Source of the DNA: an uncultured Acidobacteriota bacterium | Lineage (GTDB): Bacteria; Acidobacteriota; Thermoanaerobaculia; UBA5066; Gp7-AA6 | Length of the DNA stretch: 64,000 bases | Assembly (NCBI GenBank): GCA_963782815.1 | Contig: CAWALG010000032.1 | Span: forward strand, 65,072-129,071 | Reading direction: 5' to 3' | In this document: positions 1 to 64,000 of the stretch, in pieces | Layout of the letters: each line of letters begins with the position of its first letter | How positions within the stretch are numbered: the stretch's first letter is position 1 | Program-made: the position numbers and the translations under genes | Notes under the pieces: model-generated | What the model saw: only the letters and a program-made list of their open reading frames with translations | What the model was told of the DNA's origin: nothing | The model's database searches: none

Positions 1-1028
1 TGCTCCCGGCGTTCCGCGATCGGATCGTCCCCTCCGCAGCGGACGGGCGCCAGGTCGAGCCCCTGGGCCTTCAGCGCCGTCAGCAGGTCCTTCTCCGATC
101 TCCAGCTGATCTCCCGCCGGGTCAGGTCGCACTGGTAGACATCCGCTTCCTCCTCGCCCCCGGCGAGGATCATCGGCCCGTAGACCAGGCACTCCTCCCG
201 CGAGATCGCCGTGAAGACGGTATCCAGGTGCATCGTCGAACGCGCCGGCGGAATGGCGACCACGAAGATCCGCTTGACCGGGGAGCGCAGGGCCTTGAGT
301 CTCTCGGCGAGCCGCTCGATCGTGGTCTTTTCGGTTCGCTCCGAATACCCGATCGCGAGGAGGTCGGACCGCAGGACCAGCACGTCTCCCCCTTCGAGGG
401 TCGGGCGCATCCGCGCGTAAGAGGCCTGGGGCCCGTACTCCGCGGAGAACTCGTCAAACCAGAAGGCGCCGCCGGGGCGCGCGAAACGGGGGTGGTACTG
501 GAAGACATATCCGGACAGGAGCGGTTCCCGGGCCCGAGCCGGAGTCGCCATCGAGCAGCGAATGGCGCGATCTCCGACAACCACGAGCGGGTCCCGCTGG
601 AAGAGGTAGTTGGGGGCCGGCGGAAGCCAGTACAGCTCGGAGGAGGACTGCGCCTCCTCCCGCGCGGGCTTTTCGATTCCGGTGATGAGGGCCGAGGCGA
701 GCTCCCGGGCGGGGAGTTCGCGGAGCCTGTGGTCCATGTCCGGTCCCCAGCGGAGCGACGCGGCGAGGTCCTCCAGAACCGCATCGCGTTGCTCCGGGAC
801 GTCGAGGACGTCCGCGAGCAGCTGCTGGGCTTCCAGGACCTCCTCGGCGACGAAGCCCAGGACCTGCTGGAAACGCCGGTGCTCCTCGCGCGCCCGCGCG
901 CCGAAGAGGATGTCGTCGAAGAGAGACTCCTCCATCATGGCGGGGATCATCCGGTCGATCTCCGGCCCCGGAAGATGCACGAGGATCGAGGAGAGCTTCC
1001 CGACCTCGGAGTTGACACGCAATGTCAT
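1..1028 (-). CDS. arcA: arginine deiminase, N-terminal ~342 codons (3' end runs off the left edge)
   Basis: Own translation of the minus strand from ATG 1028: MTLRVNSEVGKLSSILVHLPGPEIDRM...EGGDVLVL...STMHLDTVFT. ADI-type N-terminus and MHLDT motif. Open to the window edge, so absent from the ORF track. Confidence 0.8.
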   Translation of the reverse strand, partial: MTLRVNSEVGKLSSILVHLPGPEIDRMIPAMMEESLFDDILFGARAREEHRRFQQVLGFVAEEVLEAQQLLADVLDVPEQRDAVLEDLAASLRWGPDMDHRLRELPARELASALITGIEKPAREEAQSSSELYWLPPAPNYLFQRDPLVVVGDRAIRCSMATPARAREPLLSGYVFQYHPRFARPGGAFWFDEFSAEYGPQASYARMRPTLEGGDVLVLRSDLLAIGYSERTEKTTIERLAERLKALRSPVKRIFVVAIPPARSTMHLDTVFTAISREECLVYGPMILAGGEEEADVYQCDLTRREISWRSEKDLLTALKAQGLDLAPVRCGGDDPIAERRE

Positions 1029-1068
1029 AGGTGCCCGAAGGGGCGGGAGATTCTACCAGCGCGGGAGC

Positions 1069-2151
1069 CTACGTCGGGGGGAGGAGCGACGGCAGATCGG
1101 GCATCTCCGTCTCGAGCTTCTCGGCGGCGCCTTCCGCGATCCCCTCCAGCCTCGCGCCGAAGCGGCCCACGGCTTTCGTGGCCTCCTCGTACTGCTTCTG
1201 GGCGTTGGAGAGGTGGGCGCCGACCTTTTCGAACGGGGTCTCCACCCGCTCCCAGAGACGCGCCAGGTCCGACAGCTTCTCCTGGACATCGCGCGCACCC
1301 TGCTGTAACTCGAGACCTCGCAGGCCCATCGCGACGGTGGCCAGATAGGCGTAGAGAAGCCGGGGAGAGACCGGCACCACGCGCTGCTCGATGGCGTAGT
1401 CGGCGAGCGCGCCTTTCTCTCCGTCGCCGGCCACCTCGAAGTAGACGGCTTCGGCGGGGACGTACATGAGCGCGAAATCGTAGGTGCCGCATTCCGGGCG
1501 GATGTACTTGGCCCGGATCGCATCGACGTGGCGGCGGACGTCCGCCTGGAAGTCGCGCAACGCCTTCTTTCGCTCGCTCTCGTCGGCGGCTTCGCGGGCG
1601 CGCCGGTAGTTGTCCAGCGGGAACTTGCTGTCCACGGAGACGAACCGCTCCCCGACGAAGACCGCGGCGTCCACGGTCACGCCGTCGGGAAAACGGTATT
1701 GCATCTTCCAGCAGCTCGCCGGCAACACCTGCGCGAGCGCCTGCTCGAGGAACGTCTCGCCGAGCGTCCCGCGCAGCTTGGGTGGCTTGAGCAGGTCCTC
1801 CAGCCGCGTCACGTTGCCCGCGAGTTGCTCGATCTTCTGGGAAGCCTCGAAGACCCGGCCCATCTGCTCCCCGACGTCCTTCATCAGCTTGCCCGACTCC
1901 CCCAGATGCTCGGTCAGGCCCTTCTGCCCGTCCGACAGGCTCTGCTCGACGCCGCGAACGCGCTCTTCGACGGACCGGCGGAACTCGTCGAAACGGCGGT
2001 CTACGGATTCGGAAGCCTCGCGCGCCCTGGCCGCCTCCGCCAGCAGCCGGTCGAAGCGCCCCGACGCCCGGGCTCGCACGAAGAGCGCGACCGCGCCGGC
2101 GACCGCGACGAGAGCCAGGGCGATCAGCGCGAGGGCCGCCGATGAGGACAT
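1069..2151 (-). CDS. rmuC: DNA recombination protein RmuC
   Basis: Intact 360-aa ORF. N-terminal TM helix and coiled coil, then an RmuC-type C-terminal region (YDFALMYVPAEAVYFE, VVPVSPRLLYAYL). Confidence 0.85.
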   Translation of the reverse strand: MSSSAALALIALALVAVAGAVALFVRARASGRFDRLLAEAARAREASESVDRRFDEFRRSVEERVRGVEQSLSDGQKGLTEHLGESGKLMKDVGEQMGRVFEASQKIEQLAGNVTRLEDLLKPPKLRGTLGETFLEQALAQVLPASCWKMQYRFPDGVTVDAAVFVGERFVSVDSKFPLDNYRRAREAADESERKKALRDFQADVRRHVDAIRAKYIRPECGTYDFALMYVPAEAVYFEVAGDGEKGALADYAIEQRVVPVSPRLLYAYLATVAMGLRGLELQQGARDVQEKLSDLARLWERVETPFEKVGAHLSNAQKQYEEATKAVGRFGARLEGIAEGAAEKLETEMPDLPSLLPPT

Positions 2152-2229
2152 CGTTGGCCAGAGTAGCAGCCGGCCCCGGACAAACCATGTCCTACCCTCG
2201 CCGTCGGGACGACTCGCAAACGGCGATCG

Positions 2230-2514
2230 TTATCCGCGTCGGCCGGAGATGAGGACGACGACCGCCACGAAGAGGGCCGCGCCGACGACGGACCAGACGA
2301 AGGGGAATTGCGCTCCGCCGTCGAGGTGGATCATCAATGGCTCCGGCAGGCCCGCCTTGCGGGCGATCCAGGAGCCGAGAATCCCGCCGATGAAACCGAG
2401 GGCGATCGAGACGAGGCAACCTCCGCTCGTCCCGCCGGCGATGGCGCGGCCGATGCCGCCGGCGACCGCCGCGATCAGGAGATAGATGAGGAGGGTCCAG
2501 AGGGTGAATTCCAT
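2230..2514 (-). CDS. GlsB/YeaQ/YmgE family small membrane protein
   Basis: ORF 2230..2577 with the start moved to MEFTLW (ATG 2514). About 94 aa, Gly-rich TM helices (GGIGRAIAGG, GFIGGILGSWI). Confidence 0.7.
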   Translation of the reverse strand: MEFTLWTLLIYLLIAAVAGGIGRAIAGGTSGGCLVSIALGFIGGILGSWIARKAGLPEPLMIHLDGGAQFPFVWSVVGAALFVAVVVLISGRRG

Positions 2515-2552
2515 TGCGGCACCTCCCGGGCGCCGGGTTTCCCGCGCGCCCT

Positions 2553-2777
2553 GTGCGAGAATACTTCGGAGACGCAACCGCCGTGCCAGACCTTCCGCCC
2601 CGCAAGCCCCTGCCGGAGGACGAGCGCGAAGAGGTCGACTACCTGATCTGCCGGCAGTGCAACAGCCCGTGCTACGTCTTCGAGATGGACAGGGGCCAGA
2701 TCCTGGAGGCGCAGTGCACGATGTGCGGCAACGACGACATCCTCCTCTTCAACATCGCCGAGGAAGAGCATGAGTGA
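2553..2777 (+). CDS. small zinc-ribbon-like protein (hypothetical)
   Basis: ORF 2514..2777 has two CxxC pairs (CRQC ... CTMC). Its TGA overlaps the purB ATG (ATGAGTGA). Start uncertain: GTG 2553 or 2583. Confidence 0.4.
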
Positions 2778-4204
2778 CGTCGAGACCTACTCCAACCCGC
2801 TCCTCGAACGGTACGCCTCGGCGGAGATGGCGCGGATCTTCTCCGCTCGCTTCAAATTCGAGACCTGGCGCCGCCTCTGGCTCTGGCTCGCGGAGGAGGA
2901 GAAGCGCCTCGGTCTGCCGATCCCGGAACAGGCGCTGGCCCAGATGCGGAGCGCAGCCTCGGGCAGATCGACTTCGAGGCGGCGGCCCGCGAGGAGGAGA
3001 AGACGCGGCACGACGTGATGGCCCACGTCCGGGTCTTCGGGTTCGCCGCGCCGGCCGCGAAGGGAATCATCCACTGGGGAGCGACCTCCGCCTTCGTCGC
3101 CGACAACGGCGACCTGATCCAGATGCGCGAGGCGCTCTCGCTCTCGGAGAGACGCCTCGTGGAGGTCCTGAAGCGCCTGCGCGCGTTCGCGCTCGCGCAC
3201 CGCGACCTGCCGGTCCTGGCCTACACGCATTTCCAGCCGGCGCAGCCCACGACGGCCGGAAAGCGGCGCGGCGATGTGGAGCGCGGACCTTCTCTTCGAC
3301 CTGGAGGCGATCCGCGCCGCGCGCGCGAACCTCCGGTTCCTGGGAGCCAAGGGAGCCACCGGCACGCAGGCGTCCTTCCTGTCCCTCTTCGACGGAGACT
3401 CGTCCCGGGTCGAGGAGCTCGACCGCGCCCTCGCGGCCCGGGCGGGCTTCGAGAAACGCGTCGCCGTCTCGGGACAGACCTACTCGCGAAAGCAGGACGA
3501 CATGGTCCTGCACGCCCTCTCCGGCCTCGCCCAATCGGCGCACAAGATCGCGACGGACCTGCGCCTGCTCCAGCACGACGGCGAGATCGAGGAGCCCTCG
3601 GAGAGCTCTCAGGTGGGCTCCTCCGCCATGCCGCACAAGAAGAACCCGATGCGCGCCGAGAGGATCTGCGCCCTCGCGCGCCACGTCATCGCCCTCTCGC
3701 TCGACACGGCCATGACCGCCTCGACGCAATGGCTCGAGCGGAGTCTCGACGATTCCGCCAACAAGCGCATCGCGCGTGCCCGAGGCGTTCCTCGCCGCCG
3801 ACGCGATCCTGGTGCTGCTCGCCAACGTCGCGGGGGGCCTCGTCGTGCGCCCGGAGGTCTGCCGGCGCCGCCTGGAGGCGGAGCTGCCGTTCCTCGCGAC
3901 GGAGGAGATCCTGATGGAGGCGGTGCGCCGCGGCGGCGACCGCCAGCAACTGCACGAGCGCTGCGCCTCCTGGCCCGCGCCTCCTCGGAGAAGCGGGCGC
4001 GGGACGGCGAGCCGGCCGACCTGCTCGAGCGGATCGCGAGCGATCCCGTGTTCGGGTTGACCCGGGAAGAGATCGCCGCGGCGGCCAGTCCCGGCAGAGC
4101 TCGTCGGCCGCGCCGCCGAGCAGGTGGAGATCTTCATCCGGGAGGAGCTCGACCCCGCCCTGGAAGGCGCCGCCCACCTCGAGCCGGCGGCGATTCGAGT
4201 TTGA
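2770..4204 (+). CDS. purB: adenylosuccinate lyase, reading frame interrupted about 5 times
   Basis: Segments lie in different frames: [75 protein letters not shown]. Frame changes near 2950, 3260, 3775, 3960 and 4090. Confidence 0.85.
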
Positions 4205-4882
4205 GAACCGGAGCCCGCAGCCGGCGTCTCTTCCTCGCGTTTCTCCTCGGCGTCTCGGTCGCCTGCGCCTCTTCCCGGCCCCCGTCGACGCCCTCCGCCG
4301 GGGCCGCCGGGCCGCCGCCGGTCTCCCCTTCCGAATGGTCGGAGGAGGGCATCGCCTCCTGGTACGGCGGCGACGACGGCTTCGAAGGAAAGCCCACGGC
4401 CTCGGGCGAGATCTACGACTCCTCGCTCCTGACCGCGGCCCACCGGGAGCTGCCGCTGGGAAGCCTCGTCGAAGTCTGGATGCGTCGAGAACGGAAAGAG
4501 CGTCCGCGTGAGGATCAACGACCGCGGACCCTTCATCAAGGGGCGCATCATCGACCTCTCGCGGGCGGCCGCCGGCAGGCTCGACCTGATCGGTCCCGGC
4601 ACGGGCCGCGTGCGGCTGTCGGTGCTCAAACGCGCAGCGGAGCCGCCGCCCGTCTCGCCGTCGGGCCTCTGGGCGGTCCAGATCGGCTCCTTCGCGGACG
4701 CGGCCAACGCGCGCCGCCAGGCCGAGAGAGCGCGCGCGACCGGACGTTCCGTGTCTCTCGAGCCGTACAACGGCCTGACCCGCGTCAAGGTGGGGTCTTA
4801 CGGCTCCCGCGACGAAGCGCGGGATGTTCTCGCCTCTCTCGAGCAGCAGGGATTCGAGGGGATCCTGGTTCCGGCCAGATGA
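4201..4882 (+). CDS. rlpA: septal ring lytic transglycosylase RlpA family lipoprotein with SPOR domain (one frame change)
   Basis: Lipobox-like LLGVSVAC and DPBB core (GIASWYGG..GKPTASGEIYD..TAAHRELPLGS). After a shift near 4490: RINDRGPFIKGRIIDLS. C-terminal SPOR (WAVQIGSFADAANARR). TTG start overlaps the purB stop. Confidence 0.8.
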
Positions 4883-5347
4883 TGTTGAGTCTCGACCTGA
4901 AGCGCCTCCTCGCCTACGACGACTGGGCCAACCGGGAGACGCTCGTGTCGTTGGAGGCGATCGACTCCCCGCCGCCGAGATCGGTCAGACTCCTGGGCCA
5001 TATCGTCGGCGCGGAACAACTCTGGTACGGGACGGCTCAGGGGCGACAAGCCCGGCCCCGTGTGGCCGGAACTCTCCCTGGCCGAGTGCCGCGGAGCCTT
5101 CGACGGGCTCTCACTCCTCCGGGCGGATTATCTGCATGCCCTGACACCCCCCGATCTCGACAAGACCGTGCCCTACGTCAACTCGAAGGGGGAACCGTGG
5201 ACGAGCAGGGTCGGAGACATCCTGACGCACGTCGTCCTCCACTCCTCTCACCATCGCGGCCAGATCGCGAGCGACATCCGGGCGGCCGGCCACGAGCCCC
5301 CCTACACCGACTACATCCACGCCGTCCGCCGAGGCTTCCTGAAGTAG
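4879..5347 (+). CDS. DinB family protein (one frame change)
   Basis: LLAYDDWANRETL in one frame, then ILTHVVLHSSHHRGQI in ORF 5060..5347. ATG overlaps the rlpA stop (ATGA). Confidence 0.7.
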
Positions 5348-5386
5348 CCTCCCCCTCTCCCCCGGGAGAGGGACGGGGTGAGGGCG
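5348..5386. repeat. GC-rich REP-like palindromic element, copy 1 (reverse orientation)
   Basis: cctccccctctcccccgggagagggacggggtgagggcg. CCCTCTCCC/GGGAGAGGG hairpin followed by GGGGTGAGGG. Same family as the copies at 9405, 9806, 15224 and 16483. Confidence 0.85.
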
Positions 5387-5444
5387 CAGTGTCGCCCCGC
5401 TTGCTCCGGTCTCCGGAGCGCCCGATGAGAGAATCCCGACCCTC

Positions 5445-6379
5445 ATGGAGACCCTGACCTCCTTCGCGATCGAGAGCCGCGGCCTCGTCAAGCGCTACGG
5501 TGACGTCACGGCCGTGGACGGCCTCGATCTGGCGGTGCGCGCCGGGGAGTGCTTCGGCCTCCTCGGGCCCAACGGCGCGGGCAAGACGACGACGATCGAG
5601 ATCCTGGAGGGCTTGAACAGGCCCGACGCGGGTCAGGTCACCGTGCTCGGGCGGCGCTGGGGGACGCACGAGAGGGAGCTGCGGGAGCGCCTCGGCGTCT
5701 CGCTGCAGGAGAGCCGCTTCCACGACAAGCTCACCGTCTTCGAGACGCTCCGCCTCTTCCGCTCGTTCTACCGTGAGGGACGCGACCCCGAGGAGGCGAT
5801 GCGCGACATGTCGCTCGAAGAGAAGCGCGACGCGCGCGTCGGGAAGCTCTCCGGCGGCCAGCGCCAGAGGCTCGCCGTCGCCTGCGCGCTGACGGGAAAC
5901 CCGGAGATCCTCTTCCTCGACGAGCCGACGACGGGCGCTCGACCCGCAGAGCCGGCGCCAGCTCTGGGAGCACATCCGCGCCTTTCGCGCGCGCGGCGGG
6001 ACCGTTCTCCTGACGACCCACTACATGGAAGAGGCGGAGCAGCTCTGCGACCGGGTGGCCGATCGTGGACCACGGCAGGACGATCGGCGAGGGAAGCCCT
6101 GCGGAGCTCATCGGCCGCCTCCACGCGCCCAACATCCTGGAGTTCTCCTCCGATCCGCCGGCCGGCCCCGATCTCGTCGCCGGCATTCCGGGCGCCTTCG
6201 ACCCGAGGCAGCACGGGAGCCGCTGGTCGGTCTGCGTGTCTTCGCTCGTCGAGGCGGTTCCGGCGCTGCTTCTGGCTCTCGAACGCTCCGGCGCGAAGCT
6301 CGAGGAGCTCTCGACGCGCCGGGCAACGCTCGAAGACGTGTTCCTCGCCCTGACCGGCCGCGAGCTGCGCGATGAGTAG
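5445..6379 (+). CDS. ABC transporter ATP-binding protein (two frame changes)
   Basis: Walker [10 protein letters not shown], signature LSGGQRQRL, Walker B ILFLDEPT. Shifts near 5935 and 6060. C-terminus is in ORF 6065..6379. Confidence 0.85.
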
Positions 6380-7421
6380 CTCCCGGAGGCTCCATCCGCT
6401 GACGGAGCTCGCGCGGGCCCGGCTTCTCGAGTTCCTCCGCGAGCCGGAGGCGACGTTCTGGGTGTTCATCTTCCCCATCGGGATGGCGCTCGCCCTGGGC
6501 TTCGCCTTTCGGGACAAGGCGCCCGAGCCGGTCGCCGTGGGCATCACCGGCCAGGCGCAGACGAGCGTCCTGCGGGAGGCGATGACGCGCTCGGCGCTCC
6601 TGAAGCCGCGGCTCTTCTCCTCGTTGTCCGAGGGGCGGGCGGCCCTGCGGACCGGGAAGATCGCGCTCCTGATCGAGAACGGCTCCTCGATCGTCTACTG
6701 GTACGACCCGACCCGCCCCGATTCGCGGCTGGCCCGGTTCGAGGTGGACAAGGCCGTGCAGGAGGCGGCCGGCCGCAGGGACGCGGCGCCGGTCCGGGAC
6801 GAGCTCGTCAGCGAGAAGGGTTCGCGCTACATCGATTTCCTGATGCCGGGGCTCCTCGGCTTGAACCTCCTCTCGACGAGCGTGTGGGGCATCGGCTACT
6901 CGATCGTCAACGCCCGGATCAAGAAGACCCTGAAGCTCATGACGGCGACGCCGATGAGGCGGTCCGACTTCCTGCTGGCGCAGATGCTGTCGCGCTTCGT
7001 CCTCCTCGCCCTGGAGGCCGCCGTCATCGTCGCCTTCGGCATGCTCGTCTTCCAGGTGCCGCTGCGGGGCTCGCCGGCGGCGCTCGCCCTGCTCTGCGTC
7101 GTCTGCGGGCTCTCCTTCGGCGGGTCTCGGGCTCCTCTGCGGGTCGCGCGTCCAGACCCTCGAAGGCGTCAACGGCCTGATCAACCTGATCCTCGTCCCG
7201 ATGTGGCTCTTCTCCGGCGTCTTCTTCTCGCCGGAGCGGTTCCCGAAGGCGCTCCAGGCTCCGCGATCCAGGCGCTGCCTCTGACGGCGGCCAACGAGGC
7301 GCTGCGCGCCGTCATGCTGGAAGGGAGGAGCCTCGCGACCCTCCCGTCGCAGCTGGCGATCCTGGCCGTGTGGGGCATCGTCAGCTACGTGATCGCATTG
7401 AAGATCTTCCGCTGGCAGTAG
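6372..7421 (+). CDS. ABC-2 type transporter permease
   Basis: 349-aa ORF overlapping the ATPase stop, with multiple TM helices. The segment ~7125-7255 reads out of frame (compensating indels). Confidence 0.7.
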
Positions 7422-7431
7422 GAGGAGAGCG

Positions 7432-8427
<996 letters not shown>

Positions 8428-8444
<17 letters not shown>

Positions 8445-9403
8445 GCCGCCCTCGCTCGAAGACATCCGGGCCGCCCGGGAGCGCCTCTTCGCGGGGGGGC
8501 TCGCGCTCCGGACTCCGCTGCGTTCGGCTGAACATCGACGACGGTCCGGCGGAGATCTGGCTCAAGCTCGAGAACCTCCAGCCGATCGGCTCCTTCAAGG
8601 TGCGCGGCGCGGGCAACGCGATGAGTCTCGCGCCGCGCGAAGCCCTCGCGAAGGGCGTCTACACGGCGAGCGCCGGCAACATGGCGCAGGGGGTGGCCTG
8701 GAACGCGCGGCGGCTCGGCGTCCCCGCGACCGTCGTCGTTCCCGAGCACGCCCCGCAGACCAAGCTCGCGGCGATCGAGCGGCTGGGAGCGAAGGCGGTC
8801 AAGCTCCCCTTCGCGCGCTGGTGGCAGGTGCTCGAGGACCACGGCTATCCCGGCATCGAGGGCCTCTTCGTCCATCCGGTCAGCGATCCCGCGGTCATCG
8901 CCGGCAACGGAACGATCGGCCTCGAGATCCTGGAGGACCTGCCCGACGTGGATGCCGTCGTCGTGCCCTTCGGCGGAGGCGGCCTCTCCTGCGGCATCGC
9001 GACGGCGCTGCGAGCGCTCTGCGCTCCGAGACGCGCGTCTTCGCCTCCGAGGTCGAGACGGCGGCGCCCTTCGCGGCGTCGCTCGCCGCCGGCAGGCCCG
9101 TCGCCGTCGATCACACGCCGAGCTTCGTGGACGGCATCGGCGGCAAGTCGCATGCTCCCGGAGATGTGGCCTCTCGCCAGTCAGCTCCTCGCCGGATCGC
9201 TCGTCGTCTCCGTCGCCCGGGCCGCCGCCGCCGTCCGCCTCCTCGCCGAGCGGAACCGCGTCATCGCCGAAGGCGCCGGCGCCACGTCGGTCGCCGCCGC
9301 CCTCACCGGCAAGGCCGGCGCCGGCAAGGTCGTCTGCGTCGTCTCCGGCGGCAACATCGACCCCGCGAAGCTCGCGAAGATCCTGAACGGAGAGATCCCG
9401 TAG
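8428..9403 (+). CDS. PLP-dependent threonine dehydratase/serine racemase-like enzyme (about 3 frame changes, start unresolved)
   Basis: LENLQPIGSFKVRGAGN (PLP-lysine motif), VVPFGGGGLSCG, VCVVSGGNID. No recognisable start codon; the frame is open back into the 3' end of the upstream gene. Confidence 0.7.
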
Positions 9404-9404
9404 T

Positions 9405-9454
9405 CCCTCCCCTCTCCACCCGCGAGCGGGGGGAGAGGGTCAGGGTGAGGGGGG
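9405..9454. repeat. GC-rich REP-like palindromic element, copy 2 (reverse orientation)
   Basis: ccctcccctctccacccgcgagcggggggagagggtcagggtgagggggg. Overlaps the last codons and stop of the DUF559 gene. Confidence 0.8.
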
Positions 9455-9786
9455 CGAATCTCTCAACGCTTTCAGGATGGTGTTCAGCACCCCCTGGAAG
9501 TTTCCCAGAACGTCGTTATTCCAGAACCGAAGGACCCGAATGCCGCGCCTCGTTCCAGACTTCAGCAGTTCGCACCCGGTCGTAGTCGGTTTGGTCCTCC
9601 AGAGCGTGACCGCCCCCATCGAGCTCGATCGCGAGGCGAGCAATCGTCGCAATAGAAGTCAACGATGTACTCTCCGATGGGGTGCTGGCGCCGGAACTTG
9701 GCCCCTGCGATTTGTCGAGTCACGCAGGCGAGCGCCAGAGTCTTGCTTTCAGCGGTTCGTGGCGCGCTCTCTGAACTCGCGAGCAC
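9440..9786 (-). CDS. DUF559 (Vsr-like) endonuclease domain protein (two frame changes)
   Basis: KFRRQHPIGEYIVDFYC, LAIELDGGGH, IRVLRFWNNDVLGNFQGVL in three frames. Bracketed by inverted REP-like copies. Confidence 0.7.
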
Positions 9787-9805
9787 GTACCACCTTGAGA
9801 GGGCG

Positions 9806-9840
9806 CCCCTCACCCCCGCCCTCTCCCGCCGGAGAGGGGG
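9806..9840. repeat. GC-rich REP-like palindromic element, copy 3 (forward orientation)
   Basis: cccctcacccccgccctctcccgccggagaggggg, inverted relative to copy 2. Confidence 0.85.
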
Positions 9841-9851
9841 AAGATTCCGCC

Positions 9852-11509
9852 TCAGACGGTCTCGAGGTAGCGGTGGACCATGCTGACGGTGCCGGAGCCT
9901 TCTCCGACGGCCGCCGCGACGCGCTTGCCCGAGCCGCCGCGCACGTCGCCGGCGGCGAAGATCCCGGGGACGCTCGTCTCGAAGATGTACGGGTCGCGGT
10001 CGAGCGTCCAGCCGCGCGGCCGCCGGTCCGCCCGCGGCAGGTCGGGCCCGGTCAGCACGTAGCCCTTCTCGTCGAGCTCGATGGTATCCGCGACCATCTC
10101 GGTTCGCGGCTTCGCGCCGATGAAGATGAACATCGCCGCCGCGTCGAGGGCGCGCTCTTCCGCGGTCTCGACGTGGCGGACCGACACGCGCTCGAGCCTT
10201 CCTGATCCGGCGACCTGCGTCGACCTCCACGCTCGTCACGACCTCGATGTTCGGCGTCGCCGCGATGCGGTCCACGAGGTACCGCGACAGGGACTTGCCC
10301 AGGGACTCGCCGCGGACGAGCAGGGTCACGCGCCGCGCGTAGCGGGAAAAGAAGAGGGCGCCCTGGCCGGCCGAGTTTCCCGCGCCCACGATGCACACGT
10401 CCTGGCCGCGGTAGGTCGCGGCCTCGGTCATGGCGGCGCCGTAGTAGACGCCGATGCCGAGGAGCGGCGCCATGCCGGGCACGTCCAGCGTCCGCACGGA
10501 GACGCCCGTCGCCAGGATCACCGCGTAGCAGGAGATGTCCGTCCCGTCCGCGAGCCGGACGATGCGGTAGGGATCTTCGCGGCGCACCGCGACCGTTTCC
10601 TGCGCGAGGATCTCGGCGCCGAAGCGGCGCGCCTGCGTCGCGGCGCGGCGCGCGAGGTCGGCGCCGGAGACGCCCGAAGGGAACCCGAGGTAGTTCTCGA
10701 TCAGGGAGCTCGTGCCCGCCTGGCCTCCCGGAGCCCTGTGCTCGACGAGGAGCGTGCGCAAGCCCCTCCGAGGCGCCGTACACCGCGGCGGCCAGCCCCG
10801 CCGGGCCCGCGCCGACGATGACCAGATCGTAGAAGGGCCGGCTCGCCCGCGTCTGCATCCCGCATTTTTCGGCCAGCTCGCGGTCGCTCGGCGCGACGAG
10901 GCGGCTGCCGTCGGGAAAGAGGAGGACCGGCAGCCGGCTCGCGTCTCCGATGGAGCCGATCAGCTCCCTCGTCGGCGCGTCCTGGTCCACGTCGATCCAC
11001 TGGTAGGGAACCTGGTTGCTCGAGAGGAACTCCTTGACCGCGTAGCTCCTCGGCGAGGAGCGCGCGCCGGCGACCCGGATGCCGTCGTAGGGAAGGCGCG
11101 CCTTCGCCTTCCAGTCCGACAGCAGGTCGTCCAGGACCGGATAGAGGCGCTCTTCCGGAGGATCCCAGGGCTTCAGGAGGTAGTGATCGAGGCCCACGTC
11201 GTTGATGCCGGAGATCGCGGCCTGCGTGTCGGCATAGGCCGTCAGGAGGACCCGGCGCGACTCCGGGAAGAGCTTGAGCGCCTCGCGCAGGAACTCCGTG
11301 CCGGACATCTCGGGCATCCGCTCGTCCACGAGGAAGAGCGCGACGGGAGTGCCGCGCTGCTTCAGCTGCCGGGCGGCCTCGAGGGCTTCGCGGCCGGAGC
11401 CGGCCTTGAGCACCCGGTAGTCGCTGCGGTAGTGCTGGCGCAGGTCGCGCTCGACCGCGCTCAACACCTCCGGGTCGTCGTCGACGGCCAGAATTACCGG
11501 TCTGACCAC
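9852..11509 (-). CDS. fused response regulator / thioredoxin-disulfide reductase-like FAD oxidoreductase (two frame changes)
   Basis: Receiver domain (ILAVDDDPEVL, LFLVDERMPEMSG, KPW), then DLVIVGAGPAGLAAA, CIVGAGNSAGQ, IFAAGDVR. Shifts near 10755 and 10195. Confidence 0.85.
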
Positions 11510-11510
11510 G

Positions 11511-12906
11511 TCAGTCCCTGCCCGCGTCGATCGGCAGCGTCACGCTGAACTGCGTGTGCCCGGGGCGGGAATCGACCTCGATCTCTCCGCGGTGGCGGAG
11601 CACGATGCGCCGCGCGATGTCCAGGCCGAGACCGGTGCCCTGGCCGACCGGCTTCGTCGTGAAGAAAGGATCGAAGATGCGCTCGCGAATCTCCGGCGGC
11701 AACCCCGGTCCATCGTCGACGACTCGCACGACGACGGAATGGCCATGACGGCCGGCGGCAACGGTGACGCGACTCCTGGCCGCGTCGAGCGCGTTGTCGA
11801 CCAGATTCGCCCACACCTGGTTGAGCTCGCCGCCGAACCCCTGGATCCGCGGAAGGTCGGCCTCCACGTCGAGGCTCACGCCCACCTGTTTCCCGCGGGC
11901 TTTGGCGTTGAGCACCGCGAGCGTATCGGCCAGCCCCTGGCCGACATCCACGGGTTTGGGCATGGTCGCCTGGTCCATGTAGGTGAAGCCCTTCACCGCG
12001 GTAACGAGTTTGTGGATCCTGGACGCGGCCGCCTCGATCTCCGATGCCAGCTGGTGCGTTGCGCAGCCGACCACGAGCCAGGGCAGGGTCGCATGGAGCG
12101 CCTCGCCGTCGAGCGATTCCGCGAGCTGGTCGAGCGCGTCGAGCGTTACCGCGGACTCCGCCAGCGCTTCGGCGGCGGCGACATCGGCGCCGTGACGCGT
12201 CAGCCAGCCGGCGATGGCGTCTTCACGGTCCGCTTGCTCGATGGGCGAGCGCCCGAACTTCGCCGCCCGCCGCGGCAAGGCAGAGCTCGCGTGCTCGGTC
12301 GACGGCGGCCTGCTGCGCCTGCGACAATCGCGCGGCGCCGAGCGCGCGGGACGCCGATTCGACCTCCGACAACCGGAGCTTGAGTCCCTGGGCGCTCCGC
12401 GCGACTGCCGAAGCAGGGTTATTCAACTCGTGCGCGAGCCCCGCCGCCAGCTTGCCAAGGGACATCATCTTTTCTTCTTGAAGGTCGCTCGACGTGAAAA
12501 CGCGGGCGCGGTCGACCATGACATGCACGAAAATCGAGGTGAGCTCGTAGCAGTCGCGAATCAGCGCCGGCATCTCCTCGCGGGGGATCAGCAGGAGCTC
12601 GGTCGGCACCTCGGCCTTCACGTCGCCCGGCGGCGCCACGAGACGCGAGTACGGCAGGAGCCCGGTCACATCGCCCCCATGCCACTCCATGACCTTGTGC
12701 GGCCCGGCGCCCCGGTCGATGTGAATCGACAGGTGGCCGGAAAGGACGATGTACAGGCCAAGCACCGGTCCGGTCTTCGGCGTGAGCACGACTCCCGTCT
12801 CCAATTGGACCAGGCGGCCGCGGGCGGCGAGCCAGGCCAGCTGCTCGGGCGGCGCGCCGACGAGCAGCCGGTGCGCAGCCAAACGATCTTGAATCGACTG
12901 TTCCAA
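11511..12906 (-). CDS. sensor histidine kinase with N-terminal cyclic-nucleotide-binding-like domain (one frame change)
   Basis: cNMP-like beta-roll (GLYIVLSGHLSIH), H-box GLAHELNNPAS, N/G boxes NLVDNALDA, DDGPGLP, GTGLGL. Shift near 12262. Its stop is 1 nt from the RR-fusion start. Confidence 0.85.
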
Positions 12907-12945
12907 CTTGATGCCTCAATGGCAAGTTATACATCGACCGGCTCT

Positions 12946-13865
12946 TCAGGCGCGGCCGCTTCCCTTCCTTTCCTCCAGCTCCTCGAGCGTCTTCGGCCAG
13001 TCGCCTCTCATGAGTTGAGAGAGCGCCCGGTCGGCCAGGAGCTTTCCTCCCGTCTGGCAGGTCGCGCAGTAGTTGGATTCGTTCGCGGCGTAGACGATCC
13101 GCTGGACCGGCGAGCCGCAGACGGGACAGGGCTCGCCGTAACGGCCGTGAACGGCCATCCCCTCGCGGAACGCCGTGACCTTCTCGGGGAAGGCCTTGCG
13201 CGGCCTCGCCGCGACGAACCGGCCGGCCCAGCCTTCGAGCGTCTCCCGCGTCGCGCGGTGGAGCCGCTCGATCTCCTCCTCCTCAGCCGGCTCGTCAGCT
13301 TCGCCGGCGAGAGCCGCGCGCGGTGAAGGATCTCGTCGGAGTAGGCGTTGCCGATCCCGGAAAAGAGGCGCGGATCCGTCAGGGCCCGCTTGACCGTGTG
13401 GTTCTCGCGCGTCAGCGCCTCGCGGAAGGCGGGCAGGTCCGCCTCGAGCGGCTCGATCCCGCCGCGGTCGAACTGCCGCGAGGGCCTTCTCCCCGGCGAC
13501 CAGATGGAGCGAGGCCCGCTTCTTCGTGCTCGCCTCCGTCAGGAGAAGAGTTCCGTTCTCGAAATCGAAGGCCGCGAGCGCCGATCCTTCCGGCGACCTT
13601 CGCGCCGCGCGTGCTTCCAGTGCAGGCGCCCGGAGATCATCAGGTGCAGCACGAGAAAGAGATCGCCCTCCAGCTCGAAGACGATCCGCTTGCCCGATCC
13701 GGCGAAGCGCCGACGACTCTCTTGCCCTGCCGCCTCTGAGCAGCGGCGGATCGACCGAGCGCACGAGAAACGGGACTCGCGACGCGGATCGCCTCGAGCC
13801 GCTCGTCCGACGACCCGGGGCTCGAGCGCCTCGAGATAGGCGACGATGTCCGGCAGCTCCGGCAC
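12946..13865 (-). CDS. Fpg/Nei family DNA glycosylase (several frame changes)
   Basis: MPELPDIV N-terminus, [25 protein letters not shown]-terminal zinc finger [13 protein letters not shown]. Confidence 0.75.
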
Positions 13866-13905
13866 GCGAGCAGCTTACCGCCGGCGTCCCTCCTGAAGCC
13901 GAGGA

Positions 13906-15093
13906 CTAGAGAGAATTCAGGAACCCGAGGAGACGGGCCTTCGGGCCGGAGCGGGAGGGCGGCGAAGCGGTCGCGCGACTTCTTGCCCTGGCCGTCGTGC
14001 GCGAGGATTGCCTGCTCGATCGTCGTCGCGCGGCCGTCGTGGAGGAGCGTTGTCTCTTTGCGCAGGCCCCAGAGCGGCGCCGTGCGCATCAGGCGCCCGG
14101 TCGCCCGGTTCTGCGTGATCCCGTCACCGAGCGATCCCATGTCGTGGAGCAGAAAGTCGGAGTAAGGGTGGAACGTCACGCGGTCGAGCGCCCTGACGGT
14201 GTTGGGACCCGTCCTCAGGCCGGCGTGTGGCACGACGCGCACCCGGCCAGCACGAAGAGAACCTCCCCCGAGGGGATCCCGCCGCCGGCGTCCGGAGCCG
14301 CGCGGAGGCGGCGCCAGCATCGTCATGAAGTCCGCGAGAGCCTGGACCGCGTCGTCGCCGTCGTTCAACCCGGGCGCGGGATTGCAGGAGAGGGCCCCGC
14401 AGTCTCCCTGCGGGCAGTTCTCGTCGGGGAACTGAGGGGTCGTGATCCCCATCTCATTCAGGTAGGCGTCTCCGGCGAACTGGTGGAGAGTGGGAACCTG
14501 CGCCTTCCAGCCGAATCGGCCGACGTCGGGGCCGCCGGTCGTCAGGTTCGTGACGACGCTGACCACCCCCCCGGCCCCATCCGGATCGAGCCTCTCCAGC
14601 GCGGCGAGCGCGCGGAAGACATCGTCCGGGACGGCATCGACGAGCCCCAGGCCGAAGAGCGGCGTGGACCGGCGTCCCGCGACGATCGTGGCCTGCGGAG
14701 GCACGATCTCCGCGAGGTAGCTGCAGTTTCCGTAGTAACCAATTCCCTGCGACTGGATCAGGGAACCGCCGAACTGCGCGAGGGGATCGAACTGGCCGTT
14801 CGTCATCTTCCCGAAGCGGGTTTCCAGAATTGCGCTGCCTCCGCCGACGGCGGGCAGGGAGTGGCAGCTCGCGCACGAGACGTCGTTGAACACGGGCCCG
14901 AGGCCGTCCTCGACGGTCTCGACCGTCATGAATTCCGCTTTGCCGGCGTGTGAATCGCGCCCGCTCAGCCCCCGTCAAACCGGGCAGCGGATCTCCAAAG
15001 TCGGGAGCCGAGGAAGGGCTCATCGCGACAACGGCGAGGGCCGCAAGCGCGACCGCGAGACTCGCGTGACGGAGAGAAGCTCGGCTTCTTCAT
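13906..15093 (-). CDS. di-haem oxidoreductase family protein (DUF1111) (at least 3 frame changes)
   Basis: A signal peptide appears after correcting a shift (MKKPSFS..LAVALAALAVVA). DGLGPVFNDVSCASCHS haem motif, FGWKAQVPTLHQF, PYSDFLLHDMG, C-terminus LLGFLNSL*. Confidence 0.7.
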
Positions 15094-15223
15094 TGCGGCT
15101 CCTTTCGCGAACGCGCCTCCAGAGGCGTCGGGTTTCAGGGACTCGAGCGGCGCGAGTCTATCCGCGGCCAGGTTCGCAAGGGACAACTGCACGAAAGTCG
15201 AGGGTCCGTGAGGTCGCCGAGGG

Positions 15224-15258
15224 CCCCCTCACCCCGGCCCTCTCCCGCCGGGAGAGGG
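15224..15258. repeat. GC-rich REP-like palindromic element, copy 4 (forward orientation)
   Basis: ccccctcaccccggccctctcccgccgggagaggg. Supplies the last ~10 codons (DLSPPSPGGRGPG) and the stop of the GNAT gene. Confidence 0.85.
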
Positions 15259-15803
15259 AGGAGAGAGGTCGCGCGTCATGCGGGCCAGGGGGAAACGGAC
15301 GCCGTCGGGGAGCTCCAGCTCGTGGCGCTCCAGGAGGATGAAGCCCTCGCGCTCGTAGAAGGGGATGCCGGGGAGGGTCGCCATGAGCTCGAGCCGGCGG
15401 AAGCCGTCGGCTCTCGCCGCGCGCTCGCATTCCTGGAGGAGCAAGCGCGCCCAGGCCGCGGCGCGCCCAGTCGGGATGGACGAAGAAGGCGCGGATGCGC
15501 GCGGCTTCGGTCTTGCGGATCGAGCCGGTCGTCGGACCGGTCGGCGTACTGGTCTCCGCCGAAAAGCGTCCGGCGGCGGCTCCACCCCCGCACGCCACGG
15601 GCCTGCCCCCGCCTCGACGACGTAGTAGGTGCCGTCCTCGATCAGGCGGGTATCCATGCCGAAGACGTGCCGCAGGGAGCTCGCGAGTTGCTCGGGCGAG
15701 TAGTCACCTCCTGAGAGACCCAGGACCGACTGCCGCATGAGCGCGGTGAGCCTCTCGACGTCCGCCGGGACCGCCGGCGCAGACGGAGATCCTGCAGAGT
15801 CAT
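15229..15803 (-). CDS. GNAT family N-acetyltransferase (several frame changes)
   Basis: MTLQDLRLR..PADVERLTAL, RIRAFFVHPDWARRGLG (acetyl-CoA loop), LELMATLPGIPFYEREGF, spread over frames. Confidence 0.65.
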
Positions 15804-15808
15804 CCCGA

Positions 15809-15864
15809 GCAGATCCTTCGCTTCGCTCAGGATGACAGGGAGGGAGCGAAGGGATGACAGGGGG
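15809..15864. repeat. GTCATCC..GAGCGAAGCGAAGGATC family repeat, locus a (one full plus one partial copy)
   Basis: gcagatccttcgcttcgctcaggatgacagggagggagcgaagggatgacaggggg, between the GNAT start and the ddl stop. Confidence 0.75.
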
Positions 15865-15875
15865 CCAGGAGAAGC

Positions 15876-16978
15876 TCACGTCAGCTCGGCCGGGGGCTCG
15901 TGGGAGAGGCGGTCGCGTTTCTCCTTGCGCTCGATCGCGAGGCGGATGAGCTCGTCCAGGAGCTTGGCCGAGCGGAAGGCCGGTCGCCTCCCAGAGCTTC
16001 GGGTACATGGAGATCGCGGTGAAGCCGGGGAGCGTGTTCAGCTCGTTGACGAGGACGCGGTCGTCCCGCGCTCGAGGAAGAAGTCCACGCGGGCCATGCC
16101 GGAGATCCCGGCCGCGCGGAAGGCCTTCACGGCCAGCGAGCGGACCTCTTCCGAGACCGAGTCGGAGAATGGGCGCCGGGATCAGGAGTTTCGCGTTGTC
16201 CTCGCGGTACTTGTCGTCGTAGTCGTAGAACTCGCGGCCCGGCACGACTTCGCCGACGATCGAGGCTCGCGGGTCGTCGTTGCCGAGGACGGCGCACTCC
16301 AGTTCCCGCGCGTCCACGCCTTCCTCGATGAGGACGCGGTCGTCGTAGCGGAAGGCGAGGTCCAGGGCGGGGTCGAGGTGGGGCCAGTCCTTCACTTTGG
16401 TCACGCCGACGGAGGAGCCGCCGTTGGAGGGTTTGACGAAGAGGGGGAGCGAAAAAGGAGGAGTTGGAGGCCGAAAGTTGCGCCCTCACCCCTGCCCTCT
16501 CCCGGGGGGAGAGGGTGAGGAAGCGCGTGGTGGGGATTCCGGCGTCGCGCAGGAGGGACTTGAAGACGGACTTGTCCATGCCGATGGCGGAGCCGGTGAC
16601 GCCGGCGCCGACGTAGGGAATTCCGAGGAACTCGAGAAATCCCTGGAGCATGCCGTCCTCGCCGGTCGTGCCGTGGATGATCGGGAAGACGACATCGGCC
16701 TTCGCGGGGCTGATCTCGGCCGGCACCAGCGCCTGACCGGCTTGCGCCGACGCCTCACCGGATCGAGGCAGGCGGAACTTCTCCGGGACGGGACCGGCGG
16801 CGAGGAGCCGGCGCGACTCCTCCGCGGGGAGGAAGCGCCCGTCGGGGCCGACCGCCACGGGGATCACGTCGTAGCGCGAAGGGTCGAGCGCCCCGGCGAT
16901 CGTGCGGGCGGAGATTCGCGAGACTTCCCGCTCCACGGACCGGCCTCCGAAGAGGACCACGACCCGCAGGCGGCTCAA
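15876..16978 (-). CDS. ddl: D-alanine--D-alanine ligase (at least 3 frame changes, REP-like element inside)
   Basis: RVVVLFGGRSVEREVS, FPIIHGTTGEDGMLQGFLE, PLFVKPSNGGSSVG, ELECAVLGN, VNELNTLPGFT, LDELIRLAIERK. TTG start. Confidence 0.85.
16483..16520. repeat. GC-rich REP-like palindromic element, copy 5 (inside the ddl coding region)
   Basis: ccctcacccctgccctctcccggggggagagggtgagg, the most symmetric copy. Read as ..LSPRERAGVRA.. in the ddl frame. Confidence 0.85.
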
Positions 16979-16982
16979 ACGA

Positions 16983-18560
16983 TCACCAGGTTACGACTCG
17001 GACGTCCTCGATCGCCGGCGCCCGGCGGAGGCGCTCGAGCGCCTCCCGAGGGGGAACGGAATCCACCGCGATCACCGCGGCCGCCTTCGCGCCGTCTCCG
17101 CGGGCGAGCGCGAACCCCGCGATATTGATCCCCGCCTCGCCGAGCGCGGTCCCGACCGTCCCGACGACGCCGGGCACGTCCTGATTTCGCACGAAGACGA
17201 CCGTGCCCTCGGGATGGAACTCGAGCGGCAGCCCGTCCACCTTGACGACCCGGGCGTCCTTGCCGGAGTAGAGCGTCGCATCCGCGTTCACCGTCGACCC
17301 GGGCCCGGCGACCGTGACGCGGATCGAGCGCACGTAGTTGCCCGGATCCTCATGGCGGGTCATCACGACCGAGAGGCCCCGCTCCTTGGCGACGACGAGC
17401 GCGTTGACGAAGTTGACGGGCTCCGGCACGCGCCCTTCCAGAACGCCCTTCGCCGCGGCGACGCCGACCGGGCGCAGCAGGTCCTCCGGCAGGCCCCACG
17501 TTTCGACCGAGACGGACGTGGCGCCGTCCGCGCCGATCGCCAGGAGGAAGTGGGCGGACCGCTCCGCCAGCCGCATCCAGGCCGCCGCTCCGGACGGGTC
17601 GGCCGGGCCCCGGAACGGAAGGTTCACCGCGGGCACGTAGGTCGCGCCGGCCAGGGCGTCGGCGACCGCCTCGACGGTCTGCAGGGAGACGCGCTCCTGC
17701 GCCTCGACGGTCGAAGCGCCCAGGTGCGGCGTCGCGACGACGTTGGGAAGCTTGAAGAGCGGATCGTTCGGATCGGGCGGCTCGGGATCGAAGACGTCGA
17801 GCGCGGCCCCCGCGAGATGCCCGGAGGCGAGGATGTCGTGGAGGGCTTGCCGGTCCACGAGCTTGCCTCGCCCGACGTTCAAGAGGATCGCGCCCTTCTT
17901 CATGAGCGAAAGCTCTTCCCGGCCGAGGATCGGCTTGCCTCCCGCGGCGACGGTGGCGTGAAGCGTGACGATGTCGGCCGCCTGCAGGAGCTCCGGGAGC
18001 CCCATGAGCTCGACCCCCATCTCCCGGGCGCGGTCGGGCAGCAGGAACGGGTCGTGGCCGATGACCTTCGCCTCGAACGCGCGCGCCCGGGCCGCCACGC
18101 GCGAGCCGACCTGTCCCATGCCGATGATGCCGAGGGTCTTTCCCGAGAGCTCGCTCCCGACGAACTTCGACTTCTCCCACTTCCCCGACGCCATCGAGGA
18201 GGCGGCCGCCGGGACGCGGCGCAGCAGCGAAAAGAGGAGCGCGAACGTGTGCTCGACGGCCGAGACGACGTTCGCGGTCGGAGCGTTGATGACGAGCACG
18301 CCGCGCGCGGTCGCCGCCGGGACGTCCACGTTGTCCACTCCGACCCCGGCGCGGCCGACGACGATGAGCCTGGGGGCCGCGTCGAGGAGGGCCTTGTCCA
18401 CCTTGGTCGCGCTCCGGACGAGGAGCGCGTCCGCGTCCGCGAGCGCCGCGACGAGCTTCTCGCGCGGCGCGCCCCCCAGGTTGACGACCTCGTGCCCCGC
18501 CTCCCTCAGCTTCTGGAGGCCGCTCTCATCCATCTTGTCGGCAACAACAACTTTGCTCAT
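16983..18560 (-). CDS. serA: D-3-phosphoglycerate dehydrogenase
   Basis: Intact 525 aa. NAD motif GIIGMGQVGSRVA, catalytic region, C-terminal ACT domain. Confidence 0.9.
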   Translation of the reverse strand: MSKVVVADKMDESGLQKLREAGHEVVNLGGAPREKLVAALADADALLVRSATKVDKALLDAAPRLIVVGRAGVGVDNVDVPAATARGVLVINAPTANVVSAVEHTFALLFSLLRRVPAAASSMASGKWEKSKFVGSELSGKTLGIIGMGQVGSRVAARARAFEAKVIGHDPFLLPDRAREMGVELMGLPELLQAADIVTLHATVAAGGKPILGREELSLMKKGAILLNVGRGKLVDRQALHDILASGHLAGAALDVFDPEPPDPNDPLFKLPNVVATPHLGASTVEAQERVSLQTVEAVADALAGATYVPAVNLPFRGPADPSGAAAWMRLAERSAHFLLAIGADGATSVSVETWGLPEDLLRPVGVAAAKGVLEGRVPEPVNFVNALVVAKERGLSVVMTRHEDPGNYVRSIRVTVAGPGSTVNADATLYSGKDARVVKVDGLPLEFHPEGTVVFVRNQDVPGVVGTVGTALGEAGINIAGFALARGDGAKAAAVIAVDSVPPREALERLRRAPAIEDVRVVTW

Positions 18561-19243
18561 GCGTGGAAAGGTAAGCTTACAGCCCGCGCCGGCCTAGGTG
18601 CATTCTCATCAATCCAGGCGGGCAACCGCGCCAGGGAATCGAGAAGGGCATCGCGGTCCGCTCCGAGAAGCTCCTCCCGCGTGCGCGAGCCGGACGGCAC
18701 GAGGACGACGCGGCAGCCGGCTGCCCTGGCAAATTCCGAGTCCACTTCCATGTCCCCGACGACGAGCGTGTCGCCGGGCGGCGAGGCGACGGCCGCCATC
18801 AGCCGCCGGAGCATCGTCGGATCGGGCTTGGTCGGCGTCTCGCCGTCCGGCCCGGCGACCGCCCCGAAGAAATGGGCGACGCCGAGCGCCTCGAGGATCA
18901 TCCGCGAGAACCTCTCCGGCTTGTTCGAGGCGACCGCCATCGGATGGCCGCGTTCGGCCAGCTTCGCGAGGACCTCGGGCACGTCCGGCAGCAGGCGCGA
19001 CTTCTCGACGGCCACGGCCGGATAGCGCTCGCGGAAGAGCCGGACTCCTTCGAGAGCCCGCGCCGGGCCGACCGCCTTCCCGAGGAGCCTCTCGATTCCG
19101 TGACCGACCAGGACGCGCACCGCCTCGGGAGGCAGCGGCGGCTCCCCGAGGCGTTCCATCGCGTAGGCGAGCGCGTCTCCGATCGCGTCGTATCCGTCGA
19201 TGAGAGTCCCGTCCAGGTCGAAAACGACGAATGGCTTCGTCAT
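18557..19243 (-). CDS. HAD family hydrolase (phosphoglycolate phosphatase-like)
   Basis: Intact 228 aa. Motif I FDLDGTLID, ASNKP, GDMEVD. 4-nt overlap with serA. Confidence 0.8.
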   Translation of the reverse strand: MTKPFVVFDLDGTLIDGYDAIGDALAYAMERLGEPPLPPEAVRVLVGHGIERLLGKAVGPARALEGVRLFRERYPAVAVEKSRLLPDVPEVLAKLAERGHPMAVASNKPERFSRMILEALGVAHFFGAVAGPDGETPTKPDPTMLRRLMAAVASPPGDTLVVGDMEVDSEFARAAGCRVVLVPSGSRTREELLGADRDALLDSLARLPAWIDENAPRPARAVSLPFHA

Positions 19244-19247
19244 TCGC

Positions 19248-19326
19248 GTGAGGCGTCAGGCGTCAGGCGTCAGGCGAAGCACCGGATTCTCACAACTCGC
19301 CTAACGCCTTACGCCTCACGCCTTAC
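19248..19326. repeat. heptad-repeat hairpin L1: 4 x GTNAGGC, 23-nt spacer, 4 x GCCTNAC
   Basis: gtgaggc gtcaggc gtcaggc gtcaggc ... gcctaac gccttac gcctcac gccttac. The mobB stop codon lies in the third right-arm heptad. Confidence 0.85.
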
Positions 19327-19798
19327 GGCCCCGGTCGAGGCCGGCGAGACGCAAGACGGTGGCGACGATGCCCTGGACGTCGCCGAACGCATGCGTGGGA
19401 AGGTCGTCTTCGGGCGGCTGGTCGGAGACGCGAGCGAGGGCTCCCTCGATCCGCGGGCGGGCGGCCCGCGCCCGTGTCACCTCGATCTTGGGCATCGGGA
19501 GGAACTTGAACCCCTCGACCAGGACGAGATCGCAGTCGGCGAAGTCGCGCGCGAGGAGGTCGTCGAGCCGCTCCTCCTGTCCGAACCTCCGGGCGGTCTC
19601 CCGCGCCGGCGTGACGAAGGCGGAGACCGCGGCGCCCGAAGTCGCGTGCAGGTGCGAGTCCTTGCCCGCCACGTCGTCCTCGGCGTCCTTGGAGCTGTGC
19701 TTGATCGTGCCGACCCGGAGGCCTCTCGCGGTCAGCCAGGGAACGAGCTCCACGATCAGCGTCGTCTTTCCCGATTCGTGGCCGCCGACGAAGGCCAC
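19316..19798 (-). CDS. mobB: molybdopterin-guanine dinucleotide biosynthesis protein B
   Basis: 160-aa ORF. Walker A GGHESGKTT, VLVEGFK. N-terminus uncertain. Confidence 0.75.
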   Translation of the reverse strand: MAFVGGHESGKTTLIVELVPWLTARGLRVGTIKHSSKDAEDDVAGKDSHLHATSGAAVSAFVTPARETARRFGQEERLDDLLARDFADCDLVLVEGFKFLPMPKIEVTRARAARPRIEGALARVSDQPPEDDLPTHAFGDVQGIVATVLRLAGLDRGRKA

Positions 19799-21041
19799 CG
19801 GCGGCCGGCTTGTGGTCCGGATAGAGCAGATGCGGCTCGCGCCGCGGGAGAAACTCCCTCGCTCCCGCGTCGTGCCTGGCGATCTCCGGAGTCAGGTCGT
19901 CTCCCCTTTCGACGAGCTCGCGGTACCGGGGCGAGCCCGTCAGGAGGTCGATCGCCGGCCGCGGGTCGAACTCGTACGGCTCGGTCCGCCAGCGAAAGCG
20001 GTCCCGGTCGAGCCGGCGCGCGGTTTCGATCACTCTCATTCCGGTCTCGAAGGACCGAAAGCCGCGCCGGTGGACGGCCGCTCCCGGCCGCGGCGAAGGA
20101 TGCCGGCCGAAGCGCTGCTCGCGCCCCGTCACGTGCATCATCGCGCCGCCGACGGTCTGTCCCGCGTGCTTGTCGAACATCGGCCGGAAGTGAACGGGCA
20201 CGAACGACACTCCCGGGAGCTCGAGCGCGTTGAGCTCGCCGGTGAACGCGACCGCGTCCAGCCAGGGCGCGCCGAAGATTTCGAAGGGGCGCGTCGTGCC
20301 CCTCCCCTCCGAAAGGTTCGTTCCTTCGAGAAGACACATCCCCGGGTAGACGAGAGCCGTCCCCGGCGAGGGGATGTTGGGCGAAGGCGAGACCCAGGGG
20401 AGCCCCGTCGCGGCAAAGTCCATGTCCCGGGCCCAGCCGGACATCGCGCAGACGGCGACGTCCACGTCCAGGTTCTTTTCCGACGCGAGCAATCGCGCCA
20501 TCTCGCCGGCCGTCATCCCGTGGCGGACCGGCACCGGGTGCATCCCGACGAACGAGAGGTACTCCTCCTCCTGGGGCGCGCCTTCGGTCTCCCCCCCGAT
20601 CGGGTTCGGACGATCGCAGACGACGAGCCTCTTTCCCGACTCGGCGCACGCCTCCATCGCCAGCATCATCGTCCAGATGTACGTGTAGTAACGGGCGCCG
20701 ACGTCCGCGACGTCGAAGACGAGGGCGTCCAGGTCCGCCAGGTCCTCGCGGCGGGGCTTCAGGGATTCGCGTGTCGCGCCGTAGAGCGAGACCGACGGAA
20801 TGCCGGTCGGAGCGTGGATCGAGTTGCCGACCGCCTCCATGTAGACCGCTCCCCCGTCCACGCCGTGCTCGGGGCCGAAGAGGCGAACGAGCCGCGCGTC
20901 CTTCAATTGCGCGAGGGCCTTCCAGCCCGGCACTCCCTCGGACGTGACGCCCGAAGGGTTCGTGATGAGACCGAAGCGCTTTCCCGCGATCGGCGACGGG
21001 TCGGCCAGGAGGTGATCGATTCCGCAGAGGACTCTTCTCAC
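19799..21041 (-). CDS. DUF1343 domain protein (NamZ-like family); 3' end unresolved
   Basis: In-frame part of ORF 19323..21863: GLITNPSGV, RLFGPEHG, DVGARYYTYIWTM, CDRPNPIGG. The GTG start overlaps the moaB stop (GTGA). No in-frame stop before mobB. Confidence 0.7.
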
Positions 21042-21541
21042 GGCTTGCCCGGGTGCGCGGCCGCCTCGCCGCGCACGAGAGCGATCGCGTGAGGGAGCAG
21101 GTCCACGATCGCGCGCAGGCAGTCGGCCGCGCCTCGCGGGGATCCGGGGAGCGCGAGGACGAGGGTCTGGTCCCGCACTCCCGCGACCTGCCGCGAAAGG
21201 TAGGCCGCCGGGAAGTCCCTCCCCGTGTCGGAGCGCATCTTCTCGGCCAGGCCGGGGATCTCGAACTCGACGGCCTCCCGCACGGCCTCGGGGGTCCGGT
21301 CCCTCGGCGCCACGCCCGTGCCTCCCGTCAGGACGATCAGGTCGGCGTGGCGCGAGTAGGCCGTCATCCGGATGGCGCGCGCGATCAGCTGCCGGTCGTC
21401 CGGCAGGATCTCCCGCGAGACGATCTCGTGGACGATGCCCGACGCGCGGAGCGCCTCCTCGCAGGCGGGCCCCCCGCCATCCTCGCGCCGACCGGCCGCG
21501 ACGCCGTCGGAGACCGTCATGATCACGACCCGGATCGTCAT
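21038..21541 (-). CDS. moaB: molybdenum cofactor biosynthesis protein B (MoaB/MogA fold)
   Basis: MTIRVVIMTVSDG.., LIVLTGGTGVAPRD, LALPGSPRG. It is the C-terminal part of ORF 21038..22222. Confidence 0.8.
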   Translation of the reverse strand: MTIRVVIMTVSDGVAAGRREDGGGPACEEALRASGIVHEIVSREILPDDRQLIARAIRMTAYSRHADLIVLTGGTGVAPRDRTPEAVREAVEFEIPGLAEKMRSDTGRDFPAAYLSRQVAGVRDQTLVLALPGSPRGAADCLRAIVDLLPHAIALVRGEAAAHPGKP

Positions 21542-22080
21542 GAGAGCTGGCGCCTGTAGGTCCCGGAGCGCCCGCCGGTCTTCTCGAGCAGGACGATCTC
21601 GCGGATCTCGATCGAGCGGTCGAGCGACTTGGCCATGTCGTAGAGCGCCAGGCAGGCGCCGGCGACCGCGGTGAGCGCCTCCATCTCGACGCCGGTGCGC
21701 GCGGCCGTCGAGGCGGTCGCGGTGACGATGACCTCGCGGCTCCTCGCGGCGAGCTCGCACTCGACCGAGACCGCGTCGAGGGCGACCGGATGAGCGAGCG
21801 GCACGATCTCGGAAGTCTTCTTGGCCGCGAGAATCCCGGCCAGCCGCGCGACGGCGAGGGCATCTCCCTTCGACAGCTTCCCCTGGGCGAGCGCGCCGAA
21901 TGCCGCCTCGTTCAAGCGCACCCTTCCTCGAGCCACGGCGCGCCGGCGCGTGGATGCCTTGGCGCCGACGTCCACCATTCGCGCGCGTCCGCGCGAATCC
22001 AGATGCAGCAGGCTCCCCCGCAGCGGGCCCGTCGAGCGGGGCCGCCGCGGCTGCTTGGGCGGTCTTCCTTCTTCCGTCAT
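21538..22080 (-). CDS. moaC: cyclic pyranopterin monophosphate synthase MoaC
   Basis: MVDVGAK, KGDALAVARLAGI, KKTSEIVPLAHP, TGVEMEALTAV. Start set at MTEEG (ATG 22080), overlapping the mobA stop. Confidence 0.85.
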   Translation of the reverse strand: MTEEGRPPKQPRRPRSTGPLRGSLLHLDSRGRARMVDVGAKASTRRRAVARGRVRLNEAAFGALAQGKLSKGDALAVARLAGILAAKKTSEIVPLAHPVALDAVSVECELAARSREVIVTATASTAARTGVEMEALTAVAGACLALYDMAKSLDRSIEIREIVLLEKTGGRSGTYRRQLS

Positions 22081-22668
22081 GCGCGCTCCCGCGCCGTGTT
22101 GTATTGCTCGATCGTGTTGACGTTGGCGAAAGAGTTGCCCGAAGGGTCGGCCGCCCGCCACGCCTCTTCAGAAAGAATCTCCGCTCCGACCTCTTGCGCG
22201 AGTCCGTAGAACGACAGCTCACCCCGGGCGATCCGCGCGAGCGCGACGGGGAGAACGCTCTTGCGCCAGACAGCGGCCAGAGGCTGGAGAAGCCCGTCGG
22301 CGAGGGGGATTACGGCCGGCCCCTCCGATTCGAGGCTCGCCTCGCGCGATGGCCCGGATGACCTCTTCCGACAGCAACGGCAGGTCCACGGCGAGAACGA
22401 AGAGCCGGTCGGATGCCTCCTCGAGCGCCCGCGCGAGGCCGTGGATCGGAGCCTGGTCGGCGGTCCGGTCGAGCACGAGGCGCGCCGGCCCGGCGTCGAA
22501 GCCCGGCGCTTCCTTGGCCACGACGAGGACCTCTTCGAAGATCCGCGAAAGCCTCTCCGTCTGATGCGCGAGCAGCGTCGTCCTGCCGTAAGGGAGCGAG
22601 GCCTTCGGCACGCCCATCCGCCGCGAGCCGCCGCCCGCCAGGACCGCCGCCGGCATCGCGATTCTCAT
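22077..22668 (-). CDS. mobA: molybdenum cofactor guanylyltransferase (one frame change)
   Basis: AAVLAGGGSRRMG.PKA, LVLDRTADQAPIHGL. After a shift near 22340: LQPLAAVWRKSVL...NTIEQYNTARERA*. Confidence 0.75.
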
Positions 22669-22698
22669 TGGGACGACGATGCTAGCATCGCCGCTCAC

Positions 22699-23368
22699 TT
22701 GATCTCGCTGATTATCCCGGTCCGGAACGAGACTCCGGAGGCGGCCGAGCGATTCCGCCCCTTCCTCGTTCGCGGACAAACCGAGATCGTCGTGGCGGAC
22801 GGCGGGGGGCGTCCCGAGACCTCCCGCGCCTTCGAGGCGATCGGAGCGGGCATCTCCCGCGGCGAGGGGAGCCGGGGCCTGCGCCTGGACCGAGCCGCGC
22901 GGCAGGCCCGGGGCGAGATCCTCTTCTTCGTCCACGCGGACTCGCGGCCGCCTGAAAACGCGCTGTCCGCCATCCGCGATTGCCTCGAATCCGGCGCCGT
23001 GGCGGGAGCGTTCTCGCTCGCTTACGAGAACGCGACCCCGGCCCTTCGATGGATCGCATGGTGGGCGAACCTGCGTTCGCGGCTGTTCGCGTCTCCCCTT
23101 CGGCGACCAGGGTCTCTTCTGCCGGCGCGACGCCTACGAGCGCTCCGGCGGCTATCGCGACCTCGCGATCTGCGACGACGTCGACATCGTGCGGCGCTTG
23201 AAGCGCGCCGGCCCGTTCCGGGTCCTCCCCGAGAAGACCGTTACGTCGCCGCGCCGCTACCGGGAGCGCGGCGCCCTCCGCCAGGTGCTGAGAAATTGGA
23301 AGGTCCTGTTGGGCTACTTCGCGGGGGTTTCCTCCGAGAAGCTCGAGCGCTGGTACAACCAGAGGTAA
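22699..23368 (+). CDS. family-2 glycosyltransferase, TIGR04283-like (one frame change)
   Basis: ISLIIPVRNE, EIVVADGGG, ILFFVHADSRPP. After a shift near 23095: PFGDQGLFCRR...RRYRERGALRQ...WYNQR*. Confidence 0.65.
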
Positions 23369-23525
23369 CAGGTGTCAGGGAAAAGGTATCAGGTGAACTG
23401 CAGGTGTCAGGTATCAGGTGTCAGGTTGCGAAGTGACGAAAGCCCTGTTCGGGCTCTGGTCCCTGAAACCTGATACCCGGCACCTGAAACCTGCATTTCC
23501 CCTGACACTCAACCTGACACCTGAT
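23369..23525. repeat. heptad-based inverted repeat L2 (degenerate CAGGTNT arms) between convergent genes
   Basis: Left arm includes caggtgt caggtat caggtgt caggttg (23401-23428). Right arm is acctgat/acctgaa/acctgac units (23461-23525). About 35-nt centre. Confidence 0.75.
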
Positions 23526-23533
23526 CCCCCGGC

Positions 23534-24377
23534 TTACTTCCCTTCCCCTCCCAGGATGATCGGCAGGCCGGACTTCTGGTTTCCGATCACGACCACCTTC
23601 GTGTTCTGCGAGAGGGCGAGCTTCTCGGTCGCCTCGATTCCCTTCCACTCGAGCAACTGCTGGCTGATCCCGGAGGCGACGATCCTCTGGAAATCGGCCA
23701 CGCCCTGCGCCTCGATGCGCTTGCGTCTCGGCCTCCTGCGACTCCTTCTGCAGCACGAACTTCATCTGCTCGGCCTCCTGTTCGCGGCGCAGCTTCTCCT
23801 GGATGGCGTTGGCCACGACCGCCGGAAGGCCGATCTTCCGCAGGAGGATCGCCTCGGTGATGATTCCGCGCCCCTCCGACATCTTGCGGAAGAGCTCGAG
23901 GGTTTCGCGGGAAATCTTGTCGCGCTCGGCCGAGTAGAGCACCTTGGCCTCGTAGGTCGCGGTGATCTCGCGGATGGCGGAACGGACCTGCGGGACGACC
24001 GCGATCTCCTGGTAGTTGGGCCCGATCGTCTTGTAGATCTCGGCCGCCTTGGTCGGATCCAGGCGGTAGAGCAGAGAGCCTTCCAGGTCCATCGTGAGCC
24101 CCTCCTTGGAGGGGACCTCCGCCGTCTCCTTGACCTCCTGCGTCTTGATCGACATGTTCACGACCCGCGTGAACGGGAAGACGACCCGGACGCCCGGCCC
24201 CAGGACGCTGGAAGAGACGTTTCCGAAGAAATCCTTGACCCCGACGTGTCCGGCCGGGATGACCCTGACGGGATTGCCGAGAAGAATCAGGAGAACGACC
24301 GCGACGACGATGGCGAGGCCTCGCAGGCTCCGGCCGCCTCCGGGCGTACCGCTGACGTCGATGAGACGTGGTGACAT
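23534..24377 (-). CDS. SPFH/band 7 (prohibitin-like) membrane protein (one frame change)
   Basis: N-terminal TM (LAIVVAVVLLILL) and SPFH core. After a shift near 23745: RIEAQGVADFQRIVASGISQQLLEWKGIEAT...GLPIILGGEGK*. Confidence 0.75.
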
Positions 24378-24466
24378 GGCTCCTCCTTGTTGTTAAGAGA
24401 TGTCGGTGCTCAGTCTATGGCGAGGCGGGAGGGCAGGCAGTGAAGGAAGCGTTCGGTCGTCCCTAG

Positions 24467-24498
24467 ATCACAAATCACCAATCGCAAATCACAAATCG
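24467..24498. repeat. tandem heptad repeat L3 (ATCACAA x ~4.5)
   Basis: atcacaa atcacca atcgcaa atcacaa atcg, beginning 4 nt downstream of the ribBA stop (minus-strand sense). Confidence 0.8.
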
Positions 24499-24501
24499 TC
24501 T

Positions 24502-25720
24502 TCACACCATCTTCAACAGGTGTCCCATCTTGTTCTTCTTGGTTTCCAGGTACTTGCGGGAGCGGTCCGTGGGGTCGATCTCGAGAGCGACGCGCTCGAC
24601 GATCTCCAGCCCGTAGCCGCCGATCGCGACGTACTTGGAGGGATTGTTGGTCATCAGGCGCATCTTGCGGACTCCGAGATCGCGCAGGATCTGACACCCG
24701 ACCCCGTAGTTGCGGATGTCGGGCGGAAAGCCGAGCTTCTCGTTGGCCGAGACGGTGTCGTGGCCTTCGTCCTGGAGCTCGTACGCCTTCAACTTGTTGA
24801 AGAGGCCGATCCCGCGCCCTTCCTGGAGCAGGTAGAGGAAGACGCCGCGCCCCGCCTCGACGATCTTCTCCATCGCCCGGGCGAGCTGCTCGCCGCAGTC
24901 GCACCGGGCGGAGCCGAAGATGTCCCCCGTGAGGCATTGGGAGTGGACGCGCACGAGCACCGGCTCGTCTTCGCGGATCTCGCCGTGGACCAGCGCGATG
25001 TGCTCCTCGTTCGTGACGTCGCTCCTGTACGCGAAGACGCGGAAGTCTCCGAAGCGCGTCGGCAGGTGGGGCGACGCGATCCTCTGGACGAGGCGTTCCG
25101 TCTTCATCCGGTGGCCGATCAGGTCGGCGACCGTGACCATCGCGAGACCGTGCTTCGCGCAGAACCTCGTCAGGTCCGGCACGCGCGCCATCGTGCCGTC
25201 CTCGTTCATCACCTCGCAGAGGACGGCCGACGGGTCGAGTCCCGCGATCCGGGCGAGGTCCACCGACGCCTCGGTCTGTCCGGCGCGCTTCAGGACGCCT
25301 CCCGGGGCGGCTCGCAGCGGAAACATGTGCCCCGGCCGCAGCAGGTCCGAGGGCTTCGTCGCCGGATCGATCGCCGTCAGGACGGTCGCCGCGCGGTCGG
25401 CGGCGGAGATGCCGGTCGTCGTGCGCCCGCGCGCCTCGATCGAGACCGTGAACGCCGTGCCGAAGTTCGAGGTGTTCTCTTCCACCATCGGAGGAAGCTC
25501 GAGCTGCGCGGCATCGCTCCTCGGTGAGCGCGAGGCAGATCAGGCCCCGCCCCTCCCGCGCCATGAAGTTGATCGCCTCCGGAGTCGTCATCTGCGCCGC
25601 GAGGACCAGGTCCCCTTCGTTCTCCCGGTCCTCGTCGTCCACCACGACGACGAAGCGCCCGGCCTTCATCTCCTCGACCGCCCGGTCGATCCCGACGAAG
25701 GGTTCTTTCGTCTCACTCAT
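24502..25720 (-). CDS. ribBA: bifunctional 3,4-dihydroxy-2-butanone-4-phosphate synthase / GTP cyclohydrolase II (one frame change)
   Basis: N-half [16 protein letters not shown]-half [24 protein letters not shown]. Shift near 25500. Confidence 0.9.
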
Positions 25721-25780
25721 CTGGTCTATATTCGCACACGGGACCTCCGCAGGCAGGAGTTTTGCTTATAGACTGCACGA

Positions 25781-28342
25781 ATGCGCGCACGCGCTCGGAC
25801 GCTTCGTGTTTCCCGCGGCCCTTCTGCTCCTCGGAGCATCCAGGCCCCTGATCCTCGCGCACCGATCGCCCCAGGAGGCCCAGGAGAACGCGGCCGCCGC
25901 GCGCCGGCCGCGCCCTACGACTGGCTCCAGATGAACGGAGACCCTCAGCACAGCGGGAACAACACGCGGGAGACGGTGCTCGGGCCTTCCAACGTGACGC
26001 AGCTCACCTTCCTCTTCCAGGCCACGCTCCCCTCCGCCGCGGACGGGGCGCCCGTATTGCTTTCCGGGGTGACGACCGTGAACGGCACGCAGGACCTCCT
26101 CTTCATCACGACGAAGGCGGGCCTCCTTCTCGCCCTGGACGCGTCCACCGGTGCCCAGGTCTGGTCGCGGCCGCACACCGGGACGGGTAACACGAACTCC
26201 TCTCCGGCCATCGATCCCAACCGCCTCTTCGTGTACAGCTACGGCCTGGACGGGTATGCCCACAAGCACCAGGTCGGAGACGGCACGGAGATCACGACGG
26301 GCGGCTGGCCGGAGCTGACGACGCTCAAGGGGGGTGTCGAGAAGCTCGCCCCGGCACTCGCGATCGCGACCGCCGGCAACGGAGCGACCTACCTCTACGT
26401 GGCCCACGGCGGATACATCGGTGACGGCGGCGACTACCAGGGGCACGTGACGGCCATCAACCTGGCGACCGGAACGCAGAAGGTCTTCAACTCCCTCTGC
26501 AGCGACCAGGCGGTCCACTTCGTCCAGTCGCCGGGAACTCCCGATTGCGCGAGCAAGCGGTCGGCCATCTGGGCCAAGGACGGCGTGATCTACGACGACG
26601 TGACCGACCGGATCTACATGGCGACGGGAAACGGTCCCTTCGACGCCAACGTCGGCGGGCGCAACTGGGGCGACAGCATCTTCGCGCTGGCGCCGGACGG
26701 CTCGGGGGCGAACGGGAACCCGCTGGACAGTTACACGCCGATCAACTACGCGTCGCTCGAGGGCGGGGACGTCGATCTCGGCAGCACGGGCCCCGCGATC
26801 CTGCCGGCCCCCGGCTACTCCGGGCGCCTGGCGGCGCAGTCGGGCAAGGACTCCGCGCTGCGACTGATCGAACTGACCAACATGAGCGGCCAGGGGGGTC
26901 CGGGGCACGTGGGGGGTCAGCTCCAGCTCCTCTCCCTCCCGCAGGGGGGCCCCGTCCTGACGGTACCGGCGGTCTGGGTCAATCCGGGCGACGGCAGCAC
27001 GTGGGTCTTCGTGACCAACGGGTCCGGCAGCTCGGCCTACAAGCTGACGTTTCCCTCGGGCTCGCCCGCGCTCGCGCTGCAGTGGAACAACACGATCGGC
27101 CGTTCCTCCCCGCTCGTGGCCAACAACGTCCTTTACATCACCGGCAACGGGACGATTCGCGCCCTCAATCCCACGACGGGGGCGGTCCTCTGGAGCGATG
27201 CGACGAAGGTGGGCAGCCTCCACTGGCAGAGCCCCGTCGTCGCCAACGGCAGGCTTTACATGATGGACGAGTCCGCTCACCTGACCGCTTACGGGCTGCC
27301 GCCAGCCGGAACGCCGACGCAAACATCCACGAACACGCCGACGAATACCCCCACCGGCACGAACACGCTGACCAACACCCGGACGAACACACCCACCTCC
27401 ACGCCGACGAACGTCAGCACCGCTGCGCCGACGAACACGCCGACGCGGACCCCGACGAACACGCCGACGCGGACCCCGACGAACACGCCAACGCGGACCC
27501 CGACGAACACGCCGACGCCGACGTCGACGACCAGCACGGGGACGCCGACGAGCTCGCCGACGCGGACCCCGACGCAGACGCCGACTCGGACCCCGACGAA
27601 CACGCGGACAAATACTCCGATCCCTGTTCTCACGAACACCCCGACCAACACGCCCACGGTGACGCCCACGCCGACGCCGGCGGGCGTGATCGTTCCTCCG
27701 CTGACCGATTTCCGCGACGTCCGTCGGGCGGCCGACATCAATGTCGGAACCGACCTGGGAGGCACCGGGCATCCGGCGATCAACTTCACCGGATCGGCCG
27801 GGTCGGGAGGAGACGCCTGGATCACCGTCTACGACGCGACCCCCGGCACGCCAGACGAGGACCCGGTCTTTGGAAGCGTGAACCTCTCCGCGGATGTCCT
27901 GATCCAGACCTACAACAACAAGAAGGGGGCCGGCCTGCTGGCGCTCTTCAACGAAGGGACCGGCCAGAAGGGGCTGTCGCTGATCCTCTACGACAGCGGA
28001 AACTCCGACAGCCTGGCTCTCGTTGTGGTCGACCCGGCGACCGGACGATTCACGGCATTGACGAGCGTTTCGCTCGGCGGGAACATCGTGGAGAACGCGT
28101 GGTATCGCCTGACGGTGAACGTCGCCATCAGCGGCGCCAACGTCGCGGTGACGGGAAAGGTCTTCCGGCACACGGTCGCGACGGACCCCAACAGCCCGAC
28201 GGGCACGCAGGTGGGCGTGACACTGAATTTCAACGGGGCCCGGCCCGCCGGCGTCGACGCGGCCGGCGAGGTCGGCCTCGTGGCCGGGGCCGCCAGCACC
28301 TCCGTCAACTCCAGCGTCACGAACTTCACGATCAACCCGTAA
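25781..28342 (+). CDS. secreted PQQ-like beta-propeller protein, Pro/Thr linker, C-terminal jelly-roll-like domain (paralogue 1)
   Basis: 853-aa ORF with propeller repeats ([28 protein letters not shown]). (PTNTPTRT)n linker and a ~210-aa C-domain. The signal peptide reads best in another frame ([14 protein letters not shown]), so N-terminal indels are likely. Confidence 0.75.
27300..27680 (+). repeat. coding Pro/Thr linker with 24-nt tandem units
   Basis: ccgacgaacacgccgacgcggacc repeated about 3.5 times at ~27428-27515, inside a longer ACN-CCG rich tract. In frame with paralogue 1. Confidence 0.8.
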
Positions 28343-28349
28343 CGGCGGG

Positions 28350-30904
28350 ATGACTCCTCCTGTGCGCCGGCGGTTCCTTTCCCTCGGGATGGCCGTCGGC
28401 GCCGGTCTTGGCCTGGCCCTCATCCCGGCCAACCGTTCGCCCCTGTCGGGGCAAGGGGCCGGGCGCGCGGGGACCGCTCCCGCCGCGGCACCGGCCGCGC
28501 CCTACGACTGGCTCCAGATGAACGGGGACCCGCAGCACAGCGGGAACAACACGCAGGAAACGGTCCTTGGCCCCGGCAACGTCGCGAGCCTCCAGTTCCT
28601 GTTCCAGGTCGCGCTGCCGTCCGCCGCCGACGGGGCTCCTGTCGCCCTGTCCTCGGTCCTGACGCCGGGCGGCACCTTCGACCTTCTGTTCTCGACGACG
28701 AAGACGGGCACTCTCGTCGCCCTGGATGCGGCGACCGGAGCCCAGATCTGGGCCCAGCCGCACGCCGGAGCGTCGAGCGTCACGAACTCCTCTCCGGCGA
28801 TCGATCCCAATCGGCTCTACGTCTACAGCTACGGGCTCGACGGCAAGGCTCACAAGCACCTGGTGGGAGACGGCGCCGAGATCACGACCGGGGGATGGCC
28901 GCAGCTGGCGACGTTGAAGGGAAACGTCGAAAAGGTCGCCGGGGCCCTCTCCACCGCGACGGCGGGGAACGGCGAGCGCTACCTCTACGTGCCCCACGGC
29001 GGATACAACGGCGACGGGGGCGATTACCAGGGGCACGTGACCGCGATCAACCTGACGACCGGGACGCAGAACATCTTCAACATGTTGTGCAGCGACCAGT
29101 TCGTGCACTTCACCAGTTCGGTTCCCGATTGCGGCTCTCGGCGGGCGGCGATCTGGCCCAAGGACGGGATCCTCTACGACGCCGCGACCGACCGGATCTA
29201 CATGCCGACGGGCAACGGGCCCTTCGACGCCAACGCCGGCGGCCACAACTGGGGAGACAGCGTCCTCGCGCTCAATCCCGACGGCACCGGCAGCGGCGGC
29301 GGCATGCCGGTGGACAGCTACACGCCGTCCAACTACGCCGCGCTCGAAAGCGGCGACCTGGACCTGGGATCGACCGGGCCCGCGATTCTCCCGGCCGCGG
29401 GCTACCCGGGGCGCCTCGCCGTCCAGTCGGGCAAGGACTCGAAGCTGCGCCTGATCGACCTGACCGACATGAGCGGGCAGGGCGGGCCGGGACACGCCGG
29501 AGGCGAGATCGAGCTCCAGTCGCTCCCCCAGGGTGGAGGCGTCCTCACGGTTCCGGCGGTCTGGATCAATCCCGCCGACGTCACCACCTGGGTCTTCTAC
29601 TCGAACAACTCCGGCCTCTCCGCGCTGAGGCTCGAGTTTCCCGGAGGCGTGCCCTCGCTCGTCAAGCAGTGGCAGAGCTCGCTCAACGGAACATCGCCGC
29701 TCGTGGCCAACAACGTGCTCTACCAGATGGGCGGCTTCACTCTTCGCGCCATGGATCCCTTGACGGGCAGCGTGCTCTGGAGCGACACGACCCATGTCGG
29801 GAGCAGGCACTGGCAGAGTCCCGTCGTCTTCAACGCCCGGGTCTACCTGCAGGACGAGGCGGGGCACATGACCGCGTGGGGTCTGCCTCCCGACACCGGC
29901 ACTCCGACCGCGACCCCTCCGAGCACGGCGACGAATACGCCCACGAACACCCGGACCAGCACGCGGACGGCCACACCGACGAGGACTCCGACCAACACCC
30001 GGACCGCCACGCCGACGAGGACGGCGACGAGGACGCCGACAGTCACGCCGACCAGAACGCCGACGAGGACACCGACGGTCACGCCGACCAGAACGCCGAC
30101 GAGACACCGACGGCGACTCCAGCCACTCCGACCGGCACGCCGTCTCCGGCGGCGACCGGCGCGCCGACGAACACCGCGACGGATACGCCGACGCAAGGGC
30201 CGATCACCACTCCGACGCCGACGCCCACGCCGGGCGGCGTCGCTGCCATCGCCTTCGTCAAGAATGTCGGCACCGCGTCTCACTCGACCGGGTTCTTCAC
30301 GAGCCTCCAGGTCTCGGTTCCGGCAGCCGGAGTGGCTTCGGGCGAGAGCCTGATCATCTCGATCTTCGCGGGCAGCTCGACCGGGACTTTTCTCTGCTCC
30401 GATCCCAGGGGCAACGTCTATGCCCAGGATGTGGCGTCCGGCGGCGGCGGCGTTCCCAGGGCCGCGATCGTTTCGGCCCACAACGTGGCTGCCCTGCTGT
30501 CCGGCGACACGATCACGTGCACATTTCCCACGACGAGCACCGGGAGCGCAATGAGCGTCAACGAGTTCTCCGGGCTCCTGGCCGCTCCGCTGGATGGCAC
30601 GGCCTCGGCCAGCGGCACCAACAACTCCCCCAACAGCGGGCTGACTCCCGCGACGGTCCAGAACAACGAGCTGGTCTTCGGCTTCGTGCACTCCGTCTCA
30701 TTCGTCCCCGCCACGACCGGAAGCAACCCGGCCGAGACCTACGCGAGCCCGCCCAACTCCGATCCGTACCACTTCGCCGGCCAGTCCGGCAGCGTGTGGC
30801 CGGTGTATCGGATCGTGAGCACGAACCGCCAGTACCAGGCCAACGGCACAGGCGGCGGCACGGGCGGCTGGCGCGCGATGGCCGCGACCTACAAGGGCCA
30901 GTAA
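28350..30904 (+). CDS. Tat-signal PQQ-like beta-propeller protein, Pro/Thr linker, different C-terminal domain (paralogue 2, one frame change)
   Basis: Twin-arginine signal VRRRFLSLGMAVGAG. The propeller is collinear with paralogue 1. Shift near 30103 at the end of the linker. C-domain is in ORF 28895..30904 (GVAAIAFVKNVG...ATYKGQ). Confidence 0.75.
29885..30235 (+). repeat. coding Pro/Thr linker repeats of paralogue 2
   Basis: acgccgaccagaacgccgacgaggacaccgacggtc-type units (PTRTPTRTPTVT). The single-base deletion (gagg to gag) sits at ~30103. Confidence 0.75.
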
Positions 30905-31003
30905 AAGGCCGTTGGTGCCGCCTGAGCTCGGCGATTTACCCGAAAGGCGGCCAGCGTAGTCTCCCGAAGTAACCGAGGGAGGAGGCGCGCGACGAGGGAG
31001 CGG

Positions 31004-31097
31004 AGCGCTAACGCGGCGACCCGGCGAGCGATCGAGATCGCATCCGGCCGAGTCGCTCGCCGGTGCGGCCGAAGGGCGCAGATTCCACGTTAGCGCG
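31004..31097. terminator. nested inverted repeats between convergent genes (putative bidirectional terminator)
   Basis: Inner stem ccggcgagcga (31021-31031) / tcgctcgccgg (31053-31063). Outer stem gcgctaacgcgg / ccacgttagcgc. No clear U-tract. Confidence 0.4.
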
Positions 31098-32605
31098 GAG
31101 CGACGGCAATCTCCGCGAGGTACTCCACGAAGGAGCGGGTCGCGCCGTCGAAGCCCTGGACCTTCGGGTTCGAGGACTCGATCACGTAGTACTCGTCGGG
31201 GGCGTGCGCGCCGGAGCCGTGGCCCATGCCGAAGTGGCCGGCCGGAAGGCGCAGCGGCTCTCCCGTGAAGACGTAGCCCGGCCAGGACCCCGCGTTGCGC
31301 GGCCAGAGGATCGGCTCGATCCCGGAGCGGCGGTAGACGGCGAGCTGCGCCCGGATCACCGCGGCGTCGCGCGGGAGTGCTCGTGGGGTCGTAGCCTCCG
31401 GTCATGTTCACGTCGATGTCGCCAAAGCCCTTCGCGGCAAGGTGCTTCTTCAGGAGGTCGAGCGACTCCGACGCCTTCATGTCGGGCACCAGCCGCAGAT
31501 CGATCTTGGCGACGGCCTTGTGCGGAAGGATGGTCTTCCCGCCGGGTCCGGTGTAACCGCCGACCAGACCCTCGATGTTGACCGTCGGCCGCGAGACGAG
31601 CCGCTCCAGCGACTCGACGAACGTGGCGTCGCCGATCCAGTGCTCGACCCCGAGCTGCTTCTTCAGGATCGCTTCGTCCATCCGCCTCGCCCCCTCGGCG
31701 ACCATCGCCTTCTCCGCGGCGGAGATCGGGCGGACGTGCTCCAGGTATCCCTCGATCGCGGGGGTGTTGCCGTCGGGCGTGACGAGCGTCTGGAGCGCCT
31801 GCACCAGGTGCCACGCGGGGCTGTCCACGCGCGCCTTGTTGGATGAATGGATGTCCAGGCGCGGGCCGCGGCCCCACCTCTCGCCCGAGGAGGTCAGCTC
31901 GAGCTCGATGACGCCCTTGGCCCCGAGAGTGATGGTCACGTTGCCGTCCAGGCCCTGCGACGCGCTCGGCATGAAGACGCCCATGCACTTCGACAGCGCG
32001 GCCTGGATCTCGGGCCTGCGCACGATCTGCGGGAAATGCGGCGAGCCGATCTCCTCCTCCCCTTCGGCGACGAACACGAAGTTGACCGGCGGCTTGCGGC
32101 CGGCGCCGCGGTAGGCGTGCAGGGCCGCGAGGAACGCGGCCTCCGGCCCCTTCTGGTTGACGGCGCCCCGGCCGACGACCGCTTTCCCGATTCCCGGCTT
32201 CTCCACGATCGCCGCGTCCCACGGCGGCGACGACCACTCGGCCGGATCCACCTGCTTGACGTCGTACATGAAGTAGAGGGCGAGCGTCTTCGGAGCGCCG
32301 GCGTCGAGCGTGGCGAAGATGCCGGGCTGGCCGTCGGTCGGCACCTTCTCGGCGCGGCCGAAGCCCGCGTCCTTCAGCATCCGGATGAGCAGGTCGCACC
32401 CTTCATTCATCCCGCGGTTCTCCGCGGCGATGGACGGCTGGTGGATCCACTCCTGGAGCCTCTTGACAGCCTCGTCGTGCTGCTTCTCGACTTGCGCGAG
32501 CACGGGCTTCAGATCCGGCGACGATGCGGCGGCCGCAAGACGGGTGGGCAACGCGAGAGCCGCGGCGCCCGCGGCGGCGCCCTTCAAGAGATCTCTTCTG
32601 TTCAT
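31090..32605 (-). CDS. M20 family metallopeptidase with Tat signal (one frame change)
   Basis: MNRRDLLKGAAAGAAALA, FVAEGEEEIGSP, C-terminus in ORF 31090..31359 (GHGSGAHAPDEY). Shift near 31365. Confidence 0.75.
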
Positions 32606-32655
32606 GGCGCCGCAGTCTACTAAAGCGTCCGCGATTCCAGCGCCCTCACCCCTTC

Positions 32656-34429
32656 CTATTCCCAGTAGTGAAAGCCGTAGGCGAGGCGGGAGTAGGCGGA
32701 CTCGGAAATGCCGGTGTGGAGCGCGTCGCGGGTCCTGGCGGAGGCGTCGACGTTGCGGTCCATCTCCTTCAACTGGCCGACGATCCGGTACTTCGCGGAC
32801 TGGACGAACGCCCGGGCCAGGCGGATCTCTTCCTGCGATTTCTCGCGGCCTCGCTTTTCCCGGGCCGCGGTCGCGCGGGAGAGAACGGCGAGACACGCGT
32901 AGAGGTCCATGACGATGTTGGCCAGACGCTCCTGCTGGTACTCCTTCTCGATGACCTTCTTGCCGTGCTTTCTCAGGACCCTCTCGAGGATGTTGGACAC
33001 CGCCCCGACGTACTTCGCCACGACCGCGGCTTCGGCGGCGAGCTCCGGCGCCGCCTTCGTCAGCCGGGCCGGCTTCACCGAGCGGATCTTTCGCGCGGCG
33101 TATCCGGCGAGGATGCCGCGCGAGGAGAGCGGCGCCTTCAGGGCCCGGCCGACCTCCTTCAAGCCCTCTCCCGCGTCCCGCATCCCCGAGAGCGCGACGA
33201 GGACGCGGAGAATCTCGTTGGTCCCCTCGAAGATCATGTTGATGCGCGAATCGCGGAGCGCCCGCTCGTACGGGTACTCTTCCATGAAGCCGTTCCCCCC
33301 CGCGATCTGGAGCGCGTCGTTGATCGTCTGCCAGACCGCCTCGGTGCCGAAGACCTTGCAGCACGCCCCCTCGAGCGCGTAGTCGGGCAGGCCGCGGTCC
33401 ACGAGACCCGCCGTCAGGTAGACGAGGGACTCGAGGGCGTAGGTGTTGGCCATCATCCGAGCGAACTTGCCGCGGATCATCTCGAAGTCGGCGATCCGCG
33501 TGGCGAACTGGCGGCGCTGCGTGGCGTGCTCGGCCGCGAGGCGGATCATGACCTTCGATCCGCCGACGCATCCGGCCGCGAGCGACGTGCGCCCCGTATT
33601 CAGGACCTCGACGGCGATCTTGAAGCCCTGGCCCCGCTCGCCGAGGACGTTCCCCGCCGGCACGCGGACGTTCTGGAGCTCGACGGGAACGGTCGAGGAC
33701 CCCTTCAGGCCCAGCTTGCGCTCTTCCTTCCCCGGCAGGACGCCCGGCAGGTCCTTCGTCACGGCGAACGCCGTGATCCGGCGGTGCTCGTCCTTCGCCG
33801 GCAGCTTCACGTCCTTGGCGAAGACCGTGAAGAACCCGGCGAAGCCGCCGTTGGAGATCCAGTGCTTGGTCCCGTTCAACACGAACGTGTCCGTCTTCTC
33901 GTCGTAGTCGGCGGTCGTCTTGATCGAGGCCGCGTCCGAGCCCGCCTCCGGCTCGGTCAGCGCGAAGGCCGCGAGCAGCTCCCCCGAGGCGAGCCGGGGA
34001 AGCCATTTCTTCTTCTGCTCCTCGGTGCCGTAGAGGAGGAGCGCCTTCATGCCGATGGACTGGTGGCCGCCGATGAGGATCGCGAGCGACGCGTCCATCG
34101 TGCCGACCTCCTCCATCACGCGGCAGTAGGCGGACGCCGAGAATCCGTAGCCGCCGTACGCCTCCGGGATCGTCATCCCGAAGATGCCGAGGTCGGCGAG
34201 GCCCCGGACCACGTCGTCGTCGATGCGATGCTCCCTCTCGATCCGGACCGGATCGATGTGGGCGCGGGCGAATCCCCGGAAGGACTCGAGGAACGCGGAG
34301 ACCGTCTCCCGCTCCTCGGCCGGGACTTCGGGAAACGGGAAGACGACGTCCTCCGGGAACCTGGCCCGCCATCAACGCGCGCATCGGCGAGGGGAGCTGC
34401 GACTCGGGCAGGGGCTTTGCCGTGCTCAT
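32656..34429 (-). CDS. acyl-CoA dehydrogenase, long (~590 aa) type (one frame change)
   Basis: LTEPEAGSDA, IFEGTNEI, and a C-terminal extension. The N-terminus MSTAKPLPES.. joins ORF 32656..34212 after a shift near 34370. Confidence 0.85.
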
Positions 34430-34447
34430 GGGATTCTCCTCAATGGA

Positions 34448-36596
34448 TCAACCCGCGGACGATTCCGGATGAAAGCTGGCGCCCGACTTCGCCATGTCCC
34501 GCAGCAGGGGCGCGGGCTGGAAGCGGGTGCCCAGCCGCGAGGCCAGGTCCTCGAGGGTCGAGAGAACGCGCGACGCGCCGAGGGAATCGGCGTATCGAAG
34601 GAGGCCGCCCCGGAAGGGGGGAAAGCCGGTGCCGAAGATCATCGCGAGGTCGAGTTTCGAGGCCGAGGCGACGACCTCCTCGGCCAGGCAGTACGCCGCC
34701 TCGTTGATCATCGAGAGAGTCAGCCGCGATTCGATCTCGTCCGGTCCGGCCGGCGGCGCTTTGCCCGGCGCCGCGCCGAGGATCTCGTAGGCCTCCCGGG
34801 ACGCGGCCTACGCGCTTGCCCCCCCGGTAGTCGTAGAAGCCGCGCCCGGATTTTCTTCCCAGCCGGCCGGCCGCCGCCAGCGCCTCGTCCCCGGACCTCC
34901 TCATCCGGTCGGGGAAGGCCTTCTCCAGGACCTCGCCCGCCTTCACCGCGACGTCCAGGCCGACGTCGTCCAGGAGGGCGAGCGGCCCGACCGGCATGCC
35001 GAAGTCCGTCATCGCGCGGTCCACCTCCTCGATCCGGCACCCCTCCTTCACCAGCCGGACCCCCTCCGAGAGATACGGGGCGAGGATCCTGTTGACCAGG
35101 AAGCCCGGCGAGTCCTTGACGACGACGGGAGTCTTCCCGAGCGTCTTCGCGAGGGAGAAGACGGTCGCGACGGTCGCATCGGACGAACGCGGGCCGCGGA
35201 TGACCTCGACGAGCGGCATCCGATCCACGGGGTTGAAGAAGTGCATCCCGACGACGCGCTCCGGGGCGAGCGCTGCCGCCGCGATCTCTCCGATCGGAAG
35301 CGTCGAGGTGTTGGACGCGAAGATCGCCTCCTGCGGCACGACCGCCTCCCACTCCTTCAGGACCGCGCGCTTGACGCCGAGCTTCTCGACGACCGCCTCG
35401 ATCGTGACCTCGCAGCGCGAGAAGCCGCTGTAGTCGAGGGTCCCGGAGAGAAGGGCCATCTTCCCCGCCATCTGCCGCGGCTTCAACCTCCGCCGCTCGA
35501 CCGCCTTCTTCCAGACGGCGGCGGCCGCGGCGTAGCCGTGCGCGAGGGCGTCGGGCTCGATGTCCTTCATGCGCGCCGGGATCCCCTTGTCCGCGGCGAG
35601 CTGCGCGATCCCGCCCCCCATGACCCCGGCGCCGAGCACTCCGACCCGGGTCACCGGGACAGGCCGGACGGCGGCGTCCGGGACTCCCGTCTCCTTCTTG
35701 ACCTCCTCGGTCCAGAAGAAGATCGAGAGGAGGTTTCGCTGCACCTCGCCGCCGAAGATGTTGGCGATGTGCGCGTTCTCGACCTCGAGCGCGGCTTCCA
35801 TCGACAGCCCGGACGACTCCTCGAGCACCGAGAGGGCCTCGAGCGGAGCCGGATAGTGGAAGTCCGTCGTCTTCACGATCTTCTCGCGGGCGGTCTTGAA
35901 GATCAGGCGCCGCCCGAGCGGCGTCTTCTCGAGCACCCAGTTCCGCACCCCGCCGGGACCGCGGCGCCCGGGACGAGGCTTGCCGCCGCCGCGCTTCCCG
36001 CGCGCGAAACGACGGGTCCAGTCCTCGAAGATGGCGGCGGGCACGGCCTCGTCCACGAGCCCGATCCTTCTCGCCCGCTTCGCGTCGAGCTGCTTGCCGG
36101 TCAGGATGAGGTCGAGCGCCGCCTGCAGACCGACGAGGCGCGGCAGCCGCGCGCATCCGCCCCAGGCCGGGAAGATCCCCAGCTGCACTTCCGGAAACCC
36201 GATCCTCGCCTTCGGGGCATCGGACATCAGCCTGTAGTCGCACGCCAGGGCGAGCTCCGTGCCCCCTCCGAGGCAGGTCCCGTTGATCGCCGCGACCGTC
36301 GGGATCGGGAGACGCGCCAGTTGCTCGAAGAGGGCCTGCCCGCGGGCCGAGCCCTCGCGGATCCGGGACGCGGGGAGGCCGACGAACTCCTTCACGTCCG
36401 CGCCCGCGATGAACGTGCCCGGTTTTCCGCTGCGGATCAGGAGCCCCTTCAAGCGCGTCTCCCGCTCGAGCGTCAGGAGCACGTCGGAGAATTCCTCGAA
36501 CACCTCGCGCGAGAACGTGTTGACCTTCTCGCCGGGACGGTCGAACGTCAGGATGCCAAGCCCATCCTCTTCGACGTCGAGTTGGAACGCGTTCAT
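34448..36596 (-). CDS. multifunctional enoyl-CoA hydratase / 3-hydroxyacyl-CoA dehydrogenase (FadJ/FadB type, frame change near 34800)
   Basis: AAINGTCLGGGTELALACD (crotonase), VGVLGAGVMGGGIA (HAD Rossmann). C-terminus is in ORF 34448..34711. Confidence 0.85.
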
Positions 36597-36606
36597 CTCG
36601 GTGCTT

Positions 36607-36641
36607 GACCTTAGACCTTAGACCTTAGACCTTCGACGCCT
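36607..36641. repeat. tandem heptad repeat L4 (GACCTTA x 3 plus 2 degenerate units)
   Basis: gacctta gacctta gacctta gaccttc gacgcct, between the thiolase stop (36646) and the FadJ-type start (36596). Confidence 0.85.
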
Positions 36642-36645
36642 TCGT

Positions 36646-37926
36646 TCACATCTGCTCCAGCACGATCGCGCCGCCCTGCCCGCCGCCGATGCACATCGTG
36701 GCGAGGCCGAACTGCGTGCCGCGGCGGCGCATCTCCCTGGCGAGCGTCGTCACGAGCCGGGTCCCCGAGGAGCCCACGGGATGCCCGAGCGCGATCGCGC
36801 CTCCGTTGACGTTGGTCCTGTCCCAGTCGATCTCGCCGATGGGGCCGCCGGTGGCGTACTTCGCGTGCCAGGCCGCGGACGGGAAGACGCGCGCGTTGGC
36901 CAGCACCTGGGCGGCGAAGGCCTCGTTGATCTCGACGAGACCGACGTCCTTCCATTCGATCCCCGCCTTCTTCAAGGCGAGCGGCGTCGCGACCGCCGGG
37001 CCGAGGCCCATGCGCTCGGGCTCCAGCGCGCAGAACGCGAAGCCGCGGATCTTCGCGAGCGGCTTGTACCCGTTGGCCTTCGCCGCCGCGGCGCTCATGA
37101 CGAGCGTGGCCGCGCCCCCGTCGGTGATCTGCGAGGAATTGCCCGCCGTCACGGTCCCGAATCTCCGGTCGAAGAAGGGGCGCAGCTTCGCGAGCGCCTC
37201 GAGCGTCTGGTTCTCGCGCACGCCGTTGTCCCGGACGGACATCGCCTTGTAGTCCGGGGGGATCGGCACCGGCACGATCTCCTCGGCGAGCCTTTCCCGC
37301 GCCATCGTCACCCGCTGATGCGAGCGCAGCGCGAAGGCGTCCTGCTCTTCCCGGCCGATGCCGTGCTCCTTGGCGAGGATCTCCGCCGTCTCCCCCATGT
37401 TCAGACCGCACACAGCGTCGGTCAATCCCATCTGCAGGCCGATGTCCGGCTTGAAGTGCTTCGGCCGGAACTTCGCCGCGGCCGCGATCTTCCCGCCCGT
37501 GGCCCTCGCGGTGAAGACCTCGGTGAAGACCTCCTGGCTCTCCTTCGAGTAGAGGAGCGGGATGTTCGACATGGACTCGACGCCCCCCGCGACGATCGCG
37601 TCGGCGTCCCCCGCCGCGATCCGGTAAGCGGCCTCGACGATCGCCTCGAGCCCCGACCCGCAGAGGCGGTTGACCGTGAAGGCCGGAACGCTCGCCGGGA
37701 CCCCCGCCAGGAGCGCCGCGACCCGCGCGACGTTGACCGCGTCGGGAGGCTGCGCGATGTTGCCGAAGATGACCTGGTCGAGCCGCGCGGGATCGAACGC
37801 GGTGCGAGCCAGCACCTCGACCGTGACGATGCGGCCCAGCTCCTGAGCGGGGACGTCCTTCAGCTCGGTGTTCGCCTTCGCGTACGGCGTCCGCACGCCG
37901 TCCACGACGACGACATCACGCGACAT
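36646..37926 (-). CDS. acetyl-CoA C-acyltransferase (thiolase)
   Basis: Intact 426 aa. NRLCGSGLEA active-site Cys, C-terminal CIGGGQGGA. Confidence 0.9.
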   Translation of the reverse strand: MSRDVVVVDGVRTPYAKANTELKDVPAQELGRIVTVEVLARTAFDPARLDQVIFGNIAQPPDAVNVARVAALLAGVPASVPAFTVNRLCGSGLEAIVEAAYRIAAGDADAIVAGGVESMSNIPLLYSKESQEVFTEVFTARATGGKIAAAAKFRPKHFKPDIGLQMGLTDAVCGLNMGETAEILAKEHGIGREEQDAFALRSHQRVTMARERLAEEIVPVPIPPDYKAMSVRDNGVRENQTLEALAKLRPFFDRRFGTVTAGNSSQITDGGAATLVMSAAAAKANGYKPLAKIRGFAFCALEPERMGLGPAVATPLALKKAGIEWKDVGLVEINEAFAAQVLANARVFPSAAWHAKYATGGPIGEIDWDRTNVNGGAIALGHPVGSSGTRLVTTLAREMRRRGTQFGLATMCIGGGQGGAIVLEQM

Positions 37927-39728
37927 GCGGTTTTTCCGCGGACTGGTACATCTTTTCGATCAGGCCCTGGTATCGGGTCTCCAGGATGCGCCGCTTGACC
38001 TTCAGCGTGGGCGTGATCGTCCCGTCCTCGACCGACAGGTCCGCCGGCAGGAGGGCGAAGGCGCGGATCTGCTCGTGGTGGGGCTTGTCCGCGTTGTACT
38101 CGTCGATCTCTTTCTGGAAGAGGGCGCGGATCGCCGGGCTCGCGTCGATCGTCAGGGGATCGAACGAGATCCCCTTCTGCGCCGCCTCCTCCTTCAACCT
38201 CTCGAAGTTGGGAACGATCAGCGCGGCCAGGAACTTGTGCCGGTCCCCCAGCACGATCGGCAGGCTGACGTAGGCGGATTTCTTCAGTTCCGTCTCGATC
38301 GGCTGCGGCGCGGCCTTCTTGCCGCTCGCGAGGACGATCAGGTCCTTCTTGCGGTCCGTGATCTTGAGGTACCCGTCGGAATCGAACTGCCCGATGTCCC
38401 CGGTGTGGAACCACCCCTGCGGGTCGATCGCCTCGGCCGTGGCTTCCGGCTTGTTGAAGTACCCCTTCATGACGTGAGGGCCGCGCGTCAGGATCTCTCC
38501 GTCCTCGGCGATCCTGACCTCGACGCCCGGGATCGGACGGCCGACGGTGCCCAGGCGCCACGCGTGGGGCCCGTTGACGCAGATGACGGGCGAGGTCTCC
38601 GTCAGGCCGTACCCCTCGTAGATCGTCACGCCCGCTCCCCAGAAGAATTCCGCGAGCTCCGATGAGAGCGGCGCGCCGCCGGAGACGGCGTACCGGAAGC
38701 GTTTCCCGAGGGCATGGCGGATCTTCCCGAGCACGAGCTTGTCGGCGACCTTCGCCGCGAAGGCCAGCCCCGCCGGCACCGGCGCCGCCTTCTGTTCATA
38801 GGAGAGCCTCTCCTTGCCCGTGGCAACCGCCCAGTGGAAGAGCTGTTTCTTGAGACTGCTTCCCGACTCGACCTTGTTCATGATCCGCGCGAAGACCTTC
38901 TCGTACACGCGCGGCACCGCCCCGAAGCAGTGGGGATTGACCTCGAGAAAGTTGTCCTTCAGCTTCTCGATCGACTCCGCGTAGGCGATCGTCGCTCCCC
39001 GGTACAGGTACGCATAGTCGAGCATCCGCTCGAAGACGTGGGACAGAGGCAGGAAGCACATCGCCGTGCCGTCCCCCGTGATCGGCACGACCTCGCAGGC
39101 GCCGAGCACGTTGGAAACGAAGTTGCGGTGGGTGAGCATCGCGCCCTTGGGCTCCCCCGTCGTGCCGGAGGTGTAGATGATGGTCGCGACGTCCTCGGCC
39201 CGGACCCGCCCCGCGCGCTGCTCGAAGGCGCCCGGGTTCATCTCGAGAAGCGGGCGGCCCCGGTCCACGGCCTGCCCGAAGGTCAGGAATCCCGGCTCCC
39301 CCGGAGGACTCGCGTCGAACGTGATCACGTACTCGAGCGCCGGACACTGCGAACGGATGGTCAGGATCTTGCCGAGCTGCTCCAGCGTCGAGACGAAGAT
39401 CGCCCGCGCGCCCGGAGTCCTTGAGCTGCGGAGCGATCTGGTGCGCGGGGAGCGTCGGGTAGATCGGGACGGACCATCCGCCGGCGCAGAGGATGGCGTA
39501 GTCGGCCATCGCCCACTCCGGCCGGTTCTCCGACAGGATCGCGACGCGGTCGCCCGGCTGCAGGCCGAGCGCGTTCAACCCCAGGGAGAGGGCGCGGACC
39601 GTGTAGCCGAAGTCCGAGGCCGAGATGGGCTTCCATTGCCCGCCGACCCTGGAGACGAGCAGGTCCTGCTTCTGCAAAGCCGCCGCCTTCAGGAAGATGT
39701 CGCAGAGAGTGCGGACTTCGTCGCTCAT
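37916..39728 (-). CDS. long-chain fatty acid--CoA ligase (one frame change)
   Basis: IIYTSGTTGEPKGAMLTH, GYGLTETS, ITDRKKD. The N-terminus MSDEVRTLCDIF is in ORF 38796..39770. Shift near 39410. Confidence 0.85.
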
Positions 39729-39903
39729 TGTTCCCTCCGGGGCGCGATCGCATTCTGTCCCGCGCTCCACCCCCGGTCAAGGCGGCGGCCCGCCGCTTTC
39801 ACGGAGTCGCGCAAAAGAAGCAAGAGTTCCAGACGCGCCACGCCCGGGCAACGCCGAGGAAGGGTCGAGCGACGAAGCGAGACGATCGCGCATAATCGCA
39901 ACG

Positions 39904-40431
39904 ATGGCGATCGCGCTGCTCCTGACGACGGTCCTGGCCCTCGCGGGATTTCTCGCGACGGGCGCGCAGGGTCTCCTCGTTGCGTCGGCCCTCCATTCCG
40001 CCGCGCCCCTGGCCGGCCGCCTCGTCACCCGGCACGTCGGATACGCGATCCCGACGGTGCTCTTCTCCCTCTTTTCGCAGTCCATGGTCATCTTCTACTT
40101 CATCGGCACCGGCAAGCTCGTGAAGGAGGAGATCGCCTCCTACCAGGACGTCGAGCGCCGGGCTGTCCTCGCCGCCCTGCGCCGCTTCAAGGCGAAGACG
40201 TCGCCCCCGGCGACGTTCGCGCTCCTCTCCGCGATCGGCGTCTTCGTCCTGGGAGGCGCCGTGCACACGAGCGCGCTCCCCCCATGGACGCACCTGACCG
40301 CATCGCTCGCGGCGGTGGCGATCCACTCCTGGGCGCTTGCCGCCGAGTGGAAGACCTTCGCCGAGAACCACAGGCTGATGGACGATCCCCTCGCTTACGC
40401 GCGGAGAGCCCGGCCCGGCGCGGCTACTTGA
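39904..40431 (+). CDS. hypothetical membrane protein (about 4 TM)
   Basis: MAIALLLTTVLALAGFLA.. within ORF 39625..40431. No family recognised. Confidence 0.4.
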   Translation: MAIALLLTTVLALAGFLATGAQGLLVASALHSAAPLAGRLVTRHVGYAIPTVLFSLFSQSMVIFYFIGTGKLVKEEIASYQDVERRAVLAALRRFKAKTSPPATFALLSAIGVFVLGGAVHTSALPPWTHLTASLAAVAIHSWALAAEWKTFAENHRLMDDPLAYARRARPGAAT

Positions 40432-43400
40432 CGACGAGGGTCGTGGTCTGGCCTTCGGCGACGGTGAAGGGGTAGGACGCTTCGCCGGTGCCGCCGGCAA
40501 CGATGAGCTGGTAGGAGCCCGGGGCGAAGTTGTCCCAGACCGTCACGGGCGGACCAGGGTGCACGGTGCCGTCCAGCCGGAAGGGGCCGAGCAGATAGAT
40601 CGACCCGGCGCCGTCCACGATCCGCCCCGATACCGGAACGGCCGGACGCACCTCGACGCGCCCGCCGGGAGTCAACGCCACGCCCAGGGTCGCGGAGGGC
40701 ACAATCACGTTGGGGAACGAGCGCGGCGAGTAGCCGTTGGAAAAGACGTAGAGCGCGTAGGCGCCCGGCCCGAGCGAGCCGATGTCGCCGTGGCCGCTCG
40801 AATCGAGGCTGATGGTGCCGTTGAAGGCGATGGAGCCACCGGCTCCGAACGCGATCACGGAGACCCCGCGCAGGGGCAGCCCCGTCAGGCCGTCGTTGGC
40901 CTGGATGCCGACGCCGGTGCCGCGGGAAAGCGCGAAGTCCGACTGCGCGCTCTCGGATCCGACCATGAGGCTCTGCGTCTTCATCTGGTACTCGGCCTTT
41001 CGCGCCGTCAGCTGATAGTTGCCCGGGTCCACGTCATCGATGAAGTAGTGCCCGGAGGAGTCGGTTACACCCTGCTTCATCGCGAACGTCTGCGTTTCGG
41101 TCCCGGTCTGGGCCTGGACCGTGACGCCTTCCAGAGGGACTCCGGATCCCGATTCCGTCACGGTGCCGGTCACGGAGATCGCCGGCAACGGGATGTCGCC
41201 GGAGGTGTCGCCCGAAACCGTGAATTCGCGGCGGTAGGACACGCCCTGGCCGTTGACCATGACCGAGTAATTCCCGTCGTCCAGCCCCTCGAGCGCGTAA
41301 CTGCCGTTGTCGTCCGTCTGGCCGGAGGAGCGCCCGGTGTTTGGACGCGGGGGATCGGGAATGGCGTTGACGAAGAGACCCGACAGCGGCCGGTCTCCCC
41401 GCGTGACGCGTCCCGCCAGACGCGACGCGCCCTGGAACGCGATGTCGGCCTGGAAGTCTCCTCCCTCGGGCACCTCGACCGTCTTCGAGGTGGAGCGCCC
41501 CGAGAGGAGAGACGTCATGGCCGTCAAACGGACGACGCCCGACGGTACGTCATGGAGCGAATAGGCCCCGCTGTCGTCCGTCTGCGCGGTGTCGGAGTAG
41601 TTCGTGCCGGACGCCATGATGCGCACTCCGCCGAGCTGCCCCGACGGGAGCCCGCTCACGGTGCCGTGGAGAAGAGTGCCGGTCACCATCTGGACGAGCA
41701 CCCCGGAAAGGGGCTGGCCCTCGGCCACGACGACGTCCTTCGCCGTCGACTTGCCGGTGTTTCCCGACGCGACGAGCTTGTAGCGGCCACCTCCGAGATG
41801 CTCGAAGAGGAAGCTGCCGGAGCCGTCCGCGCGGGTGGAGTCTCCCCCGCCGCCGCCGGGCCCGCCCCCGAAGCCGCCTCCGCTCGCGCCCTCTTCGTTC
41901 AATTGCACGAGCGCGCCCGGGACGGCGGAGCGGCCGTCGCTTCCGACGACGGTTCCGGAGATGCTCGCCCCGGTGCCGAGCGACAGGTCCGCCGCCGTTT
42001 CCCTGGAAGGATCGATGTCGCGCGACGCGTCGAGATAGTCGGGGTGCGACGCGGTCACGGTGACCCGGGCATCCGGAAGGCCGTCGAACTGGTAGTGGCC
42101 GTCGGCGTCCGAAGTCGTCGAGCCGCCGGCCCCGCCCCCCATCATCCGCGCCATCGCGGCGCCCATCGGCCCCCCTCCCGACTCCGCCGGGTGCCACGAG
42201 ACCGAGGCGTTGGCCACCGCCGCGCCCCGCGAATCGGTCACGCGCCCGGAGAGGCCGCCTCCCTTCTTCAGGGAAAGGACGATGCCTTCTTTCGTTTCTC
42301 CCTCGCCCACCTCGACGCCGGAGGTCTCCGCCGAGCGGTAGCCCGCGGCCGCTCCGCGAATCGTCCACTTGCCCGGCGGCACGTCGGTCAGCTCGAAGGT
42401 CCCGTCGTCGGACTGGAACGTCTGATCCCCACCCTGGCGCCCGATGGCGATCTGGATCCCTCCGCCGCCGCGAGCGCCGCCGCGGGAGATCGTGAAGTCG
42501 GTGACCGGCTTCTTCGTGTCGCCGTCCTCGACGCGGCCGCGAACGGTGCCGGCGCTCTTCAACACGATCGCGAGGTCCGCGGCCGGAGGCGTCACGTTCT
42601 TCTGGAGCGTGGCGTATCCCGGCGCCGACACATTGACGAGGATGGCGCGCTCGGCGACGAATCCGTCCAGGCGGAACCTGCCGTCGGCGTCCGACGTCGC
42701 GTTCTGCGGCCGTCCTCCCGAGCCTCCCACGTCGATGCCGAAGATCTGCGCGCCGCCAACCGGCGCTCCGGCGGCATCCCGCACGCTCCCCGCGATCGGA
42801 GCGCCGGCGGCGAGCGTGACCGGGGGCCAGACGTTTTCCCCGGCCGCCTTCACGTCCACGGACGGGACCGACTTGCGCGCGAAGCCGTCGCGGGCGACGG
42901 TCAGGGTGTATTGACCCTCCTCGAGGCCCTTGAGCGAGTAAGAGCCGTCGCCGGCCGTCACCGCATCCGGCTTGTCCTGGGAGACTCCCATGAGACGCAT
43001 CTGGACCCTCGCGCCCCCCATGACTCCTTCCTCGCGGCGGATCGCGCGGATCTCCGCTCCCGGCCACGGGCTGTCCCTGAGCGTCCACGACCTTTCCGCG
43101 CGCTTCCAGGCCGCGGCGCACGACGAGGGCAACGTCCTTGATCGCGTCTCCCGCCTTGAGCGAGACGCCGGGCTTGCGCGCCGCGGCGTAGCCGGTCTTG
43201 CTCGCTTCGAGAGAGAGGTTGCGCTCCGGCTCCAGGCCGCGGATGTGGAACGTGCCGTCGGCGGCGGTCTGGGCGCCCTGGCCCCCCAGGACCGCGGCGG
43301 GATTGGACGCCGCTCCGCGCAGGAGCCGGCGGATCCCCATCTCGCGCAGGATCCGCACCCGGGCTGCGGCGACGGGCTGCCCCTTCTCGTCCGTCACGCG

Positions 43401-44576
43401 TCCCGAAATGCTCGCCGCCTTCCGCAGCGCGAGATTGGCCGGCGGCACGGAGGGCACGGCCGCGTTGATCCCCGCGATCGACGCGGTCAGGTACCCGTCC
43501 CTCGCGGCCTCGACCGAGTAGCGGGCCGGGGCGAGGCCCGGAAGCCGGAAGCGCCCGCGCGCGTCGGTCCGGACGGCGCGCTCAGCGCGCCGGCGGCCGA
43601 GGCGCCCGAACCGCGTCGAGGTCGCGGCATAGGCAGAGATGCGCGCCCCGGCCACGGGGCGGCGCGAGCCTTCCTCGATCACGGTGCCGGAGATCGCGAC
43701 GCCGGGCTTCAACTTCAGGTCCGCTTGCGTCTCTTCTCCCTTGCGCACCCGCACTCCGTCCCTGCGAGCCGCGGAATCGTCCTTCGAGAGCGCCTGCACA
43801 GGAAGACTGCCCGGCGAGAGACCGGTCAGGCGGAACCTCCCCTCCGCGTCCGTCTGCGCGGCCGCGTCGTCCGTGGTGACGATGACGCCGGCGGCCGGCT
43901 TTCCCGCCGCGCCGGTGACGACGCCTCGCACGGCGCCGCCGCGCTGGAGCGAGATCTTCTCGTCGGCCTTCGCCTCGAGCTGGATGCGGTTGCCCGGGAT
44001 GAACTCCGGCGCTCGCACGATGACGACCCTGGCGCCCTCCGGGGCGTCGGAAACCGTGAAGGTCCCGTCGGCTCCCGTGCGCGCCTCCGCAAGCGACCGC
44101 TTCTCTCCGTCGAGGGCGCCCTCGGTCGACACCACGAGGACCCTGGCGCCGCCGACGGGCTTGCCCGCTTCGTCCACGACGAGGCCGGACATGGGCTGCG
44201 CGCCCTGGATCGGAATGTCGAACAGGGAGTTCTCCTCCGAGGAGTCGAAGGGACCCGGAAACCGCGCCGACGGGCGTCCCTGCGCCACGACGCGCAGAGC
44301 CACGGAGACTCCGGGCTTGTCGAGAGCGACGCGGAATCTTCCCTCCGCGTCCGACGCCGTCTCACCCAGGACCGCGGGGTCCTTTCCGGCCGTCTCGTCG
44401 AGAAGGACCTCCTCATCGGAGCGGTAGTTCGTCCATTGCACCTTCGCGCCGGAGATCGGCTTTCCGGCGGAGTCCAGGACCCGCCCGGTAACCGAGCCTC
44501 CCCGGGCCTGGGCCGCCAGGAAGAACATCAACACCGGGGCAAGCGTGCTCCAGCGACCAGCCGCCGATTTCTTCAT
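40424..44576 (-). CDS. giant secreted carboxypeptidase-regulatory-like (CarboxypepD_reg) repeat protein, ~1380 aa (one frame change)
   Basis: Signal MKKSAAGRWSTLAPVLMFFLAAQA, then more than 12 repeats of the G.V.D..G.P..GA.V......T.ADG.F....L..G.Y pattern. ORFs 41550..44993 and 40424..43132 join near 43100. Confidence 0.7.
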
Positions 44577-44643
44577 GGTCTCCTCCCGAGCGATTGATCC
44601 ACAACAGATTACGCTCCCTTCCTTCCAAAGGTTACGATGGCGC

Positions 44644-45384
44644 ATGAGCGAGCCGAGGCTGGCCGGCAAGGTCGCGCTCGTGACGGGAGGCGCGGTTCGC
44701 GTCGGGCGGGCGATCGCCCTGGCGCTCGCGGGCGCCGGCGCCGATCTCGCCGTGCACCACTTCTCTTCCGGAGCGCGGGCGGAGGAGACTGTCGGAGCCA
44801 TCCGCGCGCTCGGCCGGCGGGCGCTCGCGGTCCGCGCCGATCTCGGCAGCCCCGAGGAGTGCCGCCGCGCGGTGAAGGAAGCCGTGAGCGGACTGGGAAC
44901 GCTCGATCTCCTCGTCCATTCGGCCGCGAACTTCCACCGCGCCTCGCTCGCCGAGACCGACGAGCGGCTCTGGGACTCGGCGATGAACATCAACGCCCGC
45001 GCGGGCTTCCTCCTCGCCCGGGAGGCCGCGCCGATGCTGCGCGAGCGCCGGGGCCGCGTCGTCCTGATCTCCGACTTCCTCGCGCGCGACCCGGCGCGCC
45101 ACTACCTGGCCCACGCGGTCTCGAAGGCCGCCGTCGAAGGTCTCGTCCGCGCCCTCGCCGTCGAACTGGCGCCGGAGGTCTCCGTCAACGGGGTCGCGCC
45201 CGGCACGGTTCTCGTCCCCGAGGGGACGGCGCCGGAGGAGGCCGAGAAGCTCGCGCGCCGCGTTCCCCTGCGGCGCAACGGCGCTCCCGAAGACGTGGCG
45301 CAGGCGGTCCTGTTCCTCTGCGCCGGCCCCGCGTTCATCACCGGCCAGGTCCTCGCCGTCGACGGGGGCAAGTCCCTGACGTGA
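44644..45384 (+). CDS. SDR family oxidoreductase
   Basis: VTGGAVRVGRAIA cofactor motif, catalytic Y..AVSKAA. Start at MSEPRLAGK. Confidence 0.8.
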   Translation: MSEPRLAGKVALVTGGAVRVGRAIALALAGAGADLAVHHFSSGARAEETVGAIRALGRRALAVRADLGSPEECRRAVKEAVSGLGTLDLLVHSAANFHRASLAETDERLWDSAMNINARAGFLLAREAAPMLRERRGRVVLISDFLARDPARHYLAHAVSKAAVEGLVRALAVELAPEVSVNGVAPGTVLVPEGTAPEEAEKLARRVPLRRNGAPEDVAQAVLFLCAGPAFITGQVLAVDGGKSLT

Positions 45385-45411
45385 CCCCTGCCCTTTCCAG
45401 GAGCCGCCACG

Positions 45412-45506
45412 GTGTCATTCTGAGGAGCGCAGCGACGAGGAACCTGCTCCGGTCGATTTCGCCGATCGTAACCGGGGCAGATCCTTCGCTTCGCTCGGGA
45501 TGACAC
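45412..45506. repeat. GTCATCC..GAGCGAAGCGAAGGATC family, locus b (inverted pair)
   Basis: gtgtcattctgaggagcgcagcgacgaggaacctgc ... gcagatccttcgcttcgctcgggatgacac, with the arms ~29 nt apart. Confidence 0.8.
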
Positions 45507-45519
45507 GGTCGCCGGACGG

Positions 45520-46071
45520 TTATTGCAGCTCTGACTCCTCCGCGGCGAGCCTTCGCGCGAAGTCCAGCATGATCCGGCGGCGGTCGCGGGCGAGCGCCTC
45601 CCCGTTCTCGGTTCGAAGCGGCGCGCGGGCGGCCTCTTCGATCGCGGCGGACATCTCCAGGAAACTCGCGCCCTCGCGGCGTCCTTCGGCAAGCCGGCGG
45701 GCGATGCCGCGGGCCCCCATCTCGTCGATCTTCACGGCGTCGTGGGCGATTTCCTCCTCGGGCGTCGCGGGGCCGGACTCCAGGCGCGCCAGGCCCCGAA
45801 ACAGCGCCTGGATTCTCCGACCCGGGATTCCCAGGGAGGCGAGGAACATCTCCGTCCGGCTGCGGTGCCCCATCCGCGAGACCCACCGCTCCTGTCCCGA
45901 AAACACCGCCAGCAGATAGAGAAGGTCTCGGTCGAGGTCGGTCCGATCACCGGCGATCTTCTCGCAGGCAGAAACGATCCGGCGCGTATCGCCGAAATGG
46001 GTGACGCCGTCCAGACCCGCGGCCAGCGGCCGGACATACTCCTCGATGCGCCGCCGCGTCGCTTCGTCCAT
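45520..46071 (-). CDS. hypothetical protein (alpha-helical, no family recognised)
   Basis: ORF 45520..46095. Start moved to MDEATRRR (46071) because the first 8 codons lie in repeat locus c. Confidence 0.4.
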   Translation of the reverse strand: MDEATRRRIEEYVRPLAAGLDGVTHFGDTRRIVSACEKIAGDRTDLDRDLLYLLAVFSGQERWVSRMGHRSRTEMFLASLGIPGRRIQALFRGLARLESGPATPEEEIAHDAVKIDEMGARGIARRLAEGRREGASFLEMSAAIEEAARAPLRTENGEALARDRRRIMLDFARRLAAEESELQ

Positions 46072-46088
46072 CAAAGGGATCGTAGCAA

Positions 46089-46172
46089 GTGTCATCCTGT
46101 GCGAAGCGGAGGATCTGCCCTTCCAGGATCAAGGGAGCAGATACTTCGGCCCTGCGGGCCTCAGAATGACAG
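46089..46172. repeat. GTCATCC..GAGCGAAGCGAAGGATC family, locus c (inverted pair)
   Basis: gtgtcatcctgtgcgaagcggaggatctgccc ... gggagcagatacttcggccctgcgggcctcagaatgacag. Confidence 0.75.
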
Positions 46173-46192
46173 ACCTTCTCGGGCTCCGGGCT

Positions 46193-46675
46193 CTAGCCGT
46201 TCGGGCGGCCCGGCGGCGCGGGGCGAGGGCGGGCGCCCTCCTCGCGGAACATCCGGCGGCGCTCCTGCATCTGCTCGCGCCTCTCCTGCTGCTTCTGGAC
46301 GAGCTTCTCCCACTGCTCGGGCTTCAGGATCTGCTTCATGTCGAGGATCATCAGGGCGCGCGTCTTCTGGAGAGCCGCCCGCGCGGTTTCGACCGACTCG
46401 ATCTTCTTCTCGACGGCGGCCCGGTCCGCCGTCTTGTCTTCCATCGCGACCTGGAGATCCAGCTGCTTCTTCTCGAGATCGGCCTTCAGGTCGATCAGCT
46501 TCGAGCGCGAGTGCACGAAGACCTTCTCGATCTCCGTGGATTGCTCCGGCGTCAGCCCCAGCTCGGCGGCCACGCTCGGGTTCTTCCACCACTTCCCCTC
46601 CGCCATTCCCGGGGCCGCCGAGGCCGGAGCGACGAGGAACGCCGCCAGCGCGGCGGCAAGCAGGATGTTTCTCAC
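46193..46675 (-). CDS. periplasmic Spy/CpxP-like (LTXXQ motif) protein
   Basis: Signal VRNILLAAALAAFLVAPASA, LTPEQ and LKPEQ motifs, helical repeats. The GTG start overlaps the anti-sigma stop (GTGA). Confidence 0.6.
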   Translation of the reverse strand: MRNILLAAALAAFLVAPASAAPGMAEGKWWKNPSVAAELGLTPEQSTEIEKVFVHSRSKLIDLKADLEKKQLDLQVAMEDKTADRAAVEKKIESVETARAALQKTRALMILDMKQILKPEQWEKLVQKQQERREQMQERRRMFREEGARPRPAPPGRPNG

Positions 46676-47190
46676 AGCTGTTCCTCCTCGGTGCCCGCGG
46701 GCTCCGGAGCGAGCGTGCTCCAGGAGCCGTTGTCTTCTCCCTGCGACAGGCGCGCCACGTCGCGCAGCAGCGCGTCGTCCTTCTGGTCCTGCGCCGAGAA
46801 GGCCGCGACGGTCCCCTCGCGCTGCGCGACGGCGGCTCGGCCGGACTTGCGGGCCGGGATCAGCAGGGCCACCAGCAGCAGGGACGCGGCGAGCGAGACG
46901 GCCCATTTGACGGCGGGCGCTCGCCGGGTGCGTCCGGCGCGTCTCATGGCCTCGATCGTCTTCTCTTCCCGCTCCTGCCACTCCGCGGCGGACCGCCGGT
47001 CGAGCTCCTCCGTCTCCTCGTCCGCGAGATCCCGCACCGCGCTCTTCCATTCCTGGAGAGCCCGGCTGCAGCTCCAGCACTCGGACAGATGCCGCGGCAG
47101 GGCTTCCGGCTCTCCCAAGGGCGGGATCGCGAGATTGAACAGCTCCGCGTCGGTCAGGTGCCGGTCGTCGGTCTTCGGTTCCATGTTCAC
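46672..47190 (-). CDS. anti-sigma factor (zf-HC2-like, single TM)
   Basis: HLSECWSC motif, TM WAVSLAASLLLVALLI. 4-nt overlap with the sigma gene. Confidence 0.7.
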   Translation of the reverse strand: MNMEPKTDDRHLTDAELFNLAIPPLGEPEALPRHLSECWSCSRALQEWKSAVRDLADEETEELDRRSAAEWQEREEKTIEAMRRAGRTRRAPAVKWAVSLAASLLLVALLIPARKSGRAAVAQREGTVAAFSAQDQKDDALLRDVARLSQGEDNGSWSTLAPEPAGTEEEQL

Positions 47191-47801
47191 GCCTGCCTCT
47201 GGAAATCGGCGAGCCGTTCGCGGATCTTCTGGGCGGCCCGGAAGAGATGGGACTTGATCGTGCCGGCGTCCAATCCCGTCAGATCCGCGATCTCCGGGAT
47301 CGAAAGCTCCTCGAAATGTTTCAGGACGAAAACGGATCTCTGCCGCGGCGACAGGGACTCCATCGCGCGGCCCAGCCTCTCGCGGATCTCGCGGGAGAGC
47401 GCCCGGCGCTCGGGGGAGGGGTCCGGATGCGCCGCGATCTCCCGCGGCCCGGTCTCCTCATCCTCGCCGGCGGGAGCCTGGTGGAAATAGAGGACGAGGC
47501 GGCGGCGCTTCAACCGGTCCTTGCACCAGTTGATGCAGATCCGCGTCAGCCATGTCTCGAAGGTCGAGCCCTCGCGGAAATCGGCGAGGCTCTGATACGC
47601 CCGGAGGAAACTCTCCTGCGCCGCGCAATCCGCCTCCCCGGCATCGCGCAGCAGGCGGTAGGCGATGCGGGTGATCCTCTGCTGGTAGCGGCGCACGAAG
47701 TACTCGAAGGAATCCGTCTTCCCGGCGCGGACTTCCTGGATCAGCCGGGCCTCATCGACTCCGGGATCTGTCTGGCGGGGAATCATCGCGAGCGCGGGCA
47801 C
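47187..47801 (-). CDS. RNA polymerase ECF-type sigma factor
   Basis: Region 2 (FEYFVRRYQQRITRIAYRLL, AQESFLRAY) and region 4 (LSIPEIADLTGLDAGTIKSHLFRA). Confidence 0.85.
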   Translation of the reverse strand: MPALAMIPRQTDPGVDEARLIQEVRAGKTDSFEYFVRRYQQRITRIAYRLLRDAGEADCAAQESFLRAYQSLADFREGSTFETWLTRICINWCKDRLKRRRLVLYFHQAPAGEDEETGPREIAAHPDPSPERRALSREIRERLGRAMESLSPRQRSVFVLKHFEELSIPEIADLTGLDAGTIKSHLFRAAQKIRERLADFQRQA

Positions 47802-47807
47802 AGGAGA

Positions 47808-47835
47808 TAGACGACCGGGGTGCCTCCCGGTTTAC
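47808..47835 (-). promoter_or_regulatory. putative ECF-type promoter (GTAAAC-N16-CGTCTA)
   Basis: Minus-strand reading gtaaac cgggaggcaccccggt cgtcta. It ends ~7 nt before the sigma GTG and resembles the GGAAC-N16/17-CGTC class. Confidence 0.35.
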
Positions 47836-47865
47836 GCCGGCAAGAGCGTGGGGGCCGATGGCAAG

Positions 47866-48501
47866 TCATAGATGCGAAAGGATCTCCTGCCGTTTCGCGG
47901 CGTACTCCTCCGCGCTCAGGAGACCCCGCTGCTTCAGACTCTCCAGCTCCTCCAGGCGCGCCTCGAGCGTCGGCGGCTCCGGGGTGGCAGGAACCTCCGA
48001 ACGGGTCTGGCCGGCGGAAGGCGCCTGGCGCCAGACGTTGGTCCGGAGACCCTCCGGAGACGCGATCTTCGGGAAGATCAGCATTCCATTCTCAGACGCC
48101 GTCTCCACGATAACGGTTCCGTAGCCGAGCATCCTCCCGAAGATCCCCTGTTCGACCGTGATGTCCTGGATCTTCTCGAGAGGCGCGTTCTGGACCTCGC
48201 GCGCGAAGAGGCCGACCCTCCGGATGACGCGGCGGTTGGTCACGACGAATTCGTCCCTGCTCACGCGGATCCGGCGCGCCAGGAACCCGACGAGCCCGAT
48301 GAGGACGAATGCGGCCGCGAGCCAGGCGAGCGGCCGTCCCACCTCGTCTCCCGCCTGGTTGTTCCTGGCGTGCAACGCGGCGAAGCCGAGAGCCGCGGCG
48401 AGAACGAGAACGATGACCACGAAACTGTAGTAGACCCAGTGGTAGCGAGCGCGGTAGAGGATCGTCTCCCCCTCCGCCAGGTTCTTCTCCGTATAGCCCA
48501 T
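47866..48501 (-). CDS. membrane PH (bPH_2/YdbT-like) domain protein with C-terminal SHOCT motif
   Basis: Two TM helices, then ..VTNRRVIRRVGLFAREV...ITVEQGIFGRMLGYGTV. C-terminal LESLKQRGLLSAEEYAAKRQEIL. Confidence 0.65.
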   Translation of the reverse strand: MGYTEKNLAEGETILYRARYHWVYYSFVVIVLVLAAALGFAALHARNNQAGDEVGRPLAWLAAAFVLIGLVGFLARRIRVSRDEFVVTNRRVIRRVGLFAREVQNAPLEKIQDITVEQGIFGRMLGYGTVIVETASENGMLIFPKIASPEGLRTNVWRQAPSAGQTRSEVPATPEPPTLEARLEELESLKQRGLLSAEEYAAKRQEILSHL

Positions 48502-48532
48502 GCTCTTGCCCGCGCAAGGGTAACATCACGGA

Positions 48533-49375
48533 ATGCCCTCGGAACGCGTGATCCTCATCACGGGCTGCTCGAGCGGCATCGGGAGGGCCGCGGCGATCGA
48601 GGCGGCCGGACGCGGCCACCTGGTCTTCGCCACCGCCCGCAATCCCGAGAGCCTGCGGGACCTGGCGAGGGACGGGAAGATCCGGCCTCTCTCCCTGGAT
48701 GTCACGGATACGGCTTCGATCCGCTCCGCCGTCGCCTCCGTCCTGGCCGAGGCGGAGCGAGTGGACGCTCTCGTCAACAATGCCGGCTACGGCCAGTACG
48801 GAGCCGCGGAGGACGTCACCGCCGAGGAATGGAGGCGCCAGTTCGACGTCAATCTCTTCGGCGCGATCGAGGCCGCCCGGGCGGTCCTTCCCGCGATGCG
48901 CGCGGCGCGCGGCGGCACCATCGTCAATGTCTCCTCCGTCGCCGGCAAGATCGCGATCCCTTTCGCCGCCCCCTACTGCGCCTCCAAGCACGCCCTCGAG
49001 GCCTTCTCCGACGCGCTGCGCGTCGAGGTCGCCCCCTTCGGCATCCGCGTCGTGGTCATCGAGGCGGGACCGATCGAGACCCGGTTCGGGGACCGGGCGC
49101 GCGCCGGCGTCGCGCGGATGCTGGTGAGCCCCGGCCCGTATTCCGCGTTCTACCCGAACGCCGAGCGGGCCATGGACACCGACTTCCAGGCGGGGAAGCT
49201 CCCGCCCGAGGCGGTGGCCCGCGTCATCGTCGAGGCAATCGAGTCGGACAATCCCCGGACGCGCTACCGGATCACGCGGATGGCTCGCGCCCTGATCCTC
49301 CTCCGGCGCTTCCTCCCCGACCGTTTCTTCGACCGCCGGATGAAGAAGGCCCTGAAGCTCCCCGACCGGATCTGA
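48533..49375 (+). CDS. SDR family oxidoreductase
   Basis: Intact 280 aa. ITGCSSGIGRAAA, NNAG, YCASKHA. Confidence 0.85.
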   Translation: MPSERVILITGCSSGIGRAAAIEAAGRGHLVFATARNPESLRDLARDGKIRPLSLDVTDTASIRSAVASVLAEAERVDALVNNAGYGQYGAAEDVTAEEWRRQFDVNLFGAIEAARAVLPAMRAARGGTIVNVSSVAGKIAIPFAAPYCASKHALEAFSDALRVEVAPFGIRVVVIEAGPIETRFGDRARAGVARMLVSPGPYSAFYPNAERAMDTDFQAGKLPPEAVARVIVEAIESDNPRTRYRITRMARALILLRRFLPDRFFDRRMKKALKLPDRI

Positions 49376-49602
49376 TCAGCCGCTCGGCGACGCCGAAGAC
49401 CGCGGCGAGAAGACACGGGCGCGCCTGCCGGCCGCCGCGAAATCCTCCGGCGCCAGCGCCCGCGCTTCTGCCTCCGTCAGGACCTCCTCCGCGAGGCGAT
49501 CCTGACTTCCCGGGCGACCGCAAGCGCTGTCTCCGGGTGGTCCACCAGTTCAATCCACGAGAGCTGGATTCGATTTCGAGGGGCCCCCTTTCACCGCGAC
49601 GC

Positions 49603-52176
49603 TCATGCGGCACGTCCCAGCTCGCGGTCCCTAGCAGCTGTAGCCCCGCGGCGATTTCGGATTGCCTTGAGCAGCTCGAACCAGGCGGTGCCGAGCGCGG
49701 CGGCGCCGACACAGATCGCGATGTCGGTCACGTGGAGGAAGTCGAAGCGGAACAAGACGCGCAGCGGTGGGACGTACAGCGTCGCTGCGAGGAAGGCGAG
49801 CGCCCCGCCGGTGATCCACCAGAGCGCCGGGTTGCGGGCGCCGTTGCCCGCGACCGAGGTCTTCCAGGAGCGGCTCGTGAAGATCAGCGCCAGATTGGAC
49901 AGGATGAGGATGGTGAAGGTGATGGCACGGGCTTTCAGCTCGCCGCGCCCGCCATAGTGCGCGATCGCGAACGCGCCGAGCAGGATCGCGGTGACGCTGA
50001 GACCGAGGGAGAGGCTGACGGCGATGAGCTTCCTACCGAACAGGCGGGCCGTGACCGCGCGCGGCGGGCGGCGCATCACGTCGGCTTCTTCCGGCTCGGC
50101 CTCGAACACGATCGAACACGCAGGATCGATGATGAGGTGCAGGAAGGCGATGTGGATCGGCATCAGCACCAGCGGCCAGCCGACGAGAATCGGAACGACT
50201 GTCAGGCCAAGGACCGGCAGGTGGACGGCGAGAATGTACGCCAGCGCCTTCTGCAGGTTGTCATAGACGCGGCGTCCGGTGCGCACGGCGAGCTCGAGCG
50301 AGGCGAAGTCGTCGTCGAGGAGCACGAGCTGGGCGGCTTCCCGCGCCACGTCGGTGCCGCGACCGCCCATCGCGATGCCGATGTGCGCGGCCTTGAGCGC
50401 CGGCGCATCGTTCACGCCGTCCCCGGTCATGGCCACGATCTCGCCTGTGGCCTTGAGGGCTTCGACAATGCGGAGCTTCTGCTCGGGCATGATGCGCGCG
50501 AAGACGTTCACCGAGCGAATGCGCCCGCGCAGCGACTCGTCATCCATTTCCGCCAGCTCTGCTCCGGTGATGACCACGGCATGCCTGTCGAGGCCGATCT
50601 GACGCGCGATGCTCTGCGCCGTCGCGGGGTAGTCGCCGCTGATCATGACCACGCGAATCCCGGCCGCGTGACACTCGTCGATCGCCGGGCGCACCGTAGG
50701 CCGCACCGGATCGGAGAGGCCGACGAGCCCGACGAACGCGAGCGAGAGCGCGCCAGGACCGTCGGGCGGGGCCGCGTCCGGGGCGAGCGCGCCTCGGGCA
50801 AGGGCCAGCACCCGAAGGCCGTCGGCCGCCATCAATCGCGCCGTGTCGCCGATCCACTGCGCTTCTGCGTCGCCGAGCCGGCAGAGGAGGGCCACGGCTT
50901 CCGGGGCCCCCTTGCAGGCGACGATGAGCTCCCCGCCTGCGGCGCGCCAGATCTGGATCACGGCCAGCCGCTCGCGCGTGAGCGGATACTCGCGGACCAG
51001 CATCCAATCGGGATGAAGGTGCTCGGTTCCAGCGAGCTGATCCTCGGCCAGGCGCTTGAACGCGACCTCCATCGGATCGAACGAATCCTTGCGGCTGGCC
51101 AGGACAGAATACTCAACGGCCGAGTGGAAGTCCTCCGGCAGCGGCTCTCGCGCGAGGCGTTCCACGTCGAAGGACGCGCCGTCGACGGCGAGGCGGCTCA
51201 CTGTCATTCGGTTTTGCGTGAGCGTGCCGGTCTTGTCGACGCACAGCACCGTCACCGAGCCCAGCGCCTCGACCGCGGGAATGCGGCGCGTAAGCACGCG
51301 CCGCCGGGAGAGCCGCCAGGCGCCAAGCGCGAGGAAGATCGTCACGACGACGGGAAACTCGTTGGGCAGGATCGCCATCGCGAGCGTCAGTCCGGCCAGG
51401 AGGCCGCGAAGCCAGTCGTGGCGCGTGAAACCGTAGACCACGACGACGAGGACGGACAGCGCGCCTGCCACGACCGCCAGCTTCCAAACGAGCCTCTTCG
51501 TCTCGCGCTGGAGCTGCGTCTGTTCGGTCATCGTGACGCCGAGGACGCGGCCGATCGCGCCCATCTCCGTGCGCTCCCCGGTCGCCGTGACCTGCGCGAT
51601 CGCGGCGCCCTGGACCACGAGCGTGCCGGCGTAGACGAACGGGAGACCTTCGCCTCCGGGGCGCCCGGACGCGCTCGCGGGGTCCCCTTCGGTCTTGGCG
51701 ACAGGAACCGACTCGCCCGTGAGCAGCGACTCATCGATGGTGCAATGACTCGTGGAAAGGACGACACCATCGGCCGCGACCCGGTCGCCCTCGCTCAGGA
51801 CGAGGACATCGCCGCGCACGACCTCGCGCCCGGCGATGCGCTGACGCCGGCCGTCGCGGATGACCATGGCGCGCGGGCTCGCCAGATCGCGCAGTGCCTC
51901 GATTGCGCTCTCGGTCTTGCGCTCCTGATACAGCGTGATGCCGACGATGAGGAACACGAACCCGAGCAGCATCAGCGCTTCCTGCCGATCCCCGAGGACG
52001 GAGTAGATGGCCCCGCACCCGATGAGCAGAGCCGTCATCGGCTCACGCACGACGTCGAGAAGGCCGCGCCAGAAGGTCCGGCCGCCGCCCGCCTGCAGCT
52101 CATTGGGGCCGTCGCTCCGCAGCCTCTCGGCGGCCTGGGAGGCCGAGAGGCCTGCGATCGTCTCTTTGTCGATCAT
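49603..52176 (-). CDS. cation-translocating P-type ATPase (Ca/Mg, P2-like)
   Basis: Intact 857 aa. N-terminal cation-ATPase-N (LSASQAAERLRSDGPNEL), CVDKTGTLTQNRM, MTGDGVNDAPALK. Confidence 0.9.
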   Translation of the reverse strand: MIDKETIAGLSASQAAERLRSDGPNELQAGGGRTFWRGLLDVVREPMTALLIGCGAIYSVLGDRQEALMLLGFVFLIVGITLYQERKTESAIEALRDLASPRAMVIRDGRRQRIAGREVVRGDVLVLSEGDRVAADGVVLSTSHCTIDESLLTGESVPVAKTEGDPASASGRPGGEGLPFVYAGTLVVQGAAIAQVTATGERTEMGAIGRVLGVTMTEQTQLQRETKRLVWKLAVVAGALSVLVVVVYGFTRHDWLRGLLAGLTLAMAILPNEFPVVVTIFLALGAWRLSRRRVLTRRIPAVEALGSVTVLCVDKTGTLTQNRMTVSRLAVDGASFDVERLAREPLPEDFHSAVEYSVLASRKDSFDPMEVAFKRLAEDQLAGTEHLHPDWMLVREYPLTRERLAVIQIWRAAGGELIVACKGAPEAVALLCRLGDAEAQWIGDTARLMAADGLRVLALARGALAPDAAPPDGPGALSLAFVGLVGLSDPVRPTVRPAIDECHAAGIRVVMISGDYPATAQSIARQIGLDRHAVVITGAELAEMDDESLRGRIRSVNVFARIMPEQKLRIVEALKATGEIVAMTGDGVNDAPALKAAHIGIAMGGRGTDVAREAAQLVLLDDDFASLELAVRTGRRVYDNLQKALAYILAVHLPVLGLTVVPILVGWPLVLMPIHIAFLHLIIDPACSIVFEAEPEEADVMRRPPRAVTARLFGRKLIAVSLSLGLSVTAILLGAFAIAHYGGRGELKARAITFTILILSNLALIFTSRSWKTSVAGNGARNPALWWITGGALAFLAATLYVPPLRVLFRFDFLHVTDIAICVGAAALGTAWFELLKAIRNRRGATAARDRELGRAA

Positions 52177-52560
52177 GTCTACCAGGGAACCGGGAGACCT
52201 GCGCCATCCCTCGACAACGGAATGAGGCGCCCGGTTCGCGGATGGATCGCGGCGCGCCCAGGGTGCACGCAGGCTATCCCGGGTTTCGTGCTCATTCGCC
52301 CGAAGATTAGCAGCAGGAAAGCGCCTTGCACAGTTCAGTCATCGATAAAGGGCGACCCGTGATCGCGGCGCGCTGCCAGGGTTCGGAATGCATTTGAATC
52401 AGGCGCGCGGGTCTTCGATCGCGGGGAAACTCGCAACGACGGGCGGGCGGCCCGCCAGGCTACGAGCGCCAGGAAGACATCCATTCCGGCGATCGGAAGA
52501 ATCGCCAGGAGCAGGACCGCCGCGTCCCTGCGCTCCCAGGCGCTGCCCCGGAAACGAAGC

Positions 52561-53037
52561 TCAATTCGGCGGGGCCGAGCCCTGACGCGAGGAGCGAAGC
52601 CGGGCCGCCGGCCGCGACGCCGCGACCAGCTTGCGCAGAATGGAAGAATCCGCCGGACGTGTCTCCTGAACCGAGGTCAGAATGTCGCTCAAGGACAGGA
52701 TTCCCACGAGCCTTCCGTCGCCGTCCACGACCGGCAGTCGCCGGATGTGCCCGTCCGCCATGACGCTCAACGCGTAGGTGAGATCGGTTCCCGGACCGCA
52801 GGTGAAGGGGTTCAGGGTCATGACCTCCCGCACGGGGATCGCCGCGGGAAACCGGTTCTTATGGGCCACGGCCAGGCAGACGTCTCGATCCGTGAGGATC
52901 CCGACGGGCCGGCCGGCGTTGTCGAGGACGGGAAGCGCTCCACAACCGTATTCCTGCATGGCCAGCGCGGCCGCCGCCAGGCTCGCGTCCGGCGTGCACG
53001 AATGGGCGGGAGAAGTCATCGCGTCTTGAACTCTCAT
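52561..53037 (-). CDS. CBS-pair domain protein
   Basis: MRVQDAMTSPAHSC.., ALPVLDNAGRPVGILTDRDVCL, IRRLPVVDGDGRLVGILSLSDIL. Start at ATG 53037 within ORF 52561..53325. Confidence 0.8.
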   Translation of the reverse strand: MRVQDAMTSPAHSCTPDASLAAAALAMQEYGCGALPVLDNAGRPVGILTDRDVCLAVAHKNRFPAAIPVREVMTLNPFTCGPGTDLTYALSVMADGHIRRLPVVDGDGRLVGILSLSDILTSVQETRPADSSILRKLVAASRPAARLRSSRQGSAPPN

Positions 53038-53058
53038 TGCGGACCTCCTGAGGCCCCC

Positions 53059-53102
53059 ATCGTCTCCCCCACCGCCCCTCCACGCATGATCCAGACGCAT
53101 CA
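53059..53102 (-). promoter_or_regulatory. operator/promoter site A: TGATGCGTCTGGATCA, 22 nt, GACGAT
   Basis: Palindrome at 53087-53102 and hexamer at 53059-53064. 21 nt (with AGGAGG) to the CBS ATG at 53037. Confidence 0.55.
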
Positions 53103-53136
53103 CAGGCTGCCGTGTCGCGCACGTACATGCAGGGCC

Positions 53137-53208
53137 GTCGAGAGTCAAGGGTCGAGAGTTCAGAGTTGAGCCCCCGGTTCTCTCGACTCTCGACTCTCGA
53201 CTCTCGAC
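53137..53208. repeat. heptad-repeat hairpin L5: 5 degenerate GTCGAGA units, short loop, 4 x TCTCGAC
   Basis: gtcgaga gtcaagg gtcgaga gttcaga gttgagc ccccggttc tctcgac x4, downstream of the acyl-CoA synthetase stop. Confidence 0.85.
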
Positions 53209-53252
53209 CTTCCCGTGAACGCAAATGGTTCCCGATTTAACACGATGCTGAA

Positions 53253-55970
53253 TCAGTAGGCGATGCGGCGAGACGGAGTGAGAGACGGCGGGCGTCCCAC
53301 GCGGATCCGGGCGTCCACGACGCACACGCCGCTCGTCAGGACCTTGACCGGGTTCAGATCCATCTCGCGCACCTCGGGGCAGTTCTCGATGAGGGCGGAG
53401 ACGCGCAGCAACATCTCCTTGAGAGCGGCCTCGTCTCCGCGCGGAGCTCCGCGGTAGCCGCGCAGGAGGGCGGTGCCCTTCACCTCATCGAGCATGGCGG
53501 CGACGTCCCTGTCGGTGAGCGGGTGGAGACGGAAGGCCACGTCGGCGACGAGCTCGACGAGAGTCCCGCCGCTGCCGTAGACGACGAGCGGTCCGAACGT
53601 CGGGTCCTGCGTGACGCCGACGAGGACTTCGACGCCGCCGGGCACCATGGCCTGGACGAGGAAATCGGTGAGGTCCGTGCCGAGCCGCTGCTTCAACTCG
53701 CGGCAGGCCGAGAGGACCGCGTCCTCGTCGGCCAGGTTCAGACGCACGCCGTCGACCTCCGTCTTGTGCAGGATCGCGGGGCCGACCGCTTTCACCGCGA
53801 CCGGAAACCCGAGCTCTTTCGCCGCGGCGGCCGCGGTGGTCTCGTCGCGGGCGAGGCGCATCGCCGCGACGGGAATCCCGAACGCGGTCAGGAGCGCTTC
53901 CGCCTCGAGCGGTCCGACCCATCCGCCGCTCCCCGCGAGCACCTTCGCGATGACCGCGCGGGCCCGGTCCACGGCGAGGCCCTCGAGAGCCGGCACCTTC
54001 CCCGGCGGCTGCCGGCGCCACTCCCCGTAGTCGGCGGCGCGGCCAAGCGCGATCGCGGCGGATTCGGGGAACGGGTAACAGGGGATCGCCGCCGACAGGA
54101 CCTGGGGCGTTCCCTTGGCGCTCATGAACGTCGCGAGGACGGGCTTTCGCGCCCCTTTCGTGCCTTCGACGATGGATGTGGCGACGGCCTCGGCCTGGCT
54201 CGCGATCGGCGGGATGAAGATCACCAGGACGCTGTCGAAATTCTCCTCGTCCAGCAGGATCCTCAACGCTTTCCGGTAGTGCTCCCCCGTCGCCGAGGCG
54301 ATCATATCCACCGGGTTGCCCACGCTCGCCGCCGCGCGGAAGAAACGGCGCGCAGCTTCGCGGCCGCGGCGGCGGACAGGAGCGGCAGCTCCAGCCCCTG
54401 CGCCTCGCAGGCATCGGCCGCGAGGATCCCCGGGCCGCCGGCGTTGGTAAGGATGCCGACGCGCCGGCCGAGGGGGACGGGCTGGTGCGCGAGAAGCGTG
54501 GCCACGTCGAAGAGCTCTTCGAGGGTCCCGGTCCGGATGACGCCCGCCTGCCGGAAAAGAGCGTCCACGACAGGATCGGACTCGGCAAGAGCGCCCGTAT
54601 GGGACGTGGCGGCGCGCGAGCCCGCGCGCGAGCGGCCGGCCTTGACCGCGATGATCGGCTTCTTGCGCGCGACGCGGCGCGCGATGCGGGAGAAGCGGAC
54701 GGGATTGCCGAAGCTCTCCAGGTACAGCAGGATCACGTCCGTGCGCGGGTCCTCGCTCCAGTACTGGATCAGGTCATTGCCGGAGACGTCCGCCTTGTTG
54801 CCGACGGAGACGAACGTCGAGATCCCGAGATTCAGCTTCGAGGCGTAGTCGAGCAGCGCCAGCCCGAGCGCTCCGCTCTGCGAGGAGAGGGCCACGCGGC
54901 CCTTCCGGCGGGTGCACGGGGCCGAACTGGGCGTCGAGGCGCACCTTCGGATCCGTGTTGATGAGCCCCATGCTGTTGGGCCCCACCATCCGGATCCCGG
55001 CGGCCCGGATCTTCTCGACGAGCACCGCCTCCCGCTGCCGGCCCTCCGTGCCCGTTTCCGAGAATCCCGCCGTGATCATGATGATCGCCTTGACGCCCTT
55101 GGCGACACACTCGTCCACGGCGGCTTCGACCCCCGCGGCGGGGATCACGATGACGGCGAGGTCCACGGCCCCCGGGTAATCCTCCAGGCGCGGATAGCAC
55201 CGGACACCCAGGATCTCCCCGGCGTTCGGATTGATCGGGACGAGCGTGCCCTGGAAGCCGTTGGAGACGAGGTTGAAGAAGAGCTCGGCGCCGATCTTCC
55301 CGCGTTCGCGGCTCGCCCCGAGCACGGCGACGACCTTCGGTTCGAAGAGGAGCTTCATCGAAGCCGCGGCCGCGCGCTCCGAGCGTTCGGCGTAGCTCTC
55401 CTCGAACCGGGGAGTCGGCGTCAGGGAGAAGACCATCTTCCCGACGCCCCCCTCGAATGTCTGCTTCAACTCGAACCCGCAGTTGCGGAAGACGCCGATC
55501 ATCCGCCGGTTCTGGGCGAGGACTTCCGCCTCGAAGATCTGGATCCCCCGGGCCCGCGCGATCTCGGCCAGCCTTTCCAGAAGGCGCGTTCCGATGCCCT
55601 GTCCCTGGAGCGCATCCTCGACCGTGAAGGCGGCCTCCGCGCGCTCGGGGCGCTTGTCGTTGCGGAAGAAGTGGGCGATGGCGACGATCCGGCCGGCGGT
55701 CTCTCCCACCAGAGCGAACGTGTTCTGGTAATCCACCTGGCAGACGCTCTCCGCCTTCTTGACGTTCAACTGAGGGACCGAGAAGAAGCGGAAGTAGAGG
55801 CTGTCGGGCGACAGCCGCTTGTAGAAGGCGAGGAGAGCCGCGGCGTCCTCCGGCCGGATCGGGCGAAGGCGCAGGGTGGACCCGGACTTCAGGACGACGT
55901 CGGATTCCTCCTGGGCGGGATAGCCGGCCGGAGGCTCCGCGGTGGTGCCGCCTGTGATTCTGGAAGACAT
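53253..55970 (-). CDS. GNAT N-acetyltransferase fused to ADP-forming acyl-CoA synthetase (two frame changes)
   Basis: N-terminal GNAT (ALQGQGIGTRLL), CoA-binding (VAVLGASRERGKIG), ligase-CoA (SQSGALGLALLD), ATP-grasp C-terminus. ORFs 54774..56993, 54302..54895 and 53253..54323 join near 54895 and 54320. Confidence 0.8.
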
Positions 55971-56103
55971 GAGAACCTCCCGCGGACAGGTTCTTGCAAT
56001 TTTGCGCCCGGGTGTTGATACGAACGGATCATACGGCACGCGAGCGTGCGCTCGTCCGCCTCGCCGGACCCCTCCGGCGACCCCTCGCCGGAACCAAGTC
56101 GTT

Positions 56104-56147
56104 TGATGCAGCTTGATCTGGTGATTCCCCCCGTGTCGGACGATGCT
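56104..56147 (+). promoter_or_regulatory. operator/promoter site B: TGATGCAGCTTGATCT, 22 nt, GATGCT
   Basis: Palindrome at 56104-56119 and hexamer at 56142-56147. 21 nt (with GGGGAGG) to the CBS ATG at 56169. Confidence 0.55.
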
Positions 56148-56168
56148 TTCTCCGGGGAGGAAGAACGC

Positions 56169-56627
56169 ATGAAGGTCGAAGCGCTCATGAACCCGCGGGT
56201 CAAATCCGCCGGGACGGACGCCTCCGTCGCCGACGTCGTCCTGATCATGGAGAAGTACGACTGCGGAACCGTCCCGATCCTGAACAAGGCCAACAAGCTC
56301 GTGGGAATCGTCACGGACCGGGACATCTGCCTCGGCCTCGGGTTCCGCCCGATTCCGGCGGCGGGGATACCCATCACCGACATCATGTCGAAGAAGGTCT
56401 ACGCCTGCTCTCCGGAAGAGGACGTCTCGGCCGCTCTTCAAACGATGCGCCAGCGGAAAGTCCGCCGGCTGCCCGTCATCGACTCCGACGGGCTGCTCGT
56501 CGGCATCCTCTCGATGGACGACGTGGTTCTCCGCGCGGAGGAGGACTTCGGAGAGACGGTCAGGACTCTGAAGGCCATCTACAGGCGGCCGGTCTCCAGG
56601 AAGGAGCCCGCAAGGCTCGAGGCCTGA
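56169..56627 (+). CDS. CBS-pair domain protein
   Basis: MKVEALMNPRVKSAG.., LVGIVTDRDICL, VRRLPVIDSDGLLVGILSMDDVVL, TLKAIYRRP. Close paralogue of 63084..63578. Confidence 0.85.
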   Translation: MKVEALMNPRVKSAGTDASVADVVLIMEKYDCGTVPILNKANKLVGIVTDRDICLGLGFRPIPAAGIPITDIMSKKVYACSPEEDVSAALQTMRQRKVRRLPVIDSDGLLVGILSMDDVVLRAEEDFGETVRTLKAIYRRPVSRKEPARLEA

Positions 56628-56682
56628 TCGACAACTCTCGAAGGTCCTCCGCCGCGGGCTCCCTGCGGAGGTAAGCCCCGCG

Positions 56683-57600
56683 ATGGCGGACGGCAGGCAT
56701 TCGATCGCCGCCGGGATCTGGCGGCTCGCCGATCCAAAGATCTCCCTCGCGTCCATGGCGTCGATGTTCCTCGGCGCCTGCGCCGCGGCGCGCGACGGAC
56801 CGCTCGACCCGGGATGGCTCGCGGTGACCGTCGCCGGAATCTTCGCGATCGAAGTCGCCAAGAATGCCTCGGGCGAGATCTTCGACTTCGATTCCGGCAC
56901 GGACCGCTCGGTCGCGCCCGAAGACCGGAGCCCCTTCTCCGGCGGAAAGCGCGTCCTGGTGGACGGGCTGCTGACACGGCGGGAGACGGCCACGGCAGCC
57001 GCCGTCTGCTATGCCGCCGGCGCCGCCTGCGGCCTCGCGATCGTGCTGCTCCGGGAGCCGAAGGTGTTCTGGCCGGGAGCCGCCGGGATGGCGTGCGCCT
57101 ACTTCTACCAGGCGCCGCCGCTCTCCCTCGCCTATCGCGGGCTGGGGGAAGCGGCCGTCGCGATCTGCTACGGTCCGCTGATCTGCTCCGGGACCTACCT
57201 CGTGCAGCGCGGCTCTCTGCCCGCGCCGATCCTCGCGCTCTCGGCGCCTCTGGGAATCCTGATCGCCGGCTTCCTCTGGATCAACGAGTTTCCGGACTTC
57301 CGCGCGGACCGCGCAGCCGGGAAACGGACTCTCGTCGTCCGGCTCGGACGCCGCGCCGCGAGCTTCGTCTTCATCGGCCTCATCGCGACCGCGGCTCTTC
57401 TGCTCCTCGCCGAGCCGTTGCTCGGCCTGCCCGAAGGTGTGTGGCTCGGCGCGCTCGGGCTCATTCCAGCGGCGCTGGCCGCCCGGACCGTCGCTCGAAA
57501 CTTCGACCGAACGGAGTTGATCGTCCCGGCACAGCGCCAGGCGCTCCTCGCGTTCCTCCTGCTGGCGATCGGTTCGGGACTCGGTTCCCTTCTTCTCTAG
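56683..57600 (+). CDS. UbiA family prenyltransferase (MenA-like)
   Basis: Intact 305 aa with 8-9 TM helices. NEFPDFRADRAAGKRT Asp-rich motif. Confidence 0.75.
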   Translation: MADGRHSIAAGIWRLADPKISLASMASMFLGACAAARDGPLDPGWLAVTVAGIFAIEVAKNASGEIFDFDSGTDRSVAPEDRSPFSGGKRVLVDGLLTRRETATAAAVCYAAGAACGLAIVLLREPKVFWPGAAGMACAYFYQAPPLSLAYRGLGEAAVAICYGPLICSGTYLVQRGSLPAPILALSAPLGILIAGFLWINEFPDFRADRAAGKRTLVVRLGRRAASFVFIGLIATAALLLLAEPLLGLPEGVWLGALGLIPAALAARTVARNFDRTELIVPAQRQALLAFLLLAIGSGLGSLLL

Positions 57601-57602
57601 AG

Positions 57603-57643
57603 AGCCCGGCCGAGGCGGCTGTCACTCAGGCTCGGCCGGCGCT
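57603..57643. terminator. stem-loop between convergent genes
   Basis: ccggccgag (57606-57614) pairs with ctcggccgg (57631-57639). The right arm overlaps the 3' end of the USP gene. No U-tract. Confidence 0.35.
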
Positions 57644-58138
57644 CTTGCGGCGCGGCGTCCGTCTCTTCGTGGCCATGCGCTTCTGCCCTTGCGCGGGACC
57701 AACCGTCATCACCGGGCAGGGCGCGGCGGCGATGACCTTCTGCGCCACGCTGCCGAGGAGGAAGCGGAAGAAACCGCTGCGGCCGTGCGTGCCGATGACG
57801 ATCAGGTCGGCGTGAATCTTCGCGGCCGCCTCGGTGATCCCGGAGTGCGCAATCCCGCGCAGGACCAGACCCGTGGCCTTCACCCCCTGCTTTCGGGCGG
57901 CTTCCACGAGAGGCGCGAGGCTCTTTTCGGCTCCCGCCCGCAGGGCCTCCTCGATCTCGTCGTAGAGCCCCGGAGAAGCGATGTAGCTCCCGAAGGAAGC
58001 GGCGCCCGGAGGCTCGTAGACGTGCACGAGGGTGAGCTCCGCGCCTTCCGAGCCGGCGACCCTGACCGCCTGGGCCACCGCGGGCGCCGAGGCCGGAGAG
58101 AAATCCGTCGCGGCGAGGATACGGCTCAGAATTCCCAT
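57626..58138 (-). CDS. universal stress protein
   Basis: MGILSRILAATDFSPAS.., DLIVIGTHGRSGFFRFLLGSVAQKV. Start at ATG 58138 within ORF 57626..58267. Confidence 0.8.
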   Translation of the reverse strand: MGILSRILAATDFSPASAPAVAQAVRVAGSEGAELTLVHVYEPPGAASFGSYIASPGLYDEIEEALRAGAEKSLAPLVEAARKQGVKATGLVLRGIAHSGITEAAAKIHADLIVIGTHGRSGFFRFLLGSVAQKVIAAAPCPVMTVGPAQGQKRMATKRRTPRRKSAGRA

Positions 58139-58230
58139 GGCTGGCTCTCCTTTCTGCTCGGGCGCCCTGCCGGCGGGAAGGACACGATGATAGCGATGAA
58201 GAGTGTCGCGCTCGCGGGAAGAACTCGTCC

Positions 58231-58274
58231 TGATGCGAACAAATCTATCGGCGCGGCCTCCTGTCAACTAGACT
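58231..58274 (+). promoter_or_regulatory. operator/promoter site C: TGATGCGAACAAATCT, 22 nt, TAGACT, 6 nt, GTG
   Basis: Palindrome at 58231-58246 and TAGACT at 58269-58274. The GTG start of the tandem USP is at 58281. Confidence 0.6.
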
Positions 58275-58280
58275 TTCGCC

Positions 58281-59225
58281 GTGAGGATCCTGGCCGCGAC
58301 AGACGGCTCCAGGACATCCGGAGCCGCCGTTCGGTTTGCCGCCGTGGTGGCCGCGAAGTGCAGCAGGGGCAGCCTCACCGTGATCACCGTCGGGCGACTC
58401 CCATCGCGGAGGTGGCTCGCGCGTCCTCGGCCCGGCCGGTTGGAATCCCCGATCGAGGAAAAGGAGCTCGCCTGGTCCGAGCGAGTCCTGGAGAGGGGCC
58501 GACGCGACGCGCAGCGGCTCGGGGCGCGTGTTCGTACCGCGTATGCGGGGACGAACCGGCTCGAGCCGATCGCCGAGACGATCGCCCGCGCCGGCGTCCG
58601 CGACGGGGCGGACCTCGTCGTCGTCGGCAGCGGCGGAGCGAAGGAGCTCCTTCGCTACACTCTTGGCAGTATCACGCACCGGCTCGTGCATGTGTCCCGG
58701 CTCCCGGTCGCGGTCGTGCGCGCCGACGCGAGGACCGCCCGGAGCCCGATCCGGATCCTCGCCTCGACCAACGGATCGAAGCCGTCCCGGGCGGCGGTGG
58801 CCTTCGCCGCGCGCCTGGCCGCCGCGATCCCCCGAGCCCGGCTCGTCGTCCTGACGGTCTCGACTCTCGCGGCCGACATCGCGCTCACGGGGGCCACGTT
58901 CGTGCATGCGTTGGGAGTGCTGCCGGATCTCGAGCGCGCGGAGCGGGAGGCCGCGGACAGGATTCTCCGGGCGGCGGCGAAGGAAACGCGCAAGCTCGGC
59001 AAACGCGTGCGGTTCGTCTACCGGAAACCGGGCCGCCCGACGCGGGCGGCGCAGACCATCGTCCGGGAAGCCGCGCGCCAGGCATCGGACCTGATCGTGC
59101 TCGGCAACACAGGAAGGAGCGCGGTCAACGACCTCGTCCTCGGCAGCGTGGCTCAGCGCGTCCTCGATCTGTCCCACCGGCCCGTCGTTCTCGTGCGGGC
59201 TTCTTCCTCGAGAGGAAGACGATGA
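58281..59225 (+). CDS. tandem (two-domain) universal stress protein
   Basis: Intact 314 aa with two Usp halves (RILAATDGS.. and IRILASTNGS..), each ending G..G......LGS(I/V). Confidence 0.8.
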   Translation: MRILAATDGSRTSGAAVRFAAVVAAKCSRGSLTVITVGRLPSRRWLARPRPGRLESPIEEKELAWSERVLERGRRDAQRLGARVRTAYAGTNRLEPIAETIARAGVRDGADLVVVGSGGAKELLRYTLGSITHRLVHVSRLPVAVVRADARTARSPIRILASTNGSKPSRAAVAFAARLAAAIPRARLVVLTVSTLAADIALTGATFVHALGVLPDLERAEREAADRILRAAAKETRKLGKRVRFVYRKPGRPTRAAQTIVREAARQASDLIVLGNTGRSAVNDLVLGSVAQRVLDLSHRPVVLVRASSSRGRR

Positions 59226-60262
59226 TCCTGTTCCGCGACCGCCAGGATGCCGGGCGGGCGCTCGCGCGGCGGCTCATGTTCTACGCCGGCCGGTCCGACG
59301 TCACGGTCCTCGCTCTCCCCCGCGGCGGCGTGCCGGTCGCTCTCCAGGTCGCTCAGGCCCTGAACGCTCCTCTGGACGTCTTCCTCGTGCGCAAGCTCGG
59401 CCTTCCCGGCCACAAGGAACTGGCCATGGGAGCCATCGCCTCGGGAGGCGTCCGTGTCCTCGATCCCGTCATCCTGCGCGAGTACCATGTGTCCAAGGGG
59501 GAAGTCGTCCGCGTCACGGCGGTCGAGCTGAAGGAGTTGAAGCGCCGCGAGACCGCCTATCGCGCCGGGCGGCCTCCGCTCGACGTGAGAGGCCGCACCG
59601 TCATCCTGGTGGACGACGGGCTGGCCACCGGGTCCTCGATGCGTGCCGCGGTCGAGGCCCTCGCGCCGCTGTCGCCGGCTCGCGTCGTCGTCGCCGTCCC
59701 GGTCGCCCCTCACTCGACGGTCCTCCTGCTCGAGAGGCTGACCAACGAGGTCGTGTGCCTGGCGACGCCGGAGCCCTTTCTCGCCGTCGGAATGTTCTAT
59801 GAGGAATTCGAGCAGATCAGTGACGAGCAGGTCCGTGATCTTCTGGCTTGCGCGGACCCGCCGCCGGAAGCCGACAAGGAGAACTCCATGCGCAATCGCC
59901 AGGTCCCGCGAACGGAGTGGTACCGGTTCTTCCGAGATTTCTCACGGCGCCACGAGGACTGGCTCGTCACGGTTCGGGTCATGAACCCCGACCTCGGGTC
60001 GCAGGTCGAATCGAGCGATCTCCCGCTCGAGGGGATCGTCGCCGATCATGCCGGCCGCGGTCCGATCGCGATTCACGTGGGCCGGTCTCCGCAACACCAC
60101 GTCGAACACGAGGTGCCCGATCCGCGGCAGGTCTGGGTCGAGCTCTCCCCGGAGGGCGCGGAAGAAGCGGTCGAGATCGAGTCAGAGGACGGGACGAAGA
60201 CCATCGTACAGTTCCACGCGGCCTCCCTCCCGCGGGAAGTGGACGGCATTCTTCGCCCGTAG
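59222..60262 (+). CDS. phosphoribosyltransferase domain protein continuous in frame with a DUF5335-like C-terminal module
   Basis: PRPP loop VILVDDGLATGSS. From the internal ATG at 59888: MRNRQVPRTEWYRFFRDFSRRHEDWLVTVRV.. (family name from memory). No stop between the two parts. ATG overlaps the USP stop (ATGA). Confidence 0.65.
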   Translation: MILFRDRQDAGRALARRLMFYAGRSDVTVLALPRGGVPVALQVAQALNAPLDVFLVRKLGLPGHKELAMGAIASGGVRVLDPVILREYHVSKGEVVRVTAVELKELKRRETAYRAGRPPLDVRGRTVILVDDGLATGSSMRAAVEALAPLSPARVVVAVPVAPHSTVLLLERLTNEVVCLATPEPFLAVGMFYEEFEQISDEQVRDLLACADPPPEADKENSMRNRQVPRTEWYRFFRDFSRRHEDWLVTVRVMNPDLGSQVESSDLPLEGIVADHAGRGPIAIHVGRSPQHHVEHEVPDPRQVWVELSPEGAEEAVEIESEDGTKTIVQFHAASLPREVDGILRP

Positions 60263-60624
60263 CGGCGGCCCGGGACCTCGTGCTCCAACGCCGGGAAGAC
60301 GCCGGGCGCTCTCAACCGTTCGGATCTTCAGGAGGCTCCGGTCCGCTCCCTCCGGTGACGGGAGCAGAAGACCCCGTCGTGGCGCCGGAACCGGCACTGC
60401 TGAGGATGTCCGTTGGCGGCCAGGAAGACGACGGCGATGCAGCGCTCGTTGGGCGGCAGGAAGATCGAGCGTCCTCGCCGAGTCTGGATTGCGCTCCGGA
60501 TCCCCTGCTGCGCCACCGCGGCTCCACGATGGATGCCGTCCCGGGTCGATGCCCGAACGCTCTCGGCTCCCATCTTCCGCCCCCCAACCAATCCTTCCGT
60601 TCGGGACTCCGCTCTCCCTCTTCG

Positions 60625-61266
60625 TCAGTCCTCGACGAAGGGATTGTGAATGATGATCCGCTGGCCTCCCTGCTTCTGGACGATCTCCCGGAGAGCGGCG
60701 GCCAATTCCCGGCGCAAAGGAGCAGAGCCCTCCTCCTCGGCACAGAGAACCATGTCGGTCAGCGACACGACACCCTCGAGAAGCCCCTGCGCGCCGATGA
60801 CAGGGAGGTGCCGGATCCGGCGGGATCGCATGGCCCTCAGGGCATTCAGGACGTCCTCTCCGGTCTCACACGTCGCGGGCGGGCCGCTCATCGCGTCGCG
60901 GACGAACATGTCGCTCAACCGGCGGTGACTGGTCGATCCGAGCAGGCAGATGTCGCCGTCCGTCACGACGCCGATCGGACGCCCGCTGCCGTCCACGACC
61001 GGAAGGAAACGGCAGTCCGCCTCGAACATCGCGATCGCCGCCGCGGCCAGCGTGTCTTCCGGACGACAGGACCGGACGTTTCGCGTCATGATGTCACGCA
61101 CGCGACAGGAGGGAGAGTCGCCGGGCTGGCGGCGCGCATTCCCTTCAGCGGCCTGCGGTTCCTGACCCGGCCCGGAGGGGAGCCGTTCCCCCGCCGCCTC
61201 CTGCCCTACCCCGAGAGAACGGCAAGGATCATTGATGCTCATGCCGGTTCTCATCGAACCCTCCAC
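60625..61266 (-). CDS. CBS-pair domain protein (start uncertain)
   Basis: VRDIMTRNVRSC.., FLPVVDGSGRPIGVVTDGDICL, IRHLPVIGAQGLLEGVVSLTDMVL. Confidence 0.75.
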   Translation of the reverse strand: MEGSMRTGMSINDPCRSLGVGQEAAGERLPSGPGQEPQAAEGNARRQPGDSPSCRVRDIMTRNVRSCRPEDTLAAAAIAMFEADCRFLPVVDGSGRPIGVVTDGDICLLGSTSHRRLSDMFVRDAMSGPPATCETGEDVLNALRAMRSRRIRHLPVIGAQGLLEGVVSLTDMVLCAEEEGSAPLRRELAAALREIVQKQGGQRIIIHNPFVED

Positions 61267-61281
61267 TTTCCGCGGCCCGGA

Positions 61282-61957
61282 TCAGCTCCAGGGATCGACG
61301 GACAAGTGGTCCTTCACCTCGTGAACTCCGGGAGCGTGACTGACTGTTCCCAGGACCGAGTTCTTCTCCGGCCAGGTCCGGACCTTGCCTTCGAGCGTAA
61401 CGGTATCCCCGTCGATGTTGACGCTGATCCTCTCCGCTTCCCGCTCCGCCTCGAGCTCGAGCGCGTCTTCGATGGATCGGCGGAGGACTTGCGGATCGAC
61501 GGTGGTCGCGCGAGACCTCGAGGAGGTTGTGAACGCTCTGGACGCCCGCGAGGACCCGCACGACCCGCTCCGCGTCCTCCTTCTCGCGCGGCGTCGAAAC
61601 CTCTCCCTCGAGCGTGACCCGGCCCTCGGAGACCGCCGAGCGGATCTTCCTGTCGGGCAGGAACGGGTCCCATTCGAGCGTGAGCCGGACGGTCCTCGCG
61701 ATGTCGCCGTCCGTTCTCTGCGGAACCCCCGGCGAATGGACCTGGATTTCGTCGGCCACTCTGAGGACGCCGATCACCCGGAGCGCCGCCCCCCGGGCGG
61801 CGTGTTTCCTCGACTCGCCGTCCACCGTTCCCGTCAGGGTCACGATGCCGCCACTCACCTCGATGCCGATCTCGGCCCCGTCCACCCGGGAGTCCCACTG
61901 GAGCTCGCGCAGGACGTCCTGCTGAATCTCCTGGTCGGTCCTGGCCGCAACAGGCAT
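61282..61957 (-). CDS. BON domain (OsmY-like) protein, three BON repeats (one frame change)
   Basis: GIVTLTGTV, GRVTLEGEV. After a shift near 61500: GDTVTLEGKV..HEVKDHLSVDPWS*. Confidence 0.7.
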
Positions 61958-62060
61958 GGCAGCCTCCTCCTGCCAGGCTCGCTCGCGCCCCGCTGCTCTG
62001 GCCTGCCGGGCGCGACGCTCGCCGGCTCGGACATGATGAGAGAAAACGGGACTCTCCGCA

Positions 62061-62104
62061 TGATTCGCCTACATCATTCCGGGCGCCGCGGGACGGGATA
62101 GGAT
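62061..62104 (+). promoter_or_regulatory. operator/promoter site D: TGATTCGCCTACATCA, 22 nt, TAGGAT, 6 nt, GTG
   Basis: Palindrome at 62061-62076 and TAGGAT at 62099-62104. The GTG start of the USP is at 62111. Confidence 0.6.
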
Positions 62105-62110
62105 CGGCGC

Positions 62111-62548
62111 GTGGCGCGAGGCCGGATCCGGATCCTCGTCGGCGTGGACTTCTCCCGCGAGTCGCTGGGCGCCCTGCGCGCCGCTCGGGCGCTCGCGGCG
62201 AAGGTCGGGGGCCATATCACCCTGACTCACGTCCGCCCGACCTCCAACACGCGGGCGGCCGTCGTCGAGGATCGCGGAGACCTCCTGCGCCGGCCGGCGG
62301 CCGCGCTCTCCGCCGCGATGGCGGACCACTACGAGCGCCGTCTCGCGAGGCTGCGGCTCCGAGGCTCGAACGAAGACGTGCTCCTGCTGCGCGGCGCCGC
62401 GGCTCCGGCTCTCTGCCGCCGGGCGGGCCGCGGCTACGACCTGCTCGTCCTCGGGGAGCGCGGGCGAGGCCGTGTCGCGGCGTTCCTGCTCGGCAGCACC
62501 GTCCAGGAAACGATCGCCCGTTCGCCGATTCCGGTCATGGTGGCCTGA
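62111..62548 (+). CDS. universal stress protein
   Basis: Intact 145 aa. RILVGVDFSRES.., DLLVLGERGRGRVAAFLLGSTVQE. Confidence 0.8.
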   Translation: MARGRIRILVGVDFSRESLGALRAARALAAKVGGHITLTHVRPTSNTRAAVVEDRGDLLRRPAAALSAAMADHYERRLARLRLRGSNEDVLLLRGAAAPALCRRAGRGYDLLVLGERGRGRVAAFLLGSTVQETIARSPIPVMVA

Positions 62549-62662
62549 CGAGCCGGGCCTTCGCCGGTGCGTTTGGCTCATGACCCCGGAGCGGTTCCGG
62601 TTCATCATTCCGGAAGGCGCCGACCGCCTCTGAGCGGACCGGCGACGCCGAAGGAGATCTCG

Positions 62663-63100
62663 ATGCTGCAGATCCACCTGCTCGACATGGCGCCGTCGCC
62701 GGCGGTCGAAGCCCGGATCCGGCGATGGGGCGACCGGCTGTCACGCTACTCCGAGGAGATCCAGAACTGCCAGGTGTGGGTCGAGTCCCCGCACGGTCAC
62801 CACCGCAAGGGAGACCTGTACGGCGTTCGCATCCGGCTGACGGTGCCCGGGGAGGAGCTTTCCGTGGATCTCCAGCCGAGCGAGGAGGACGTGCACCTCT
62901 CCATCCGGAAGGCGTTCGACGCCGCGCGGCGCAAGCTCCAGGACTACGAGCGCCGGCGTCGCGGCCAGGTCAAGGCCCACCCTCGCGCGCCCGGCGACGT
63001 CTCCCGCAGGAGGCAGGTCCCCGCGCGGCGGGACCGCGAGGACCGCGGTCTGAAGTTCTCAGGCGGAGGAGGAGCGGCCGGCTCTACGGGTGAGCGATGA
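62663..63100 (+). CDS. HPF/RaiA-like ribosome-associated protein (tentative)
   Basis: MLQIHLLDMAPSPAVEARIRRWGDRLSRY..VWVESPH..YGVRIRLTVPGEELSV..IRKAFDAARRKLQDY. Low-complexity basic tail, so the 3' end is uncertain. Confidence 0.5.
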   Translation: MLQIHLLDMAPSPAVEARIRRWGDRLSRYSEEIQNCQVWVESPHGHHRKGDLYGVRIRLTVPGEELSVDLQPSEEDVHLSIRKAFDAARRKLQDYERRRRGQVKAHPRAPGDVSRRRQVPARRDREDRGLKFSGGGGAAGSTGER

Positions 63101-63578
63101 GCTCCTTCCTGGCGTCGGGGCGCTCGTAGATCGCCTTCAGGGTGTCCACGGTCGGCCCGTAACCAAGCTCGCCGTTCTCCTCGATCCTCTCCACTTTCCC
63201 GTTCTCGGCGTGAAGAACGACATCGTCCATGGAGAGAATCCCGACGAGCCGCCCATCGCCGTCGAGGACGGGCAGGCGCCGCACCTTCTTGTTCTTCATC
63301 GTTTCGAGGGCGTCGAGGACATCCTCCTCGGGACTGCAGGCGTACACACCCCTGGACATCACGTCCGTCACGGCAATCCTGGCCGCGGGAAGCCGGCGCG
63401 GTCCCAGCGCAAGACAGATGTCCCGGTCGGTGATCATGCCGACGACTCTGTTCTCCGGATCGACGACGGGAACCGCGCCGCATTCGTTCGCCTCCATGAT
63501 CACGACGACTTGCGCCACGGAGGCGTCCGTGCCGGCGGACTTCACATCGGAGATCATCAGCGACTGGACGTTCATCAC
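63084..63578 (-). CDS. CBS-pair domain protein
   Basis: Intact 164 aa. VVGMITDRDICL, VRRLPVLDGDGRLVGILSMDDVVL, TLKAIYERP. Confidence 0.85.
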   Translation of the reverse strand: MMNVQSLMISDVKSAGTDASVAQVVVIMEANECGAVPVVDPENRVVGMITDRDICLALGPRRLPAARIAVTDVMSRGVYACSPEEDVLDALETMKNKKVRRLPVLDGDGRLVGILSMDDVVLHAENGKVERIEENGELGYGPTVDTLKAIYERPDARKELIAHP

Positions 63579-63595
63579 CCACCTCCCCGGGCCGC

Positions 63596-63639
63596 ATCGT
63601 GTTTGGGTCCTGCGCGGTTCGCCAGATTCAGGCGCATCA
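63596..63639 (-). promoter_or_regulatory. operator/promoter site E: TGATGCGCCTGAATCT, 22 nt, CACGAT
   Basis: Palindrome at 63624-63639 and hexamer at 63596-63601. 17 nt (with GGGGAGG) to the CBS GTG at 63578. Confidence 0.55.
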
Positions 63640-63733
63640 ATCGGCGGCGTCGGGTCGGGAGCTGATGAAAACGGCCCATGCGAAACCCGGCCGGAGCGAG
63701 CAGGATATGAGGGACGGCGGCGCGGGAGGAGCC

Positions 63734-64000
63734 ATGACGAAATCAGACTCGGGCCCCGTCGTTGCGACCGAGTACTGGCACCGGCTCGAGGACGGCCGGA
63801 TTCAGTGCGATGTGTGTCCGCGGTTCTGCGCGCTGCGGGAAGGTCAGCGCGGCCTCTGTTTCGTGCGCGCCCGGCAGGACGACCGGATCGTCCTGACGAC
63901 CTACGGGAGATCGAGCGGGTTCTGCGTCGATCCGATCGAGAAGAAGCCGCTCCACCACTTCCTCCCCGGGACAGCGGTCCTCTCCTTCGGCACGGAAGGC
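63734..64000 (+). CDS. radical SAM activase-like protein, N-terminal fragment (AmmeMemoRadiSam-type, tentative)
   Basis: Own translation: MTKSDSGPVVATEYWHRLEDGRIQCDVCPRFCALREGQRGLCFVRARQDDRIVLTTYGRSSGFCVDPIEKKPLHHFLPG. The gene continues past the window edge. Confidence 0.55.
   Translation, partial: MTKSDSGPVVATEYWHRLEDGRIQCDVCPRFCALREGQRGLCFVRARQDDRIVLTTYGRSSGFCVDPIEKKPLHHFLPGTAVLSFGTEG

Follow-up and report, generated by a model that had tools for sequence, protein, structure and literature searches.

The hairpin described here lies in the genome (69% G+C) of an uncultured Thermoanaerobaculia bacterium (Acidobacteriota), of which we analyzed one 64-kb stretch of DNA, hereafter called the window. 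The gene order on the minus strand is MobB, hairpin, HAD-family hydrolase, and SerA, with the end of the HAD gene overlapping serA (16983 to 18560). The original prediction had placed the hairpin between mobB and the HAD gene, and this placement is borne out, both genes being Pfam-supported and on the minus strand. It had also described positions 19248 to 19326 as four GTNAGGC units, a 23-nt loop, and four GCCTNAC units in which a single position varies, a description that direct reading found correct to the base. On the plus strand, 19248 to 19275 reads gtgaggc, gtcaggc, gtcaggc, gtcaggc and 19299 to 19326 reads gcctaac, gccttac, gcctcac, gccttac, the variable position being the third of the unit in one arm and its mirror, the fifth, in the other. 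An inverted-repeat search recovered the arms as 19247 to 19277 and 19297 to 19327 (31 nt, 87% complementary).

We refer to this hairpin as locus 1. Each unit of its 5′ arm contains TAA, TGA, or TAG, and the TGA stop codon of mobB itself (19316 to 19318) lies inside that arm. Four nucleotides separate the end of the 3′ arm from the HAD ATG (19241 to 19243), and no Shine-Dalgarno motif was found between the arm and this start codon. The organism does use Shine-Dalgarno sites, since AAGGAGG stands upstream of its Band_7 gene, in contrast to HAD.

Four further loci had been predicted to share the same design, each directly after a stop codon. All five loci (Table 1) do have a constant 7-nt period and a different unit each, but hairpins are present only at loci 1, 2, and 5. 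The inverted-repeat search found arms at locus 2 (23386 to 23427 and 23467 to 23508) and locus 5 (53137 to 53165 and 53180 to 53208) and none at 24467 or 36607. A stop codon directly precedes four of the loci, at a distance of 0 to 9 nt, but not locus 5, which lies about 41 to 45 nt after one. TRF reported period-7 arrays at 19246 to 19276, 19298 to 19327, 23363 to 23426, 23462 to 23493, 24467 to 24497, 36607 to 36637, and 53180 to 53208, and its copy numbers for these seven arms (4.1 to 8.6) agree with direct reading.

TABLE 1 Heptad-repeat arms in the window and the genes flanking locus 1 (units of loci 1, 3, 4, and 5 in mRNA sense)
Feature	Positions	Strand	Units or remarks	Basis
mobB (PF03205)	19316 to 19798	-	Last codons and stop within locus 1 5′ arm	Pfam
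Locus 1, 5′ arm	19299 to 19326	-	GTAAGGC, GTGAGGC, GTAAGGC, GTTAGGC	Sequence reading, TRF, folding
Locus 1, loop	19276 to 19298	-	23 nt; homologous to loop of orthologous L031 hairpin	
Locus 1, 3′ arm	19248 to 19275	-	GCCTGAC x3 and GCCTCAC	Sequence reading, folding
HAD-family hydrolase gene	18557 to 19243	-	Immediately downstream of locus 1 hairpin	Pfam
Locus 2, first arm	23363 to 23429	+	About nine units, CAGGTNN	TRF, reading, inverted-repeat search
Locus 2, second arm	23462 to 23525	+	ACCTGNN units	TRF, reading, inverted-repeat search
Locus 3	24467 to 24497	-	Direct array only, TTGTGAT-type units x4.4	TRF, reading
Locus 4	36607 to 36641	-	Direct array only, TAAGGTC x4	TRF, reading
Locus 5, 5′ arm	53180 to 53208	-	GTCGAGA x4, perfect array	TRF, reading
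Locus 5, 3′ arm	53137 to 53170	-	Degenerate units complementary to 5′ arm	

As the original prediction had it, the five loci are intergenic: they lie between Pfam-supported genes and outside reading frames, except for the last mobB codons. The genes flanking loci 1, 3, 4, and 5 are all on the minus strand (Pfam). Locus 2 is set between a GT2 glycosyltransferase gene on the plus strand, whose TAA stop (23366 to 23368) falls within the first unit, and the convergent Band_7 gene on the minus strand, whose real stop, allowing for a frameshift, is at 23534 to 23536, 8 nt from the end of the second arm. The locus 3 array begins about 5 nt past the ribBA stop (24502 to 24504), with the Band_7 start at 24377 downstream. 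Locus 4 occupies a 49-nt spacer between a thiolase stop (36646 to 36648) and a fadB-like start (36596), and locus 5 is flanked by an ATP-grasp gene, which stops at 53253, and a CBS-domain gene, which starts at 53019. Among relatives, L045 has an array beside a start codon, in a spacer between divergent genes.

Period-7 arrays in the window and among relatives

We compared the number of arrays in the window with 60 second-order Markov simulations, counting arrays of at least three copies with at least 80% identity at the lag under an identical criterion for every period. Six period-7 arrays were observed against 0.58 +/- 0.86 simulated (maximum 3), an approximately 10-fold excess in this 64-kb window; one of the six is a G+C-rich run within a gene. 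Among arrays of at least four copies, period 7 accounts for five, period 4 for two, period 6 for one, and the other periods from 5 to 10 for none. Period 7 thus predominates over other periods in the window, and it does so in the loci of relatives as well. No further degenerate period-7 arrays were found in the window, nor any lag-7 autocorrelation in its remaining non-coding DNA, and none of the five units recurs elsewhere in the window or among the loci fetched from relatives. A candidate recurrence, CGTAAGC x2 at 14575 in L001, was rejected as a coincidence in coding sequence. CRISPR arrays, iterons, and protein-coding repeats were dismissed on the grounds that the 7-nt units are contiguous, without spacers, and outside reading frames. 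Two neighboring plus-strand genes for PQQ-like beta-propellers (25931 to 28342 and 28362 to 30353) contain long arrays of period 12, 24, and 36, at 27306 to 27680 and 29929 to 30232 (for example, CCGACGAACACGCCGACGCGGACC x7.7); these arrays are presumably repetitive linker regions, unrelated to the heptads.

Relatives were found through a SerA scan of species-representative genomes (Thermoanaerobaculia with conserved gene order), a MobB metagenome scan, and look-ups of thiolase homologues; a look-up for exact matches to the HAD protein of the window, which might have revealed strain variants, gave no record. In the close clade, which comprises the window, L001, L015, L031 to L039, and L043 to L047, there are 41 period-7 arrays in 193 kb (21 per 100 kb), compared with 0.5 to 3.6 arrays per 100 kb for periods 5, 6, and 8. 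Other Thermoanaerobaculia have five period-7 arrays in 362 kb (1.4 per 100 kb), all of them G+C-rich single arms, and the outgroups have none in 161 kb. Even close relatives can lack an element, as L015 and L012 do at locus 1 and L048 does at locus 4. Given that these relatives do without it, any function must be dispensable.

Compared with intact L045 and L015 orthologues, ribBA (25503 to 25505), Band_7 (23691 to 23722), and GT2 (23090 to 23100) each carry a single frame change in the window. These changes, all within 2.5 kb, are either long-read assembly indel errors or real pseudogenes. Because three neighboring genes are frameshifted, the exact copy numbers of the arrays need checking against reads, and the frameshifts, in that they suggest indel errors, also speak for the arrays themselves being an artefact of long-read metagenome assembly or sequencing. 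Homologous arrays, however, were found at corresponding spacers in more than 15 assemblies that are independent of one another, produced by different projects with different assemblers and including short-read k141/k127 and JGI contigs. Since the arrays recur in this way, we conclude that they are not an artefact; that explanation has next to no probability and is effectively refuted, and read-level inspection could alter exact copy numbers only. With respect to mobB, a called product in L045 (12901 to 13623) joins NamZ_N/NamZ_C and MobB domains in 512 amino acids, and the stretch upstream of mobB in the window (19798 to 21000) gave no Pfam match in the frame tried. It may be that mobB in the window is the last part of a longer fused gene, or that there is a frameshift upstream of it too.

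Folding and orthologous spacers

The elements consist of three to nine copies of a locus-specific 7-nt unit, usually followed by an inverted array, which together give an imperfect stem-loop of 25 to 60 bp in the transcript or in a single strand of DNA. We identify them, with high confidence, as heptanucleotide simple-sequence repeats, mostly in inverted pairs. Folding separated the five loci of the window: loci 1, 2, and 5 form stable stem-loops, but the folds of loci 3 and 4 are no better than those of shuffled sequences. At locus 1, the RNA fold reaches -54 kcal/mol (z -6.6; 0 of 200 shuffles as good) and the DNA fold -28 kcal/mol (z -6.5), and the stem is a series of 6-bp helices with a 1x1 mismatch at the variable base between them. 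Several element families share this pattern of 6-bp helices with a 1x1 mismatch every 7 nt. For the whole spacer at locus 2, the fold energy is -95 kcal/mol on the plus strand and -110 kcal/mol on the minus strand, the locus 5 hairpin folds at -52 kcal/mol (z -4.6), and z ranges from -4.6 to -11.5 for window hairpins other than locus 1. In relatives, 7 of the 10 hairpins tested have z values of -4.5 to -8.1. The sense fold is more stable than the antisense fold in only 9 of 13 cases, a count that does not decide between RNA and DNA.

The original prediction had set these hairpins apart from simple terminators, and we agree. No T/U tract follows any hairpin (the tails are GCGAATG at locus 1 and CCCCCGG at locus 2), and a scan of 17000 to 26000, around loci 1 to 3, for sigma-70 promoter and intrinsic-terminator consensus sequences returned no site at the hairpins. 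Since the U tract is missing, they are not canonical terminators, and we rejected an assignment to intrinsic (Rho-independent) terminators, which combine a G+C-rich stem with a T/U run. A search against Rfam 15 yielded no match at the gathering score, and a permissive scan gave only chance-level hits (E >= 0.29); the window arrays thus match no curated RNA family there.

The spacer between mobB and the HAD gene contains a heptad hairpin in 10 loci, or 11 with the single arm of L038. In transcript sense, the 5′ and 3′ units are CGTNAGG and CCTNACG in the window, L031, and L036; CGTNAGC and GCTNACG in L032 to L035, with L038 having the 5′ arm only; and CGTNAAA and TTTNACG in L001, L037, and L039. 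Hairpins with different unit alleles have related loops; CGAAGCTCCG, for example, starts the loop in both L032 and L039. In a hand-built alignment of these related sequences, with three basal units per arm and an artificial loop, 95% of cells were paired and six pairs had changes on both sides (23 cells). None of 500 shuffles reached the observed values, and slid controls paired 18 to 47% of cells. That the opposite arm has followed exactly through at least three unit states is direct evidence for base pairing, and not sequence, being kept. The comparison of sequences thus indicates that the stem is kept while the unit sequence drifts between relatives. Among the papers on heptanucleotide repeats that we consulted, we found no report of such concerted compensatory change of both arms.

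The base N of this family, within T-N-A, is a purine in 43 of 45 5′-arm units and never C (manual count), and in the 3′ arm it is mostly G. Because of this, the N positions of the two arms oppose each other as purine-purine mismatches, and TAA or TGA appears on the transcript strand in either arm. In arrays between co-directional genes generally, we counted 102 stop codons in the sense direction versus 40 in the antisense direction, and closure of all three frames was seen in 20 of 34 arms for sense and in 6 for antisense. This asymmetry is driven mainly by the mobB-HAD family and the direct arrays and is not universal. Accordingly, a stop codon in every unit was rejected as a universal rule, locus 5 and the TTCCAGG hairpins of L001 having few or none. 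Also rejected was the 5′ arm as a source of Shine-Dalgarno-like AAGG or GAGG for HAD, the GC and AA unit alleles lacking these motifs. The transcript-strand bias of N suggests a role at the level of RNA or translation, and for this reason we favor RNA stem-loops at gene junctions and ends.

Two other spacers also hold different units in different relatives. Between ribBA and Band_7 (locus 3), full hairpins are found in L015 (ATTGTGA/TCACAAT) and L045 (ATTGAAG/CTTCAAT), and the window retains one arm only, of the L015 type; between L015 and L045, this is a second case of two arms that have changed in concert. Between the thiolase gene and fadB, L043 to L047 have AGTTNTC/GANAACT hairpins with one mismatch per 7 nt, and the window has the direct TAAGGTC x4 array. 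Since loci 3 and 4 and, at locus 1, L038 are single-armed, arrays can persist without a stem.

Copy number was also compared in related strains, and whole-unit changes were seen in the mobB-HAD spacer. There are three to six units per arm among L032 to L035, genomes whose mobB DNA is 89 to 94% identical, and arm length differs by one to three units at this level of identity. Four strains at 99.9% identity have identical arrays, which means that the arrays are not hypermutable switches at that scale. Two such 99.9% identical strains do differ elsewhere, in the spacer between an acyl-CoA dehydrogenase gene and ribBA (L045 7643 to 7990 versus L046 7643 to 8199), by a 209-bp insertion or duplication. 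This spacer holds a palindromic element with the ends TGTCATCCCGAG...CTCGGGATGACAG and a 54-bp tandem duplication, a kind of repeat distinct from the heptads.

The main rival to a functional stem is that the elements are functionless by-products, neutral or selfish, of a bias toward 7-nt slippage that stems from some property of replication or repair in this lineage. Fold-back or template-switch synthesis would then make and correct the inverted arm, such that complementarity is mechanistic (quasi-palindrome correction), and arrays would survive only in spacers, where they are harmless. A constant period with an arbitrary unit sequence is what such a process would leave, and it is consistent with arrays that are restricted to one sub-lineage, are patchy and dispensable even among close relatives, and persist as single arms. 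Polymerase slippage is also the mechanism that has been proposed for heptamers (Mrazek 2007, as summarized in PMC4679880 and PMC4692102). However, templating should homogenize N, whereas nearly all units keep a purine-purine mismatch at N alongside covariation at the six remaining positions, and a symmetric DNA process does not predict a purine bias on the transcript strand. Nor is turnover fast, given the identical arrays of the four 99.9% identical strains. We regard this explanation as possible but doubtful. Because complementarity is maintained alongside a persistently mismatched N, selection on the stem fits better than arm-to-arm templating.

Copies in other spacers

Some elements occur more than once. 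L001 has two copies of a whole TTCCAGG/CTGGAAT hairpin, 2 kb apart, which share their loop and the order of their unit variants. In one case, about 80 nt has been inserted between the MoaC and MoaB genes, which abut in relatives. L045 has the AGTTNTC unit in two places, and L038 has it too. From the duplicate hairpin and the several AGTTNTC sites, we conclude that elements can be copied to new spacers. L001 also has no Band_7 gene between ribBA and GT2 (L001 3739 to 6830), where every other relative has one, and its TTCCAGG hairpin copies flank a 2-kb GT2-MobA-MoaC block, which suggests that recombination between such elements can remodel this region.

These copies raise the alternative that the elements are small non-autonomous mobile elements, similar to REP/BIME or MITE sequences and inserted by, for example, a RAYT-type transposase encoded elsewhere, with the periodicity as a feature of the family. 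The near-identical pair in L001, with its clean insertion between abutting genes, would be explained in this way, as would the repeated use of AGTTNTC in L045 and L038 and the unrelated units that the same spacers hold in different relatives. Against this, the five window units are unrelated and none recurs in the 64 kb or in the fetched loci, the sequences examined, by eye, showed neither a target-site duplication nor a terminal inverted repeat other than the arms themselves, and the mobB-HAD element is vertically homologous, with shared loops, and was not re-inserted. We therefore consider a mobile origin unlikely.

REP and BIME elements of enterobacteria occupy transcribed spacers within operons and between convergent genes, form stable stem-loops that lack a U tract, and vary in presence between relatives. 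The heptad elements are like them in position, in their stem-loops without a U tract, and in their patchy presence. REPs, however, are single imperfect palindromes of 20 to 40 nt with one family consensus and a RAYT transposase, and they are without the internal 7-nt periodicity seen here. Moreover, no single recurrent consensus was found: units differ by locus in the window, and within the window and the fetched loci, only L001 and L045 have two copies each of an element. The distinction from REP elements that was drawn in the original prediction therefore stands, and we rejected this class.

Relation to known repeats and possible roles

The elements had been thought to belong to no described class, and here we differ, since intergenic heptanucleotide repeats, inverted pairs included, are on record in cyanobacteria, Xanthomonas, Geobacter, and Beggiatoaceae. 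Heptanucleotide repeats are over-represented in bacterial intergenic DNA (Mrazek, Guo & Shah 2007, as cited in PMC4692102 and PMC4679880), and tandem heptanucleotides were described in the cyanobacterium Calothrix (Mazel et al. 1990, as cited in PMC4692102). Heptamers of Nostoc with reporter effects are the subject of a preprint (bioRxiv 10.1101/2022.06.06.494920). The arrays that we studied share with the heptanucleotide simple-sequence repeat class (Mrazek 2007; STRR) a 7-nt unit in three to nine tandem copies, a non-coding location, an excess over other periods, a lineage-specific distribution, and unit-wise length variation between relatives, and they resemble cyanobacterial heptamers in having several unit types per genome. 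They differ from the class in occurring in another phylum, at 69% G+C, mostly paired with an inverted array and with compensatory change from arm to arm. We found no description of heptad arrays in Acidobacteria in the literature. This is thus a known but unexplained kind of repeat, now in Acidobacteriota, with a useful comparative signal.

The closest likeness to the paired arms is in Xanthomonas, where about 185 GGGAATC arrays have been described, 70 to 75 of them as convergent inverted pairs capable of forming stem-loops (Rehm et al. 2015, PMC4692102). These, too, are intergenic heptamer arrays of a high-G+C genome, and loci 1, 2, and 5 are inverted pairs of this type. Their sites are mostly conserved between species while differing in length and sequence, and the single or inverted-pair type is usually kept, which we count as a further likeness. 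However, the Xanthomonas unit is one G-rich, genome-wide unit with G-quadruplex potential, whereas ours are locus-specific and mostly A+T-richer, and the five unrelated units of the window contain no run of three or more G. Tandem heptanucleotides, four or five at a time, also make up families in Geobacter metallireducens, where certain multicopy repeat families are mostly paired (Aklujkar et al. 2009, PMC2700814); the heptanucleotide families are similar in copy number and in forming multi-copy families, and were annotated as putative regulatory elements, a role assigned there without a test. Those families each have a fixed consensus (GGACCGG, MTYCTGA) in tens of copies, some in genes, in contrast to the locus-specific, intergenic units here.

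TAACTGA arrays are found in Beggiatoaceae, cyanobacteria, and Bacteroidetes (MacGregor 2015, PMC4679880). Like our elements, they have two to six copies in spacers, often overlap the upstream stop codon, carry stops in three frames, and precede genes without a Shine-Dalgarno site. In contrast to ours, they have a fixed unit, are nearly all direct (with one inverted case), and are oriented toward the downstream start, and the window units (GTNAGGC, CAGGTNN, TTGTGAT, TAAGGTC, and GTCGAGA) are unrelated to theirs. On the other strand, AGTTNTC reads NAACTGA, which is one base from TAACTGA and carries TGA and often TAA. It is present in L043 (4244 to 4275), L044 (11322 to 11352), L045 (3664 to 3694 and 10973 to 10996), and L038 (781 to 804), and in L043 to L045, it forms one arm of a hairpin. 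The resemblance may be a coincidence or may reflect a shared constraint.

A constant 7-nt step could also mean that the arrays are a binding platform for a protein with that step, either a cold-shock-domain or S1-like RNA binder, with one unit per domain, or a DNA-binding regulator, a role that has been proposed for the TAACTGA arrays (PMC4679880) and for the Geobacter families (PMC2700814). CspB has been reported to bind heptamer repeats with one protein per heptamer (PMC4679880), and the arrays directly upstream of starts in L045 (10973 to 10996) and L001 (9969 to 9995) would suit such a protein, as would the likeness of the NAACTGA units in L043 to L045 to TAACTGA. Yet the unit sequences differ completely between the loci of one genome and between orthologous loci, and because of this a sequence-specific reader is ruled out. 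In addition, most arrays are locked in stable stems, whereas proteins of this kind bind single strands. Overall, we judge a binding platform to be very unlikely.

As to function, which we infer, we consider it most likely, with moderate confidence, that these elements are slippage-generated heptad hairpins that act as RNA stem-loops in transcripts. Replication slippage in a 7-nt register would create and resize the arrays, which fits because they change by whole units; whole elements would occasionally be copied into new spacers; and selection would keep the stem for an RNA stem-loop role in a polycistronic or 3′-terminal transcript. The stem might serve as a barrier to 3′ exonucleases, as a weak terminator without a U tract, or as a modulator of translation at gene junctions. 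Given that the stem of locus 1 encloses the mobB stop and ends 4 nt before a HAD start without a Shine-Dalgarno site, we propose that translational coupling may occur there, whereby a ribosome terminating on mobB would melt the base of the stem and expose the HAD start. Where the units carry stop codons, all three frames would be closed at any copy number, because the period of 7 is not divisible by 3.

A more far-reaching possibility, which we rate as decidedly unlikely, is that, in this sub-lineage of the Thermoanaerobaculia, stem-loops with a 7-nt period are written into spacers and maintained there by a dedicated process that is indifferent to their sequence. Such a process would keep six of the seven positions complementary and leave one per unit mismatched, and candidates for it would be an activity of replication or repair that is specific to this register, or a protein that recognizes the structure of 6-bp helices with single-mismatch spacing. 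If this were true, the stems, far from being passive repeats, would exert post-transcriptional control across the genome, through translational coupling and frame-proof termination.

An excess of heptanucleotides in bacterial spacers has been known since 2007, and heptanucleotide repeats in cyanobacteria since 1990. This lineage offers an unusually clean comparative handle on such repeats, the same spacer being occupied in many uncultured relatives. The mismatched, purine-biased base that creates stops on the transcript strand is a second clue, and it points to the level of RNA or translation. Through covariation and this purine-biased mismatch, an unspecific "repeat of unknown function" becomes experimentally addressable.

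These arrays also bear on annotation, as gene ends and starts in such genomes can fall within them. In the mobB-HAD spacer of L038 (4234 to 4275), which has the 5′ arm only (five units), the HAD frame apparently starts at a GTG in the array. Given this start, an upstream gene can end and the following gene begin within a single array.

Follow-up and report, generated by a model that had tools for sequence, protein, structure and literature searches.

A cluster of stress-survival genes with recurring promoter palindromes in an uncultured soil acidobacterium, probably the regulon of a PAS-LuxR regulator

We analyzed a 64-kb stretch of DNA (hereafter the window) from an uncultured, Thermoanaerobaculia-like soil acidobacterium. 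The best matches were to Acidobacteriota/Thermoanaerobaculia MAGs with up to 95% amino acid identity, and the Acidobacteria-like background guessed in the preliminary description was therefore right. Between 49.6 and 64 kb, about 15 stress-survival genes adjoin each other (Table 1). The families earlier assigned to them held in a Pfam search, with scores above the gathering cut-offs for CBS pairs, Usp, BON, Ribosomal_S30AE, Pribosyltran, E1-E2 ATPase and GNAT/ACS. The island comprises four CBS-pair genes and three USP genes (one of them two-domain), together with genes for BON, HPF-like, PRTase-DUF5335, type-II P-type ATPase and GNAT::ADP-forming acyl-CoA synthetase (ACS) proteins; a MenA-like UbiA gene, an 87-aa ORF and an AmmeMemoRadiSam radical-SAM gene had been overlooked. 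These genes form about 10 transcription units: ATPase; CBS1; GNAT-ACS; CBS2-MenA-like; USP1; USP2x-PRTase; BON-CBS3-orf87; USP3-HPF; CBS4; and radical-SAM with the genes beyond. USP and CBS genes accounted for 7-8 of the approximately 15 island genes, whereas phmmer searches of the six-frame translation detected no USP, CBS, BON, HPF or PRT homologues in the other 49.6 kb.

Table 1. Genes and candidate operators of the island (window coordinates; -10 hexamers are predictions)
Feature	Position	Strand	Evidence and remarks
Type-II (Ca/Mg-like) P-type cation ATPase, 857 aa	49603..52176	-	Pfam E1-E2_ATPase, Cation_ATPase_N/C, Hydrolase
O1 (GAATGCATTTGAATCA), operator-like, weak	52386..52401		Score 12.9; 210 bp upstream of ATPase
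Relic, 5' end of a different P-type ATPase gene	52469..52537	-	Translates to ERRDAAVLLLAILPIAGMDVFL
CBS-pair protein 1 (CBS1)	52561..53037	-	Pfam CBS x2, 1.9e-32
O2 (TGATCCAGACGCATCA), candidate CBS1 operator	53087..53102		Exact TGAT-N8-ATCA; score 22.9; -10 GACGAT, 53059-53064(-)
GNAT::ADP-forming acyl-CoA synthetase (ACS)	53253..55970	-	Pfam GNAT, CoA_binding, ligase-CoA, ATP-grasp_5
O3 (TGATACGAACGGATCA), candidate ACS operator	56016..56031		Exact match; score 23.5; -10 GAACCT, 55988-55993(-)
O4 (TGATGCAGCTTGATCT), candidate CBS2-UbiA operon operator	56104..56119		Score 14.8; -10 GATGCT, 56142-56147
CBS-pair protein 2 (CBS2)	56169..56627	+	Pfam CBS x2; BLASTP 61% identity to CBS4
UbiA-family, MenA-like prenyltransferase	56683..57600	+	Pfam UbiA 1.9e-30
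USP1, single domain	57626..58138	-	Pfam Usp 1.3e-33
O5 (TGATGCGAACAAATCT), between divergent USP1 and USP2x-PRT	58231..58246		Score 18.2; -10 TAGACT, 58269-58274, start codon 6 nt further
USP2x, tandem two-domain USP	58281..59225	+	Pfam Usp, 2 stretches; GTG start at 58281
PRTase (TT1426-like) fused to DUF5335	59222..60262	+	Pfam Pribosyltran + DUF5335; PDB 1wd5, 2.7e-40
Small conserved Cys/His-containing ORF, 87 aa	60328..60591	-	54-65% aa identity in L084, L098, L081
CBS-pair protein 3 (CBS3)	60625..61266	-	Pfam CBS x2, 2.7e-25
3xBON protein, broken by +1 insertion at 61510	61282..61957	-	Pfam BON x2 as sequenced, x3 reconstructed
O6 (TGATTCGCCTACATCA), between divergent BON-CBS3 and USP3-HPF	62061..62076		Exact match; score 21.6; -10s TAGGAT, 62099-62104, and CATCAT, 62033-62038(-)
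USP3	62111..62548	+	Pfam Usp 1.5e-22
HPF/RaiA-like protein	62663..63100	+	Pfam Ribosomal_S30AE 9.1e-09; ORF opens at 62567
CBS-pair protein 4 (CBS4)	63084..63578	-	Pfam CBS x2, 2.1e-30
O7 (AGATTCAGGCGCATCA), candidate CBS4 operator	63624..63639		Score 15.0; -10 CACGAT, 63596-63601(-)
O8, weaker, faces radical-SAM gene	63663..63678		Score 8.0; -10 CAGGAT, 63701-63706
AmmeMemoRadiSam-system radical-SAM enzyme	63734..64000	+	NCBIfam TIGR04337, 8.3e-44, first 76 model positions

The top NCBIfam match of the ATPase was a PMR1/SERCA-type Ca-ATPase, below equivalog cut-offs. In L084, L092 and L083 (L-numbers denote related loci compared with the window), CBS1 is followed by an ATPase gene, and the relic matched the part of that gene encoding the N-terminal TM region with 85% DNA identity. 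In NCBIfam, ACS matched an acetate-CoA ligase alpha domain and a mycobacterial-Pat-like GNAT. Relative to intact orthologues, ACS carried insertions of +1 at 54899 and +2 at 54345-6 with an in-frame TGA at 54774-6, and its reading frame (about 904 aa) was restored only when both insertions were taken out. The three BON domains of the preliminary description were likewise recovered only after correction, and the BON gene is intact in L082 and L098. That two island genes (ACS and BON) are frameshifted as sequenced counts against the regulon proposed below. CBS2 and CBS4 are close paralogues, as described earlier, and the motifs quoted for them are common to both. The UbiA gene resembled DHNA polyprenyltransferase in NCBIfam, under the cut-off, and the PRTase start overlaps the USP2x stop (ATGA). 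CBS3 may truly start at 61089. The 87-aa ORF had no match in Pfam; the HPF-like protein had a weak one (36.4 bits against a Ribosomal_S30AE cut-off of 23.7) and none in NCBIfam. PDB matches of CBS4 included MJ1225, Rv2626c and archaeal Sri chains, of which a 9znf chain was second-best. The radical-SAM gene runs past the window end; its full orthologue in L084 encodes 372 aa with Radical_SAM.

A 16-bp 7-2-7 palindrome, TGATGCRWWYGCATCA, lies upstream of nearly all of the transcription units. The form TGAT-N8-ATCA occurred in three exact copies in 64 kb (0.23 expected), all in intergenic DNA of the island. When a site matrix trained on relatives of the same clade was scanned across the window, eight sites scored above 10 compared with 0.54 expected, and the best seven matches were all intergenic and all within the island. 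In 33 related loci we counted 71 exact sites, nearly all 40-120 bp before ACS, CBS, USP, BON, HPF, PRT or ATPase genes, and in about 20 related MAGs the palindrome was kept in front of the orthologous genes. In an alignment of the DNA upstream of ACS (n = 23: the window and 22 relatives), the palindrome and the RBS were the only conserved blocks. Orthologous sites precede CBS1 in L083-L096, and the sites at O4 and O6 have counterparts in L084, L082, L098 and L081. Counterparts of O5 lie at 7785 in L084 and 9207 in L081, and the O7/O8 junction carries paired sites in L084 (3710 and 3746). The shared palindrome proposed earlier is thus real, conserved and located in promoters, according to the exact count, the matrix scan and the upstream alignments. 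O1, at the ATPase gene, counts against the common-regulon reading; it is weak and distant, and a -10-like hexamer was absent at the expected offset.

An nAnnnT -10-like hexamer lay exactly 22 nt downstream of the palindrome, which places the site centre near -42, the position of the -35 box and of class II activators. The underlying pair, an A and a T at offsets 32 and 36 from the centre, occurred in 59% of gene-facing flanks; at most other offsets the figure was 0-6%, and at the neighbouring one 19%. Of 11 flanks in the window, 9 had this geometry. A single site was often shared by two divergent promoters. Because the palindrome is located in promoters, co-regulation is predicted. Further, this geometry, from which both the -10 assignments and the activator role are predicted, suggests class II activation, in which a dimeric activator bound to the palindrome would recruit RNA polymerase. 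The bound protein, which we argue below to be of the PAS-LuxR type, might instead be a repressor or dual regulator, the palindrome blocking promoters until a signal frees them. TA always precedes the site at ACS promoters, creating TATGAT, a possible -10 overlapped by the operator, and autoregulated operons are frequent among repressors. However, the TA extension occurs only where divergent sites face ACS, and the fixed nAnnnT, together with the lack of a -35 match in all gene classes, favours activation from about -42. PimM, VqmA, EL222 and DevR are also activators, and we consider this alternative unlikely.

The palindrome of the presumed activator is probably the docking site of an uncharacterised PAS-LuxR sensor-regulator. 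Comparative genomics suggests that the activator would be a one-component PAS-LuxR(GerE) protein of about 220 aa. The corresponding gene was absent from the 64-kb window, and its presence in this genome is therefore extrapolated from relatives. In relatives of 63-79% identity the regulator is encoded inside the island (PAS+GerE genes in L087 (two), L090, L091 (two), L093, L094, L100, L101, L112 and L141). The closest relatives have it at a distance of 16-56 kb, as part of a USP-regulator(-regulator) operon bearing the same palindromes; in the closest of all, the gene is about 16 kb past the position of the window end. L191, which shares a contig with L084, carries USP, PAS-LuxR and PAS-LuxR genes with sites upstream of each unit. 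Motif density at ACS loci was 2.1 per 10 kb in MAGs with the regulator and 0.04 in those without, a difference confounded by phylogeny and by the same-clade matrix. Distant homologues of the regulator (36-48% identity) were found on unrelated contigs of 31-69% GC. On five of seven such contigs, the regulator gene was directly flanked by a site with a score of 17 or more; one of these five sites lies in front of a NiFe-hydrogenase small subunit and another in front of a CBS gene. A sixth contig had a weak site. These contigs remove the confounding only partly.

The HTH of the regulator is homologous to those of LiaR, VraR, NarL and DosR. An AF2 model (pLDDT 90.6) had the PAS-LuxR factors VqmA and EL222 as its top structural matches. 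Among 43 diverse homologues, Cys50, Cys65 and Cys69 of the PAS domain were invariant and His119 near-invariant, an arrangement that would fit a metal or Fe-S site but could be structural zinc instead of a sensor. A CRP/FNR-family protein could bind the palindrome of a real regulon in which the PAS-LuxR genes are merely members: TGATG-N6-CATCA spans 16 bp as a CRP site does, FNR/CRP class II promoters are typically centred near -41.5, and in the Burkholderia lxa locus a TGA-N6-TCA motif goes with Anr-like regulators (PMC3721108). Against this, the conserved inner bases G5, C6 and R7 produce a 7-2-7 site with a WW centre, the pattern of NarL, DosR and PimM and not 5-6-5. Further, a scan of about 50 ORFs from the window and from related islands found no cNMP-binding or Crp-type HTH protein, and the motif accompanies PAS-LuxR genes on the unrelated short contigs. 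Control by a CRP/FNR protein is thus quite unlikely.

The physical clustering noted earlier holds across a subclade of Thermoanaerobaculia, although the gene order is somewhat shuffled. In the closest MAGs (L084, L082, L098 and L081; ACS orthologue 85-95% identical in amino acids), both the island and its left flank (SDR, bPH, ECF sigma and CarboxypepD_reg) are the same. In relatives of 73-79% identity, ACS stands beside CBS, USP, PRT, ATPase, HPF and BON genes in shuffled order; below 65%, ACS is mostly by itself. Horizontal acquisition of the island, or an accidental gathering of abundant paralogous families that share no regulation, is very improbable: USP and CBS families are large, the ATPase position varies among close relatives and another ATPase has left a relic, but GC is flat across the window (0.68-0.70), the window holds no tRNA gene or recognised RNA element, a scan of flanking ORFs revealed no integrase, the synteny extends over four MAGs, no USP or CBS homologue was detected in the other 49.6 kb, and the operators are conserved. 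The region is best explained as a chromosomal regulon cluster, of which the window holds a part, and not as a mobile island. Its most credible reading, which we hold with reasonable confidence, is a cluster with 7-2-7 palindromes at its promoters, a PAS-LuxR activator and, by analogy, a redox, oxygen or energy signal with a survival output.

The parallel with the M. tuberculosis DosR/DevR regulon drawn in the preliminary description agrees with the literature for USPs, Rv2626c, ctpF/Rv1997, Rv0079 and Rv0571c (PMC3177182). In both cases the same families (USPs, CBS-pair Rv2626c, CtpF, HPF-like Rv0079 and Rv0571c) stand under one palindromic operator; further, pfkB, another DosR-regulon gene, is present in the island of L087. 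DevR operators lie 23-93 bp from start codons and overlap the -35 region (PMC3177182), a placement similar to that here, and the binding domain is of the NarL/LuxR (GerE) type in both. An autoregulated USP-regulator operon is also common to the two (Rv3134c-devRS and, in the relatives, USP-PAS-LuxR). In contrast, the Mtb regulator belongs to a two-component system: it is a response regulator that has a REC domain and receives its signal from DosS and DosT, which are haem-GAF kinases, whereas the regulator predicted here is one-component and has no REC domain or kinase. The operators also differ (16 bp here, a 20-bp Dev box with a GGGACT core in Mtb), the genes are contiguous here but scattered in Mtb, and the phylum is Acidobacteriota. 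We found no DosR/DosS and no Dev box in the island; the analogy ends at the regulator.

The lxa locus of B. cenocepacia is likewise a contiguous cluster, with six USPs, BON-type 'phospholipid-binding' proteins, a cation ATPase and a short palindrome at many intergenic points (17 in the locus), and its role in anoxic persistence was shown by experiment (PMC3721108). Unlike the island, lxa has an FNR/Anr-like motif, CRP-family regulators in the locus, 50 genes and a different metabolic complement; an emphasis on CBS, HPF or PRTase is not reported. The Streptomyces PAS-LuxR factor PimM binds the 16-bp CTVGGGAWWTCCCBAG at the -35 region (PMC9774167), with the same length and 7-2-7/WW geometry as the island palindrome. 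The predicted regulator shares domain order and size with PimM/PteF (Streptomyces), VqmA (Vibrio) and EL222 (Erythrobacter), but sequence identity is only 15-17%. Those factors respond to DPO, to blue light (FMN) or to unknown ligands, and their targets are antibiotic clusters or quorum sensing, whereas the family here has the invariant Cys3(+His), lacks the LOV-type NCRFLQ motif and would control stress genes. CBS modules are functionally tied to an HPF/RaiA domain in the archaeal CBS-type ribosome hibernation factors HibA/AHA, Sri and Dri, and in L087, L090, L091 and L093 the HPF gene shares an operon with a CBS-pair gene, their stop and start codons overlapping. The archaeal proteins carry CBS domains in tandem sets of four, covalently fused to HPF in HibA, whereas the island proteins have one CBS pair and a separate HPF, and their ribosome binding is putative. 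The accession 9znf is mentioned in the Sri paper, and most bacterial CBS matches in a published survey fell outside the Sri/HibA clades.

By analogy with these systems, the island would be under hypoxia, redox or dormancy control: the signal may be redox, oxygen or energy status, and the output a low-activity survival state. HPF would act in ribosome hibernation, CBS pairs and USPs in adenylate sensing, BON in envelope protection, the ATPase in ion homeostasis, and GNAT-ACS in acyl-CoA/ATP interconversion or protein acylation. Thermoanaerobaculia include strict anaerobes, so that exposure to oxygen or starvation, and not hypoxia, could be what triggers the response. The island looks like a third, independently built low-oxygen/dormancy regulon, beside those of tuberculosis bacilli and Burkholderia.

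Because the high GC content of the window (68-70% throughout) makes mechanical ORF lists noisy, genes were called by combining codon-position GC with Pfam matches. The preliminary description had read the region at 49603-64000 as a stress- or dormancy-type island. All of the families it named scored above the Pfam gathering score, and its gene list stood in this respect, while three further island genes had been overlooked. These were a gene for a MenA-like UbiA prenyltransferase downstream of CBS2 (CBS1-4 denote the four CBS-pair genes in order), an AmmeMemoRadiSam radical-SAM gene truncated by the window end, and an 87-aa ORF at 60328-60591, which has no Pfam family, encodes three Cys and several His residues and is 54-65% identical in L084, L098 and L081 (L-numbers denote loci from related MAGs or other contigs). 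CBS2 and CBS4 were 61% identical. A six-frame phmmer scan detected no homologues of island proteins in the other 49.6 kb of the window, which carries housekeeping and lipid metabolism genes (serA, Moco/riboflavin synthesis, thiolase, acyl-CoA synthetase, SDRs and an ECF sigma factor).

Positions of the island genes and basis of their family assignment
Feature	Position	Strand	Basis
P-type ATPase	49603-52176	-	Pfam
CBS-pair protein CBS1	52561-53037	-	Pfam
GNAT::CoA_binding::ATP-grasp_5 protein (ACS)	53253-55970	-	Pfam
CBS-pair protein CBS2	56169-56627	+	Pfam
USP1	57626-58138	-	Pfam
USP2x, two Usp domains	58281-59225	+	Pfam
PRTase with C-terminal DUF5335	59222-60262	+	Pfam
CBS-pair protein CBS3	60625-61266	-	Pfam
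BON protein	61282-61957	-	Pfam
USP3	62111-62548	+	Pfam
HPF/RaiA-like protein	62663-63100	+	Ribosomal_S30AE match, weak yet significant
CBS-pair protein CBS4	63084-63578	-	Pfam

The ACS gene as sequenced was not one ORF. Compared with three intact orthologues, it carried a +1 insertion at 54899 and a +2 insertion at 54345-6, which shift 184 well-conserved codons out of frame and give rise to a TGA at 54774-6. The BON gene carried a +1 insertion at 61510 compared with the intact orthologues of L082 and L098, and its third BON domain was detectable only after this insertion was corrected. Because the out-of-frame segments were otherwise undamaged, the indels in both genes are assembly or sequencing errors or very recent lesions, and the defect of ACS is thus either an assembly error or the mark of a very recent pseudogene. 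The protein combines CoA_binding, ligase-CoA, ATP-grasp_5 and GNAT domains (Pfam), which is the domain set of an ADP-forming acetyl-CoA synthetase/Pat-type acetyltransferase, and the catalytic His loop (SHTGAL) was kept in the corrected frame. The acetate-CoA ligase alpha domain scored 506 bits, slightly below the NCBIfam cut-off of 567. By domain content, ACS is predicted to be an ADP-forming acyl-CoA synthetase or an acyltransferase. Between its stop codon and the CBS1 promoter, CTCTCGA is repeated four times in tandem at 53137-53208 and faces an inverted partner (arms 86% complementary, loop of 14 nt); this pair may form a terminator-like hairpin.

To compare the island among relatives, we used the corrected ACS protein as the synteny anchor. 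Its best genome matches were Acidobacteriota/Thermoanaerobaculia MAGs (L084, 95% identity; L082, 92%; L098, 90%; L081, 85%), as expected from the acidobacterial background that had been guessed from the sequence. These four loci share both the island and its left flank, namely an SDR, a bPH/SHOCT protein, an ECF sigma factor, an unknown gene, a second SDR and a CarboxypepD_reg protein. The island genes stayed together in MAGs at 73-95% ACS identity, so the clustering holds in relatives; at 73-79% identity, CBS, USP, PRTase, ATPase, HPF and BON genes still surrounded ACS in shuffled order. Below about 65% identity (other Thermoanaerobaculia, Vicinamibacterales and Blastocatellia), ACS was mostly alone. 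In L084 the island runs past the position of the window end, with the full radical-SAM gene, a further USP, an SDR, a small ORF and a fifth CBS gene. Islands of relatives also hold MgtC/DUF4010, PfkB, OsmC and GGDEF genes. L081, L082 and L098 carry the window-type ATPase at the far end of the island instead, and L084 has a different ATPase after CBS1. At 52469-52537 the window retains a 69-bp relic of this other P-type ATPase; it matches the 5' end of the gene found after CBS1 in L084, L092 and L083 and marks a gene replacement or translocation at that junction.

A mobile island was considered and dropped. The GC content was flat, no tRNA gene was present in the window, no integrase was found among the flanking ORFs scanned, and flanks and island were syntenic in relatives, so that the compositional shift, integrase/tRNA boundary and patchy presence of a horizontally acquired island were not seen. 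Judged from composition and synteny, the cluster is a lineage-specific chromosomal one and not a recently acquired island. Further, no credible Rfam match to a riboswitch or other RNA element was found in the long ATPase leader or elsewhere in the window.

The PRTase was unsuitable as a synteny anchor, as it is too widespread (Planctomycetota, Cyanobacteria, Actinomycetota and others) and yielded no close relative; it is 54-57% identical to mycobacterial homologues. USP, CBS, HPF, BON, P-type ATPase or ACS genes lay within 10 kb of TT1426-like PRTase genes in 31 of 80 loci (L001-L080), including loci of Cyanobacteria, Actinomycetota and Planctomycetota. The association of this PRTase with stress families is much older than the island.

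The palindrome TGAT-N8-ATCA was first proposed from reading the intergenic DNA of the island. Three exact copies were present in the 64 kb (0.23 expected), all of them in island intergenic DNA. The ACS-anchored loci of the subclade contained 71 exact copies, nearly all 40-120 bp upstream of ACS, CBS, USP, BON, HPF, PRTase or ATPase genes, and their consensus was TGAT-G-C-R-W-W-Y-G-C-ATCA (TGATGCRWWYGCATCA), a 7-2-7 inverted repeat. When a matrix trained on these 71 copies from relatives was scored across the window, the top seven matches (56016, 53087, 62061, 58231, 63624, 56104 and 52386) were all in island intergenic DNA, and eight matches scored above 10 compared with 0.54 in shuffles. Every island promoter region holds a palindrome, and three of the sites lie between divergent genes. 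When the DNA preceding ACS in the window was aligned with that of 22 relatives, nothing but the palindrome and the ribosome-binding site proved conserved. Thus, the proposal that a shared palindrome links the island genes was upheld both in the window and in relatives. Matches to the FNR box TTGAT-N4-ATCAA (up to two mismatches) were scattered over the window and unrelated to the island promoters; the match at 63627, which overlaps the palindrome at CBS4, was the only one to coincide with a mapped island operator, and the remaining matches in the island range lay inside genes or in the USP1 leader. In L091, three more palindromes occur at 19548-20900 around a MerR-type gene and a gene for an MtrC/MtrF-like multihaem cytochrome.

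We then compared 70 site-gene pairs, each oriented towards the gene, by offset from the palindrome centre. A hexamer of the form nAnnnT (TAGACT, TAGGAT, TAGAGT, TATGTT, CACGAT, GAACCT and others) was found at offsets 31-36; A32 and T36 occurred together in 59% of the gene-facing flanks, compared with 0-6% at most offsets and 19% at the adjacent offset. If this hexamer is taken as the -10 element, the centre of the palindrome would lie at about -42 and replace the -35 box, which is the position of a class II activator; both assignments are predictions from the alignment. Nine of the 11 gene-facing flanks in the window fit this geometry, the ATPase flank does not, and that of USP1 needs a shift of 1 nt to do so. 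The predicted -10 boxes of USP3 (from 62099) and USP2x (from 58269) end 6 nt before the GTG codon. Because transcription is predicted to begin at the start codon itself in USP3 (GTG 62111), USP2x (GTG 58281) and serA (ATG 18560), the mRNAs of these genes are suggested to be leaderless. The serA site is the eighth matrix match, a half-degenerate palindrome at 18596-18611 (AGGTGCATTCTCATCA, score 11.2) upstream of the gene, with TACCTT at the expected -10 offset; serA may be an outlying member of the regulon.

In relatives (L087, L091, L094 and L101), unannotated ORFs beside the palindromes encode PAS-LuxR proteins of about 220 aa (Pfam PAS/PAS_9 and GerE, a LuxR-type HTH), sometimes as tandem paralogues. 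Genes for this candidate regulator were found by tblastn in nine island loci. No PAS-LuxR homologue was detected by tblastn in the 64 kb of the window, and the left flank offered only the ECF sigma factor, which is not linked to the sites. A genome scan showed that the MAG of each of the four closest relatives carries orthologues. On the L084 contig, the regulator lies about 16 kb past the radical-SAM end of the island in the order USP, PAS-LuxR, PAS-LuxR. Palindromes precede both the USP and the second regulator there and also occur further on. In nearly all of the 40-odd regulator loci, a palindrome was located 540-750 bp upstream of the regulator, that is, before the preceding USP. The motif density in ACS loci was 2.1 per 10 kb in MAGs with the regulator and 0.04 in those without it, a difference confounded by phylogeny and by the training of the matrix. 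As a more independent test of co-occurrence, we examined unrelated metagenomic contigs (31-69% GC) that encode distant homologues of 36-48% identity. Five of the seven contigs (26 kb in total) carried a site scoring 17-26.5 directly flanking the regulator, where about 0.1 such sites were expected at the background rate; a sixth had a weak site. Among distant homologues of 46-48% identity, the palindrome in L219 (880-1016) lies just downstream of the regulator and before a NiFe-hydrogenase small subunit gene, and L222 (1767-1846) has the order regulator, regulator, operator, CBS.

The HTH of the regulator is homologous to those of LiaR, VraR, NarL and DosR. A first AF2 model from a shallow alignment of close relatives reached a pLDDT of 65 and was replaced by an AlphaFold model from a diverse alignment (pLDDT 90.6), whose best structural matches were the PAS-LuxR factors VqmA (with DNA) and EL222. 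The family comprises 767 homologues at E<=1e-5 and 92 clusters (50% identity) at E<=1e-30 and carries generic names only; our literature search found nothing on this family or on an acidobacterial USP/CBS regulon. In 43 diverse members, W30, C50, C65 and C69 were invariant and H119 was at least 90% conserved. A four-Cys (NreB-like) cluster was dropped, as its first Cys is kept in the close clade but not in distant homologues. The Cys3-His set fits a putative Zn or Fe-S site.

The DevR (DosR) regulon of Mycobacterium tuberculosis includes the USPs Rv1996, Rv2005c, Rv2623 and Rv3134c as well as Rv2626c, ctpF, Rv0079, Rv0571c and pfkB (PMC3177182), and the island shares its content of multiple USPs, CBS proteins, a P-type ATPase, an HPF-like protein and a PRTase. 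However, DosR is a NarL-family protein with a REC domain that acts with the haem-GAF kinases DosS/DosT, whereas the candidate regulator has PAS and GerE only and resembles DosR in the HTH alone (E 3e-5); the scanned ORFs yielded neither a REC domain nor a kinase. Dev boxes are 20 bp long with a GGGACT half-site core and lie 23-93 bp from start codons, the proximal box at the -35 region (PMC3177182); the island consensus does not have this form. The lxa locus of Burkholderia cenocepacia comprises 50 clustered genes, including those for six USPs, BON-type proteins and a cation ATPase, carries an FNR-like palindrome at 17 intergenic points and is needed for anoxic survival (PMC3721108). Its motif (TTGAT-N4-ATCAA/TGA-N6-TCA) differs from TGAT-N8-ATCA, and no CRP-family regulator was found among about 50 ORFs scanned in the window and related islands. 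Thus, the island resembles the DevR regulon and lxa in its working but belongs to neither, as both the type of the candidate regulator and the operator sequence differ from those that define them, and it can best be regarded as a variant of the low-oxygen/dormancy regulon cluster. The genes of the relatives have the PAS-LuxR architecture (N-terminal PAS and C-terminal GerE, about 200-250 aa), which no gene in the window has. Streptomyces PAS-LuxR regulators bind a 16-bp palindrome, CTVGGGAWWTCCCBAG, at the -35 region (PMC9774167), and the island palindrome equals it in length, 7-2-7 layout and WW centre. The geometry and co-localisation of the island sites fit such a target, an inverted repeat of about 16 bp over the -35 region, and binding is predicted.

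HPF-like and CBS-pair genes are arranged as an operon in L087, L090, L091 (16500-17340) and L093, the stop codon of one gene overlapping the start codon of the next. This overlap would be consistent with translational coupling and recalls the archaeal HibA CBS-HPF fusions; in the window, the HPF gene and CBS4 are adjacent and convergent. Archaeal CBS-module proteins (Sri and Dri) and CBS-HPF fusions (HibA/AHA) are adenylate-binding ribosome hibernation factors (PMC13324472, PMC13454478). The second-best PDB match of CBS4 was a chain of 9znf, an accession mentioned in the Sri paper. However, HibA/Sri proteins have four CBS domains in tandem, fused or not to HPF, whereas two CBS domains and a separate HPF gene are found here, and the island CBS proteins fall outside that group.

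A conserved stress-type gene cluster, a conserved 16-bp palindrome that nearly every promoter carries at a constant spacing from a -10-like element and a PAS-LuxR gene family that travels with the palindrome form the observed core. From these we infer that a PAS-LuxR dimer would bind the palindrome and activate transcription from about -42, with one site often serving the genes on both sides, and that the regulator would control its own synthesis through the USP-regulator operon. The input may be redox, oxygen or energy status, given the Cys3-His PAS domain, the hydrogenase and multihaem cytochrome among the targets in relatives, and how closely the gene families match those of two low-oxygen regulons defined by experiment. 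As strict anaerobes occur among the Thermoanaerobaculia, the response could be to hypoxia or to oxygen exposure. The output would be a survival state in which ribosomes hibernate, adenylates are sensed, envelope and ion homeostasis is kept up and acyl-CoA/ATP or protein acylation is controlled. It is a speculative and rather unlikely extension that the regulator represents a new family of metal- or Fe-S-based redox/oxygen sensors acting as a dormancy master switch in Thermoanaerobaculia and beyond, and that the CBS-pair proteins cooperate with HPF as adenylate-sensing hibernation factors of the ribosome, a bacterial counterpart of HibA/Sri; distant homologues carry the same operator beside hydrogenase and CBS genes. 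Overall, the observation in the preliminary description was confirmed and its interpretation supported, the physiological function being what we infer; the operator consensus, the promoter geometry and the candidate regulator family are what the present analysis adds.

Acidobacteriota, which count among the most abundant bacteria in soil, are notoriously slow-growing and difficult to culture. To our knowledge, little is understood of how they enter and leave low-activity states. The locus offers a testable regulon in which the operator (16 bp) and the promoter architecture are defined, together with a gene set and a candidate sensor-regulator small enough for expression and characterisation. 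Further, the operator allows the regulon to be traced across hundreds of MAGs and soil metatranscriptomes. The gene set converges on families that M. tuberculosis (DosR) and Burkholderia (lxa) use for anoxic persistence, which suggests that USP, CBS, HPF, BON, PRTase and P-type ATPase proteins make up a survival toolkit that recurs in different phyla under the control of different oxygen/redox sensors.

Follow-up and report, generated by a model that had tools for sequence, protein, structure and literature searches.

Among described systems, those closest to the element reported here are the NtcA box of cyanobacteria and the boxes of FNR-type regulators. The NtcA box, GTAN8TAC, is centred near -41.5 (PMC3898017), and Arg186 of NtcA reads an invariant G:C pair 7 bp from the dyad (PMC11850224); the box takes the place of a -35 element, and a fixed gap of ~22 nt separates it from a -10 element whose constant bases are A2 and T6 only (PMC3898017; PMC11850224). 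The boxes of FNR, FixK and DNR (Anr), TTGAT-N4-ATCAA, have class II placement, and the regulons concerned include uspA, Hsp20, CBS proteins, P-type ATPases and NnrS (PMC2908626).

Our subject is a palindrome – the N8 box – that occurs repeatedly in a window of DNA from a soil Acidobacterium (the whole 64 kb stretch analysed; 69% G+C). With the NtcA box it has in common triplets 8 bp apart, the invariant G:C pair, the position in place of a -35 element and the spacing to a minimal -10; with the FNR-type boxes it shares class II placement, the TGAT/ATCA tetramers and the kinds of target gene. As judged from sequence comparison, it most likely marks an undescribed co-regulated set of stress- or dormancy-type genes in this Acidobacterium and its relatives.

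Recurrence of the box in a gene island

A preliminary description of this DNA had reported five copies of a palindrome with conserved outer tetramers, each 22 nt upstream of a -10-like hexamer. The five 16-mers and their hexamers were confirmed in position and strand, and the regular expression given there matches only those five in the window; as a total, however, five was too low, for a sixth copy (box F, 56016..56031), before a Pat-like gene, had been missed. The tetramers are likewise real but incomplete as a motif: once refined, the consensus is the 16-bp palindrome TGATnCRnnYGnATCW, in which inner positions are conserved, and the symmetry of its logo extends to these (C6/G11 and R7/Y10), which fits binding by a symmetric dimer.

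The claim that such recurrence is unlikely by chance holds. TGAT-N8-ATCW gives nine strand-matches in the 64 kb window, at six places that lie between 53087 and 63639; after dinucleotide shuffling the mean is 0.98, and nine was reached in none of 100 shuffles. When N22-nAnnnT is appended and one mismatch allowed, seven matches are found against 0.21 expected. The sites that a matrix trained on relatives only picks in the window are these six and no others, scoring 17.9-28.9 bits (shuffle maximum 13.9 bits, 20 shuffles). The six boxes fall within 11 kb, leaving none in the remaining 53 kb; all are intergenic, and each divergent or leading intergenic region of this 53-64 kb island has one.

In all seven productive readings the A2/T6 hexamer stands exactly 22 nt past the box. 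Box A (53087..53102, minus strand; TGATGCGTCTGGATCA; 27.5 bits, this and the scores below being from the relatives-only matrix) is followed by GACGAT (53059..53064), then by 21 nt with GGAGG and the ATG at 53037 of the CBS-pair protein gene CBS_A (52561..53037, minus strand; Pfam CBS, 3.6e-33), downstream of which, on the same strand, lies a P-type cation ATPase gene (49603-52176; ATPase domains). Box F (TGATCCGTTCGTATCA, minus strand, 17.9 bits) precedes GAACCT (55988..55993), 17 nt with GGGAGG and the ATG at 55970 of a gene for a Pat-like protein acetyltransferase / ADP-forming acyl-CoA synthetase (GNAT, CoA-binding and ATP-grasp; 53253..55970, minus strand). Two frameshifts split this gene in the present assembly; orthologous boxes occur in four relatives, in one of which (L026) the gene is intact, at 942 aa. 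Box B (56104..56119, plus strand; TGATGCAGCTTGATCT; 27.8 bits), almost unchanged across six orthologous regions, leads through GATGCT (56142..56147) and 21 nt with GGAGG to the ATG at 56169 of CBS_B, a CBS-pair gene (56169-56627), after which comes a UbiA-family prenyltransferase gene (56683-57600), both on the plus strand and assigned by Pfam.

Box C (58231..58246, plus strand; TGATGCGAACAAATCT; 21.7 bits), whose orthologues in four relatives read TGATGCGAACGGATCT, is followed by TAGACT (58269..58274) and, after 6 nt – a leaderless-mRNA geometry – by the GTG at 58281 of a tandem-USP gene (58281-59225); a reading frame with phosphoribosyltransferase and DUF5335 domains follows (59222-60262), again both on the plus strand and assigned by Pfam. 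Box D (62061..62076), kept in six relatives, is read in both directions. On the plus strand (TGATTCGCCTACATCA, 23.0 bits) TAGGAT (62099..62104) lies 6 nt from the GTG at 62111, also leaderless geometry, of a USP gene (62111-62548, plus strand; Pfam), and a gene for an HPF/YfiA-like ribosome hibernation factor comes after it (62663-63100, plus strand; Pfam, NCBIfam). On the minus strand (TGATGTAGGCGAATCA, 28.9 bits) CATCAT (62033..62038), kept as CATCAT or CATCCT in relatives, precedes a leader of ~75 nt to the ATG at 61957 of a BON-domain gene (61229-61957; Pfam), with a CBS-pair gene (60625-61242; Pfam) and a small Cys/Arg-rich ORF (60328-60573), conserved behind BON-CBS in relatives, on the same strand. 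Box E (63624..63639, minus strand; TGATGCGCCTGAATCT; 26.5 bits), with orthologues in four relatives, is followed by CACGAT (63596..63601), 20 nt with GGAGG and the ATG at 63575 of the CBS-pair protein gene CBS_E (63084..63575, minus strand; Pfam CBS, 2e-30). CBS_B and CBS_E are paralogues with 61% identity. The earlier assignment of a CBS-pair gene (A, B, E) or a USP gene (C, D) as the next gene agrees with Pfam, with the addition that box D also faces the BON-CBS operon.

Conservation and promoter geometry

The comparison of orthologous intergenic regions that had been proposed as a check came out in favour of the sites: in Thermoanaerobaculia MAGs the boxes and a spacing of 22 or 23 nt are kept while the spacer sequences diverge. 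Box, hexamer and Shine-Dalgarno sequence are conserved, the 22-nt spacer varies by substitution only, and indels fall in the flanks. The 22-nt rule, exact in the window, therefore needs widening for relatives: of 68 oriented sites (window plus relatives), 37 have a spacer of 22 nt and 10 one of 23 nt, other spacings occurring 0-6 times each, counts that overstate the number of independent observations in that orthologous sites share phylogeny.

These data bear on the possibility that the likeness of the boxes is due to chance, to duplication of promoter-gene cassettes or to a small repeat or mobile element. The paralogy of CBS_B and CBS_E means that some promoter similarity could be inherited, but the boxes stand before unrelated families (CBS, USP, GNAT/Pat, BON), the window spacers have no mutual similarity, the observed match count was never reached in shuffles, and boxes persist at orthologous sites where adjacent bases diverge. 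Arms of 4 bp around an 8-nt loop form no stable hairpins, and a search of Rfam gave no matches. Explanations of this kind are effectively refuted.

In relatives the N8 box also precedes cstA, RtcB/archease, HSP20 and MtrC-like multihaem cytochrome genes, as well as an operon encoding a BldC-like protein, a hemerythrin-like protein, NifS and pyruvate:ferredoxin oxidoreductase. Over ~20 Thermoanaerobaculia MAGs the targets make up a coherent stress and anaerobiosis set, and the regulon accordingly looks like a response to oxygen limitation, starvation or dormancy.

A critical issue is how the box acts. The gap from hexamer to start codon is either 6 nt or, with GGAGG included, 17-21 nt; both classes are tight, and the long leader from box D stands apart from them. 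No canonical sigma-70 promoter was found in the island, nor a usable -35 element. The centre of the palindrome would lie at about -42.5, a position that rests wholly on the assignment of the hexamers. We consider it fairly probable that a single dimeric transcription factor binds the N8 box, which is placed as for a class II activator and serves a stress regulon in the window. The box would cover about -50 to -35 of promoters with only a weak -10 (nAnnnT), and the bound regulator would most likely recruit RNA polymerase in the class II manner. Seven units would be driven from the six boxes: CBS_A, possibly on into the P-type ATPase gene; the Pat-like acetyltransferase; CBS_B-UbiA; tandem USP-phosphoribosyltransferase/DUF5335; BON-CBS-small Cys protein; USP-HPF; and CBS_E. 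The units read from box C and from the plus strand of box D may yield leaderless mRNAs. Starts are predicted ~7 nt past the hexamers, near 53052(-), 55981(-), 56154(+), 58281(+), 62026(-), 62111(+) and 63589(-).

Alternatively, the box could be the operator of a repressor lying over the -35 region, in which case stress would derepress the genes rather than activate them. Many operators of the TetR, MarR, PadR and Rrf2 types are palindromes of similar size, and the span from -50 to -35 would suit such a role: the last base of the box and the three that come after it, at +17 to +19, read W-K-G-C, which has a weak likeness to the TTG of a -35 element. Against this, repressor operators do not normally keep one fixed distance to the -10, as 47 of the 68 oriented sites do here (22 or 23 nt), and poor hexamers (GACGAT, CACGAT, GATGCT) in an island devoid of detected canonical promoters are typical of activator-dependent promoters. 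We regard repression as unlikely.

Candidates for the regulator

The preliminary description saw in the sites the NtcA-type, class II geometry of the CRP/FNR family and proposed a single dimeric regulator. The class II placement and strict spacing stand, and the sites, some 42.5 bp upstream of the inferred starts, behave as those of one dimeric protein would; membership of the CRP/FNR family is not established. Placement of the sites as for a class II activator makes a single dimeric regulator the most likely driver of what would be a regulon for hypoxia or starvation, and on this activator reading the gene of the regulator lies outside the window. Our leading guess is a protein like CRP or NtcA in which an Arg makes contact with the G that lies 7 bp from the dyad. 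The A-T step in the box is stiff where CRP and NtcA kink DNA (TG, TA steps), which counts against a CRP-type reader, as does the absence from the box of the FNR/CRP core TGA-N6-TCA. No CRP/FNR regulator gene was found in the 64 kb window, as had been noted, and no NtcA-like protein was identified in this analysis. Nevertheless, the G:C pair 7 bp from the dyad is invariant, as in NtcA and CRP (PMC11850224).

The suggested search for CRP/FNR genes nearby led, in relatives, to a single one on island contigs, 40-70 kb from the island and accompanied by a box of its own with half-sites 4 nt apart (N4). Its product (recognition helix TTIETAIRxMSRWQKE) could be the regulator: the gene shares contigs with the island in four MAGs and lies elsewhere in a fifth, four relatives have the order TF-Dps-[N8-like box]-cstA, and in one other the gene is 1.5-8 kb from N8-preceded genes. 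However, the protein has Ile at the equivalent of CRP Arg180 / NtcA Arg186, which would leave it unable to read the G at 7 bp from the dyad as NtcA and CRP do (PMC11850224), and its Glu/Arg pattern is FNR-like. The gene is flanked by aTGA(C/T)-N4-(G/A)TCAt, then 22-23 nt and TAnnnT – a classical FNR-type class II box – while TATAAT, but no N8 box, is present in the promoter of the gene itself; on structural grounds a rigid CRP-type dimer should not serve two half-site spacings with a difference of 4 bp. The N4 box, TGAY-N4-RTCA, surrounds the gene throughout Acidobacteriota (Thermoanaerobaculia, Vicinamibacteria) and in other phyla. We judge this candidate highly improbable. That an FNR-like box coexists in N8-box genomes, beside its own CRP/FNR gene, argues that the N8 box belongs to a separate system.

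Another candidate is a small BldC-like protein (73-82 aa) with a MerR-type winged helix-turn-helix, which would then be autoregulated and to which the neighbour-encoded hemerythrin-like protein might lend, in trans, both dimerisation and the sensing of O2/NO/iron. It is the sole DNA-binding protein found among N8 targets and the most consistent of them. No N8 box is better conserved than that of its promoter, tTGATTCGTTTGCATCAt; a -10 element comes 22/23 nt further on, and the ATG is leaderless, an arrangement seen at ~27 of ~50 loci in Thermoanaerobaculia, a count biased by the fetching of these loci on account of the BldC idea. Each of the five MAGs sampled that carry the island has the gene; in three of them gene and island share a contig, at a distance of 40-50 kb. 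The pairing of this gene with the hemerythrin gene is conserved. [quoted passage not shown] Moreover, paralogous BldC-like genes carry the N4 box instead and adjoin the CRP/FNR gene, which makes BldC-like genes look like targets of such regulators. A BldC-like regulator seems to us quite unlikely.

Comparison with known regulons

The N8 box differs from the NtcA box in its triplets (GAT/ATC, not GTA/TAC), in its conserved inner C6-R7/Y10-G11, in a predicted centre ~1 bp further upstream, in its host, an Acidobacterium, and in its targets, which are stress and anaerobiosis genes rather than nitrogen genes. From FNR-type boxes it departs in half-sites 4 bp further apart, TGA-N10-TCA instead of TGA-N6-TCA. 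The MerR-family proteins TnrA and GlnR bind palindromic sites, TGTNA-N7-TNACA, that measure 16-17 bp and have ~12 bp between the centres of their halves; when TnrA activates, it does so from positions upstream. In size and half-site spacing the N8 box appears similar, while the sequences differ.

The mycobacterial DosR (DevR) regulon comprises several USPs, a CBS-pair protein (Hrp1-like), an HPF-like protein, PfkB, a P-type ATPase and a phosphoribosyltransferase, and the nearer of its activator sites extends over the -35 region, a placement like that of the N8 box. The motifs are unrelated: the DosR-type box GGGAC-N4-GTCCC is absent from the 64 kb window, and the surroundings of the island yielded no response regulator of the NarL family. 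The N8 set nonetheless shares the USPs, CBS-pair proteins, HPF-like factor, P-type ATPase and phosphoribosyltransferase and, in relatives, PfkB. By gene content, the N8 regulon would thus be analogous to that of DosR and to those of FNR and FixK.

The N8 box and its distribution

The preliminary description had reported five 16-mers, each followed by a hexamer, and on checking these (boxes A–E) proved to lie at exactly the coordinates claimed for them. The pattern by which they had been described, TGAT[GT]C-N6-ATC[TA], occurs at only those five places in 64 kb. The looser form TGAT-N8-ATCW – a 16-bp palindrome, hereafter the N8 box – gives nine strand-matches at six places when the window is scanned, all within 53087–63639. 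In DNA of 69% G+C this recurrence is very unlikely to be chance, as had been supposed: dinucleotide-preserving shuffles contain 0.98 ± 1.23 matches to the loose pattern, and none of 100 contained at least nine. Requiring both the box and N22-nAnnnT, with one mismatch tolerated, gives seven matches against 0.21 expected. Two readings had been missed. One is box F (56016–56031, minus strand), where TGATCCGTTCGTATCA is followed by 22 nt, the hexamer GAACCT and 17 nt containing GGGAGG, leading to the start codon (ATG at 55970) of a Pat-like gene with GNAT and CoA-binding domains. The other is box D on the minus strand: read towards the BON-CBS operon, it has CATCAT after precisely 22 nt.

A matrix built from relatives only scores the six window sites at 17.9–28.9 bits, the maximum in shuffled sequence being 13.9 (n = 20 shuffles), and beyond these six nothing in the window stands clearly above the shuffle range. 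Matches at 18596 (minus strand, 12.5 bits) and 52386 (10.9 bits) were rejected as sites, their scores falling inside that range. The first of these, TGATGAGAATGCACCT at 18596–18611 (minus strand), is a weak N8-like sequence followed by 22 nt and TACCTT, just 5′ of a D-3-phosphoglycerate dehydrogenase (serA-like) gene; because 12.5 bits is a score that shuffled sequence attains, it is probably no true site.

The sequence comes from a MAG of the Acidobacteriota, class Thermoanaerobaculia, and orthologues of CBS_B, the CBS-pair gene behind box B, are 80–95% identical in several MAGs. Comparison of the orthologous intergenic regions found boxes conserved at the same positions before the same gene families, in distant relatives also, where CBS identity falls to 44–56%. 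In a six-genome alignment of the intergenic region between the Pat-like gene and CBS_B, hardly anything changes in box B, its hexamer or the Shine-Dalgarno sequence; the 22-nt spacer differs by substitutions without indels, and large indels occur in the interval between boxes F and B. In a set of 68 oriented, non-identical sites, a hexamer with A at position 2 and T at position 6 follows after 22 nt in 37 and after 23 nt in 10, any other spacer from 5 to 44 accounting for 0–6 sites. The 47 productive sites yield a fully palindromic logo, TGATnCRnnYGnATCW, followed by K-G-C and by a −10 element of the form n-A-(t)-n-(C/A)-T.

The genes of the island were assigned by Pfam and NCBIfam, and every intergenic region able to hold a promoter for the units they form contains a box. 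On the minus strand lie a P-type cation ATPase (49603–52176), a CBS pair (52561–53037), the Pat-like acetyltransferase/acyl-CoA synthetase (53253–55970), a USP (57626–58138), a small Cys/Arg-rich ORF (60328–60573), a second CBS pair (60625–61242), a BON protein (61229–61957) and a third CBS pair (63084–63575). The plus strand carries a CBS pair (56169–56627), a UbiA prenyltransferase (56683–57600), a tandem USP (58281–59225), a phosphoribosyltransferase with DUF5335 (59222–60262), a USP (62111–62548), an HPF/YfiA-like protein (62663–63100) and, from 63734 onward, an AmmeMemoRadiSam radical SAM protein.

Several features of the island deserve mention in their own right. The Pat-like gene is interrupted by two frameshifts and lies in three frames, and the BON ORF ends in a low-complexity stretch rich in Arg and Gly. 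One relative (locus L026) has intact orthologues of both, at 942 and 225 aa. The damage is likely to reflect homopolymer errors of long-read assembly, genuine pseudogenes being a possible alternative. The small Arg-rich ORF (70–81 aa), also present in two relatives (L026, 15105–15317; L028, 16995–17231), always follows the BON-CBS pair and has no Pfam or NCBIfam match; its conserved motif, ERC[LI]AVV[FY]LAA-G-P-QC-F-R-G-[YF]C-RH-RER, includes three Cys and a His, and we count it as an uncharacterised part of the regulon. Between the Pat-like gene stop and box A (53128–53208) is a long imperfect hairpin of heptamer repeats, with four copies of CTCTCGA (53180–53208) opposite GTCGAGAG-type repeats, a folding energy of −62.7 kcal/mol (z = −3.7) and no U-tract. 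Similar palindromic arrays of the heptamer AGTCTCA stand 5′ of a CRP/FNR gene at another locus (L053), and the hairpin could act as terminator or insulator, or belong to a repeat-element family of these genomes.

Promoter architecture

The box centre lies 30 bp 5′ of the first base of the hexamer, which, if the hexamer occupies −12 to −7, puts the box at −50 to −35 and its centre at −42.5; class II activator sites have their centre about 41.5 ± 1 bp upstream of the transcription start. The hexamer nAnnnT stands at its fixed distance in all seven readings, and the −35 position shows only a weak W-K-G remnant; canonical TTGACA-N17-TATAAT has no match in 52400–64000. The preliminary description had proposed class II geometry, and the combination of a symmetric site, strict phasing to a weak −10, a missing −35 and the co-conservation of these elements upholds it. 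From this signature we infer a symmetric dimer bound at the N8 box, from which it would activate transcription in the class II manner. The main rival is a repressor that occludes a weak −35, and the W-K-G remnant could be just such an element; the spacing, however, is fixed and the hexamers are poor, both of which argue against repression.

Downstream of the hexamer the promoters take two forms. At boxes A, B, E and F the start codon follows after 17–21 nt containing GGAGG, while at box C and on the plus strand of box D it follows after 6 nt. The latter geometry is leaderless: with transcription predicted to start some 7 nt past the hexamer, the GTG itself would be the 5′ end of the mRNA. The starts predicted for the seven readings are 53052, 55981, 62026 and 63589 on the minus strand and 56154, 58281 (the G of GTG) and 62111 on the plus strand.

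An ECF sigma factor encoded beside the island (47190–47801) was considered as an explanation and rejected, the conserved elements being 32 nt apart, unlike the ECF −35/−10 arrangement. Its gene heads a minus-strand cluster (45523–47801) whose further ORFs include a CpxP/Spy-like LTXXQ 'Metal_resist' protein (46196–47080). The cluster has no N8 box; it adjoins the island and is syntenic in L026, where a putative anti-sigma ORF lies between the sigma factor and the further ORFs. No Rfam family was found in the window.

Candidate regulators

For the factor that reads the N8 box, the preliminary description had pointed to an NtcA-type member of the CRP/FNR family. In part the DNA is as that family would have it. 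The two-fold symmetry expected over 14–22 bp for a homodimer is present, the logo being symmetric at T1/A16, G2/C15, A3/T14, T4/A13, C6/G11 and R7/Y10; so too is an invariant G:C pair 7 bp from the dyad (G2 and C15), which in this family is contacted by the Arg that opens the recognition helix (CRP Arg180, NtcA Arg186; PMC11850224). The family core, TGA-N6-TCA (TGTGA-N6-TCACA for CRP, TTGAT-N4-ATCAA for FNR), is replaced in the N8 sites by TGA-N10-TCA, and the island has no promoter site of the form GTGA-N6-TCAC or TTGA-N6-TCAA. The single CRP- or FNR-like box in the window is GTGATGAGGATCAC, a perfect 14-bp palindrome (48548–48561) that is conserved in relatives and that we reject as a coding-sequence false positive, since its codons spell VILITG, the N-terminal Rossmann motif of a short-chain dehydrogenase (SDR). 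Searches of the window and 25 island loci – with E. coli CRP and FNR as phmmer queries, and about 70 ORFs run against Pfam – recovered no protein with cNMP-binding and HTH_Crp domains, bearing out the earlier statement that the window encodes no such regulator. With a different core and no linked cognate protein, the assignment to the NtcA-type CRP/FNR family does not yet hold.

The only cNMP-binding protein in the window is a histidine kinase (12915–11514, minus strand). It is frameshifted and belongs to a signalling module (9855–12915, minus strand) in which the next protein has a receiver domain, with glutaredoxin and pyridine-nucleotide-disulphide oxidoreductase domains either fused to it or alongside; the module has no DNA-binding output domain.

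A CRP/FNR gene does occur a few kb from N8-preceded genes in one locus (L037). Its orthologues share a contig with the island in four MAGs, 40–70 kb away, from which distance we expect the gene roughly 45–50 kb past the right end of the window. Followed to 78 loci, the protein was rejected as the N8 factor, since the box it tracks is a different, FNR-like one and the Arg that would read the G is missing. The sequence of its recognition helix, TTIETAIRxMSRWQKE, does not vary among Thermoanaerobaculia, Vicinamibacteria, Binatia and Fimbriimonadaceae, and it has Ile at the position of the Arg with which CRP and NtcA read that G, 7 bp from the dyad (PMC11850224). The gene's own promoter has TATAAT and no N8 box, and its neighbourhoods everywhere carry aTGA(C/T)-N4-(G/A)TCAt (the N4 box) followed by 22–23 nt and TAnnnT, which is a classical FNR-type class II arrangement. 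We therefore assign the protein to the N4 box and not to N8. N4 boxes were seen at L038 7214, L040 9290, L044 10479, L045 7955 and L046 9384, and at about 100 sites in loci L053–L110, marking a separate, apparently widespread regulon. A Cys-cluster FNR-like paralogue (L051) was also set aside, its orthologues occurring only in other Thermoanaerobaculia and being absent from the island-bearing MAGs. No further CRP/FNR paralogue adjoins N8 sites among all ORFs of 220 loci (about 2 Mb) searched with an HMM of the CRP/FNR orthologues.

The only DNA-binding gene found under an N8 box encodes a BldC-like MerR-type wHTH protein of 73–82 aa. In many Thermoanaerobaculia its promoter has the best-conserved N8 box of all, tTGATTCGTTTGCATCAt, with a leaderless ATG, and the gene is paired with a hemerythrin-like gene, a pairing conserved in more than 20 loci. 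Autoregulation through its own box would make the protein a candidate. Even so, we consider it unlikely to be the N8 factor. BldC binds direct repeats by shape readout, its operator being head-to-tail 9-bp repeats AATTxxxx(C) (PMC5859096), whereas the N8 half-sites are inverted, TGAT/ATCA is strictly kept and the logo shows no AATT periodicity. Moreover, paralogous BldC-like genes adjoining the CRP/FNR gene carry N4 boxes, which makes the BldC-like genes look like targets. A bolder proposal, which we think improbable, is that the 73-aa BldC-like wHTH, and not a CRP/FNR protein, reads N8 as a symmetric dimer, its hemerythrin-like neighbour contributing in trans both dimerisation and the sensing of O2, NO or iron (a 'split MerR'). 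The pair would then regulate its own expression and be the master activator of a dormancy-like regulon throughout Thermoanaerobaculia. If true, this would be a new mode of DNA binding and activation for the BldC family.

The operon to which the pair belongs (L116, 4001–8083; also L117–L120, L124, L127 and L147) is preceded by an N8 box and runs from the leaderless BldC-like gene through the hemerythrin-like gene and a class V aminotransferase (NifS/IscS-like) to a pyruvate/2-oxoacid:ferredoxin oxidoreductase. It is divergent from a gene for an unannotated 400-aa Cys-motif protein (MLSPVELEIEL...), which carries an N4 box.

The regulon and its parallels

Taken together, the boxes are real, more numerous than first reported and conserved, and they mark a previously undescribed Thermoanaerobaculia regulon whose promoters are class II-like. 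The motif was not found in our literature search; we know of almost no transcription-factor motifs or regulons in Acidobacteriota, and of none in Thermoanaerobaculia. In the window and relatives the targets comprise USPs, CBS pairs, BON, HPF, Pat, CstA, RtcB/archease, HSP20, PfkB-containing operons, MtrC-like multihaem cytochromes and the BldC-like–hemerythrin–NifS–pyruvate:ferredoxin oxidoreductase operon, a set that points to shortage of oxygen or energy as the condition responded to. Switched on together, the USPs, CBS pairs and BON protein, the ribosome hibernation factor HPF, the protein acetyltransferase Pat, CstA, the multihaem cytochromes and the ferredoxin oxidoreductase would make a plausible programme for surviving such a shortage. 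Genes for MtrC-like decahaem cytochromes adjoin N8 boxes or N8-type BldC-like genes in ten loci (L037 at 3607; L141, L143, L144, L146, L153, L154, L159, L163 and L171 at about 5.2–7.6 kb), which suggests that extracellular electron transfer is part of the regulon. The box offers a testable definition of co-switched genes in abundant, mostly uncultured soil and sediment bacteria, and is directly usable for annotating MAGs and interpreting metatranscriptomes in a poorly known phylum.

The gene content of the island resembles that of the mycobacterial DosR regulon. The 20-bp Dev box of DosR/DevR has a GGGAC...GTCCC core, and the window holds no GGGAC-N4-GTCCC. Closest in geometry is the NtcA box, GTA-N8-TAC centred near −41.5 (PMC3898017) and likewise with a G 7 bp from the dyad (PMC11850224); the N8 sites read GAT-N8-ATC without exception, and no NtcA-like protein was found. 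Closest in biology are the FNR/FixK/DNR regulons, which under TTGAT-N4-ATCAA include uspA, Hsp20, CBS proteins, P-type ATPases and NnrS (PMC2908626). The N8 half-sites, however, are 4 bp further apart than those of FNR, and a true FNR-like box, N4, coexists in the same genomes: the same tetramers at different spacing within one genome present a case for studying how regulator specificity diverges.
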